From Candidatus Saccharimonadota bacterium (GTDB lineage: Bacteria; Patescibacteriota; Gracilibacteria; Absconditabacterales; Absconditicoccaceae), in assembly GCA_965231145.1 (NCBI GenBank), contig OZ246420.1, positions 510,001-542,000 of the forward strand: DNA of 32,000 nucleotides, given 5' to 3'. Shown here piece by piece: positions 1-32,000 of the stretch (positions are counted from its first letter, which is position 1; each line of letters opens with the position of its first letter). Both the position numbers and the translations under genes were made by a program. Under the pieces are notes generated by a model that had not been told where the DNA came from, ran no database searches, and saw only the letters and a list, made by a program, of their open reading frames with translations.

Positions 1-1
1 A

Positions 2-238
2 CTAGGTCATTACCTAAATTATTTTCATGACGAAGACGATTCATGATTTAAATCTCTCTGCTGGGAAGGAGATACATCTATCTGTTCAAGCTCTCAGTTT
101 ATCACGAACTATGCATCTACTGAGCCAGATGAAGACTATGCAGAATCATTTGCCTATTACGCACTCAATGACCGGCCGGTCAGCAACGATCTTCTCCAGC
201 AGAAAATAGATTACTTTAGAGCAAAGTTTCCTAAGTAA
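2..238 (+). CDS. 3' end of a gene entering from upstream. C-terminal fragment of a putative metallopeptidase-like protein.
   Basis: Frame 2 is open from the window edge to TAA 236-238 if TGA 44-46 is read as Gly. The tail ...QFITNYASTEPDEDYAESFAYYALNDRP resembles the 'EDFAESF' C-terminal motif of peptidase-like families. A hairpin plus T-run follows. Confidence 0.4.
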
Positions 239-255
239 TACAAGACTTTATCGCA

Positions 256-278
256 AACAGGTTCATCCCTGTTTTTTT
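256..278 (+). terminator. Rho-independent terminator of the partial upstream gene
   Basis: aacagg-ttcatc-cctgtt hairpin followed by a T-run (272-278). Confidence 0.5.
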
Positions 279-299
279 AATTTCTCCTGCCGGAGAGGG

Positions 300-543
300 C
301 GCCTTCGAAAAGGTCTAGTCGGATATAGCACTACGAGCCTGTGTAACCCTCATGTATTGCATACGAAGTATTTCGCTGTCGCGCACATCACAGCGACTCC
401 AGCTCAATACTAACACTCCTATCATACCTCAAGATCGTAAAGAGGAGACGTGGGTATATCCGACGAATAAGAAGATACATAAATATAACAAATGATTTCT
501 AAAGCCATGTTAAAAAAAACTTCCGTGAGATACGGAAGTTTTT
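300..543 (+). ncRNA. Candidate structured small RNA of unknown family. Strand is tentative.
   Basis: A non-coding gap lies between two terminators and is clearly more GC-rich than its flanks. Long-range pairing gtcggatata (about 318-327) with tatatccgac (about 454-463). Internal 7-bp hairpin tcgctgt/acagcga. A nearly G-free stretch of about 38 nt carries CUCC motifs (actccagctcaatactaacactcctatcatacctc). It ends at the strong 512-543 terminator. Confidence 0.25.
512..543. terminator. Bidirectional rho-independent terminator (clpC on the minus strand, candidate sRNA on the plus strand)
   Basis: A8 run, stem cttccgt/acggaag, T5 run. Confidence 0.6.
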
Positions 544-547
544 CTTA

Positions 548-3133
548 TTATGCATTCATCATCTGGTCGATAAGCTGAGGTTCGATCTCGTCATAAATGT
601 ATCTTTCGATAGGACGAGCTCCAAACTGAGGATTGTATATTTTGTCGATAATTTCTTCTACTTTTTTCTTGGTAAACTTTGGTATCTTCACTCCTTCCTT
701 TTCTTTCCATGCAGCAAGGAATTCAGTTACCTTCATGACAAATATTTCACCAAGCGCTTCCTTGCTCAGGGGTCTGAAGACGATCGTATAGTCAAGTCTA
801 TTGAGAAGCTCAGGCTTCATGTGGTCTTTCAGGCGTTCCATGATGCGCTGTTTCTGCTGATCAAAGTCTTTATTTGCTATATGCTTTTCATCTCCGCCTT
901 CAAATCCAATAGATGCAATCTTTTTACCAAATTCTTCTGAACCAATATTTGATGTAAGGATAATAATCGTTGATTTAAAGTCTATCCAGCGCCCTTTATT
1001 ATCTTTGAGATGTCCTTCATCGAGAATCTGGAGTAATATGTTCAAGACATCAGGAGATGCCTTTTCCATCTCATCAAAAAGAACAATACTGTAAGGCTTT
1101 CTTCTGACTGCTTCCGTAAGTACTCCTCCTTCATCGTATCCAACATATCCTGCAGGAGATCCGATAAGTTTTGAAGCGCTATGTTTTTCCATAAATTCTG
1201 ACATATCGACACGGATGAGTGCTTTCTCGTCTCCAAAGTATTCTTTTGCAAGAAGCTTTGCGAGATAGGTCTTACCGACACCTGATGGTCAAAGGAAAAG
1301 AAATGAAGCAATAGGTTTATTTTTTTGTACTACCGAAAGCCTGTTTCTTTTGATAGATTTAACTACAGCTTCGATCGCATCTTTTTGCCCTACAACACTT
1401 CCTTCAAGGCGTCATTCAAGTCTCTTGAGCTTATCTGTCTCACTTTCTGTCACCATATGTGCTGGCACACCGATCTTATCAGCGAGGACCTGTCAAACAT
1501 CAAACACTGATACGGTAGGTCTGAGATGTTCAGGAAGCGTATTTTTCATACGAAGCGTCTTCATGTGTGCTTTGATCTTCTCTTCTTGTTCCTTTAGTTC
1601 GGCAGCCTGGAAGTAATCCTGTTTCTCGATAGCTTTTTCTATCTTTTCTTGTACACCAAGAAGCTTTTCTTCCTGTTTTTTATAGTCATTATTCTTCTCA
1701 AGCTTTTCGTTCATAGTAGACTTTCTTGCAGATGCTTCATCGATAATATCGATAGCCTTGTCAGGTAGATGCTTATTGAGGATATATCTTTTCGAGAGTT
1801 CTACTGCCTGTGCAATAGCTTTATCGTCAATGACTACTCCGTGATAATCTTCAAAATTCTTTTTAATGCCCTGAAGGATAAGCATCGTATCATGAGTATT
1901 TGGTTCATCGATATGAAGCTCCTGAAATCTTCTTTTCAGTGCAGCATCTTTTTCGATATGTTTCTGATACTCATCAAATGTGGTAGCACCAATAAGCTTG
2001 ATCTTACCACGTGCGAGCAGAGGCTTCAGCATATTTGCTGCATCAGCACTTCCCTCTTGGTTACCAGATCCGATGATCGTATGTATTTCATCGATGAACA
2101 GGATGATGTTGTTTGTCACATCAGCAGCTTCTTCAAGGATAGCTTTAAGTCTTGATTCAAATTCACCACGATATTTTGTTCCTGCAAGAAGCGTTCCCAT
2201 ATCAAGCATCATGATACGCTTGTTTTTGAGTTTCTCTGGAACTTCTCCGAGCACAATACGCTGTGCGAGTCCTTCTACTACTGCTGTCTTACCAACACCT
2301 GGTTCACCAAGAAGCAATGGATTATTTTTTGTCTTTCTCAAAAGCGTATAGATGATCTGTTGGATCTCTTTATCACGACCAATCACTGGATCGAGATATT
2401 TATCTTTCGCTTCCATCGTGAGATCAGTTCCGAAGAATTCTATCGTGAGTTTTTTCTCATCACCTTTTTTATCTTTACCCATAGTAACGGTACTACTATT
2501 GATAGTACTTTCTACTCACAAGTCCTCTCCTCCTTCCGGAAAATCATGATCCATCGCGTTGAGGATAGTATCAATAGATTCTTTTGTCTCAAATTGGAAC
2601 ATACTTATGTCATTGAGTGATAAATTAAGCTGTGATATAAGCTTACCGATCATTCCGAAAAACGCAACTATGCCTATCTGCTGAACTACAGGGTTATGCA
2701 TGAGCATTTGTAGCTTGTTCTTTATGGTTATGACGTCTGTGTCATGCTGTTGGAGGTAGTGAGCAAGTTGAGTAGACAGTTGGTCAATTGCTATGTATAA
2801 TAATACTAAAAAGTTGTTTTTTGCGTCATTGTATTGTTCAAGTTCAGCGAGCTTCATATGCAGGTTAGAACTTAGCGAAAGGTTCTTTATAGTTATAGAA
2901 GGTTGTAGCTCATTTGCTATGTCATAAAATTCTGTAATATATTTCTGGATATGAGTCGTCTCATGGAGTCCCAGAAACTTCCAGAACAGTTCAAAAAATT
3001 TCTTTTCTTTTGTATACATGAAAATACCGAGGAACATCTCATCTCCATCGATACTCTGTTTGCGTTGCGCGATACTAAATATGCTTGCATATGCAAGGTA
3101 ACGTATGTTATCTGATCCACTCTTCTTAGTCAT
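548..3133 (-). CDS. clpC: Class III AAA+ chaperone/unfoldase of the ClpC/ClpB family (861 aa, code 25)
   Basis: Track ORFs 548..1204, 1493..2482 and 2516..3133 are in one frame and joined by TGA codons (2516-2518, 1493-1495, about 1408-1410, 1289-1291). TGA 1289-1291 is the first Gly of the NBD2 Walker A motif LFL[G]PSGVGKT. NBD1 Walker A is GEPGVGKT. The short middle domain carries a UVR-like '[13 protein letters not shown]' motif, typical of ClpC. A degenerate Clp_N repeat sits at the N-terminus. Confidence 0.9.
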
Positions 3134-3156
3134 ATACCTTTTATCAGCTTCTAAAA

Positions 3157-3241
3157 AGCACTTAGATGTTAGGTTTTAGATGTTGGCTAGATGCTATGAT
3201 CTAACATCTATAATCTAATTGCTATAATAAGTTTGTTAGTG
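3157..3241. repeat. Palindromic 5'-region element, copy A (upstream of clpC)
   Basis: About 85 nt aligns by eye with 13787-13875. Core is ttagatgttag..N..ctaacatcta (10-bp inverted repeat) plus reiterated TAGATG units. Confidence 0.6.
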
Positions 3242-3248
3242 AAGAGCT

Positions 3249-3265
3249 GTCCAAAGCTCCAAAGG
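3249..3265. repeat. Left arm of the 17-bp inverted repeat flanking the four-helix-bundle gene
   Basis: gtccaaagctccaaagg versus the reverse complement of 3729-3744 (gtccaaactccaaagg). 16 of 17 match. Confidence 0.55.
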
Positions 3266-3316
3266 CATGAGTCATCCCGTACTTTCCTATCGTAGACAGG
3301 CTAGATCCGGAATCTA

Positions 3317-3691
3317 TTATTTCTTATCAGTTGTCGCTTGTTCCTTAGTCTTATCGCTTTTCATCGCTTTCATGAGTCCGGAGATCATCTTAGCGATATC
3401 GAGAGCTTCATTGTAATATATGTCAAACGTCTTATCATCTACATAATCCAATTCTTTTGCTATATGGAGCATAGAACGGAGCTGGGCTGACGCTCATTTT
3501 GCATCTCATAGATACATAAGGGCATATTTTGACTGTTGCCCATGTCCTATAGCAATATTGTTTTGTATAGAGAAGCATGCTTTGCATATCATCTCTTTAA
3601 GGATATCCTCTACATCTTTCAAGTGAGAATAGAGAGTCACACTAAGGTCTCTAGCTTTCTGCCAGCAGTTAAGTTCTTCAAATGTTTTCAT
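3317..3691 (-). CDS. Four-helix-bundle protein (the '23S rRNA intervening-sequence protein' family), 124 aa
   Basis: The N-terminus MKTFEELNCWQKARDLSVTLY matches the family hallmark (FEDLxVWQKA). Track ORF 3506..3691 continues through TGA 3506-3508 and 3494-3496, giving ...YL[G]DAK[G]ASAQL (family 'GS' motif), and ends at TAA 3317-3319. Confidence 0.85.
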
Positions 3692-3728
3692 GTTTTTGTA
3701 TATGTTTTAGAAGGATAAAGTTTTGTAT

Positions 3729-3744
3729 CCTTTGGAGTTTGGAC
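3729..3744. repeat. Right arm of the inverted repeat flanking the four-helix-bundle gene
   Basis: cctttggagtttggac is complementary to 3249-3265. Confidence 0.55.
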
Positions 3745-3855
3745 CTGGCTTATAAACTTAAAAAGCAAAGGTGAAAGAGCAGGATTAAAGAAGGAGTAAT
3801 CAATTAATGAAGAACACCAATTTTTATTTTGCTCTTTGCTCTATAAGTTTTCAAT

Positions 3856-4044
3856 TTATTTGTCTTTCTTGTTCTTATCTCTGAGTTTCTTTATTTCTTC
3901 CACTCCTCCTTTCACAAATTCGCCGGCTTTCTTTCGAAAGCTTTTTCATTTTGGCGTCATACTCGCTCAGACTCCGAGGATCGTAGTCCCAAGTATGGCT
4001 CCTATCAGTAGTTTATTGAGTTTTTTTTCTATCTTAGGGCTCAT
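3856..4044 (-). CDS. Small YtxH-like membrane-anchored protein (62 aa)
   Basis: ATG 4042-4044 is preceded by an AGGTGA Shine-Dalgarno sequence. Translation is MSPKIEKKLNKLLIGAILGTTILGV[G]ASMTPK[G]KSFRKKAGEFVKGGVEEIKKLRDKNKKDK with 2 TGA-Gly codons. The pattern resembles YtxH (GxxxG helix, then PKSGKExR). Confidence 0.55.
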
Positions 4045-4202
4045 GCGTATCACCTAGATAACTAAAGTGCTATATTTATAGACAACATTCTTATAATTAC
4101 AAGAGTAATCCTACTAAAAAATCCCATAAATATCGAGAAACTATATTATCATTGACTTGATAAAAATACGATATATTGATCTTATTTCGTCGAGAGAAAT
4201 GC

Positions 4203-4230
4203 TTGACTTTCAGCTATACAGGACTATCAT
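4203..4230 (+). promoter_or_regulatory. Putative sigma70-type promoter for the 4260 gene
   Basis: TTGACT (4203-4208), 16-nt spacer, TATCAT (4225-4230), about 30 nt upstream of the ATG. Confidence 0.35.
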
Positions 4231-4259
4231 TTTAAGCACATCAAACACAAAATAATACT

Positions 4260-4703
4260 ATGAAATTTGTACAACTTAAATCAGGAGATGTTATCATTGT
4301 TTGTCATGAACAATTGAAAAGGAAAAAAGTAATTGCTATTCATGGCAGGAATATTAATTCTCCTTCACTCAAAATGGCAACTTATTCTGCAAACAGGATC
4401 TGTCCTCATACAATTGTGCATGCAGAGACAGTAATAAATCTTCTTTCCCAGAAGATACGCGAAAATTTCTATATCGGTGAGCATATAGCATCGAAAGAGA
4501 CTACGCCAGCCCAAGTAACTAAAACGCTTAAGGGTTTATGTGAAACATTACAAATACCTTATGTTGCTTGTGATCCTAAAGCTGCTCAGCAAGAGCTTGC
4601 AAGAAGGAAATTACATACACAATTACGGCGAAGGAAGTTATTGCAAGCATGAAATGCCCGGTTTATCCGGGATTTTTTTTGTAAAAAAACGACCCTAAAA
4701 TAG
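4260..4703 (+). CDS. Hypothetical protein. It is 147 aa if TGA 4650-4652 is read as Gly, or 130 aa if that TGA terminates.
   Basis: Open frame starting MKFVQLKSGDVIIV... I recognise no family. The only TGA lies directly in front of a canonical terminator, so the 3' end is ambiguous. Confidence 0.45.
4657..4680 (+). terminator. Rho-independent terminator
   Basis: cccgg-tttat-ccggg followed by a T8 run. Confidence 0.6.
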
Positions 4704-4712
4704 GATCGTTTG
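4683..4712 (-). terminator. Rho-independent terminator of the TPM-domain gene
   Basis: The minus strand reads aacgatcct-atttt-agggtcgtt followed by a T7 run. Confidence 0.55.
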
Positions 4713-4739
4713 TTATAAACTATGTTTGCAGTATAGTTT

Positions 4740-6728
4740 TTACCAACCTCCGGTAGCGCCACCGCCACCACTCGAGCCTCCACCAAAGCCACCGAAGCTA
4801 CTACTTCCTCCTGAACTAAATCCAGATCCACTACTATAAGTAGAACTATAAGAAGCTGCACTTGCTGCGGCACTAGCTCTTCTTCTGGTTGCCGCTCTTT
4901 CATCTTCAGCATCTCTTATATCTTTTTTTGCTCTTTCTATGGAGTCTTTAGCTTTTTTGATGACTTCTTGTAACGCCTTGTGCTTAGTAATAAGGTTTAG
5001 CATCGTTTCAGCTTCTTTAAGCATATTTGCCGCGGACTTTGCCATTTCTTTAGCTTTCCTGCCGACATCACTGTCCTTAATGATATGTAGTGCTTCTGCC
5101 GTAAGTTTAGTTGCACTTCCAATAAGAATTGGCAGATCAATAACAGCTTTTTCCCATAAAACATGCTGTGAACTTACTGTATCAAATAAAGCTATATTAC
5201 GCTTGAGCTGCTCTTCTATACTATCAAGTATTGCTTTGCTTTCAGGGAATTTCTGGTTATGCATATCATTAAGCTGCTCTGCTTGCTTTAACTTTGTTTC
5301 AATGCCGCTTATGCTTTGCTGAGCGCGAGTGAAATTTCCTTCTAAAGGAGACCATACTTCTTTTATCGCATTTGCTATGAGATATTTTAAAGCCTTGTCT
5401 GCCAATAGAATAATATCACGAAGAGGTTGTTGAGACTGTTTACGCAAAAGTGTTATCCTGCTGGCATTATCAATAGGTAACTGCAATTCAGCATCTATGC
5501 TTTGCTGCAAATTATCTATTTTCTGTTGAAGCATCTTGCTCGCATCATATAAATCTTTATGCTCTTCTATGTTTTCTAAAAGCGAATACTCTTGATCCAA
5601 TAGATTATATGCTTCCTCATCATCAGCAAAGATGGTATAAGTCTTTTGCAGTTCCAATAGTCTCTCTTTTAAAGCTGATAGCTTACCACATGTCTTTTCT
5701 TTCTCGTGTACCGCTTCAGTTTCATAGAACTTTATCTTCACTGGCAATGCTTCAACGCTCTTTTTATAAGCATTTTCTGCGTGTTCATAGCGACTAAATA
5801 AGCTCTCTATAAGTGCAATGGCTTTTTCAGGAGATGCATCAATATAGCCTTGTGCTGTTGCAAGCTCCCTTTCCATCTCCTCATATAATTTTCTTATCTC
5901 GGCTCGGTATTGGCTTGCTTCATTTTGTGCCCACGAAGGATATGTATCATGCTGCGCTTTTGCTGCAAGCATAGCCGGATCGATAGAGTTCAGTTTAGTA
6001 AGGAGAATGCTTGCTATTTCTTTTGCTTTCTTGACGGCAAGTTTATGCTCTTTTTTGCGTTTGATACTTCTATCAATGTGGTAGATAAGCAAGCATATGA
6101 GACCCAATATTATAATATATGACGCATATTGTCCTATTGTATACCACATTTCTCTTGTCTCTTGCGCCTCTTTTTCACGTTGCTTTGCTATCATCAATCG
6201 CTTTTCTTCCGATGGTATCTGAGTTTTTACATAGCTTATAAGAGTCTCTATACCATCTTTAAATCCAGCTTGAGGATCTCCATTTTTGAAATGGGAAGTA
6301 ATATTGTTATCGATGATATGTTGAGAGGTGACGTCTGTCAAATACTCTTCCATACCCTTCCCCGTTTCTATACGAACCTTCCTATCCTCCATAGCAAAAA
6401 GCAATAAGATGCCATTGTTAGAGCCTTTATGCCCTATACCCCACTTGTTGAATAAGTCGGTTGCATACTCTTCTATATTGCCTTCATAGTGGTCTTTAAG
6501 AGAAGGAATGGTCACCACTACTACTGCTATACTCGTACTCGCTTCCAGTGCGGTCAATTGCTGTTCATAATAAGCCTGAATGTCGTCACCTATAACATTG
6601 GCGGCATCGGTTATAGCTACAGGTGGATTCGGTTTTGGTAAGAGTCCGTCTTCGTCCTGAGCGATACTCAGCATACATCCTGATAAGAGGATTATCAGAG
6701 ATAAGATACTTTTAATTTTTTGTTTCAT
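4740..6728 (-). CDS. Lipoprotein with a TPM (YgcG-like) domain, one TM helix, a helical/coiled-coil region of about 400 aa and a Gly-rich tail (662 aa)
   Basis: Signal peptide plus lipobox (LLSGC). TPM-domain motifs are present (ITDAANVI..., NNGILLLFAMEDRKVRIETGKGMEEYLTD). The C-terminal GGFGGGSSGGGGATGGW is typical of YgcG-like proteins. Confidence 0.85.
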   Translation of the reverse strand: MKQKIKSILSLIILLSGCMLSIAQDEDGLLPKPNPPVAITDAANVIGDDIQAYYEQQLTALEASTSIAVVVVTIPSLKDHYEGNIEEYATDLFNKWGIGHKGSNNGILLLFAMEDRKVRIETGKGMEEYLTDVTSQHIIDNNITSHFKNGDPQAGFKDGIETLISYVKTQIPSEEKRLMIAKQREKEAQETREMWYTIGQYASYIIILGLICLLIYHIDRSIKRKKEHKLAVKKAKEIASILLTKLNSIDPAMLAAKAQHDTYPSWAQNEASQYRAEIRKLYEEMERELATAQGYIDASPEKAIALIESLFSRYEHAENAYKKSVEALPVKIKFYETEAVHEKEKTCGKLSALKERLLELQKTYTIFADDEEAYNLLDQEYSLLENIEEHKDLYDASKMLQQKIDNLQQSIDAELQLPIDNASRITLLRKQSQQPLRDIILLADKALKYLIANAIKEVWSPLEGNFTRAQQSISGIETKLKQAEQLNDMHNQKFPESKAILDSIEEQLKRNIALFDTVSSQHVLWEKAVIDLPILIGSATKLTAEALHIIKDSDVGRKAKEMAKSAANMLKEAETMLNLITKHKALQEVIKKAKDSIERAKKDIRDAEDERAATRRRASAAASAASYSSTYSSGSGFSSGGSSSFGGFGGGSSGGGGATGGW

Positions 6729-6835
6729 AAAAAATGTTCGTTTGTTTAGTTGTGTGTGATTAATTATTTTTAGCTGTTAATATTGTCTTCTATACTGCTT
6801 TTGTATTATATAGTTCAGATGCTATATGTCAATAA

Positions 6836-7207
6836 TTAATGGACACGCCTGAAGACGCCTACTACCTTTCCGAGGATCTCAAGACCAGCGTGAGGTTCAT
6901 TATCTTTTATGATTTTTAAGGTGAAATTTTCTGTCCTTTCTCTGCCAGCGAGAACCATGATGTCACCTTCCTTCCCGTGGAGCTCTCCCCTATCAACGAT
7001 CACAAAATCTCCCTGGACGATGCCTGCCTGGATCATGCTATCATCTTTAACTCTCAGGAGAAATGTCGATGCCGGATGCGGTACCAGAAAATGATTGATA
7101 TCTATCTCTTTTTGTGTGATATCGATTGCAGGAAAAGGATAACCGGCTGGGACAGAGGAAAATAATGGCATTTTAACTTTTTGTGTACGATCGATCGTTA
7201 TCCACAT
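6836..7207 (-). CDS. S24-family autopeptidase, UmuD-like (LexA C-terminal domain only, 123 aa)
   Basis: PLFSSVPAGYPFPAIDITQKEIDINHFLVPHPASTFLLRVKDDSMIQAGIVQGDFVIVDR shows the UmuD/LexA cleavage-site region and the Ser (DDSM) nucleophile motif. No HTH domain is present, because an in-frame TAA lies 6 codons upstream of the ATG. Confidence 0.8.
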   Translation of the reverse strand: MWITIDRTQKVKMPLFSSVPAGYPFPAIDITQKEIDINHFLVPHPASTFLLRVKDDSMIQAGIVQGDFVIVDRGELHGKEGDIMVLAGRERTENFTLKIIKDNEPHAGLEILGKVVGVFRRVH

Positions 7208-7230
7208 CTGCTTTTGTTTTACAAATTAAA

Positions 7231-7246
7231 TAGAACATTCGTTCTA
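7231..7246. promoter_or_regulatory. Cheo-type LexA SOS box
   Basis: The palindrome tAGAACattcGTTCTa fits the Gram-positive SOS box core GAAC-N4-GTTC. It lies 24 nt upstream of the S24 peptidase start. Confidence 0.55.
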
Positions 7247-7284
7247 TATCGTTTGTGGCAGATTTTTCAAGTCTATTTATCACA

Positions 7285-7824
7285 TTATCCAAAATAATGG
7301 TGGTATCTTTTTACTTGCTCCCAGTAGGTTTCCAAAAGTTCTTTATAAAGCGTATGATCTGCAAAATATTTGTTTCCATAGTAGATGAAAACTGGCGCTT
7401 TGAAAAAGAGATACGATTGTATCAGCGGAAGAGTGCAGTTATGACACTCAGAAAGATTGTGTATGAGATCAGAAATTTTCACTGCCCAGGCATCGGTATT
7501 TTCTTCTTTTATCATCCTTCCTATCATGCTCGACCGAGCTTTATACTTATCTTCTTGATGATACTGATTGTTATGGCTAACGAGGTCAACAAGATGTATC
7601 GTACGATCAGTGTATCAAAGTTCTTTTAGTTGCGCAAATGTATATCCCCCATCTTCGACTATATCATGAAGATAACCTGCATTTACTATCTCTTCAGAAA
7701 ATCCATGTCTCTCGAGAATTTCACCTACTGCAACAGAGTGCAAATAGACTGGAGTTTGTAGTCACTTACGCATTCAAGGGATCGCTTGTCTGAGTATCTC
7801 AATCGTCTGTTCTTTGGTTGGCAT
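7285..7824 (-). CDS. HD-domain protein of the HD_4 type, resembling a RelA/SpoT-like (p)ppGpp hydrolase (179 aa)
   Basis: Start MPTKEQTIEILRQAIP[G]MRK[G]LQTPVYLHSVAVGEILERHGFSEEIVNAGYLHDIVEDGGYTFAQLKEL[G]YTD... shows the H...HD...D metal motif. Three TGA-Gly codons join it to track ORF 7285..7527. Confidence 0.8.
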
Positions 7825-7876
7825 CTTCTACTAATTCTAAATTATAAATATTGAATTCTAGATTTCTTTTTTGAAT

Positions 7877-9229
7877 TTACTTATTAGTAATTAATGTGTG
7901 TTCGACATGTTTCTGTATTCCCTCATCTATCATTTTCTTCAGTTCAAACTCTCATCGCGGCAATGCATAACAATTATCATATGTGGCAATAGGCGTATCG
8001 TCAAAAGACTTTTGGACGAATGTACTTTCAGAGATGTTATTTCCCTCACAGTATTTTTTGACGAGTGCATCATCCCAAAATGTCATGTCTGCTCTGTTCT
8101 CTTTTACAAAGTTCATGACTTCTTCGATATGCGAAAGTTGAGGTACTCTGACTAATCTTGCGTGAGGGAAATATTTCTGAGCAAGCTGTTCATGGATATC
8201 ATTTTCTTTTACAGCAATCCTGAGTTTCTGATTTTGCTTCAGTGTTTCAAGATCTTGCTGTGCATAAGGCGAATCAGCGCGCATATACGCATATACATGA
8301 CTTTTCATGAGCGACTGTGAGAAAAACATTTCCAGTTTTCTTTCTGTGCTTGGCCACGTAGGACTACAAAAGATATCAATATATCCAAGATCGAGTCTCT
8401 GTGTCAGTGTTCCATAGCCGCTCTGCTCTACAAACTCAAGCTTGATGTTATTATCGTCTGCTATTTTACTGATGATCTCATAGAACTTTCCACTATACGT
8501 TCCATCATCATTTCTCATGAAATAATCGAAATATGGGACATATGAACATCTCATGACTCCTCTTTCCTTAATCACTTCCCATCTTGTTTTTTGTCTTTCT
8601 GCAAAAGAAAGATACATTTCATACGGAGCTTCTAAAAGAACAAAATCTATATACATCCTTATTTTGTTGTCGAAAACTCCTGCAATATAGTCTTCAAACA
8701 CACGCCAGTTTTTATGATACACATACGTTATTTTATCAACACCAAAGAAACCAGGCGCAAACTCTAAAAATGCTATCTCTGACAGGAGGTAATGAGTAGC
8801 CTGCTTTACATCTTCATCTGTATATGGTTTTCAGGAATTCTGCAGTACTTCTTTAGAAGTTTCGTTTGCAGATTTCTCAAATTCTTGGTTTGTATCATAT
8901 AACTGTTTCACTTCATTGAAATGCTTAAGATAATTTGGATTATCCTTCACTTCATTATCCCAATCTACAATAAGAATATTTTGATCCTGAATACCAAGAT
9001 CGTTGATGACGCGTCTAGTTCTATTTTTTAAGCCGTTACCATTGAGGATAGCTTTATTCCTCGCTTTGCCTGGGTTATATCCCATAGCAAGATACGTAGA
9101 AATTGCTGGCACATCAGCGACCATGATCGCTGCCTTTCCATATCTTTTGATGCATTCTCTGAGCAAAAAAGCTACTTCCTTATCTTTGAAGTAACTGTTT
9201 CCCGGAGACATACCGATGATTGAAAGCAT
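7877..9229 (-). CDS. tRNA-dependent cyclodipeptide synthase (CDPS, NYH-type) fused to a C-terminal type-2 periplasmic-binding-protein (SBP_bac_3-like) domain (450 aa)
   Basis: Track ORFs 8831..9229 and 7952..8722 share one frame and are joined by TGA 8831-8833. TGA 7952-7954 extends the gene to TAA 7877-7879. CDPS hallmarks are IIGMSPGNSYF (compare AlbC GISAGNSYF; catalytic Ser at 9206-9208), THYLLSEIAF (Y..E) and TYVYHKNW (Y-H). The C-terminal half carries SBP_bac_3 hallmarks (CSYVPYFDY..DGTYSGKFYEII, SPTWPSTERK, YALPR[G]EFELKKMIDEGI). Confidence 0.8.
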
Positions 9230-9326
9230 TATGTCATTTTATACATTAAATATGGATTATGGACCTTAGTATAAGCAGACAAAGAAGAACTGCAATACCA
9301 CTTGCTTTCATCTGCTATTTTTCTAT

Positions 9327-9746
9327 ATGTTAAGGCATTTATCCTTTATCGATTATTGCATGTCAACAACTATGCTGATTGCGAAATTACTCTTCCCTGT
9401 ATTTGCATTAGTTACTATCACGGCATTTATCCGCCCAAAGTTCTATAGAGAAATTGCGAAAGAGATCATGAACAGTCACGCTCTTATCTACATCGCAAGT
9501 TTCATGAACCTTATTGGAGGTACAGCTATCATCCTCTACCATAATACATGGACTCAAGACTGGTCAACGCTCATCACAGTTATCGGATGGTTGGCTGCTG
9601 TCAAAGGAGCTATATATATGGTTTTCCCAAAAGCAGCAATCGGCATGGTAACAAATGCGACTCAGTCAAAAGCATTTGTATACTTTATGGGTATCATTTC
9701 TGCTCTCTTTGCAGTTGCCCTCTACTCTCTTGGATACATGGCGTAG
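9327..9746 (+). CDS. Small integral membrane protein, function unknown (about 4 TM helices). The true start may be the internal ATG near 9360.
   Basis: Hydrophobic open frame ending at TAG 9744-9746, followed by a bidirectional terminator. Confidence 0.55.
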   Translation: MLRHLSFIDYCMSTTMLIAKLLFPVFALVTITAFIRPKFYREIAKEIMNSHALIYIASFMNLIGGTAIILYHNTWTQDWSTLITVIGWLAAVKGAIYMVFPKAAIGMVTNATQSKAFVYFMGIISALFAVALYSLGYMA

Positions 9747-9766
9747 GCTTATTTTACGCGAAAAAG

Positions 9767-9795
9767 AAAACTCTGCATCTCGCAGAGTTTTTTTA
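9767..9795. terminator. Bidirectional rho-independent terminator
   Basis: aactctgc-atctc-gcagagtt, flanked by an A-run and a T-run. Confidence 0.6.
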
Positions 9796-10221
9796 TTATC
9801 CTATTTTCTTCATAAGAGCCGCATATGCATAGTCTAAGAGTCAGTGTTTTTTCATGCTACAAATCTCTTCCCATGTAAACCATCCGGCATTTTGTGTTTC
9901 TTCAAGAGGTTCTGGTTCTCCCGATACCCGCTTTGTGAGGAAAAAAATTGTGAGCACCTGATGCTCTCCAAATGTACATGACATACTTCCAAGATAGTCC
10001 ATGTCGTCACTCACTACGACTCCCGTTTCTTCTTCGATTTCTCTCTTCAGTGTCTTTTCTATGATGCTTTCCGTTTGTTCATAATCGATCTTTCCACCAG
10101 GGATATTCCAGGCATCTGGATACATTCTATCGTCCGGGAGTCTTTGAATAAACAAAAATTTGTCTCATTTCTGGACCCATCCAACAATATTTGCTATGAA
10201 CATATTCTTCGCTGAAGGCAT
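9796..10221 (-). CDS. NUDIX hydrolase (141 aa)
   Basis: Nudix box GGKIDYEQTESIIEKTLKREIEEETGV. The N-terminus extends to ATG 10219-10221 through TGA (..WVQK[G]DKFLFIQR). The C-terminus extends through TGA 9841-9843 to TAA 9796-9798. Confidence 0.8.
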
Positions 10222-10293
10222 GGGATAAGTCTATGGAAATGGCCGTTGTTTTCAAGGGAGGCTACTAGCAGCCCTTATGAACTTTCATATACT

Positions 10294-10321
10294 AAAAAAG
10301 ACCCCAGCCAGGGTCCTTTTT
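10294..10321. terminator. Hairpin terminator downstream of the RT gene
   Basis: A-run, gaccc-cagcca-gggtc, T-run. Confidence 0.5.
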
Positions 10322-10389
10322 AGTGCTAGATATGAGTTCCCATACCCAGCTCCTGTATAATATATATTATTGATGTAATTACAAGTGCA

Positions 10390-12498
10390 TTAAAATTCGT
10401 ATTTTCTGCTTATTTCTCTTTCTATAACCATAGAAAGTTTCGAGATAACGATAGAAATTTCATTTTCAAAAATATCAATCTTCTGATAATTTTTATTATA
10501 TCAAATATAATGTAAGATTGCATGATTCTGTTCTTTATGATTCATTTTTGCTCTTAACTTTACAATATAGAGTAATAAATTTAAGTGTTCTCTTAATTCA
10601 GGAATTACTTTTATTATTTTTTCCTTTTCTCTACTCTTTCAACACATAATCAATCATCTTTGTCATTGGAGAACTACTGTAACATATTCATTATAAATAA
10701 GTGAATAAGCAATAGTAAGTAATCAATTAAATAAAGAATGAATATCTGCAATAAAGCTTTCATTATGTAAATAGAAAATCGGGAAAAGAGATTTAATGAC
10801 AATTAAATTATCAATTATTAGATCTAAAGAATACGCTACTGGCTTTTCTATTATTTGATCATTAGTTAAATTTTGTATTTTATTAGACAGAGACCTAAAT
10901 GCGTCTACATTATGCTGAAAAATAGTATTAAATTTTATGCCTATGATATTTTCTTTTACAGACTCTTTGCTTTGAGAAATCATATTATGTAATCATTTTA
11001 ATCTACTCAATTGTAAATAATTATCAAAAAACAACCTTTTCTTCTCGCTTAAAAATCATAATGCTATTGGATTATTGTTTTCTGTAATTGATTCAATCAA
11101 ATAATACTGCAAATCACTACGTGCACTCTGATTTTTTATTATTTTTAAATTTTTATAAAGCATAACTAAAGTATTATCCGTAATAATATATTTATATTTT
11201 CTCAAAAGGTTTATAAAATTATTCATTATACTATGATCATATTTGTTGATTAACTCCATAATCAAAGCTAAGAAATTAGTTTCAGATATAGTTATTAACG
11301 TAAGAACACTTTTTTCCTCTTCTTCTTTAGCAGAAGTTAATATATCATAAATAGATACTAAAAAATGATGGGTAACTAATAGCGAGGCACCCGCTATTGT
11401 ATAAAATCGTTTGAAGTATTGTTTTAAAAATCATTTTTCTTCTTGAATATTTTTTAATCATATGTCCATTAGATCTAAATATGCTTTAATATCAGAGACC
11501 TTATGCTTTTTTAGATTATTAATATTAATTTTGACTTTATTCTTATAATCAGACGTTTTTTTTGCATTTTCATATGATTTTTCTGCATTAGCAGTTAGCC
11601 CTCTTTCATTAAATTCTTTTTTTATCTTTGCAGCTTCTTCTTCTAAAAGAACCTTGTTATCTCCGAAAAAATAAAAATCGTCTACATAATATATCATGCT
11701 TATCTTATCATTAATAACATAGATACCATTTTTTAATTTTATATCTAGCAAGCAATCTGGATTAAATAATACTAACCAAGTAAATAAAGAAGCAATAAAA
11801 TCACAACCCAAGATAGACTGAGGAAGTCATACATTATTAAAGCCATTCACCTTAAAGAGAGCCATAGAAAGTTCATACATAAAATTATCTATTCAAAATT
11901 TCTCGTACTCTTCATAAGTTAAATATAATTTTAATATCTTATGCAATAATCCAATGAAGTGGTTATGATTTATACTATCATAATAAGATTTAATATCATA
12001 TTCCATTACTCGTGCTTTATTCTTTAATAGATTCTTTTTTATTTCCTCAAACTTAGTCCATAATCCTCGATAGGGAAGAATTTTTCAATTATTCTGAAAA
12101 TCCAATTGATGTCCATATGCAAAATACATATTTGAAATAAGCTTATTAGATTTTACATCATCATTTTTAAATATACAAGCTAATATATTGATAAGTTTCT
12201 CAATATATGTCTCAAAATAAATCACATTATAGAGGTTAGGAATTCTATATGTTCTTACATCAAGATTAATTTTAGATGAAGTTGTCTTACAAATGAAAGG
12301 TGTGTGGCAATTTTCAACAGCTAAATTAAAATGTTTTAATTCTTCATCGCTTATTCTAAGAATGTTTTCATTTAAATGAAAAAAGAACTTATCATAAAAT
12401 AAACTTCCTATTTTATTGGCTCTTGAGAAATATTCATTACTCTTAGATGTTATATATCTATTACATACTTTGAGTATTATGGATTTATCGACTGACAT
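10390..12498 (-). CDS. Stand-alone reverse transcriptase with a long helical C-terminal domain. Resembles Abi (AbiA/AbiK) or UG/DRT defence RTs (702 aa, code 25).
   Basis: Track ORFs 12085..12498, 11458..11811, 11056..11265 and 10723..10983 plus the gaps between them form one frame with 12 in-frame TGAs, ending at TAA 10390-10392. RT motifs appear in canonical order: VRTYRIPNL (motif 1), MEYDIKSYYDSINH (motif A), NV[G]LPQSILGCDFIASLF (motif B), IYYVDDFYFFG (motif C, YVDD = 11677-11688), ERGLTANAEKS (motifs D/E). Confidence 0.85.
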
Positions 12499-12564
12499 TT
12501 ATCGAATTAATGTTAAATCTATTTGATATTCTATGCATTATTCAAGTATTTTCTATGTATTATT

Positions 12565-12597
12565 AATAAAACCTGTCTCGTTAGAACAGGTTTTATC
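12565..12597 (-). terminator. Rho-independent terminator of the malic enzyme gene
   Basis: aaaacctgt-N9-acaggtttt with a T-rich tail on the minus strand. Confidence 0.55.
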
Positions 12598-12623
12598 AAT
12601 AATTGCTAATAAGCTAATGAAAT

Positions 12624-13763
12624 TTACCCCACCTTCTTCACTGCATTCGCGATCATATCAGCGATTCCTTGCTCTAACGCCGATGGGATGATGTTGTCCG
12701 GAGTTGGATTATTAACGCTTTCAGCAAGTGCGTAGGCGGCAGCTAAGAAATGTTCGTCAGTAAATTGTTTTATTCTTCCTTCAAGAGCTCATTTAAATAA
12801 ACCTGGGAAAACGAGTACATTGTTAACCTGATTTGGATAGTCACTACGTCCTGTCGCCATGATATATGCTCCTCCGGCTTGTGCTTCCTCAGGAAGAATT
12901 TCAGGGATAGGATTTGCCATAGCAAAGATGATAGGTTTATCAGTCATCTTTTGGATATCATTTCTGTCCAGGACATTTGGTTGACTCACGCCTATAAAGA
13001 CATCTGCTCAGACTATTACATCTTTAAGGCCTCACTGAGCATTGGTGATATTATATGGGATGATGGCATCTTTATAAGGATTGGAATCTGCGCGTCACTG
13101 ATAGAGAGCTCATTTGCTATCTACAAGAATAATATGTTTCACTCCTCGCGTGATAAGGAGCTTTGCAATAGCGATGGCTGCAGCTCCTGCTCCGGACATA
13201 ACTACTTTTACTGCGTCTTTTGCTTTGCCTGCAAGTTTCAGTGAGTTGATAAGCGCAGCAAGCACGACAATAGCTGTTCCATGCTGGTCGTCATGAAAGA
13301 CAGGGATATTAAGACGTTTTTTCAACTCTTCTTCTATGTAGAAGCATTGCGGAGCTTTGATATCTTCAAGATTGATCCCACCAAATGTCGGAGCAAGACT
13401 TTCTACAACAGAGATGATGTGCTCGGGATCCTGGTTTTGTAGTACGATAGGTACTGCATTTACTCAACCGAAGGTTTTGAAAAGCATCGCTTTTCATTCC
13501 ATCACCGGAAGTCCAGCCAATGCGCCGATGTTTCCGAGTCCGAGAACCGCACTTCCATCTGAAATAACTGCTATTGTATTTCCTTTCCAGGTATAGTTAT
13601 ATGCTTTTTCTGGATCAACAGCTATTTGTCTGCATGGTTCAGCCACGCCGGGAGAGTAATATGTCGAAAGATCTTCTCTTGTCTGTGGTACTATTTTACA
13701 GTGAATATCTATTTTCCCTCTGAGCTTCTCATGTCACTCGATCGATGCTTTATTGTAGTCCAT
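12624..13763 (-). CDS. NAD(P)-dependent malic enzyme (short form, 379 aa)
   Basis: Fragments 12789..12989 and 13110..13325 and their neighbours join in one frame through several TGA-Gly codons. Motifs include [28 protein letters not shown][G]VNAVPI (TGA 13464-13466), [22 protein letters not shown][G]ALY and [G]ADVFIGVS. Confidence 0.9.
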
Positions 13764-13786
13764 GTTTTCGCTTACAAACTAAATAG

Positions 13787-13875
13787 AGCAATTAGATATT
13801 AGATTTTAGATGTTAGCGAGATGCCAAAATCTAACATCTATAATCTAAGTGCAATTATTACAAACGAATTAGTGT
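13787..13875. repeat. Palindromic 5'-region element, copy B (upstream of the malic enzyme gene)
   Basis: attagatattagattttagatgttagcgagatgccaaaatctaacatctataatctaagtgc... aligns with 3157-3241 and contains the same tagatgttag/ctaacatcta inverted repeat. Confidence 0.6.
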
Positions 13876-13981
13876 GTTAGATTGTGCCGGGAATATAAGG
13901 AATTTAGTATGTGAGTACAAGTTGAAAGTGACGAGCCAATCATTACTCTGTCTCTCAGATGTTTTATTTTAGAGGTATGAT

Positions 13982-15322
13982 ATGCAAGAAATAGCAGTCT
14001 GAACAAGTGATATATGAGGAGGAGAGCCTATTTTCTATCCTGATGAACCGCTAAAGAAAAAACTCCTCCGCAATGGATTTTGGCTCTATTTTTTCTCATT
14101 TATCGTTGCACCAACAGGATACATTATAAAAGTAATCGCGTCTCGCCAGCTTTCGGTCGAAGATATCGGTATCTTCTATTCGGTTCTTGGTATCATCGGA
14201 CTGCTTTCTACGTACAATGATCTCTGACTCACAGAGGCGCTGCAGTACTTCCTGCCGCACTATTTCATCGACAAAGACTATGTGAAGGCAAAAACGATGG
14301 TTGTCTTCACACTGATCTCGCAAATCATCAGCAGCGTACTTATCATTGCCGTGCTGCTGTTTATCGCACCGTGGCTTGCAGCGCACTATTTTCATACACC
14401 GCTTGCTCTTCCACTCCTCCAGCTCTTCTGTATCTATTTTCTCATCATCAATACATTTCAAATGATACAGTCGCTCTTCATCGCGACCCAGCAGGTGAAG
14501 CGATCCCAGGGGATTGAGTGAATCAGGATGTGGTCTATAGTCCTGCTGGTGGTAATTGGTAGTTTTATGGACATCTTTTCACTCAATAGCTTCATGCTTT
14601 ACCGGCTTGCCGGCTTGCTCATTTCTACCATAGTGGGAGCGATAGCGATGAGGAAACATTTTGGATGGCTGTTCAAATACAAAGTCAACCTCTCGAAAGA
14701 TCTCTTAAAAAAGTGGTTCGGTTATGCTATACGGGTTATCATAGGGACAAATGCGACATTATTACTCACACAGATAGATCAACAATTTGCGCTTTACTTC
14801 TTTGGTGCTGAAAGCGCAGGTTACCGAACAAATTATCTGACGCTGTTCAATAGTATCACGATCATCTGTACTCCGCTTATTGCCTATTTGTTTCCATTGC
14901 TCAATGAGCTTCATAAGAAAAACGAACAAGCAAAGATAAAGCTCTTAAATCGTATGCTCTACATAGGATTTATTTCTATCGGACTAGTGATCGGGCTTAT
15001 CGCATATTTCTGGGGACCAGAGGCAGCCGTCTTACTTTTCGGGGAAAAATTCAGATCATCAGGAGAACTTTTCCAGGTCAGTGCACCATTTCTCTGGCTC
15101 GTACCTATCATGGGTATCCAGTTTCAAAATCTTGCAAGTCATGGAAAAGTAAAACAAAGAGTCATCTTATTACTTATGGGGGTTGCAGTGAATTGTACTG
15201 TGAGCATACTTTGCATGCGTACCATGGGCATCTCAGGTATCGTCTATGGTATGGCTGCAGGACAGGCAGCGGCCATCCTTGGTTCGCTTATCATCGAAAG
15301 AAAATATCGTACTAGATCATAA
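13982..15322 (+). CDS. Wzx/RfbX-type polysaccharide (oligosaccharide-lipid) flippase (446 aa)
   Basis: ATG 13982 follows an AGAGG Shine-Dalgarno sequence. The protein is multi-TM and carries ...LLSTYNDL[G]LTEALQYFLP. Track ORFs 14282..14521 and 14528..15322 share the frame and are joined by TGA 14519-14521. Confidence 0.8.
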
Positions 15323-15327
15323 AACAT

Positions 15328-16635
15328 ATGCTGAAATATATCATGACATGAGATAAGACGCAAGGTCTGAGATGGGAAAACCGATCGCTCTTTTTGCGTA
15401 CTGAAACAAGTCGTCTTGAGAGGAACTCTACGGCAAGTGTGCTCATGATCTGTTATAACCATACGGAGCAGTTCTTCAGGTTGCTTGATAAGATCGACAA
15501 AGAGTCATGACGCGATCAGTTTACTATCACTATCGTACAAAACTCTGATAAGGAAGAAGCCTTACGTATATTTGAACAAAAGATTGCTTCATATACCAAC
15601 ATAACTGTCCTCTACCCGGTACACAATCTCGGCTCTGCATGAGGTTATGCACTCTGACAAGAATACTTGCTACATCATGGCTATGAACATCTTATCATGG
15701 TAGAAGACGATATAGAACTTCTTGCAGATGATACGATCACTGCTATGATACAGACAGCCAAAAGGGATGAAAAACATGTTGTTTTCATCAACCATCCGAT
15801 CAATGCTGGTGGTGACCATTCTCGATATGTACAGCTTGCATGCTATCCTCTTTCGCTTATTCGTCATGCTGGGATCATAGATCCAAGATATTTCTTCAGA
15901 GCAGAAGATCTTGAGCGGGCAAAAAGACTCGAAAAACATATTGCGGATAGTCATTATCATAAGGTCATTATAGAAAAAGACTATTATCATCCTTACATTA
16001 AGGCTATGAATAATAGTGGTTCATGGATCTATTTTTCTATCAGAAACCAGTTATGGAGTTTTTGCTCTCATCATGTGAGCTATGTACAGCTGATCAGAGC
16101 GATCTTTTTTTACCTCGCATTTGGTTTGTTTGTGTTCCTCAGAACAAGGAAAAAAGAAATTATGCTATGCGTTGTGCGGGCGCTGTATGATGGCATACGC
16201 TGATATAGATCGTTTGGATATAATGTAAAAATTATTGAAAAATGTATGCACTACAAAAAGCTTTTTCTCTCCGATCTATGATGGAGCATAGAACAGATAA
16301 ATACGCTTCCTAGCTATATTAATACTCACCATCTTCTTGCTCGTACGACTCTCTCTGTACAGGACAGAGAGGTGCTTTGACGCTACAGATGAGATCTTCG
16401 TGTTAGCGGATGATTTCAGCCTGTTCGAGGATGGTATATGGTCGCACTCCAGCGTCTCTTTATCATAGAACATCTCAGACTCGATAAAGATATGTGCTCC
16501 GGAAAGCTGCTTCGTCAGAGCTTTGCTTCAAGCGTACTGAACTTATGATTGTTTTTGCCAGCAGCTTTGTTATGATGAATAGCAATTATCGTCTACACAG
16601 TGCTGTTTTTACCGACTAGCTATCTCAGGAAATAA
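15328..16635 (+). CDS. GT2-family glycosyltransferase with a C-terminal membrane-associated extension (435 aa; the start may be internal, near 15439-15445)
   Basis: VLMICYNHTEQ..., NLGSA[G]GYAL[G]Q and MVEDD (DxD) motifs. The frame continues through TGA 16201-16203 and further TGAs to TAA 16633-16635. Confidence 0.7.
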
Positions 16636-17429
16636 TGAGAAACATCAAGCAGTTTCTGACGCCACAAACGCTCTCTTATCTGTTTTATTTGCCGAGAGTT
16701 TTTTTGGTACTGAAAAATCCATTATGATTTTTGAAATCATATATTAGCGGAACTCGCAGTATAGAAAATATAGAAATGCGCCATGGACTTGTCTATGAGA
16801 TCAGCAACTTTGATGACCTTGGTGTATTCTATGAAATATTTATCAAGAAAGAATACGGCGCTATCCCCAAAGGGAAGACTACTATCATTGATATAGGCGC
16901 AAACAATGGTCTTTTCATGCTCTACTGTAAATCACAAAATCCTGAAAGCACGATCCATTGCTATGAACCAGTGCCACAGTGTGCATCACATATCCAGCAT
17001 ATCGTACATCGTAACAAACTCCAGCATGTACATATCCATGAGGCTGCTGTTTCGGATAAAGTATGACTCCATCGTTTATATCTTGGTAGTCAAACTGTTG
17101 CGGCGTCGCTCTATGAGGATATCGCATCATGACATGAAAGCATAGATATCAAGACAACAACACTCGAAGCGATATTCCATGACCAGAGCATCGCAAGCGT
17201 TGATTTCCTTAAGGTAGACTGCGAAGGTGGAGAGTATGACATTTTTTATTCTACCAGTGCAGAGACACTTCAGCGCTGTAAGTACATGGCAATCGAATAT
17301 CATGACATCGATGAAACAAAAAATGGAAAGGAGCTCTACAAACATATAAAAAAACTTCTTCCACAAAGAAAAGTTATCTATCATCATCATCCTGCCCATC
17401 CACATAACGGCTTTATCACGGTAAAATAA
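16635..17429 (+). CDS. FkbM-family methyltransferase (264 aa)
   Basis: IIDIGANNGLFMLY...CYEPVP...FLKVDCEGGEYDIF. The start ATG overlaps the upstream stop (ATAATGA). There are 3 in-frame TGA-Gly codons. Confidence 0.8.
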
Positions 17430-17438
17430 TACCTTTCT

Positions 17439-18374
17439 ATGACAGCAATTTCTTTAGTTATCCCAATGTACAATGAAGAAAGGTATATTTGAAGATGCCT
17501 CGATTCGCTGATTGCACAAACAAGAAAAGATTTTGAAGTGATTCTCATTGACGATGGAAGCTCCGATAAGAGCATTGCTATAGCATCTGCGTATAAAGAA
17601 AAAATGGATCTTACTATCCTGGAGCAACAGCATGGATGACCAGGGAAAGCAAGAAACTGGTGAGCGACACTAGCGAAGTGATCTATACTTGTCTTTGTTG
17701 ATGCAGATATGGCGTTCGATGAAGCATATCTTGAAGAGCTTGTGAAGCCTATTGAATCATGAGAAGAAAAATGAACTGCTCATGGTCGAGAGTATATTGC
17801 AAATGAAGAACATCCTATCGCCAGAGCATATGGTATCATAAGACTTGCATATAACGAGAAAGAACCAAGGGGTGGCGTGTTCAGAGCGATCAAGAAAGAT
17901 ATTTTTCTCAGCAATGCGTGATACGACAATAGTCGCTACGCATTTGAAGATGATATGGCGCAAAAGATTGGTCAGGCTCTGTATGTTCCTACCGCTATTT
18001 GCTACCACAATAACCCTGAAGACTTTCACGAGATCTTTGCACACGAAGTCTGGATTGGAGAGTCTCTTATCGCTAAATGAATGTTAGTCGAGTATCTCAA
18101 AAAATATAGCCTCTATTTGATCACATTTGTCTTTGGTGTTATTGTGGTGAGTTTATGGGCTACAGCTATAGGTATTTCGATAGGAACGCTTTTGTTAGGT
18201 ATTGTATGTATGCTTGTTTTCCTTATAGTGCTTGTCAGCATAAAAAGAGCTCTCCTCGAGAGATATGTTTCGCATCTTCTCTATGTTCCACTTGTGCTTG
18301 TCACGAGATGAGCCGGATATATACGATGAATGGGACGTTATTTACTTACTCATAGATCGCACAAATGAAATTAA
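17439..18374 (+). CDS. GT2-family glycosyltransferase with C-terminal TM helices (311 aa)
   Basis: ISLVIPMYNEERYI[G]RCLDSL, ILIDDGSSDKS, QQHG[G]PGKARNW[G]A (TGA 17637-17639), FVDADM. It includes track ORF 18081..18311 in the same frame. Confidence 0.85.
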
Positions 18375-18901
18375 ATATTGGAGCAGGAACAGACATTCAT
18401 CCATGATATATCAATATGGATATTGTACAGCTGCCAGGGATTGATGTTATACACAACCTTGAAGAGGTACCATATCCGTTTGAGGACAATACATTTGATG
18501 AAATCTTTTGTTCTCATGTCCTGGAACATGTCTTCGATCTGCAAAAGACGATGAGAGAACTCGTGAGGATTTGTAAAAATGGAGCACTCATAAAAGTAAA
18601 GGTGCCGTATGTTTCAAATCCAAATGGCTGGGCTGATCCGACACATCATAGGCTCTTTAGTCTCAATAGTTTCTATTATTTCTCAAAGGAATGCTTCTAC
18701 AACGCGAACGATAAAGGTATGGATATCCAGGTTCTTAAAAAAAGGATTCATTTCTTTTCAAATGCGCAATACCTTAAATCTGACATTATTAATATCCTTC
18801 CTGATTTCTTCGTCAATCTGATCCCCAAAGTCTATGAAAGATTTTTCGCGTTCTGGTTTCCTTCAACAGAAATTCACTTTCTTCTCAAAGTAAACAAATA
18901 A
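18365..18901 (+). CDS. Class I SAM-dependent methyltransferase (178 aa)
   Basis: MKLNIGAGTDIHP[G]YINMDIV...PFEDNTFDEIFCSHVLEHV. It overlaps the upstream gene by 10 nt. Confidence 0.75.
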
Positions 18902-18931
18902 TCTCATGATTTATACGGTGTTGGTAATCAT

Positions 18932-19966
18932 ATGAAAATAGTAAATCCATCTCATCCACTCTACCTCAAGGCTTGTAAAAGAGAGTCTCAGTTTTGGAGT
19001 GGCGATACGGCATTGGAGTATGATCATATTCCCCAGAGAGTACAAGAGTATGAAAACATGAAAAGAACTGGGAATAAAGAAACTACTGATCTTTCATTTC
19101 TGCAGTCTCTTGGTACATTCCCACGTGGTCTTTCTATTGGTTCAGGATGAGGTAAATATGAGCTCAACCTTTTACAAAAAGGTATCGTAGAACATTTCGT
19201 ATTCATCGACATCAGCGAAAGTGCCCTCGTTATGTTAAAGCAAAATGCTGAAAAGCTTTGAGTTTCTGACAAAATAGAAACTCGTGTACAGGATTTCAAT
19301 TTTCTCTCGCTTCCTGAAAACAGCTATGATTTTGTCTGCTGCCAGAACATGCTGCATCATATTATCAACTTGGAAGAAGCCATAGATAGTATCAATCGTT
19401 CTCTTACGTCTACGGGTATCTTTGTCATCGATGAAGCTATCAGTGAAAACAAGATGTATCGATCGGATGCAAAGATGTCTTTTCTAGAAACGATACAGTC
19501 GCTACTCAGGGAGAAAGGAATTTCTACGAAGCCATATATTAGAACAAATCCCAAAGTTCTGACCAATACATGTCCTTTTGAGTGCGTAAGAAGCGCAGAT
19601 CTCTATGGTATTATTGATCACTATTTTCATGATACGGCGATCAAGCACATAGCATATAGTCCCCTCTTTTCTTTTTGGAATGGGCTCACCGACGATCTGA
19701 GTGACATGTATTTTGACATCCTTGAGGAGTTTGATACATTTGCCTCATCGCATCATTATGTACATCCAAATAGACTGTTCGGTATCTACAAAAAATCACA
19801 TATTCCACTGCTGCCTTCTACACCGTGGACCGAAAAAGAGATACAGGAATATATTGGCGTGACCGCGATAAATGAACGTAAACTCATGGAATTTTCACAA
19901 AAACTCCATAAAAAGTTTCCTGGAGTCTATAATTTTTTCAAACGTCTCTACTTTAAAATCAGATAA
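18932..19966 (+). CDS. Class I SAM-dependent methyltransferase (344 aa)
   Basis: Track ORFs 18932..19150 and 19349..19966 share one frame and are joined by TGAs. Motif I is GLSIGSG[G]GKYE. Motif CCQNMLHHI is also present. Confidence 0.75.
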
Positions 19967-19968
19967 CC

Positions 19969-20757
19969 ATGCACCCAGAGGTTTCCATCATCATCCTCAA
20001 CTACAACACCCCAGAACTAACGACTGCCTGCGTGCAGTCGGTCATTGCTCATACACACGATATTTCTTATGAGATTGTACTGATAGACAACGCTTCAAAG
20101 TCTGAAAGCAAAATATATTTTGATACACATCTTTCGAATATCCCTGAGTTACATATCCACTATAGTACTACCAATCGTGGCTTTGGAGGTGGAAATAACC
20201 TTGGATACAACCATAGCAAAGGTGAGTATCTTTTCTTCCTCAATAGCGATACGATCATCTATGAAAATTCTATAAAGATCCTTGCTGATGAGTATAAAAA
20301 GCATGAAGAACAAGTAAAAACAGGCTTTCTCGCACCAAGACTCTACTATGATCCTGCAAAGACTACCAAGCAAATATTTGGCACGAAAGTACCAACGTTT
20401 TGGGACGTTATGGTCTATAATATTCCAAAATTAAAAAAGATCTGGAAGAAAAAATATGATAGATTTCGTTATGCAGACCGAGATAGAGAAACTGATAAGG
20501 AAATAGGCAATGCATGAGGGCCTGTGTTTTTCTGTTCAAGAGCTTGCTTTGAGGATATCGGTAGATTTGATGAAAGATTTTTTCTCTATATGGAAGAGTT
20601 TGATACGGCTATGAGATTATATAAAAAATGATACCATAACTTTTATACAGCCAAGACTAGCATCGTTCATCTTGAAGACCAGTCTCCAAAAATAAAGCGA
20701 AAAAAGCTCAAGATCTCTTTAGAGAGTATGCTGAAGTTCTTCTGGAAGTATTTATAA
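19969..20757 (+). CDS. GT2-family glycosyltransferase (262 aa)
   Basis: VSIIILNYNTPELT, VLIDNASKS, TNRGFGGGNNLG, FLNSDT, then through TGA 20515-20517: [G]GPVFFCSRACFEDIGRFDERFFLYMEEFDTAMRLYKK[G]Y. Stop is TAA 20755-20757. Confidence 0.85.
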
Positions 20758-20761
20758 AAAA

Positions 20762-20791
20762 AAGCTTATTATCATAAGGGATAATAAGCTT
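20762..20791. terminator. 11-bp stem hairpin, probably a bidirectional terminator
   Basis: aagcttattat-N8-ataataagctt. An A8 run precedes it, which gives a strong T-run on the minus strand. The plus-strand tail is a weaker TTTCTTG. Confidence 0.5.
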
Positions 20792-20857
20792 TCTTGAGAA
20801 TGTGGGCTAATGTTAAGCGCCTACTGCAACTCACTCATCATAGTCGATTTCTTCTCT

Positions 20858-20927
20858 GTACTTCCATAAATCAATTCAGAAGCTCTGTTTCATAGTCTGG
20901 CGCTGCTCTCAAGCAGATTTTTTTATA
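20858..20927 (+). repeat. 3'-region repeat element, copy 1 (GTACTTCC ... CATAGTCTGGCG, then a short hairpin and T7 run)
   Basis: GTACTTCC at 20858-20865 and CATAGTCTGGCG at 20891-20902, followed by a 4-bp hairpin ctgc/gcag and a T7 run. The same two blocks with similar spacing occur on the opposite strand at 21961-22002. Confidence 0.35.
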
Positions 20928-20991
20928 CTAATAAATAATACTCTCATGACAATATTTCATAAATAAAATAGCTAAATATTATCAAAATATT

Positions 20992-21849
20992 TTAAAGCGA
21001 TGCAGTATCCTTAATTTTCAGCATGCGATTGGAAATAGCAAGATATGCTTTGAGGATTCTTTGTGATTTCGTTGCCATTATCATCCTCCAGACAATATTA
21101 GAAAGTGTTTTGACTCCTAATATCATAATTAAAGTGGCAACAGAATATCCTTCCTTACGATAAATAATATATTGCCGTCTTGCATTTGTAAAAATACTTC
21201 TACTCTTAAAGTTTTTGACCTCATGAATTCTGTAAATAAATACAGGTTGAGGTATCATGCGAATAGTGTACTTTCTCGTAAAACTTAAATGATAGTCCCA
21301 ATCAGCAAAAAGCCCAACTTTTTCATCAAAAAGAATGTCTTTATCAAAACGAAATAATGTTCATCAAAATCCAAGCGCATTATTATTCTTTAAGAAATCT
21401 TGATGAGATAGGTTATATGGATCCTTATATTTTATAGGCTTTTCTGAGATAAATTCGCCACGTGCATTGATATAATATCTCATTCCGCCTACTGCTCCTA
21501 TATCTTGTGAAGCATGTAGCTCACTATACAGTGCATACAAGCTATTATTATCATAAAATTTATCGTCATCCGAAAGGAAAATAATATATTTTCAGCGAGC
21601 TTTCTGTAAGCATTTATTTCGATTTGGCACCATTCATATATTTCTTTCGTTTTTATGGTATTTTATGTACGGATATCTTTTTATATAATCTTCTAACACT
21701 TCAGATATACTCATATCTTTGCTGTTATCTGTGATAATAATTTCGATATTTTTTTTATCAATACCTTGTTGCCTCAGGCAACTTTCTAAGCATTCAATAA
21801 TATACTCTTTACGATCGCACGTGGGGATAAGTATAGAAATTTCGTACAT
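20992..21849 (-). CDS. GT2-family glycosyltransferase (285 aa)
   Basis: ISILIPTCDRKEYI, IIITDNSKD, ERNI[G]MVPNRNKCLQKAR[G]KYIIFLSDDD. Track ORFs 21634..21849 and 20992..21258 share the frame. Stop is TAA 20992-20994. Confidence 0.85.
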
Positions 21850-21933
21850 CTATTCTTCGTTAAGGATAAATATATCATTAACTTGAAGAATGCACCGAAA
21901 CTACGCGCCGCAAGCGGACGTTTTTTTATAAAC

Positions 21934-22075
21934 AAAAAAGGCGACTAACTATCCTCAAGTCGCCAGACTATGTCACCCAGATGCCCCCAATGAAGGAAGT
22001 ACTAAGAAGAGAATGAGCTAATCGCCTTCTCTTGCATTAAGGGTATAAATATATCTGATTATAACATAGTCTGGC
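21934..22075 (-). repeat. 3'-region repeat element, copy 2, with a 12-bp perfect inverted repeat and a terminator
   Basis: The minus strand reads ...GTACTTCC (22002-21995)...CATAGTCTGGCG (21972-21961), then hairpin ggcgac/gtcgcc (21940-21964) and a T6 run. gccagactatgt (21962-21973) pairs with acatagtctggc (22064-22075). Confidence 0.4.
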
Positions 22076-22144
22076 ATATTTAGTATACAAAAAAGAACTA
22101 CCCGTGCAAGGTAATTCTTTTGCTGTATATCAGATAGCTAGCGC

Positions 22145-23002
22145 CTATTCTTTCCAAAAGTGACAGTCATGATCATCCACCCACTTGTGCTTGTTGAAGC
22201 CATATGAAGCCATAAGTTCCATGGTTTTATGTTTAGTCTCCGTACGAGGCATGATCTCAATAATCATATCTGTGTGCTTGATGTTCGATAAGAGCTCTTT
22301 CATCCCCTTCAGTACTTCGTATTCAAAGCCTTCTACATCCATGATGATCAGGTCAGGCTGTATTCATAATTCCAAGCTATCATATCTTTTGACTGGAACC
22401 TCTATATGTTTTTGGTTTTCAGTCTTACGATTTGAGTTATGAGCAATCATTTTAGAAGAGGCGTCGTTGTCACTCACATAGTCGAATAATGTCGTGCCAT
22501 CTTGTTCACCAAGACAGAAATTGTACAAATGCATCTTATCCTCTACTCCAGAAAGGATGCTATTGATCTTGAGTGTCTGAAATGTGTTTGGACTTGGCTC
22601 AAAACAGTATGATGTATATCAGTATTTTTTACTTAGTTCTATAGCAAATCTTCCTATGTGTGAGCCAATATTGAGAAATACTTTTTCTGACTTATGCGAG
22701 GTCTTCTTCACATTATGCTGTATGACTTCCTGTATTTCAGGTTCATAGTCTGGGATAAGCACTGTCCAGTGGTTGACCGTAGAACCAAGAAATGTTCCAA
22801 ATGGAGTATGAAAAATAAATGCTTTATGAAAAAGCTTATGTGTTTTTGAGACAAACTTCCAGAGAAGTCAGCCAGCAAGAGCATTACATGTATAGAGTAA
22901 TGCAAGTACAAGATACCTCCGCATAAAATCTATGCTTCCTGAGATCCTTATATATCGTGGTATTGAAGCTACTTTACTGAGTAATCTTTGTAATTTCTTC
23001 AT
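22145..23002 (-). CDS. FkbM-family methyltransferase (285 aa)
   Basis: ATG 23000-23002. VFLNIGSHIGRFAIELSKKY[G]YTSYCFEPSP and PDLIIMDVEGFEYEVL. There are 3 in-frame TGA-Gly codons. Stop is TAG 22145-22147. Confidence 0.8.
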
Positions 23003-23006
23003 GATC

Positions 23007-24059
23007 CTACAAATAAGTTAAAGTGGTAGTATAGACCTCATTGACCGAGATGGCATCCATCTCTGTTCATGTACACTGGGCAAAACTTCCATATGCGTCA
23101 TAACATTCAAATTTCATTTTCCAAATCCACTCCCCTGCATATTTTTCTGCTCTTGTATGATGCGGATACAGTCTCTGGGGATCAGTTGGTCATGCCATGA
23201 CAACAACCGGTACGCCTGCACATGCACTGAAATGCATAAAGCCGCTTTCCTGACAAACCATCACATCCATATAACTCATAGCATCTATGCTCTCCCTCAG
23301 CGAGAATTTTCCTGTCATATCATGATATCACGCATGGATCATATCCAATTTTCTATCGGTCGGTCAACCAAATGCGAACACATCGTATCCCTGATCAAGG
23401 AAATGCTTGATAAGAGTCTTCCATTTTTCCAATGGCCATCGTCTACAGTCACCGTTGCCATGGATGCTCTTTGAGATTTGATTTCCCCCACCCAGAGCGA
23501 TACCAATGCACTTTTTTTTCCACTGTGGACGCAGATGAGCAAAGAGTTCGTCTACTTTTTTACTTTGCATAGAAGCATACTCATATGATTGGTCATCGAG
23601 ATCTGGTTTTACTCCTATAAACTGACCAAGCTGGAGATAGTGCTCTACCTCTCTTCCCTGCTTGTCCCAGTAAAGTTTATGTGTCAGAAACTTTCCATCT
23701 TTCCCAAGCCTATCAAGACCTACTCTTTTCTGAAATCATGCGAGCTTTGCGATCAATCCAAAGATCCAGTGTCTATCGAGGATAACTATAGTTTTATAGA
23801 AGTAGTGTTGTCTTAGTTCACGAAGCTTCCGGATAAGCGATATCATACCGAGGATATTACGGATGGTCTTTTTTTCAAAAATCTTTTCGGCAAAGGTAAA
23901 CTGTTCGTCTATAGTAGCATTTCATTGTAATATAGCTGCTGATCTTTTTCCCACAAGATAGCCTACTTTTGCTCATGACATTTTTGTCTGCCTCAAAAGC
24001 GGCGTCGTCATGAGCACATCACCGATAGCACCTATTTTAAAGAAAAGAATCGACTGCAT
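23007..24059 (-). CDS. GT9-family glycosyltransferase (ADP-heptose-dependent heptosyltransferase-like, 350 aa)
   Basis: ILFFKIGAIGDVLMTTPLL, IALGGGNQ...RRWPLEKWKTLI, VCQESGFMHFSACAGVPVVVMA[G]PTDP. There are 7 in-frame TGA-Gly codons. It contains track ORF 23364..23570 in frame. Confidence 0.8.
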
Positions 24060-24063
24060 CTTA

Positions 24064-25260
24064 TTACTTCTGCTTATGAGTTAAGAAATCTTTATAGATA
24101 GAAAGAACTGTTTGTATACAATCATCCCATCTAAATACTTTAGGATGAATATGCTCAGGCTCTACAGTACCATCGAAATATCCTCTGATCGTATGTGCAA
24201 TCTGCTTTGAATTTCCTGGTTCAACAAACATAATCTCACCCGATACCACTTCCGGGATTGATGCAACATTTGTCGTAATAAGCGTCTTATGCATGGCACA
24301 GACTTCTGCGATAGCGAAGCCAAAACCCTCTGCCTGTGAAGGAAGCACGACAAGGTCTGCTGTCTGTATCCACTGTTTGAGGGTGTTCCATGGCGCTCCA
24401 GGTATATGAGTAATATGTGATTTATAATGCGTTAACATACCATCATATTGCTGTTCATCTATAGTAGAACGGATAAGCCCTGCTTTTTTTTTCGTATCCT
24501 GTGGTACGATCAATACAAACTGGATGTGCTTATTATTATCTATTACGCTTGGAATAGCCTGCAATACATCATCGAGTCACTTTGCAACTCATGGTCTTCC
24601 AAAGAACAAGACTATCTTCTTTTCACCAATATTATAATGTTCTCTCAGTGTATGTATTTCCTGATTTCATTTTGAATTCTGCTCTTTGAATTCTGAGTTA
24701 TTTCGGAAATCGTAATCAATAGCATTGTAGACTGTCATGAGTTTCTTGTCTGGCAGGCCATATACTATCCTCAGATTATTTTTCGTATAGTTTGAGACAC
24801 ATAGATACTTATCAAATGTGAAGCATTGAAAAATAATATCTTCAAGCAGACGAGAGAAGAATCCCATAGCACCGATAAAGCGATACCAAAGCTTTCCATA
24901 GATCTCATGCACATGCAGCACTGTAGGTATTTTCGTCAGTCTTCTTACGATACCTGCCGGGATCGCAGCCATAAATGTTGTCGCATGAATAAGATCAATA
25001 TGCTTATGATAACACAGCCAGTTTGCTTTTCTTAACCCATACCACATAAAGTCAAATCTTCCGTGTCCAACTCTATAAATTGTGCATCTTTCCGCATACT
25101 CTTCTTGTGCAGGTAACGCTTGATCATAACGCGAAGTGACGATAGACACTTCGTGTCACTCTGCGAGTACTCATTCGATGATTTTCGTAAAAAGCGTCTC
25201 TACTCAACCAATATGAGGAGCAAAGTACTCAAGCACGAAGAGAATATGTTTTTTATGCAT
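24064..25260 (-). CDS. GT4-family (group 1) glycosyltransferase (398 aa)
   Basis: ILFVLEYFAPHI[G][G... region, then LVVLPSQAEGFGFAIAEVCAMHKTLITTNVASIPEVV (EX7E-type motif). Track ORFs 24064..24564 and 24667..25149 are in one frame. Confidence 0.85.
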
Positions 25261-25984
25261 GACGCTTTTTTGACTGAAAGCGATAAATGAAAAGTGTTTT
25301 TATAGCAAGCCACCCATCGATAAACTTTATTTTCTTTCACTGAGTATGCTTTCTTGGATAGTAATGAATAGGTATCTCTCCATAAGAGTATCATCTTCTA
25401 AGCAATAACATAGTAGCTGCGGGTTCCCATGCAAAGTCATTTTCTTTTGGAGAGAGAAGGAGATTTCTGCACTTCTTATGATACATCTTATAGCAGGTCG
25501 GTTCATCAGTGACAAGTCTCAGGGCGAGAAGAGATGTAAGAAATGATACAGTAAGCCCACCGAAAAGAAATCAAAATGTAGAGTATTTCATACCAAACTT
25601 GCTGTAACCGCGAGTTCTGGATCCATAACAGATATCTAGATTCTTTTTTTCCATCTTCTGAAGCATGGGAATCAGATCGTGGGGCTCATATTCAAGATCA
25701 GAGTCCTGTATCACATAGACGTCACCTGTCGCTTTTGCTATGCCCTGCTTTATACTATATCCTTTTCATCCATTTGGATGTGAGATATAATGAGCTTTTC
25801 CTTCATATTCACTGAGAAATGTTTGTATAATATTTTCACTTTCATCTTTGCTTCCATCGTTAACAATGACAAGTTCCTTGTCATATCACAGATGGAAAAA
25901 ACTGAGCCTTGCGACTTTTGCAAGCAGCTCTCCCACATAACGCTGTTCATTGTATACAGGTATGATGATAGAGATTAATTTCAT
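25253..25984 (-). CDS. GT2 polyprenol-phosphate glycosyltransferase (DPM1/GtrB/CsbB-like, 243 aa)
   Basis: ISIIIPVYNEQRYV, VIVNDGSKDES, HPNG[G]KGYSIKQG, YVIQDSDLEY. TGA codons break it into pieces under 60 aa in the standard-code track. Stop is TAA 25253-25255. Confidence 0.85.
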
Positions 25985-26391
25985 GATTTCCTCGAGAAGT
26001 TAAAGTAATGGTTCATGACAAAGTTCCATACAAAGACTACTGCTTTTGCGACGATAGAACCAATCAAATAATGGATACCTCGTGTCTCTACTAGTCCCTG
26101 GAGGATAAGAAGATTTATCCCCAATCCGAGGAGTTGAAAGATCAGAAATACGAAAGCCTGTCTTCGATGCCTTCATGAGAAATCACGAAAGGTAAGGTAT
26201 TTCTGGAAGTAAAACCCACAGGTAAAGCTGATAACAAACGCAAGGGCTTGCGAGATAAGGTAATATATACCAAAAAAGTGTGTGAAAAACCAGAGGAAAA
26301 AGAGATCGATCAGCGCTGCGATCCCTCCCCCAATACCATATCTGATAAGTTTTGAGTTATGCCATATATTTTTACTCCGCTGCAACATCAA
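25975..26391 (-). CDS. GtrA-family membrane protein (138 aa)
   Basis: LIRYGIGGGIAALIDLFFLWFF...AKAVVFVWNFVMNHYFNF. TGA 26173-26175 joins the two halves. Confidence 0.8.
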
Positions 26392-27823
26392 AAAGCAATG
26401 CTGAGTAAGTAAAGAAAATGACTAGCACCATCGTAAATACTCTGTTTGACGTAGTTTGATCTAACACGAACTTATAGTTCTCTGTAAAGAGAAATACAGC
26501 GAGGAAAATAGCCAGGATAACTACTGGAGCGAGCAACAAGAACCATTTTTCTTTTGCTATTTTCTTGCGGTATACCAGAAGAGAAAGAGCAATAAAGAAC
26601 ATGAGAAGTGGTGCAATCGAGAAGTTATTCATAGACCACATAGACTTCCAGATAGCAGGCAATACTTCCCAGTGGATAGTAGAGGCTAAACCAAGTCATG
26701 CATCGGCACCTGCTGCCTGATTAAATCCTAAGTTATAATATGATTTGATAAATGTGAATGGCGCTATGAAAAAGAGCACAAGTACTATGATGAAAAGCCA
26801 TGTAGACTGTTTCTTAAAGATCTGTAAATACTCTCTGCTTTGTTCACGATAGATAAGCCCATAGATAACGAGCGCAATAAGTACGCCGACCATATAGACG
26901 ATAAATCCATCGTTCTTTATATATGAAAGCATACACAAAAACGAGATACCAAGGATGAAGTCGTGCTTATGACTACCATCTGCAAGCCATTGATAGAAGA
27001 AGATGATAGCTATGGCTGTATAGATTGCCGAAAGCATATCCATGTATCATTGTGTTGTATGCATGAAGATGAGCGGAAGCGAAACGATGATAGCAGGCCC
27101 TACAAGAGCTTTTAGCATATCTTTCGTACGCTCATAGACAAATGTCTTACTAACCCCAATAAACGCAACTACCGCAAGCCATGGAAAAATGTTTACATAG
27201 ATATCATTATATCCTCCCATGACATGAGAGACAAATGCTTGAAATGAAGGTATCATGAGTGGATATCCAAGTCTTGCTCTCGCCAGTATCTCGCCTACCT
27301 GTCCAAAGATCTTTATACCTCCATCGTAGAGTATGTTCATAACAGGAAGATGCCAGTTACCAAAAGCATCGTCTGCATAACTTGGGAAGTTTGTTACAAA
27401 GATGAAACTTGTTACGAGGAAAATAATGATAAGAAGAGAAAGTATGATAATTATAGCTTTTGAAAGCGCTGAACGCTGGTTCCAATTATGCTTGAGATCA
27501 TGCAGAGGGAAAACTATTTTGCATGAAACAGTAAGATCTTTAAGCTTCCATCCCTCAGTTCTCATTCTCACCATGAGAAGAATCAGCAATGCTACGACTA
27601 AGATAATATACGCAGCTCGATCTACACCAAAGCGGACAAACTGCAGAAGAAAAAGTCCATATCCAACAACAGCAACACCTGTAAACCAGCTTATGAGATA
27701 GAACATAGCACCACGAAGATGCTTACCGGCTAAGAGATGAAGAGCGATAACACCAGGGATGAGTGGAACAAGGATATATGCGAGCAGATGTCAGAGTAGC
27801 AGTCAAAGAGAAGTAGAAAACAT
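26372..27823 (-). CDS. Polytopic membrane protein, putative GT-C-fold glycosyltransferase (ArnT/PMT/YfhO-like, 483 aa)
   Basis: Track ORFs 27047..27706, 26696..27043 and 26372..26662 are one frame joined by TGAs, with the start at ATG 27821-27823. It has more than 10 hydrophobic helices and an acidic first-loop motif SYADDAFGNWH. It sits next to GtrA and the GT2. Confidence 0.6.
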
Positions 27824-28842
27824 TAGCGGCTTGTGTTATCAAATAAAATGAAGTTACTTCCTGTTAACAAAGGCGTTCATGTTTCACTATTTGGCATGGT
27901 GTTATAGAATAACTGGTAATCTGCCATAGATCATGTAAGTACCGGATCGCATGGACGTAAATAGACTGAATTCCAGTGTGCATCAAACGGCCAACTCATG
28001 TGTGACTTGGCATAGATAGTACATTTCTTTCATCTCCATGCATCTAGATCATCCAGAGAAAGAGTTTGTCTCACTTTGTTAGTAACGTTGATATAGTCTC
28101 CAAGATCAAAAAATACTTTTTGTTCATCCGTCGCCCATGTAAATGTCGTTAGACCAGTGTATGTCACGCGAATGTTGTCCATCATAAGTCTTATACCACC
28201 GATAATGATCACTCCTATCATGATAGCTCCAGTCATCATCACAAGCTTTTTGAGTCCAATATTTTTCATGCGGATCGCTCCGATCAATGCTGCGACGATA
28301 ACTACTATCAATGCAAAAAATGGCCATGACCATGCTCCTATCATCGGACCATAGCGAAGATTTATGCTGTAAGGAGCGAGTGTCTCAAGCTTAAGAAATT
28401 TATCCCATACCCAACTCAGTTTTGCACTCACTGTTCTGTTTTGTAGTTGTATTGTTACATTATTTACACGGAGTGGTCATGCGACAAGAAACACCACCTG
28501 TACACCCTCACTTGGAAGCTGTGCTGATGCTCTGTCATCGGCAAATATCCATTTGATAGGCTCAGTTGTACCTGCTGCAGGCTGCATCATAGCAGTATAG
28601 ATCTGCCCTCCGATAAGATATCCATATCCCCACAAACCTGTTCACGCTTGGGTTCCTCATGCTACTGACACCACATCAAAAGCTCATTTATCACCAAGGA
28701 GCATGACACATGTGCTTTGACATCGAAAGTTAACACCACTTCATGATTCGCTGTATTGATTGAATCCTTGCTGCTGGTAAGCAGCAGTATAGCTGGCTCC
28801 AAACGCCAATAGTCACACGAGTACGAGAAGATACTTTTTCAT
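27823..28842 (-). CDS. Hypothetical exported/membrane protein (signal peptide plus 2 TM helices, 339 aa)
   Basis: Starts MKKYLLVLV[G]LLAFGASY. It includes track ORF 28030..28431, continues through TGA 28030-28032 and ends TAATG-overlapped with the next gene (TAA 27823-27825). Confidence 0.6.
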
Positions 28843-28865
28843 GAGCATAATATATGATAAAAATT

Positions 28866-29789
28866 TTATTCTTCCATCTCAGCAGCAGTAACAATGCTTG
28901 TTCCCATTCTTCATACGACGATGCCACTTGCTCTATTTCCATAGTCCATCGCTTCTAAAAGCGATTTTCACTGAGAGAGGGCTGTTGCAACGGCTGCGAG
29001 GAATGTATCTCCGGCGCCGGTTACATCCACAATTTCCTTTGCATGAGTACGACGATGTACTATATCTCATTCACGTGGAATAAGTGTAGCACCTTTACCA
29101 GATCTTGTGACAATAATATTGGCATTATATTTTTCTATCATTTTTCTTCATTCTTCTTCTACCAGTTCATCTTCATTTTTTAGCTCTTCGTTTCCAGCCA
29201 TAGTACGGAATTCAGTAAAGTTAGGCTTAATAATATGAACGCCCGCAAACATACTACTATTCTTAGGCTTGGTATCAACTAGTATTTTGATATTATTTTC
29301 ACGAGCGTATTGTTTTATTTTATCTACCCGATCGGCACTAATAGTTCCTTTAGCGTAATCCGATATAACAATATATTCAGGAGTTTCTCTAGTGAGCACA
29401 CGTAATATTTGTTGTTTATGTTCATCACCAAGAAATATTTTTTCCTCAGCATCTAGTCTTAATAAGTATTGATTATCTGCGATAACTCTTTGTTTTACAA
29501 TAGTTGGAGCATCGGTATATAAAGGCTCAAGGTTTACTCATGCTTTAGTAGCATGATCAGTAAAGAGACTACCATTTATGTCTTTTCCAATAGGAGCAAT
29601 CAGCATGACTTCACCAAGAAGAGATGCGATATTTGCTGCAACATTTGCTGCACCACCAAGTTTATATTGTTCCTTGTTATTGTCTATCTTTACTAAGTGC
29701 GCCGCAGAATTTTCAGGATTTACTCTATTAATATTTCCATAGGTATATCTATCAAGCATCACGTCACCTATTACTGCAATCTTTCCCAT
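28866..29789 (-). CDS. hldA: D-glycero-beta-D-manno-heptose-7-phosphate kinase (RfaE/HldE domain I, PfkB family, 307 aa)
   Basis: It recalls E. coli HldE domain I along its whole length: VIGDVMLDRYTYG..R..PE, GGAANVAANIASL, VISDYAKG, IKPNFTEF, DVTGAGDTF, ASGIVV[G]RMGTS (TGA 28911-28913). Confidence 0.88.
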
Positions 29790-29807
29790 TAGTACACTTC
29801 ACCTTAA

Positions 29808-30884
29808 CTATTTAAAGAATAATTTCTTATAGATCATTTCTATCAGTATCTTCAATGCATTTCCATTTTTCTGCCCTTTCTGCAAACTGTATTCGGTATA
29901 TTTAATGCGAACTGGTACCTCTTTATAGCGAAGATGATTTCTTCTAATACAATCGAGCAACTCAGATGCATAGGTCATACCATCTGAACTCAGATGGATC
30001 TGTTCAAGAACGCTTACATGCATTGCTCTATAGCCATTGTGTGGGTCACTGATAGTAAGTCTGTTAAAAACAAGCGTCACGAGCTTTGAACCTCGTAGTA
30101 CTATCTTTCTTCCAAAAGGCATATTTTCCGCTTCTCCGCCCTTAATAAACCTCGATCCAAGAAATATTTTCGTCTCAGGATGTTTTGCTATCATCGCATG
30201 AAACTCTTCCATATCGGAAATATCCATCTGTTGATCCGCATCATAGGTAATGATCCACTCTATATGCAATTCTTTCGCATGATGTCTCAAGAAATGTAAT
30301 CCTGTCTTATTTGCAGCTCCTCCTCCTCTATTGATAGGATGTGAGATAACAACAATGGTTTTTTCTTTATATTTTTCCTGTTTCTTCTTGATTTCTTCGA
30401 CCGTATTATCTGTACTACCATCATTGACTATCACGATAGTGCTGTAACCAGCACCGATGATCTCATCGATCACATACCCAATAGTTTTTTGTTCATTATA
30501 TGCTCTTATGAGGAATGCATATTTTCCTTTTTCTCCATGATGAGCTCCATGCGAAGGCATAGCAGTACGCTCGATCGCAAGTGCACCGACGAGTCTTGTT
30601 GTATGAAATTTCTGCTTCGTGAGTTCATTGAGCAGCTCAAAGTAAAAGTATCCTAAGACAATGAGTGCTCCATAGACAATAATATCTGCCACTCTTGCTA
30701 CTCCAAATGTATTGGCAAATTTCTCCTGAAATCCTGGGTAGAAAAGCGATGCGAGGATGATAGCAGCTCCGCCGACAAATATAAGAAAATGGATGAAATT
30801 AAGCTTTCTTCTCTGCAATCCATCTATAGCAAACAGCAAAAACAGTATACTGGCAATAATCAGTATAAAACTCAATGGACTCAT
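29808..30884 (-). CDS. GT2 glycosyltransferase with an N-terminal DUF2304-like membrane domain (358 aa)
   Basis: An intact ORF with no TGA. Three N-terminal TM helices are followed by FLIRAYNEQKTI, VIVNDGSTDNT, NRGGGAANKTG and TYDADQQ. Confidence 0.8.
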   Translation of the reverse strand: MSPLSFILIIASILFLLFAIDGLQRRKLNFIHFLIFVGGAAIILASLFYPGFQEKFANTFGVARVADIIVYGALIVLGYFYFELLNELTKQKFHTTRLVGALAIERTAMPSHGAHHGEKGKYAFLIRAYNEQKTIGYVIDEIIGAGYSTIVIVNDGSTDNTVEEIKKKQEKYKEKTIVVISHPINRGGGAANKTGLHFLRHHAKELHIEWIITYDADQQMDISDMEEFHAMIAKHPETKIFLGSRFIKGGEAENMPFGRKIVLRGSKLVTLVFNRLTISDPHNGYRAMHVSVLEQIHLSSDGMTYASELLDCIRRNHLRYKEVPVRIKYTEYSLQKGQKNGNALKILIEMIYKKLFFK

Positions 30885-30900
30885 CTGTTTTTTTACAAAT

Positions 30901-30931
30901 AAAAAAATCTACCAGTAATTGGAGATTTTTT
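30901..30931. terminator. Hairpin terminator downstream of xseA
   Basis: A7 run, stem atct(a)cc/ggagat with one bulge, T6 run. Confidence 0.4.
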
Positions 30932-30999
30932 AGTCATTTAGCCATAAATTGCAATGAAAAGCTTATGAACAGCCTAGGCTGATACGCTACACTTTTTAG

Positions 31000-32000
31000 C
31001 TATTTCTTATCTTTTATTTCAACGGTAAACGCTTGATCATACACTTTCACCTCTATCTTATCCCCTATCCCTAATCCCTCTATCCTTTTCTTAGTCATAT
31101 ATTCTCCATTGCTCAAGAGCAGTGCATAGCCACTTTGGAGCATCTTTTCTGGCGATGTCGCCATAATCGTCCCATACCAGCTGTTAATATGAAATCTTGT
31201 CTCACGGACAAAACGTCAGAGTTTTTCACTGATACTACTATTCCAGAGTTCAATATTATTTCTTATCTCTTCTTTCTTATTTTTTATATTTTGAGCAATA
31301 TTTTCATAGAGAGTAAGAAGATGTCCTTCCCACATCTGCATAAGCTCAATAAGTTTATATGCTCCATCGGTAGGAGTCTTCGCGCCATATCGAGCAATAT
31401 CCTGTAGAATAAACTTATCAGGCGTGTGACCAATAGCTACAATGACTGGCACTGGCATCAGACAGATTCCTTTAGCGATATTGAGATCGTTCTGCCAGAT
31501 CATACCACTACTCTCTCCACCTCCACGGATGATAGCGACAGCATCTATTTTCTTTCACGCTTTTATGTCAGCATAAATCTTTTGCAATTGTCCATGTACT
31601 TCGTCCATAGCGTTGTTTCCATGGATCGCACAGAAATAGTTCTCATACGCTACAGCATAACCACTATGTTTCATCACTGTTTGAAAGTCTTTGAGCCCTA
31701 CAGCCGTTTCTGAAGAGATAATAGCAACTGTATAAGATGGATATCATGGCTGAAGTTGCTTGTTATTGTACGCTATGCCGAGTTTCTGCAGTTCTAGAAG
31801 GATATCATCCTGTTTCTTTTGTAACTGCCCTATCGTAAACTCGGCGCTGAGTTCTTTAATCACTATGCTGAAGCCATGTTCCTGGTGAAAAGAAAAATAG
31901 CCATGAAACAGTATCTTTGCTCCGGCAAGTTCACTCAATGCGCGAAGCTTCGTATTTCTAAGAAATGCATGGACAATAGCCTCGTCGAAAATACAAGCTT
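31000..32000 (-). CDS. xseA: Exodeoxyribonuclease VII large subunit, 3' portion (the 5' end lies beyond the window)
   Basis: ...IIRGGGESSGMIWQNDLNIAKGICLMPVPVIVAIGHTPDKFILQDIARYGAKTPTDGAY (the xseA hallmark GHE/TxD...TPT). Track ORFs 31744..31938 and 31216..31503 are in one frame joined by TGAs. Stop is TAG 31000-31002. Confidence 0.85.

Follow-up and report, generated by a model that had tools for sequence, protein, structure and literature searches.

The window, a stretch of 32,000 nt analysed as a whole (positions 1..32000), very probably is chromosomal DNA of the SR1 type in which UGA encodes glycine, CGA and CGG encode tryptophan, and UAA and UAG are the sole terminators. Sequence comparisons suggest as its source an uncultured Absconditabacteria (SR1)-type Patescibacterium, whose code would depart from the standard one at three codons. 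Both reassignments are already published for the group: UGA=Gly since 2013, and CGA/CGG=Trp as a prediction in 2021. The value of the assignment is practical. The evidence is comparative throughout. The code decides the reading of every other feature of the window. For the RT, the CDPS fusion and the glycosyltransferases, a correction at all three codons is needed in homology searches, in structure prediction and in the calling of motifs.

Gene content and stop codons

The gene model of the window used TAA and TAG as sole stops. It comprises 29 genes that cover 89.9% of the sequence. In-frame TGA codons number 117 and occur in 25 of the 29 genes; in-frame TAA or TAG codons are absent from about 9,600 codons. 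Each of the six whole frames holds 311–383 TAA and TAG codons, so their absence from the genes is not due to chance. Gene ends are TAA (23) or TAG (6) and never TGA, which bears out for 29/29 genes what a prior sequence-only reading had stated for the ends it could trace. Pfam domains bridge the TGA codons in about 20 genes. The GC content is 37.6%. A check of all codons revealed TGA, CGA and CGG as the only deviants; the remaining codons are read as in table 11. The window is identical to the Logan contig ERR4405440_10954 (47,372 bp, reversed), which was located by means of the DUF2304-GT2 protein; window positions 1–435 lie outside the contig. Four independently assembled runs provided the identical sequence. 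The accessions of the runs gave no hits in the literature.

The minus strand encodes a ClpC/ClpB-type AAA+ chaperone (861 aa, 548..3133, four TGA), a small protein of the 23S_rRNA_IVP family (124 aa, 3317..3691, two TGA), a TPM-domain membrane protein (662 aa, 4740..6728, no TGA, two CGA) that is among the four genes unbroken under table 11, an HD-domain protein (179 aa, 7285..7824, three TGA, one CGG), a fusion of CDPS and SBP_bac_3 (450 aa, 7877..9229, two TGA), an RT-like ORF in a stretch of 27% GC (702 aa, 10390..12498, 12 TGA, three CGA) and a malic enzyme (379 aa, 12624..13763, eight TGA). The plus strand follows with a Polysacc_synt flippase (446 aa, 13982..15322, four TGA) that has four CGA/CGG codons within hydrophobic segments, and a lineage-specific protein (about 435 aa, 15328..16635, 12 TGA, five CGA/CGG). 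The assignment of the chaperone is backed by Pfam.

Genes of a glycan cluster with in-frame TGA codons are located on the plus strand (FkbM, 16635-17429; MT11, 18365-18901; MT, 18932-19966; GT2, 19969-20757) and on the minus strand (GT2, 20992-21849; FkbM, 22145-23002). A GT2 glycosyltransferase (311 aa, 17439..18374, 11 TGA) is encoded on the plus strand. All further genes are on the minus strand: a GT9 heptosyltransferase-like protein (350 aa, 23007..24059) with seven TGA, a CGA at 23439-23441 and a CGG at 23829-23831; a GT4 glycosyltransferase (398 aa, 24064..25260, six TGA); a GT2 (25253-25984, five TGA); a membrane protein (26372-27823, four TGA); a protein without assigned family (27823-28842, up to 10 TGA); a PfkB/HldA-like sugar kinase (307 aa, 28866..29789, five TGA, one CGG); a DUF2304 and GT2 protein (358 aa, 29808..30884, no TGA, one CGA); and XseA, the exonuclease VII large subunit (31000..32000, continuing past the window edge to 32190, with three TGA in the window and one CGA). 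A glycan cluster of 15 genes is syntenic in two relatives. Housekeeping genes in the window and its flanks are ClpC, malic enzyme, XseA and pyruvate kinase.

Calls with the standard code shred the locus, as had been anticipated: table 11 fragments 25 of the 29 genes and reduces the coverage from 90% to 58%. Public table-11 calls on three other assemblies of the same DNA are pieces of 38-256 aa. PfkB is split into two 83-aa pieces and GT4 into pieces of 101 and 166 aa. The expected loss of the CDPS fusion was also found: the call on ERR4405441 retains a 256-aa SBP part, and the CDPS half is lost. Gene calls in public databases for the window DNA come in two forms, fragments made with table 11 and table-4 translations in which each TGA is written as W. 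In the public Logan proteins of the contig, 117 glycines thus appear as W. Table 25, NCBI's choice for the clade according to gTranslate, would turn 40 tryptophans into R, about 29% of all Trp; the errors include motif tryptophans in relatives.

Glycine at UGA codons

Six motifs had been cited for TGA codons on invariant glycines. All six codons are true TGA on the coding strand, within the motifs as described. Invariance holds for ClpC, in which the TGA at 1289-1291 in LFL[x]PSGVGKT is the Walker A-2 glycine (G in 78/78 homologs), but not for the malic enzyme, in which the TGA at 13464-13466 in KTFG[x]VNA is aligned with G in three and with D in two of five PDB chains. Two other TGA sites of the malic enzyme, in PVME[G]KA and FPG.F.[G]A, have G in 5/5 PDB chains; overall, G dominates six of its eight TGA columns and W none. 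The TGA at 17637-17639 belongs to HG[x]PGKARNW[x]A of the GT2 (17439..18374). Its HG[G]P and NW[G]A columns have G in 53/55 distant homologs, and eight of the 11 TGA columns of this protein show G more often than any other residue, six in 50-53 and two in 35 and 29 of 55 homologs. In GT9, the TGA at 23190-23192 in VMA[x]PTDP coincides with G in 22/23 distant homologs. Five of the six GT4 TGA columns have G as the commonest residue (28 to 44 of 44 homologs). The TGA at 28911-28913 in GIVV[x]RMGTS of the PfkB/HldA-like kinase is G in the single solved heptose kinase and T/Q in ribokinases. In the RT-like ORF, the TGA at 11827-11829 is located within NV[x]LPQS, upstream of a YVDD. The [G]LPQS is presumably RT motif B, matched to the textbook motif only.

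Tabulating the residues aligned to TGA had been proposed as a check, and the result favours glycine. Among 36 TGA columns evaluated in distant standard-code homologs, G is the commonest residue in 24 and W in none; the other 12 are variable and hence uninformative.

Codon pairs were counted in three relatives, the syntenic loci L086 and L087 plus L001. The TGA codons of the window pair with GGN 101 times, with TGA 31 times and never with TGG (0/164). TGG codons of the window pair with GGN only three times (Fisher p = 4e-44 vs TGA). The amino acid composition was calculated for both assignments. Tryptophan amounts to 1.02% from TGG alone and to 2.25% with TGA counted as Trp; glycine amounts to 5.1% from GGN and to 6.3% once TGA is added. 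The column counts and codon pairs confirm the claim of the sequence-only reading that UGA is translated as glycine and means neither stop nor Trp.

Table 4, with UGA as tryptophan, was assumed by the public Logan gene call on the same contig. It yields identical open reading frames, and the window's own database proteins P0001 and P0155 show W at every TGA. This code is nevertheless highly improbable and is refuted by the column counts: no TGA column is dominated by W as opposed to 24/36 by G. TGA-TGG pairs are lacking among the 164, Trp would reach an abnormal 2.25%, and at the TGA columns W varies with G among database relatives, the distant homologs having G. The 25 of 29 genes broken under table 11 could also indicate a standard code with pseudogene decay or an error-ridden assembly. 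This is the least probable of the alternatives and counts as refuted. The breaks are solely TGA (117 vs 0 TAA/TAG), frameshifts are absent, domains are whole across the TGA codons, four runs assembled identically, and relatives retain the same genes and exchange TGA for GGN. Recoded phages are known, and an RT-like ORF resides in a low-GC patch; a stop-codon-recoded phage or mobile element instead of a cellular genome would fit these two observations. Its probability is minute given the housekeeping genes, the glycan cluster syntenic in two relatives, and the lack of visible phage structural genes in the window and its flanks.

Tryptophan at CGA and CGG codons

Genetic code 25 had been assigned to the whole window. 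It stands for UGA=Gly and for UAA/UAG as sole stops; it fails for CGA and CGG (CGR), whose 40 occurrences in the window follow the pattern of Trp codons. The window CGR codons formed 46 pairs with codons of relatives: nine with TGG, 29 with CGR, eight with others and none with Arg/Lys. The true Arg codons, AGR and CGY, pair with Arg/Lys 304 times and with TGG once (Fisher p = 1.4e-16 vs CGR). CGR is kept as TGG or CGR in 38/46 pairs (83%), and the conservation of TGG itself is 85%. By codon, CGA pairs with CGA (21), TGG (5) and CGG (4), and CGG, a smaller sample of 13 codons, pairs with TGG (4), CGR (4) and others (5); Arg/Lys is absent from both. Conversely, TGG codons of the window are opposite to CGA 31 times and to CGG 15 times in the relatives. 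The reassignment of CGR to Trp lay beyond the reach of any of the checks suggested previously.

Individual sites agree with these counts. The CGA at 13146-13148 in the malic enzyme is TGG in both relatives, and the CGA at 7955-7957 in the CDPS-SBP fusion is TGG in L087. In the flippase, the CGG codons at 14603 and 14732 each face TGG in one of the relatives and CGG in the second; the CGA codons at 14501 and 14825 are CGA in both. The CGA at 24703-24705 in GT4 is on an aromatic column (F 33, W 8, L 2, Y 1) without any R/K in 44 distant homologs. On near-invariant W columns of distant GT9, GT4 and GT2 proteins, relatives carry CGR or a database 'R'. CGG codons of relatives are found on columns with W in 54/55 distant GT2 and 19/23 distant GT9 homologs. 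Arginine is carried mainly by AGA in the window. The 30 Arg codons of ClpC are AGA (14), AGG (2), CGT (9) and CGC (5), without CGR. CGA and CGG are used 28 and 13.5 times per 10,000 codons in the window and 69 and 24 times in two relatives with 45-80% protein identity. CGR accounts for about 29% of the Trp codons of the window (40/137) and about 53% in these two relatives.

Two CGA codons that by eye seemed to occupy arginine positions, in apparent conflict with Trp, were dismissed as counter-evidence, since both columns are variable in PDB and family alignments. The CGA at 21619, seemingly the Arg of 'ARN' in a GT2, belongs to a column with L/S/R/C/R in GT2s. For the CGA at 23439, seemingly the Arg of K-R-W-P in GT9, distant GT9s mix L, I and R, and the relatives alternate between R and W.

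For some CGR codons, the residue aligned in distant homologs is frequently basic: GT9 q77 (R/K in 14/23), GT9 q207 (R in 7/23) and the DUF2304-GT2 position, a K in the single solved DPMS homolog. These may be lineage-specific replacements or a hint of ambiguous decoding. The basic columns, together with the lower CGR usage in the window than in the relatives, are what plain NCBI table 25 can draw on, with UGA=Gly and CGA/CGG still Arg here even if changed in relatives. This code is improbable in view of the absence of Arg/Lys from the 46 pairs, the conservation of CGR at the level of TGG, the GT4 column without R, the TGG in both relatives at the malic enzyme CGA, and the ClpC arginines without CGR. 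On account of the few CGR codons on basic columns, ambiguous decoding is conceivable. The window could then belong to an SR1 sub-lineage in which the takeover of CGA/CGG by Trp is under way and has reached an intermediate stage, where Arg/Trp decoding is still residual or ambiguous. This is possible but rather unlikely. If true, the spread of a sense-codon reassignment could be followed in these genomes as in a natural series, and they would be a target for metaproteomics of ambiguous decoding.

Lineage, decoding and known codes

Among 599 ClpC matches, an SR1 MAG ranks first and is by this protein the nearest GTDB genome, with 67% identity over NBD1; the others have at most 63% in partial alignments. 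This agrees with an SR1/Absconditabacteria-like lineage, one of the two groups named earlier as users of UGA=Gly. Relatives of GT4 carry the names Gracilibacteria or Absconditabacterales; the window itself is without rRNA or a ribosomal-protein marker for a tree. A tblastn search of all window proteins against 80 ClpC-centred loci found nothing besides ClpC. According to ARAGORN, neither the window nor 41 kb of the source contig, including two flanking pieces, contains a tRNA gene; three other assemblies and the loci of three relatives also gave none. A prfB is not encoded in the same 41 kb of the genome.

The published biology of the clade suggests how the three codons may be served. A tRNA-Gly(UCA) together with the loss of release factor 2 would enable the reading of UGA as glycine. 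CGA and CGG would be decoded by tRNA(UCG) and tRNA(CCG) with Trp identity, leaving AGR and CGY as presumable sole Arg codons. Confinement of arginine to AGR/CGY is consistent with the ClpC codons and the 304 vs 1 pairings.

Table 4, used by Mycoplasmatales and insect endosymbionts, likewise has UGA as a sense codon in AT-rich genomes; it differs in the amino acid, which is Gly in the window with no W-dominant column. Table 25 is the code of Gracilibacteria and Candidate Division SR1, for which PMC8629427 cites Campbell et al. (2013) and Rinke et al. (2013). It shares UGA=Gly and the UAA/UAG stops with the window but keeps CGA/CGG as Arg, unlike the window. Its hosts are Absconditabacterales or BD1-5 (GTDB class JAEDAM01), and its hallmarks are the loss of prfB and a tRNA-Gly(UCA) with G1:C72, C2:G71, G3:C70 and U73.

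The capture of a CGN-box Arg codon by Trp is also known from Anaerococcus and RFN20 Bacilli, in which CGG encodes Trp and CGA remains Arg (PMC8629427). In the window, both codons are changed. A joint change of CGA and CGG is expected if one tRNA(UCG) reads both. For Absconditabacteria (SR1), Codetta predicted UGA=Gly and CGA and CGG=Trp (Shulgina and Eddy 2021, eLife, PMC8629427), an assignment repeated for Absconditabacterales (PMC13092985). The hallmark of this code is tRNA(UCG)/tRNA(CCG) with Trp identity, G73 and no A20. Absconditabacteria use CGA less than 37 times per 10,000 and, in most species, CGG less than 7 times (PMC8629427). The CGG usage of the window and of its relatives exceeds this limit; the CGA usage of the window is inside the range. 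All three reassignments, the low GC content, the arginines mainly on AGA and the SR1 MAG as nearest genome are shared with the Absconditabacteria code.

Reading frames and public gene calls

If only TAA and TAG count as stops, the 32-kb window (37.6% GC) is tiled by 29 genes covering 89.9% of its length. None of them contains an in-frame TAA or TAG; because every whole reading frame of the six carries 311–383 of these triplets, chance is ruled out for such genes. In-frame TGA codons number 117 and are spread over 25 of the 29 genes. Terminal codons are TAA (23) and TAG (6), and TGA terminates none of the 29, which bears out the sequence-only reading that true genes end with TAA or TAG. The six codons it had cited are all TGA on the coding strand, each within its motif. 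Pfam domains continue over TGAs in about 20 genes, including ClpB/ClpC AAA+, malic enzyme, PfkB, GT2, GT4, GT9, FkbM, CDPS+SBP_bac_3 and XseA. A TPM-domain protein (4740–6728, minus strand; 662 aa) has a Gly/Ser-rich C-terminal tail yet zero TGA, whereas its neighbours use TGA. The pyruvate kinase just beyond the window (477 aa; positions 7113–8546 of L081, a piece of the source contig) likewise has none.

Through two of its proteins that lack TGA, the window DNA was traced to the Logan contig ERR4405440_10954 (47,372 bp); it is also present in three further runs (contigs ERR4405439_14530, ERR7850080_32362 and ERR4405441_134786). The ERR4405440 calls are full-length genes translated with table 4 (UGA = Trp); P0001 and P0155, database copies of the window's own proteins, show W at every TGA. 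The table 11 (standard bacterial code) calls on ERR4405439, ERR7850080 and ERR4405441 are pieces of 38–256 aa: PfkB is cut into two 83-aa pieces, GT4 into 101 and 166 aa, and the CDPS–SBP fusion is reduced to a 256-aa SBP piece. These calls prove that standard-code calling shreds the locus, and the earlier warning that a standard-code ORF track misleads was right. After splitting the true frames at TGA, fragments cover 58.4% of the window, counting only those of 60 aa or more. With one table 4 call and three table 11 calls, the organism's public proteins thus carry W at Gly sites or are fragments.

UGA as a glycine codon

Residues at TGA positions were tabulated in distant, standard-code homologs. 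Across the 36 columns evaluated, the commonest residue was G in 24 and W in none. In ClpC from 78 genomes, the Walker A-2 site is G in all 78; one other column is A-dominant and two are variable. Five solved malic enzyme structures are G-dominant at 6 of 8 columns (5/5 in PVME[G]KA and F.[G]AL). G is commonest at 8 of 11 columns of the GT2 at 17439–18374 (55 distant homologs; six columns at 50–53, the others at 35 and 29) and at 4 of 7 columns of GT9 (23 distant homologs; A[G]PTDP 22/23). For GT4, five of six columns have G in 28 to 44 of 44 distant homologs, and the VV[G] of PfkB is G in one solved heptose kinase. That TGAs occupy invariant glycines holds for ClpC Walker A-2 but not for malic KTFG[x]VNA, where only three of five structures have G. 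Closer relatives in the databases mix W with G at these columns, the footprint of TGA under table 4 alternating with real GGN codons. Composition is in line with glycine: Trp content from TGG alone is normal (1.02%); Gly content rises from 5.1% (GGN) to 6.3% once TGA is added.

Two syntenic relatives, L086 (SRR32417865, on a 240-kb contig) and L087 (SRR20702428), share the CDPS–malic–flippase–glycosyltransferase–PfkB cluster with the window at 45–80% protein identity. With L001, the ClpC locus of an SR1 MAG, they gave 10,917 aligned codon pairs. In these three loci, window TGA is paired with GGN 101 times, with TGA 31 times and never with TGG; window TGG lies opposite GGN in three pairs only (Fisher p = 4e-44). 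The earlier assignment of UGA to glycine was right: judged from the sequence, UGA encodes Gly in the window.

The best-conserved cluster protein is the cyclodipeptide synthase (CDPS) + SBP_bac_3 fusion (7877–9229, minus strand; L086 1–524; L087 1955–3316), 80% identical to each relative (neighbours 45–74%). The glycan cluster is syntenic across three genomes (the window's, L086 and L087), but cassettes vary: L086 and L087 both lack orthologs of the MT11 methyltransferase (18365–18901, plus strand) and of the GT2 at 20992–21849 (minus strand), and L086 has an acetyltransferase (12855–13277) in place of that GT2. A patch of 27% GC separating malic enzyme from the NUDIX/CDPS genes holds an RT-like ORF (10390–12498, minus strand; 702 aa) in which the motifs GLPQS and YVDD occur. 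DRT/UG and CRISPR-associated reverse transcriptases are its only matches, all weak (E = 5.6e-9 at best), and the ORF is missing at the same position in L086 and L087, which have other genes there. Its 12 TGA and 3 CGA show that its residence in a recoded host is not recent.

CGA and CGG as tryptophan codons

Absconditabacteria have been predicted to read CGA and CGG as Trp too (Shulgina and Eddy 2021; PMC8629427). Window CGA/CGG codons are paired with TGG (9), CGA/CGG (29) or other codons (8), and never with Arg/Lys codons (AGR, CGY, AAR). The true Arg codons (AGR, CGY) are paired with Arg/Lys 304 times, TGG once, CGA/CGG four times and others 81 times (Fisher test over the TGG and Arg/Lys columns, p = 1.4e-16). 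Window TGG lies opposite CGA 31 times and CGG 15 times in the relatives, and L086 and L087 each carry TGG at malic enzyme CGA 13146. Near-invariant W columns of distant homologs (GT9 K-x-W-P, 19/23; GT4 columns 125, 41/44, and 378, 38/44; GT2 column 205, 54/55) have CGG/CGA in L086/L087 or 'R' in relatives' database translations. The GT4 CGA 24703 column is aromatic in most of 44 distant homologs (F 33, W 8, L 2, Y 1); among relatives from Gracilibacteria and Absconditabacterales it is W 42/R 25. At GT4 column 125, code-25 relatives taken together show R 35 and W 32, a set in which the proteins that NCBI names as Gracilibacteria and Absconditabacterales are counted. ClpC has 30 Arg codons and zero CGA/CGG. 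An all-codon check found no other codon deviating from table 11.

A few CGA/CGG columns leave some doubt, with basic residues in distant homologs. At query position 77 of GT9 (CGG, 23829–23831), 14 of 23 distant heptosyltransferases carry R or K, and close relatives have Y, I or L; at GT9 position 207 (CGA), R occurs in 7 of the 23 distant homologs; a CGA of the DUF2304-GT2 protein faces K in the sole solved homolog. These columns may be lineage-specific replacements from the reassignment or may hint at ambiguity. The CGG evidence comprises 13 codons only. CGG 23829–23831 may be the footprint of an ancestral CGG-Arg site forced to change upon codon capture. Two CGA codons looked at first as if they lay on invariant Arg motifs, but the alignments did not bear this out. 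The pairing with TGG or CGA/CGG, never Arg/Lys, indicates that CGA and CGG are Trp in the window. The 'table 25' label is therefore incomplete, although its UGA = Gly stands. A candidate 147-aa ORF (4260–4703, plus strand), on the strand opposite to its neighbours and with no Pfam match, has four CGA/CGG inside 15 codons, given by table 25 as LRRRKLLQAGNARFIRDFF.

Lineage and known codes

Among 599 ClpC matches in GTDB representatives, the top one is 'candidate division SR1 bacterium LacPavin_0818_WC45_MAG_33_22' (67% identity over NBD1, 54% full length); all others reach at most 63% in partial alignments. The GT4 relatives that carry a name belong to Gracilibacteria or Absconditabacterales. 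The window holds no rRNA or ribosomal-protein marker, and ARAGORN found no tRNA genes in the window, 41 kb of the source contig or the relatives' loci. The joint reassignment of CGA and CGG fits Absconditabacterales. UGA = Gly and CGA/CGG = Trp are both published (PMC8629427, PMC13092985; Campbell 2013 and Rinke 2013, through citations there). The window's code is therefore known biology; its practical importance lies in how the locus is read and in public protein databases.

What the first reader, a model, noticed from the sequence alone, without database searches (positions are those of the whole stretch)
7877..9229. Cyclodipeptide synthase fused in-frame to a periplasmic-binding-protein (SBP_bac_3-like) domain
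Seen in sequence:
- One continuous code-25 ORF of 450 aa.
- The N-terminal ~200-230 aa have the CDPS catalytic signature: GMSPGNSYF (Ser 9206-9208 and Asn), Y-x3-E in THYLLSEIAF, and Y-H in TYVYHKNW. This is the NYH subfamily pattern, very close to AlbC 'GISAGNSYF'.
- It runs without a stop or frameshift into a ~220-aa domain with amino-acid-binding PBP type-2 hallmarks (YVPYFDY..DG.YSG, SPTWPSTERK, YALPR[G]EFELKKMIDEGI).
- No signal peptide precedes the PBP domain, so it would be cytoplasmic.
- No classical tailoring enzyme (CDO, P450) is adjacent. An HD_4 (ppGpp-hydrolase-like) gene follows 52 nt downstream on the same strand.

Established knowledge: CDPSs hijack aminoacyl-tRNAs to make cyclodipeptides. 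SBP_bac_3 domains bind amino acids or small ligands and are also used as sensor modules.

Inference: this is a ligand-gated, substrate-sensing or product-binding CDPS. I do not recognise this architecture as described, and a CDPS in a reduced CPR genome is itself unexpected.
Basis: partly seen in the sequence, partly recalled or inferred. Interest (0 to 1): 0.85.

Follow-up and report, generated by a model that had tools for sequence, protein, structure and literature searches.

The report
Cyclodipeptide synthase fused to binding-protein domain
The gene is real and encodes a cyclic-dipeptide-making enzyme joined to a small-molecule-binding domain, but the fusion was already listed in a 2018 survey and occurs in hundreds of uncultured bacteria, so the only open question is what the extra domain does.

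Summary
Window 7877-9229 (-) is one 450-codon ORF with two in-frame TGAs. Residues 1-205 are an NYH-type cyclodipeptide synthase (CDPS; Pfam 102 bits, cut-off 27) and residues ~221-445 are an SBP_bac_3 domain (46 bits, cut-off 26). TGA=Gly is confirmed. The genome also reads CGA/CGG as Trp, the published Absconditabacteria code, so residue 425 is probably Trp, not Arg.

It is not a chimera. The DNA is 100% identical in another assembly. More than 100 full-length homologues (40-83% identity, about 40 species-level genomes) share the architecture, all catalytic residues, an invariant fusion-specific junction motif and a nearly invariant SBP pocket. AlphaFold2 packs the two domains rigidly (pTM 0.78 and 0.90).

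The novelty claims fail. Gondry et al. [quoted passage not shown]

Function is untested. The SBP half comes from an unnamed secreted SBP subfamily. It keeps the Arg/acid amino-acid clamp plus an aromatic cage, lacks the cyclohexadienyl dehydratase catalytic Glu, is acidic, and has no conserved partner gene.

Best reading: an active CDPS with a cytoplasmic small-molecule-binding accessory domain, probably regulatory. It is a new member of a catalogued but uncharacterised family. Interest is moderate.

The parts
7877..9229 (-). Complete CDPS-SBP fusion gene: 450 codons plus TAA, read with TGA=Gly and CGA/CGG=Trp
   Evidence: The DNA is 100% identical over 3399 bp in an independent Logan assembly (L079). 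More than 100 full-length homologues exist.
8615..9229 (-). Cyclodipeptide synthase domain (residues 1-205), NYH subfamily
   Evidence: PF16715 102.4 bits and TIGR04539 122.5 bits. AlbC 3oqv matches at E=4e-9. S8, N11, Y100, Y147, E151, Y171 and H172 align with AlbC S37, N40, Y128, Y178, E182, Y202 and H203, and are invariant or nearly so in 115 family members.
9206..9208 (-). Codon of the catalytic Ser8 (AlbC Ser37 equivalent)
   Evidence: Ser is present in 115/115 family members.
8714..8791 (-). Stretch holding Y147 (8789-8791), E151 (8777-8779), Y171 (8717-8719) and H172 (8714-8716)
   Evidence: all four are invariant in the family. The 26 stand-alone sister CDPSs also keep them.
8612..8638 (-). 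Fusion-specific junction motif L198-L-E200-x-P202-Y-E204-T/M-Y206
   Evidence: L198, E200 and E204 are invariant and P202 and T205 are at least 90% conserved in fusions. The motif is absent from the stand-alone sister CDPSs, which end near residue 200.
7895..8569 (-). SBP_bac_3 (type II periplasmic-binding-protein fold) domain, residues ~221-445, cytoplasmic
   Evidence: PF00497 46.3 bits. Foldseek to closed amino-acid-binding proteins gives TM-score (target-normalised, TMt) about 0.82. phmmer to AncCDT-1 gives E=4e-9.
8072..8416 (-). Stretch holding the conserved putative ligand-pocket residues: Y272 (8414-8416), W292 (8354-8356), R297 (8339-8341), E342 (8204-8206), D344 (8198-8200), Q364 (8138-8140), D386 (8072-8074)
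   Evidence: Y272, R297, D344 and Q364 are invariant. R297 aligns with GlnBP R75, and D386 aligns with GlnBP D157 and CDT D170. The pocket signature barely varies across 111 members.
8831..8833 (-). In-frame TGA, codon 133, read as Gly (inside the CDPS domain)
   Evidence: Gly is the commonest residue in this family column, and the 'W' entries there come from table-4 gene calls.
7952..7957 (-). CGA (codon 425, probably Trp) followed by TGA (codon 426, Gly) in the SBP domain
   Evidence: The CGA/CGG-to-Trp reassignment is published for Absconditabacteria (PMC8629427).

Best explanation
The gene encodes a cytoplasmic two-domain enzyme.

The N-terminal 205 residues are a complete NYH-type cyclodipeptide synthase. 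It should take two aminoacyl-tRNAs, form an aminoacyl-Ser8 intermediate and release a cyclodipeptide. This follows from family membership and intact catalytic residues; activity and product are not shown.

The C-terminal ~225 residues come from a secreted amino-acid-type solute-binding protein that lost its signal peptide. AlphaFold2 packs it rigidly against the synthase through a conserved junction motif.

I infer that this domain still binds one particular small zwitterionic or cationic metabolite, such as an amino acid or an amino-acid-like compound. I further infer that it acts as a built-in sensor or accessory that tunes how much charged tRNA is diverted into cyclodipeptide.

The protein works as a stand-alone gene. 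It has no dedicated tailoring or transporter partners.
For: Shown:
- Both domains score above curated cut-offs.
- Catalytic and NYH residues are invariant in 115/115 family members.
- Basic residues K59, K68 and R70 on the AlbC tRNA-binding helix are conserved.
- More than 100 full-length fusions share 40-83% identity, in about 40 species-level genomes.
- The two halves co-diverge (r=0.85; mean pairwise identity 58.6% and 45.1%).
- The junction motif is invariant in fusions and absent from the 200-222 aa stand-alone sister CDPSs.
- Two AlphaFold2 models have pLDDT 94-95 and pTM 0.78 and 0.90.
- The SBP half superposes on closed, ligand-bound amino-acid-binding proteins at TM-score (target-normalised, TMt) about 0.82, against about 0.53 for apo forms.
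- The carboxylate-clamp Arg (R297) is invariant. The ammonium-clamp acid (D386) is E or D in 108/111. Aromatic Y272 is invariant, W292 is conserved, and D344 and Q364 are invariant.
- The SBP pocket is nearly constant while three of the seven CDPS P2 (second substrate-specificity pocket) positions vary.
- No neighbouring gene is conserved across 40 loci.

Inferred: ligand identity, any allostery, and the product.
Against: - No biochemical data exist for any family member. Gondry et al. 2018 listed two members but did not test them.
- I had no access to model coordinates or predicted aligned error. I therefore cannot say whether the SBP cleft faces the CDPS active site or the tRNA path.
- The usual carboxylate-binding G-T-T/S-G-T loop is replaced by E342-N-D344 and T70 by W292. 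The ligand may therefore not be a standard amino acid.
- The nearest characterised CDPS pocket (VGMAWFFF, CDPS 79) was inactive in E. coli.
- Other C-terminal CDPS fusions that have been described are tailoring enzymes, which favours a catalytic reading.
Confidence: 0.5

Rival explanations
1. The SBP-fold domain is a tailoring enzyme. As cyclohexadienyl dehydratase evolved from a binding protein, this domain would chemically modify the cyclodipeptide made by the N-terminal half. The fusion would then be a two-step mini-pathway.
For: - The other C-terminal CDPS fusions described are putative tailoring domains (methyltransferase, P450).
- Top sequence and structure hits include the CDT lineage.
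- E342, D344 and Q364 are invariant polar or acidic residues in the cleft.
- No separate tailoring gene is conserved nearby.
Against: - The CDT general acid Glu173 aligns with a conserved Leu (L389).
- The same pocket signature occurs in 116 secreted free-standing SBP representatives with signal peptides, which are far more likely to be binders than enzymes.
- The AncCDT-1 hit is a non-catalytic, consensus-like binder.
Confidence: 0.15
2. The SBP domain binds the cyclodipeptide product. It would capture or sequester the product for hand-off to an exporter, for feedback inhibition or for self-protection.
For: - The predicted packing of the two domains is rigid.
- One family member has an EamA exporter gene immediately downstream.
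- The aromatic cage could stack on a diketopiperazine ring.
Against: - Cyclodipeptides lack the free alpha-amino and alpha-carboxylate groups that the conserved R297 and D/E386 clamp recognises.
- The SBP pocket stays constant while the CDPS P2 pocket varies.
- No exporter is conserved nearby.
- The ancestral secreted SBPs share the pocket without any CDPS.
Confidence: 0.15
3. The SBP domain no longer binds a ligand. It serves as a structural, solubility or oligomerisation scaffold for an otherwise minimal (~200 aa) CDPS.
For: - The sister CDPSs are unusually short at 200-222 aa.
- The junction is rigid and conserved.
- The SBP half diverges faster than the CDPS half (45% against 59% mean pairwise identity).
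Against: - The invariant residues in the SBP half sit at canonical cleft positions (Y272, R297, D344, Q364), not only at the interface.
- The stand-alone sister CDPSs keep all catalytic residues without the domain.
Confidence: 0.15
4. Artefact: the ORF is an assembly chimera or two genes (CDPS plus SBP) wrongly joined by reading through TGA.
For: Public standard-code gene calls on the same DNA split it into a 132-aa CDPS fragment and a 234-aa SBP fragment.
Against: - Neither TGA lies at the domain junction. They are at codons 133 and 426, and the junction is near residue 205-220.
- The CDPS profile match spans the first TGA.
- TGA=Gly is demonstrated.
- Standard-code organisms encode the same fusion without any TGA, for example P0073 on an 808-kb contig.
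- The DNA is identical in another assembly.
Confidence: 0.02

Closest known systems
[quoted passage not shown] Kerfeldbacteria OGY85379.1 and Ca. Moranbacteria OGI43181.1 (Gondry et al. 2018, PMC5816076, supplementary sheet 'NYH CDPSs')
   Same: - Same family and architecture. The Kerfeldbacteria protein is hit P0103, with 41% identity at about 96% coverage.
- NYH subfamily.
- Near-identical P1 (first substrate-specificity pocket): VGLAWFLY and IGFAWFLY against IGMAWFLY here.
- Similar P2 (second pocket): TAVGKWT against TEVNKWR here.
   Different: The window protein comes from an Absconditabacteria-type recoded genome (TGA=Gly, CGA/CGG=Trp). It differs at P2 positions 155, 159 and 207 (AlbC numbering). 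Neither published entry was expressed or assayed, so no function is known for either.
AlbC (Streptomyces noursei cyclo(Phe-Leu) synthase, PDB 3oqv), the archetypal NYH CDPS
   Same: - Catalytic Ser, Tyr, Glu and Tyr are conserved, as is the N/Y/H signature.
- The GxSxGNSYF motif is shared.
- A basic helix aligns with AlbC's tRNA-binding helix.
   Different: - AlbC is a single-domain 239-aa enzyme encoded next to a cyclodipeptide oxidase.
- The enzyme here starts directly at strand beta1, with no N-terminal extension.
- Its P1 pocket has bulkier residues (W, F and Y in place of L, L and L).
- It carries a 245-aa C-terminal SBP domain and has no tailoring neighbours.
ParcuCDPS (Parcubacteria bacterium RAAC4_OD1_1; makes cyclo(His-Pro) and cyclo(His-Glu); crystal structure solved)
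   Same: A CDPS from a reduced CPR genome. It shows that CPR CDPSs are active enzymes.
   Different: It belongs to the XYP subfamily, is single-domain, and has different pockets.
CDPS 71: NYH CDPS fused to a C-terminal P450 (Gondry et al. 2018)
   Same: An N-terminal ~240-aa NYH CDPS with a second C-terminal domain. The isolated CDPS part was active and made cyclo(Trp-Tyr).
   Different: There the partner is a recognisable tailoring oxidase. Here it is a binding-protein fold with no known catalytic residues.
Polar-amino-acid-type SBPs and derivatives: AncCDT-1 (5t0w), Pu1068/SAR11_1068 (5kkw), EhuB (2q88), P. aeruginosa cyclohexadienyl dehydratase (5hpq)
   Same: - Same two-lobed type II fold (TM-score, target-normalised, TMt 0.7-0.84).
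- The conserved Arg and Asp/Glu alpha-amino-acid clamp is retained.
- The nearest free-standing relatives hit Pu1068 and EhuB best.
   Different: - No signal peptide and no ABC permease or ATPase neighbours.
- The G-T-T loop is replaced by E-N-D, and T70 by Trp.
- It lacks the CDT general acid Glu173.
- It reaches no curated NCBIfam equivalog cut-off (EhuB 31 bits against a cut-off of 191).

Membership tests
Cyclodipeptide synthase (PF16715 / TIGR04539) | Profile score above the curated cut-off | tested here: met
   PF16715 scores 102.4 bits against a cut-off of 27. TIGR04539 scores 122.5 bits against 45.
Cyclodipeptide synthase (PF16715 / TIGR04539) | Catalytic Ser37 plus Tyr128, Tyr178, Glu182 and Tyr202 (AlbC numbering) | tested here: met
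   The equivalents are S8, Y100, Y147, E151 and Y171. They are invariant in 115 family members, except Y100, which is 111 Y and 4 F.
Cyclodipeptide synthase (PF16715 / TIGR04539) | Basic patch on helix alpha4 for tRNA binding | tested here: inconclusive
   K59 is invariant, K68 and R70 are at least 90% conserved, and R72 and R73 are present. They align with AlbC's Arg/Lys-rich helix. No electrostatic or docking analysis was possible.
Cyclodipeptide synthase (PF16715 / TIGR04539) | Rossmann-like fold related to class Ic aminoacyl-tRNA synthetases | tested here: inconclusive
   The AlphaFold2 secondary structure fits an alternating beta/alpha fold with pLDDT above 90. PDB sequence hits include AlbC, YvmC, Rv2275 and BtCDPS. 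The Foldseek top-50 list held only SBP-half matches, so the CDPS fold was not scored separately.
Cyclodipeptide synthase (PF16715 / TIGR04539) | Makes a cyclodipeptide from two aminoacyl-tRNAs | not testable with these tools
   No family member has been assayed.
NYH subfamily of CDPS | Asn40, Tyr202 and His203 signature | tested here: met
   N11, Y171 and H172 are present in 115/115 members. Gondry et al. place family members in their 'NYH CDPSs' sheet.
SBP_bac_3 (PF00497), polar-amino-acid-type solute-binding proteins of ABC transporters | Profile score above the cut-off and a two-lobed type II fold | tested here: met
   46.3 bits against a cut-off of 26.4. Foldseek gives TM-score (target-normalised, TMt) up to 0.84 to amino-acid SBPs.
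SBP_bac_3 (PF00497), polar-amino-acid-type solute-binding proteins of ABC transporters | Arg (carboxylate) and Asp (ammonium) clamp for an alpha-amino acid | tested here: met
   R297 is invariant. D386 is E in 91 and D in 17 of 111. The mapping onto GlnBP used a sequence recalled from memory. The mapping onto AncCDT-1 comes from the HMMER output.
SBP_bac_3 (PF00497), polar-amino-acid-type solute-binding proteins of ABC transporters | Signal peptide or lipoprotein anchor and an extracytoplasmic location | tested here: not met
   The domain starts at about residue 221 of a protein whose N-terminus is strand beta1 of a cytoplasmic enzyme. By contrast, 108 of 116 free-standing relatives have an N-terminal hydrophobic segment.
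SBP_bac_3 (PF00497), polar-amino-acid-type solute-binding proteins of ABC transporters | Encoded with ABC permease and ATPase genes | tested here: not met
   None occurs in the window neighbourhood, in five sampled homologue loci, or as a conserved neighbour across 40 loci.
Cyclohexadienyl dehydratase (PBP-fold enzyme) | Desolvated general acid Glu173 | tested here: not met
   Position 173 aligns with L389, which is L, T or I across the family.
EhuB ectoine-binding protein (TIGR02995) | Equivalog score of at least 190.9 bits | tested here: not met
   The window protein scores 31.3 bits. The nearest free-standing relatives score 40-72 bits.

The most novel reading that the evidence does not exclude
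The recruited binding-protein domain is an allosteric metabolite sensor, for example for a host-derived amino acid or an amino-acid-like zwitterion. It would switch the synthase on or off. This would be the first ligand-regulated cyclodipeptide synthase, linking nutrient status to the diversion of charged tRNAs in host-dependent bacteria such as CPR and Obscuribacterales. A less likely variant is that the PBP fold has become a new kind of diketopiperazine-tailoring enzyme.
Probability: 0.3. Interest if true: 0.7.

Novelty: new member of a known kind. Interest (0 to 1): 0.45.

Why it matters
CDPSs are normally treated as unregulated single-domain enzymes whose products are diversified by neighbouring tailoring genes. 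This family differs. It has more than 250 sequence clusters across CPR lineages, Obscuribacterales and some other phyla. It carries no tailoring neighbours, and it has a permanently attached binding-protein domain with a nearly invariant pocket.

If that domain senses a metabolite, it would show how small-genome, amino-acid-dependent bacteria control a reaction that consumes charged tRNAs. It would also give enzymologists a naturally switchable CDPS.

For this window specifically, the practical points are about annotation. Standard-code gene calls split the gene into two fragments. A plain code-25 translation still misreads one residue.

Tried and rejected
- Assembly chimera, frameshift or two genes. 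Rejected: identical DNA occurs in another assembly, standard-code homologues encode the same fusion, and the TGAs are not at the junction.
- Operon link to the HD_4 (ppGpp-hydrolase-like) gene. Rejected: in the closest relative it lies about 5 kb away with seven or more genes between, and no neighbour family recurs in more than 3 of 40 loci.
- Split versions (CDPS gene next to an SBP gene) in the 26 CDPS-only sister loci. None found within 5 kb on either side.
- Cyclohexadienyl-dehydratase-type catalysis. Rejected: the Glu173 equivalent is Leu.
- SBP half as an extra tRNA-binding module. Disfavoured: median net charge is -8.
- Product prediction from the P1/P2 pockets. No characterised CDPS shares the xGxAWF[LM]Y pocket. 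The nearest, CDPS 79, was inactive. I only infer a smaller P1 pocket than AlbC's.
I used the 83%-identical P0001 and the standard-code P0073 instead.
- Inter-domain interface and cleft orientation could not be analysed, because coordinates and predicted aligned error are not returned.
- Literature searches for the fusion under 'solute-binding', CPR taxon names and two recent reviews found nothing beyond Gondry et al. 2018.
- Within-window test of CGA=Trp on housekeeping genes was uninformative because there were too few codons. Orthologue codon pairing settled it.
Full report
**1. The observation**

Window 7877-9229 (minus strand) is a single frame of 450 sense codons ending in TAA. It has two in-frame TGAs, at codons 133 and 426. 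An in-frame TAA lies 12 nt upstream of the ATG, so the start is fixed and the protein begins directly at the first beta-strand of the enzyme.

These are GMSPGNSYF with Ser8 at 9206-9208, Y147-x3-E151 and Y171-H172. The HD_4 gene starts 52 nt downstream.

**2. Genetic code**

Under the standard code only 55% of the window lies in ORFs of at least 100 aa. With TGA as a sense codon, long ORFs with up to 12 in-frame TGAs tile the window, and all end in TAA or TAG.

Two independent tests show TGA=Gly:
- About 30 of the closest homologues, called with table 4 in public data, show 'W' at up to 9 of 12 Gly-dominated alignment columns.
- Between orthologues of the window and a related contig (L001), TGA pairs with GGN 41 times.

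In the same comparison, CGA pairs with TGG 11 times and CGG with TGG 8 times. Neither ever pairs with AGA, CGT or CGC. In three relatives, CGA sits at family-invariant Trp columns. This is the UGA=Gly plus CGA/CGG=Trp code already published for Absconditabacteria (Shulgina & Eddy 2021, PMC8629427).

The consequence for this gene is small. Its only CGA, codon 425, is probably Trp rather than Arg.

**3. Domains**

- The recoded protein scores 102.4 bits on Pfam CDPS (cut-off 27) over residues 4-180. It scores 122.5 bits on TIGR04539 (cut-off 45).
- It scores 46.3 bits on SBP_bac_3 (cut-off 26.4).
- The CDPS match spans the first TGA.
- Against solved structures, the N-half matches AlbC (3oqv, E=4e-9) and other CDPSs. 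The C-half matches AncCDT-1 and amino-acid-binding proteins.

**4. Not a chimera, and not unique**

An independent Logan assembly of run ERR4405439 is 100% identical to window 7331-10729.

The large protein search returned 255 relatives. More than 100 of them are full-length proteins of 430-500 aa carrying both Pfam domains, at 40-83% identity. Some sit on contigs of 0.5-0.8 Mb from standard-code organisms.

A scan of one genome per GTDB species found the complete fusion in about 40 genomes:
- Mostly CPR/Patescibacteria: Absconditabacterales, Paceibacterota, Kerfeld-, Moran-, Berkel-, Nomura- and Uhrbacteria, and bins labelled Saccharibacteria.
- Also at least seven Obscuribacterales/Melainabacteria bins.
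- Also bins labelled Bryobacterales (a 706-kb contig), Alpha-, Gamma- and Deltaproteobacteria, Bdellovibrionota and one Woesearchaeota.

Public standard-code gene calls on this same DNA split the gene into a 132-aa CDPS fragment and a 234-aa SBP fragment. The source annotation therefore hides the fusion.

**5. Family anatomy**

- Catalytic residues: across 115 members, the AlbC equivalents S37, N40, Y178, E182, Y202 and H203 are invariant. Y128 is 111 Y and 4 F.
- Specificity pockets: P1 (first substrate pocket) is nearly fixed as [IV]G[LM]AWF[LM]Y, and IGMAWFLY here. P2 (second pocket) varies at three of seven positions, and is TEVNKWR here.
- Sister clade: 26 stand-alone CDPSs of 200-222 aa from other CPR lineages, DPANN archaea, Dependentiae and Bdellovibrionales. 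They keep all catalytic residues, end at about residue 200 of the fusion, and have no SBP gene within 5 kb.
- Junction: immediately after that point the fusions carry the motif L198-L-E200-x-P-Y-E204-T-Y. L198, E200 and E204 are invariant in fusions, and the motif is absent from the stand-alone forms.
- Co-inheritance: the two halves diverge in step (r=0.85). Mean pairwise identity is 58.6% for the CDPS half and 45.1% for the SBP half.
- Structure: AlphaFold2 models of the 83%-identical P0001 and the standard-code P0073 have pLDDT 94.3 and 95.4, and pTM 0.78 and 0.90. For two equal-sized domains this implies a defined mutual orientation. That last step is an inference, because I could not inspect coordinates.

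**6. The SBP half**

By Foldseek it superposes on closed, ligand-bound amino-acid-binding proteins at TM-score (target-normalised, TMt) about 0.8. The matches are AncCDT-1, a Trp-binding SBP and holo ArgBP. Apo forms score about 0.53.

Alignment to AncCDT-1 (HMMER output) and to GlnBP (sequence recalled from memory) gives this mapping:

| Reference position | Residue here | Conservation in the family |
|---|---|---|
| Carboxylate-clamp Arg (GlnBP R75) | R297 | invariant |
| Ammonium-clamp Asp (GlnBP D157, CDT D170) | D386 | E 91, D 17 of 111 |
| Stacking aromatic (GlnBP F50) | Y272 | invariant |
| GlnBP T70 | W292 | conserved |
| G-T-T / S-G-T loop | E342-N-D344 | D344 invariant |

Q364 is also invariant.

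The cyclohexadienyl dehydratase general acid Glu173 (Clifton et al., bioRxiv 10.1101/157495) aligns with Leu389, so the domain is not a CDT. The half is acidic, with a median net charge of -8, which argues against an extra tRNA-binding role.

An exhaustive HMMER search with residues 215-425 found 745 representatives at E<=1e-3. After the fusions come about 116 proteins of 255-325 aa, and 108 of them have an N-terminal hydrophobic signal or anchor. They share the same pocket signature:
- aromatic cage residues Y, Y/W, W/Y/F and W
- the Arg
- D/E at position 342
- E/D at position 386

These free-standing relatives reach no curated NCBIfam cut-off. EhuB and LAO-type models give their best but sub-threshold hits. 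Their best solved relative is Pu1068 (5kkw), whose physiological ligand is unknown.

So the domain was recruited from a secreted SBP subfamily with no assigned ligand, and it kept that subfamily's pocket.

**7. Context**

In the window the gene is flanked by:
- downstream, HD_4, an S24 peptidase and a TPM-domain protein
- upstream, a divergent small membrane protein, a NUDIX protein, a reverse-transcriptase-like ORF and malic enzyme

In the closest relative (80% identity), HD_4 and S24 lie about 5 kb away. More distant members have unrelated neighbours. Clustering the three genes on each side of 40 loci found no family shared by more than three closely related loci.

The gene therefore acts alone. 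The HD_4 adjacency is incidental.

**8. Literature**

Gondry et al. [quoted passage not shown] Their supplementary table lists Ca. Kerfeldbacteria OGY85379.1 (my hit P0103) and Ca. Moranbacteria OGI43181.1. [quoted passage not shown] No activity and no predicted product are given.

A CPR CDPS, ParcuCDPS, is already characterised. I found no paper that characterises the fusion.

**9. Interpretation**

Shown: this is a real, conserved, co-evolving two-domain protein with an intact NYH CDPS active site and a binding-protein domain with a conserved cleft.

Inferred:
- The N-half makes a cyclodipeptide. The bulky W, F and Y residues in P1 suggest a smaller first substrate than AlbC's Phe.
- The C-half binds one constant small zwitterionic or cationic metabolite and modulates or serves the synthase.

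I favour a sensor or accessory role (about 0.4) over tailoring (0.15), product capture (0.15) and pure scaffold (0.15). The reasons are these:
- The conserved clamp recognises free amino and carboxylate groups, which diketopiperazines lack.
- The SBP pocket does not co-vary with the P2 pocket.
- The same pocket exists in secreted binders.

None of this is tested.

**10. Verdict**

This is a new, recoded Absconditabacterial member of a catalogued but uncharacterised fusion family. Interest is moderate, because the family is large, clearly integrated and directly testable, but it is neither new nor surprising to CDPS specialists.

Noticed in passing
Whole window; for example codon 425 of the target gene (7955-7957). 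27 CGA and 11 CGG codons occur in 28 genes.: Besides TGA=Gly, CGA and CGG behave as Trp codons. They pair with TGG 11 and 8 times between window and L001 orthologues, and never with other Arg codons. This matches the published Absconditabacteria code, so plain table-25 translations of this window misread about 38 residues.
   Followed up: yes
Window 7952-9229; public calls P0123 (132 aa) and P0125 (234 aa) on a 1.1-Mb NCBI contig: Standard-code gene calling on the same DNA splits the fusion into a CDPS fragment and an SBP fragment. The source genome's annotation therefore does not show the fusion.
   Followed up: yes
Window 10390-12498 (-) and 9796-10221 (-): A 702-aa ORF with 12 in-frame TGAs has only weak reverse-transcriptase similarity (RVT_1 26.8 bits, below cut-off; PADLOC Drt5/UG-type RT models at E~1e-6). 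Next to it is a NUDIX protein that hits the PADLOC candidate family PDC-S07 (E=4e-14). This may be a defence-type RT locus.
   Followed up: partly
Loci L049-L073: The closest stand-alone relatives of the CDPS half are unusually short (200-222 aa). They occur in CPR, DPANN archaea (Woese-, Micr- and Nanoarchaeota bins), Dependentiae and Bdellovibrionales. All are host-dependent or predatory lineages, which suggests spread by gene transfer among such organisms.
   Followed up: partly
Proteins P0137-P0272: A large secreted SBP_bac_3 subfamily (about 116 representatives at 50% identity) has a conserved aromatic cage (Y, Y/W, W/Y/F, W) plus Arg and acidic residues. It reaches no curated NCBIfam cut-off. 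Its closest solved relative is Pu1068, whose ligand is unknown.
   Followed up: partly
Window 7285-7824 (-) and 6836-7207 (-); L001 14185-14718 and 15646-16191: A small stand-alone HD_4 protein (179 aa, RelA/SpoT hydrolase-like, 3 TGAs) and an S24 LexA/UmuD-like peptidase are syntenic with a relative. There they are separated from the CDPS gene by about 5 kb holding HAD, DUF218, GDSL, phosphatase and HigB/HTH genes, which indicates an insertion or deletion between the two genomes.
   Followed up: partly
Window 4740-6728 (-): A 662-aa protein has a signal or anchor sequence, an N-terminal TPM-phosphatase domain (135 bits), a long coiled-coil-like region and a Gly/Ser-rich C-terminal tail. It has no in-frame TGA.
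   Followed up: no
Window 13982-30884: A long cell-envelope glycosylation cluster: a Polysacc_synt flippase-like protein, several GT2, GT4 and GT9 glycosyltransferases, methyltransferases and an RfaE-like kinase. It is partly syntenic with L001.
   Followed up: no
L074 4950-5546 (Ca. Kerfeldbacteria): A ~199-aa ORF matches both the CDPS and the SBP family profiles. It looks like an internally deleted remnant of the fusion.
   Followed up: no

What the first reader, a model, noticed from the sequence alone, without database searches (positions are those of the whole stretch)
10294..12597. AT-rich island encoding a stand-alone, fully UGA-recoded reverse transcriptase with an uncharacterised C-terminal domain of about 360 aa
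Seen in sequence:
- With TGA = Gly, the minus strand holds one 2,109-nt ORF (10390..12498, 702 aa). The standard-code track shatters it into four fragments plus gaps because of 12 in-frame TGAs.
- The N-terminal ~340 aa carry RT motifs 1, A, B, C and D/E in canonical order (VRTYRIPNL; YDIKSYYDSINH; [G]LPQS; YVDD at 11677-11688; GLTANAEKS).
- The remaining ~360 aa are Leu/Ile/Asn/Lys-rich and look helical.
- I see no maturase X/thumb signature, no endonuclease domain, no Cas1, and no group II intron RNA domains.
- Only about 70 nt separate the gene from the flanking terminators on either side, so a retron-style msr/msd has no obvious room.
- Sampled lines inside the island are roughly 20-25% GC, against roughly 35-47% in the neighbouring NUDIX and malic-enzyme genes (by eye).
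- The island sits exactly between the terminators of those two housekeeping genes.

Established knowledge: a single-gene RT with a helical or HEPN C-terminal domain is the architecture of the abortive-infection RTs AbiA/AbiK/Abi-P2 and of several UG/DRT defence RTs.

Inference: this is a horizontally inserted anti-phage RT module native to code-25 hosts, since more than half of its Gly codons are TGA. I cannot place it in a described class by eye, so it may be a new clade.
Basis: partly seen in the sequence, partly recalled or inferred. Interest (0 to 1): 0.9.

Follow-up and report, generated by a model that had tools for sequence, protein, structure and literature searches.

The report
AbiA-like defence reverse transcriptase, UGA-recoded
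This is a real, intact single-gene reverse transcriptase built like the phage-defence polymerase AbiA; it belongs to a small, so far unnamed family found here only in bacteria that read UGA as glycine, and in other genomes it often sits inside or beside restriction-modification gene clusters.

Summary
Window 10390..12498 (-) is one 702-codon ORF with 12 in-frame TGA. TGA reads as Gly: across family genes it aligns with GGN 40 times and with TGG never. GC is 0.24 against about 0.38 in the flanks.

The protein is a reverse transcriptase with invariant catalytic Asp residues. It has no thumb, X or endonuclease domain. A 12-helix domain follows the RT, then an all-helical C-terminal domain with an invariant R-x4-H-K-E motif.

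An AlphaFold model (pLDDT 86, pTM 0.89) matches Lactococcus AbiA best and over full length, then DRT4/UG15, AbiK, DRT6 and Abi-P2. No PADLOC UG/Abi model scores above about 60 bits. I therefore call it a new group of class 1 UG/Abi RTs with AbiA-like architecture.

A HMMER scan of 1.84 billion representatives found 18 full-length homologs at 28-35% identity, all UGA-recoded. Four of six informative loci lie in or next to defence genes, three of them Type I R-M. Three related SR1 genomes lack the gene at this site.

The likely mechanism is protein-primed, template-independent ssDNA synthesis, as in AbiA; this is inferred. The HEPN assignment rests on motif and topology only.

The parts
10390..12498 (-). 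RT gene, 702 aa, 12 TGA=Gly codons, TAA stop at 10390-10392
   Evidence: Translation with table 25. 18 colinear full-length homologs. AF2 model pLDDT 86.2, pTM 0.89.
11575..12498 (-). N-terminal extension plus RT fingers and palm (about aa 1-308). Includes invariant Tyr23 in a low-confidence loop, motif A D168, motif B P226/Q227, motif C Y271-V-D273-D274 (11677-11688), and motifs D/E GLTANAEKS.
   Evidence: RVT_1 matches aa 116-308 in the window protein (E=5e-6) and 17 of 19 family members (best E=1.9e-18). Invariant columns. Secondary structure.
11524..11574 (-). Linker loop between RT and helical domain (about aa 309-325) carrying Tyr309 and Tyr318. Tyr318 is conserved in about half the family.
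   Evidence: Alignment columns and model. The priming Tyr298/303 of AbiA lie in the equivalent loop (PMC11077055).
10966..11523 (-). Helical (alpha-solenoid-like) domain of 12 helices, about aa 326-511, occupying the place of a thumb
   Evidence: DSSP helices 326-508. Full-length Foldseek matches to AbiA, DRT4, AbiK and Abi-P2. PADLOC AbiA, UG19 and Drt5 alignments extend into this region.
10393..10965 (-). C-terminal all-helical domain (about aa 512-702) with invariant F527, K569, F582, D585, S588, R649, H654 and K655, and near-invariant N591 and E656. The R-x4-H motif RAKMNH is at 10537-10554.
   Evidence: Alignments A1 and A2. Domain model pLDDT 84.3. No significant fold or profile match.
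12559..12603 (-). Hairpin (18-nt arms, 94% complementary) downstream of the malic-enzyme gene; upstream border of the AT-rich island
   Evidence: the 125-nt spacer folds at -26.2 kcal/mol, z = -5.6.
12499..12558 (-). AT-rich leader with sigma-70-like hexamers (12566-12537 and 12555-12528) that could drive the RT on its own
   Evidence: Consensus scan only; the count is not above the shuffle expectation.
10293..10324 (.). Bidirectional terminator-like hairpin (stem 10300-10315 flanked by an A-run and a T-run) downstream of the RT

Best explanation
The gene encodes a single-protein anti-phage system of the class 1 UG/Abi reverse-transcriptase lineage. Its three-domain build is that of Lactococcus AbiA: an RT-like fingers/palm without a thumb, a 12-helix solenoid, and a C-terminal helical HEPN-like domain.

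Proposed mechanism, by analogy with AbiA, AbiK, Abi-P2 and DRT4 (inferred, not shown):
[quoted passage not shown] Invariant Tyr23 in the flexible N-terminal loop is the best candidate, AbiK-like. Tyr318 in the RT-helical linker is the AbiA-like alternative.
- It then polymerises long single-stranded DNA without a template or an ncRNA, which blocks phage development.
- The C-terminal domain most likely mediates dimerisation and nucleic-acid binding, as in AbiA. Its strictly invariant R-x4-H-K-E motif leaves open an RNase effector role.

The gene is an accessory, AT-rich insertion in a variable region of an Absconditabacteria (SR1) chromosome. Its family circulates only among UGA=Gly (code 25) bacteria.
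For: Shown:
- Intact ORF under code 25.
- RT domain with invariant D168 and D273/D274.
- Confident model. Its best PDB matches are AbiA 8oz7 (E=1.2e-10, TM 0.55 on the target, about full length), UG15/DRT4, AbiK, DRT6 and Abi-P2, ahead of group II, retron and DGR RTs.
- PADLOC hits fall mainly on class 1 UG/Abi models. UG19 and AbiA alignments run far past the RT core.
- The 12-helix domain replaces the thumb, and two long helices end in R-x4-H. This mirrors AbiA's 12-helix domain, its helices 510-540 and 565-585, and its motif at 581-588.
- Homolog contexts: hsdR-RT-hsdS-hsdM; RT next to HsdM/HsdS, SMODS, SLATT and SduA_C; RT-hsdS with a small RT, SocA and hsdM; PIN_8, KAP NTPase and a Schlafen-like helicase upstream.
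- Gaps of 3-30 nt to neighbouring genes in L004, L010 and L008 leave no room for an adjacent ncRNA. No Rfam family matches.
- The gene is absent from the same site in three related genomes.
- It is AT-richer than its flanks in every locus.

From the literature: Abi RTs perform protein-primed, untemplated ssDNA synthesis, and AbiA needs its HEPN domain for activity (PMC11077055; DRT4 in PMC12783706).
Against: - No experiment exists on any member.
- Sequence similarity to AbiA itself is negligible: the AbiA HMM hits at best at 1e-7, for one member, and not over the HEPN part.
- By sequence profile, the RT core is as close to group II and CRISPR-associated RTs as to Abi-P2.
- The C-terminal domain alone has no significant structural match (best E=2.3; HEPN toxins at E=6-10).
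- It also has no Pfam, PADLOC or PDB profile match.
- Two of six contexts, including this window, show only housekeeping neighbours.
- Other members of the lineage (DRT2, DRT3, DRT9, DRT10) use ncRNA templates. An RNA encoded elsewhere or inside the ORF is not excluded.
Confidence: 0.62

Rival explanations
1. It is an ncRNA-templated defence RT, like DRT2, DRT9 or DRT10. It would reverse-transcribe a dedicated structured RNA into repetitive or gene-encoding cDNA rather than making random ssDNA.
For: Several UG/Abi systems work this way (abstracts listed; PMC9226505). DRT9 structures are also among the fold matches (E=2.6e-6). The 150-nt spacer downstream of the window gene folds into three stable hairpins (z = -3.8). 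L016 leaves about 450 nt between the upstream BipA gene and the RT.
Against: In L004, L010 and L008 the RT lies 3-30 nt from the upstream gene, and 6-20 nt from the downstream gene in L004 and L010, so no conserved adjacent ncRNA is possible. There is no Rfam hit. The window's upstream spacer is just the terminator of the preceding gene. The best structural matches are the template-independent Abi/DRT4 enzymes.
Confidence: 0.12
2. It is a two-activity effector whose C-terminal HEPN domain is a true RNase. It is functionally tied to Type I restriction-modification in a PrrC-like guard arrangement: the R-M complex keeps it silent, and it fires when a phage anti-restriction factor attacks that complex.
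For: R649, H654 and K655 are invariant, and E656 is near-invariant, across members that share about 30% identity. The RT is embedded between hsdR and hsdS in one locus and directly precedes hsdS in another, with 6-20 nt gaps; a third lies about 1 kb from hsdM. HEPN nucleases embedded in Type I R-M loci are established knowledge (PrrC/RloC; from my own knowledge, not tested here).
Against: The window copy and L016 have no R-M genes nearby, so the RT can stand alone. Type I R-M loci are general hot spots for defence genes. The HEPN fold is not established. In AbiA no RNase activity was detected, and R/H substitutions did not affect defence.
Confidence: 0.13
3. It is not a defence gene. It is a domesticated or selfish retroelement RT, such as a group II intron-like or retron-like remnant, or a housekeeping polymerase of CPR bacteria.
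For: The sequence-profile matches to group II maturase RT (1.9e-9) and Cas6-RT-Cas1 (7.9e-7) are numerically better than the match to Abi-P2. NCBIfam's only hit is the group II RT/maturase model. The window context is housekeeping.
Against: The group II score is 25.9 bits against a cutoff of 300. There is no X/thumb or endonuclease domain, no intron RNA and no msr/msd. The distribution is patchy, and the gene is absent at this site in relatives. There are no flanking repeats. Full-length fold matches favour Abi polymerases.
Confidence: 0.05

Closest known systems
AbiA (Lactococcus lactis; PDB 8oz7; 'AbiA-large' of class 1 UG/Abi RTs)
   Same: Single-gene system. Same domain order: thumb-less RT, a 12-helix domain, then a C-terminal all-helical domain whose R-x(n)-H motif sits at the end of the second long helix. 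It is the best full-length structural match (E=1.2e-10, TM 0.48/0.55). Both have a linker loop with tyrosines between the RT and the helical domain.
   Different: Essentially no sequence similarity (11-12% identity in the structural alignment). The AbiA HMM reaches only 1e-7 in one member, and not over the HEPN part. The motif is R-x4-H-K-E here against R-x6-H in AbiA. A beta-hairpin is inserted between the two long C-terminal helices. The protein is about 75-100 aa longer, with an N-terminal extension carrying an invariant Tyr. It is confined to UGA=Gly hosts.
UG19-large, UG21, UG20, UG22 and UG23 (uncharacterised class 1 UG/Abi groups, Mestre et al. 2022)
   Same: These include the best-scoring defence HMMs (UG21 up to 6e-17). 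UG19 alignments span the RT, the helical domain and part of the C-terminal domain (for example aa 144-683 on profile positions 125-544 of 562). UG19-large carries a fused distant-HEPN domain, and UG22 has a neighbouring HEPN gene.
   Different: Scores of 30-60 bits are far below those between family members (124-223 bits between single sequences). No one group is consistently the best hit.
AbiK, Abi-P2 and DRT4 (UG15)
   Same: Thumb-less RT plus a helical domain. They are single-gene defence systems, and strong fold matches (E about 1e-8 to 1e-5). The invariant Tyr in an N-terminal fingers loop parallels the priming Tyr44 of AbiK.
   Different: They lack the extra C-terminal domain, and they form trimers or hexamers rather than HEPN-mediated dimers (PMC11077055).

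Membership tests
Reverse transcriptase superfamily (Pfam RVT_1) | Fingers/palm fold with motif A Asp and motif C YxDD | tested here: met
   The window protein scores 26.8 bits, just under the gathering score of 29.6. 17 of 19 family members match, best E=1.9e-18. D168 and D273/D274 are invariant. All significant fold matches are RTs.
Class 1 UG/Abi RTs (Mestre 2022) | RT fused to a C-terminal alpha-repeat or helical domain in place of a thumb | tested here: met
   The model has 12 helices at aa 326-508 directly after motif E. The top fold matches are AbiA, DRT4, AbiK, DRT6 and Abi-P2 over 500-750 alignment columns.
Class 1 UG/Abi RTs (Mestre 2022) | Phylogenetic placement of the RT domain inside the UG/Abi clade | not testable with these tools
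   No reference UG/Abi sequences were available for a tree. As a proxy, the PADLOC hits are dominated by UG/Abi models. However, the generic CRISPR-associated RT and group II profiles score similarly.
Any single defined UG/Abi group (UG1-UG39, AbiA, AbiK, Abi-P2 HMMs of PADLOC v2) | Strong full-length match to that group's HMM | tested here: not met
   The best score for any member is about 60 bits (UG21, 6e-17). The window protein reaches at most 31 bits. The best-hit model differs from member to member.
AbiA | Three-domain architecture: RT, helical domain, C-terminal HEPN | tested here: inconclusive
   The domain order and the best structural match agree. The third domain cannot be shown to be HEPN.
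AbiA | Sequence membership (AbiA HMM) | tested here: not met
   AbiA models hit 1 of 19 members at 7e-5. One Gly-corrected member hits at 1.1e-7, over profile positions 14-475 only.
AbiA | Protein-primed, template-independent ssDNA synthesis | not testable with these tools
   This needs biochemistry. Candidate priming residues are Tyr23 (invariant, in a low-pLDDT loop) and Tyr318.
HEPN superfamily | R-x4-6-H motif | tested here: met
   R649-x4-H654 is invariant in 19 of 19 sequences and is followed by K655 (invariant) and E656 (at least 90%).
HEPN superfamily | HEPN helical-bundle fold or profile similarity | tested here: inconclusive
   The domain model is all-helical, with the motif at the end of a long helix. 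Foldseek's best match is E=2.3, and HEPN toxins 7ae6/7ae8/7ae9 appear only at E=6-10. There are no Pfam, PADLOC or PDB profile hits apart from HEPN_Apea at 0.046 in 1 of 19 members.
Group II intron RT/maturase | X/thumb (maturase) domain, intron RNA domains, TIGR04416 score at or above cutoff | tested here: not met
   25.9 bits against a cutoff of 300. There is no intron RNA in Rfam scans. A helical domain of the Abi type replaces the thumb.
Retron | Adjacent msr/msd ncRNA plus an effector | tested here: not met
   No Rfam retron RNA was found. Gaps of 3-30 nt in three family loci leave no room. Retron RT fold matches are weaker, at E of 5e-5 or worse.

The most novel reading that the evidence does not exclude
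This is a defence RT family genetically locked into UGA=Gly bacteria. Up to 22 sense TGAs, including the conserved Gly positions of RT motif B, make it inexpressible in standard-code hosts. In this reading it acts as a dual polymerase and HEPN-RNase effector wired to Type I restriction-modification as a PrrC-like guard, firing when phage anti-restriction proteins disable the R-M complex. That would be a new mode of RT-based immunity and a concrete case of a genetic code partitioning the defence gene pool.
Probability: 0.1. Interest if true: 0.8.

Novelty: new variant of a known kind. Interest (0 to 1): 0.55.

Why it matters
- It adds an unmodelled group to the UG/Abi defence reverse transcriptases. 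Standard tools miss it because code-11 gene calling shatters it and code-4 calling writes Trp for Gly.
- It gives a second, very distant example of the AbiA architecture (RT, solenoid, HEPN-like domain). Here the R-x4-H motif is strictly conserved, which could help settle what that domain does.
- It suggests that ultra-small, host-dependent SR1/Gracilibacteria maintain their own defence genes, which are locked in by their genetic code.
- The recurrent embedding in Type I R-M operons is a testable lead on regulation.

Tried and rejected
- The search for homologous proteins with the Gly-translated protein and with the family alignment returned nothing useful. The 5-mer word index fails on this AT-rich family, although members are in the collection.
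I used the code-4 (Trp) version, P0001, which was found by exact look-up.
- Scans for close relatives in GTDB genomes and IMG/VR found none. The full alignment was too diverse for pattern scans.
- PDB sequence search with the single protein gave only a 46-aa motif C-E match to a group II RT.
- The C-terminal domain alone gave nothing significant against the PDB by fold, PDB by profile, Pfam or PADLOC.
- BFVD returned only generic RT and RdRp domains.
- I looked for target-site duplications or terminal repeats around the island and found only chance-level short repeats.
- Rfam gave no match at gathering thresholds and only two spurious snoRNA hits at E about 0.3-0.4.
- I searched for the sequencing runs in the literature to name the organism and found no paper. 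Strigamonas (1.9 Mb) is not the source.
- I considered a functional RT-NUDIX pair, as reported for UG23. I rejected it as a conserved feature because no other family locus has a NUDIX neighbour.
Full report
**1. The observation**

The minus strand of window 10390..12498 translates under table 25 into one 702-aa protein ending in TAA. Under table 11 it breaks at 12 in-frame TGAs. The gene has 12 TGA, 11 GGN and 2 TGG codons. At the local base composition, a 702-codon frame free of TAA/TAG has a probability of about 4e-25.

GC is 0.24-0.25 over 10501-12500, against 0.36-0.44 on both sides. GC3 is 0.19, against a mean of 0.36 for 22 other ORFs in the window. Those ORFs use TGA for 18% of their Gly codons, against 52% here.

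One correction concerns the gene geometry. Malic enzyme (12624..13763), the RT and the NUDIX gene (9796..10221; Pfam NUDIX 1e-16) are all on the minus strand. The hairpin at 10300-10315 therefore follows the RT and precedes the NUDIX gene. The NUDIX terminator is at 9767-9791.

**2. The genetic code**

I obtained DNA for ten homologous loci, which represent nine distinct RT genes. Each RT gene has 9-22 in-frame TGAs.

In an alignment of seven of these genes, codons aligned opposite a TGA encode GGN-Gly 40 times and TGG-Trp never. The rest are mostly Asn, Ser, Lys, Asp and Glu. GGN-Gly makes up only about 1.5% of codons in these genes.

The conserved Gly positions of RT motif B (GxPQG) are written "WxPQW" in code-4 gene calls of most members. 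Gly content under those calls is an implausible 0-2.8%, with Trp at 1.7-4.5%. TGA therefore means Gly in the whole family.

**3. The family**

The word-indexed protein search found nothing. Exact look-up showed that the code-4 version (P0001) is in the collection. Its 90% cluster contains only P0001 and a 137-aa code-11 fragment from a 1,107,293-bp NCBI contig. Three Logan assemblies (ERR4405439-41) are 100% identical to the window.

A full HMMER scan of 1.84 billion 50%-identity representatives gave only 23 hits at E of 1e-3 or better:
- 18 are full-length colinear homologs. Seventeen are 684-753 aa and one is N-terminally truncated at 611 aa. They share 28-35% identity, with E-values from 6e-61 to 5e-11.
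- four are fragments of the query itself (100% identical).
- one is a 238-aa partial match, probably also a fragment.

Public names are only [quoted passage not shown] and "Reverse transcriptase domain-containing protein". One cluster, from human oral metagenomes, has 20 member sequences, and the listed ones were seen on dozens of contigs.

No relative was found in IMG/VR or in the GTDB species genomes by close-relative scan. I found no paper describing such an RT in SR1 or Gracilibacteria.

**4. What the protein is**

- **Pfam:** RVT_1 matches aa 116-308. It falls just below the gathering score in the window protein (26.8 against 29.6 bits), but 17 of 19 members match, with E-values down to 1.9e-18.
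- **Invariant residues:** D168 (motif A), Q227 (motif B) and D273/D274 (motif C) in the RT. In the C-terminal third: F527, K569, F582, D585, S588, R649, H654 and K655, with N591 and E656 at 90% or more.
- **Full-length model:** an AlphaFold2 model built on the family alignment is confident (pLDDT 86.2, pTM 0.89). It shows fingers and palm, then a loop at about aa 305-325, then 12 helices (326-508). The C-terminal helical domain (518-700) contains a small beta-hairpin.
- **Fold search against the PDB:** AbiA 8oz7 ranks first (E=1.2e-10; 733-755 alignment columns; TM 0.48 on the query and 0.55 on the target). UG15/DRT4, AbiK, DRT6, DRT9 and Abi-P2 follow. Group II, retron and DGR RTs are weaker and match only the RT core.
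- **PADLOC:** the hits are spread over many UG/Abi models, mainly class 1 (UG21, UG22, UG20, UG23, UG19, UG33, UG34, Drt8, AbiA, AbiP2, Drt4-6). None exceeds about 60 bits. UG19 and AbiA alignments extend far beyond the RT core.
- **Other profiles:** the NCBIfam group II RT/maturase model scores 25.9 bits against a cutoff of 300.

Mestre et al. 2022 define class 1 UG/Abi RTs by a fused alpha-repeat domain. They note HEPN fused to AbiA-large, a HEPN gene next to UG22, and a distant HEPN-like fusion in UG19-large. I therefore place the protein in class 1 UG/Abi with AbiA-like architecture, but in none of the modelled groups.

**5. The C-terminal domain**

The invariant R-x4-H (RAKMNH, aa 649-654; consensus RAxLNHKE) is the HEPN signature.

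Its position also fits AbiA. It lies at the end of the second of two long helices (580-602 and 633-652), followed by about 48 residues. In AbiA the helices are 510-540 and 565-585, the motif RNSNPVSH is at 581-588, and the protein ends at about 628.

A separate model of aa 505-702 is confident (pLDDT 84.3), but statistical support for HEPN is lacking:
- Foldseek finds nothing significant. The best match is E=2.3, and HEPN-MNT toxins 7ae6/7ae8/7ae9 appear only at E=6-10.
- The domain profile hits no PDB sequence.
- Pfam gives HEPN_Apea at 0.046 in 1 of 19 members.
- PADLOC gives nothing.

HEPN is therefore probable, but it rests on motif and topology only.

**6. Genomic context**

*This locus.* The closest malic-enzyme relatives carry SR1, Absconditabacterales or Absconditicoccaceae names. 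Three of them have long contigs, with 75%, 72% and 71% identity.
- All three keep the polysaccharide cluster plus malic enzyme on one side.
- Each has different genes on the other side, and none has the RT or the NUDIX gene there.
- In the closest relative, the same distal anchors (HD_4, 23S_rRNA_IVP, ClpB) reappear a few kb on.

The RT thus sits in a variable region and is accessory. I found no flanking repeats that would mark an insertion mechanism.

*Other family loci.* There are six distinct loci with at least one informative flank:
- **L004/L015 (ACD_71):** hsdR-RT-hsdS-hsdM, with 30-nt and 6-nt gaps.
- **L010:** unknown gene, RT, hsdS, then a second small RT, an HTH-SocA/Panacea gene and hsdM.
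- **L008 (human oral, 103 kb):** BipA-RT, then HsdM, HsdS, SMODS, SLATT_4 and SduA_C within 8 kb.
- **L017:** PIN_8, KAP NTPase and a Schlafen-like helicase upstream.
- **L016 and the window:** only housekeeping neighbours.

L005, a short contig, has a RhuM-family gene downstream. In every locus the RT is more AT-rich than its flanks.

**7. RNA partner**

- No Rfam family matches, and the window holds no tRNA.
- The 125-nt upstream spacer is essentially the terminator hairpin of the malic-enzyme gene.
- The 150-nt downstream spacer is GC-normal and forms three hairpins (z = -3.8). The middle one is the bidirectional terminator.
- In L004, L010 and L008 the RT is 3-30 nt from its upstream neighbour. 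In L004 and L010 it is also 6-20 nt from its downstream neighbour.

An adjacent ncRNA gene therefore cannot be a conserved component.

**8. Mechanism (inferred)**

By analogy with AbiA, AbiK, Abi-P2 and DRT4, I propose protein-primed, template-independent synthesis of ssDNA triggered by infection. These enzymes lack a thumb, carry the helical domain, and make random ssDNA from a protein tyrosine primer (and the DRT4 abstract).

There are two candidate priming residues:
- **Tyr23:** invariant in all 18 sequences that have an N-terminus. It lies in a loop with pLDDT below 50 between two N-terminal helices, like Tyr44 of AbiK.
- **Tyr318:** in the RT-helical linker, the position of AbiA Tyr298/303, but conserved in only about half the family.

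The C-terminal domain probably dimerises the enzyme, as in AbiA, where deleting the HEPN domain abolishes activity. Its invariant R-x4-H-K-E leaves an RNase role open. In AbiA no RNase activity was detected, and mutating the motif did not affect defence.

**9. Verdict**

The gene is a new, code-25-restricted group of class 1 UG/Abi defence RTs with AbiA-like architecture. It is not categorically new.

The points of interest are:
- the strict confinement to UGA=Gly lineages, with TGA even at catalytic-motif glycines;
- the strictly conserved HEPN-type motif;
- the repeated embedding in Type I R-M operons.

The defence function, the untemplated synthesis and the HEPN identity all remain to be tested.

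Noticed in passing
window 7877-9238 (-): A 450-aa fusion of a cyclodipeptide synthase (CDPS, PF16715) with a periplasmic solute-binding domain (SBP_bac_3). The same fusion occurs in a related SR1 contig (L012 12945-14297).
   Followed up: no
window 10240-10389 (-): The RT-NUDIX spacer is GC-normal and folds into three stable hairpins (-47.9 kcal/mol, z = -3.8). Only the middle one looks like a terminator, and no Rfam family matches.
   Followed up: partly
window 9796-10221 (-): The NUDIX gene directly downstream of the RT is also missing from this site in three related genomes. NUDIX partners are reported for UG23 RTs, but no other member of this RT family has a NUDIX neighbour, and its GC is host-like.
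   Followed up: partly
L010 6011-7859: A second, small RT (327 aa, RVT_1 8e-28) followed by an HTH plus SocA/Panacea gene. It lies between hsdS and hsdM in the same defence cluster as the family RT.
   Followed up: no
L008 11296-18184: A human-oral code-25 contig carries HsdM, HsdS, SMODS, SLATT_4 and a SduA_C (Shedu-like) gene in a row. This is a defence island in an ultra-small bacterium.
   Followed up: no
L017 2436-9127: An AT-rich (GC 0.22-0.23) run of PIN_8, an unknown 437-aa gene and a KAP-family NTPase, followed by a Schlafen-like (DUF2075) helicase at GC 0.35. All lie upstream of the family RT.
   Followed up: no
window 13973-32000: A long cell-envelope polysaccharide cluster (Polysacc_synt, glycosyltransferases, methyltransferases). 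Its part next to the malic enzyme is syntenic in all three SR1 relatives examined. The gene products beyond about 22.5 kb were judged by eye only, not by profile search.
   Followed up: partly
databases: The word-indexed protein search misses this whole family although its members are in the collection. Members are stored either shattered (code 11) or with Trp for Gly (code 4), so routine defence-system annotation will overlook them.
   Followed up: yes
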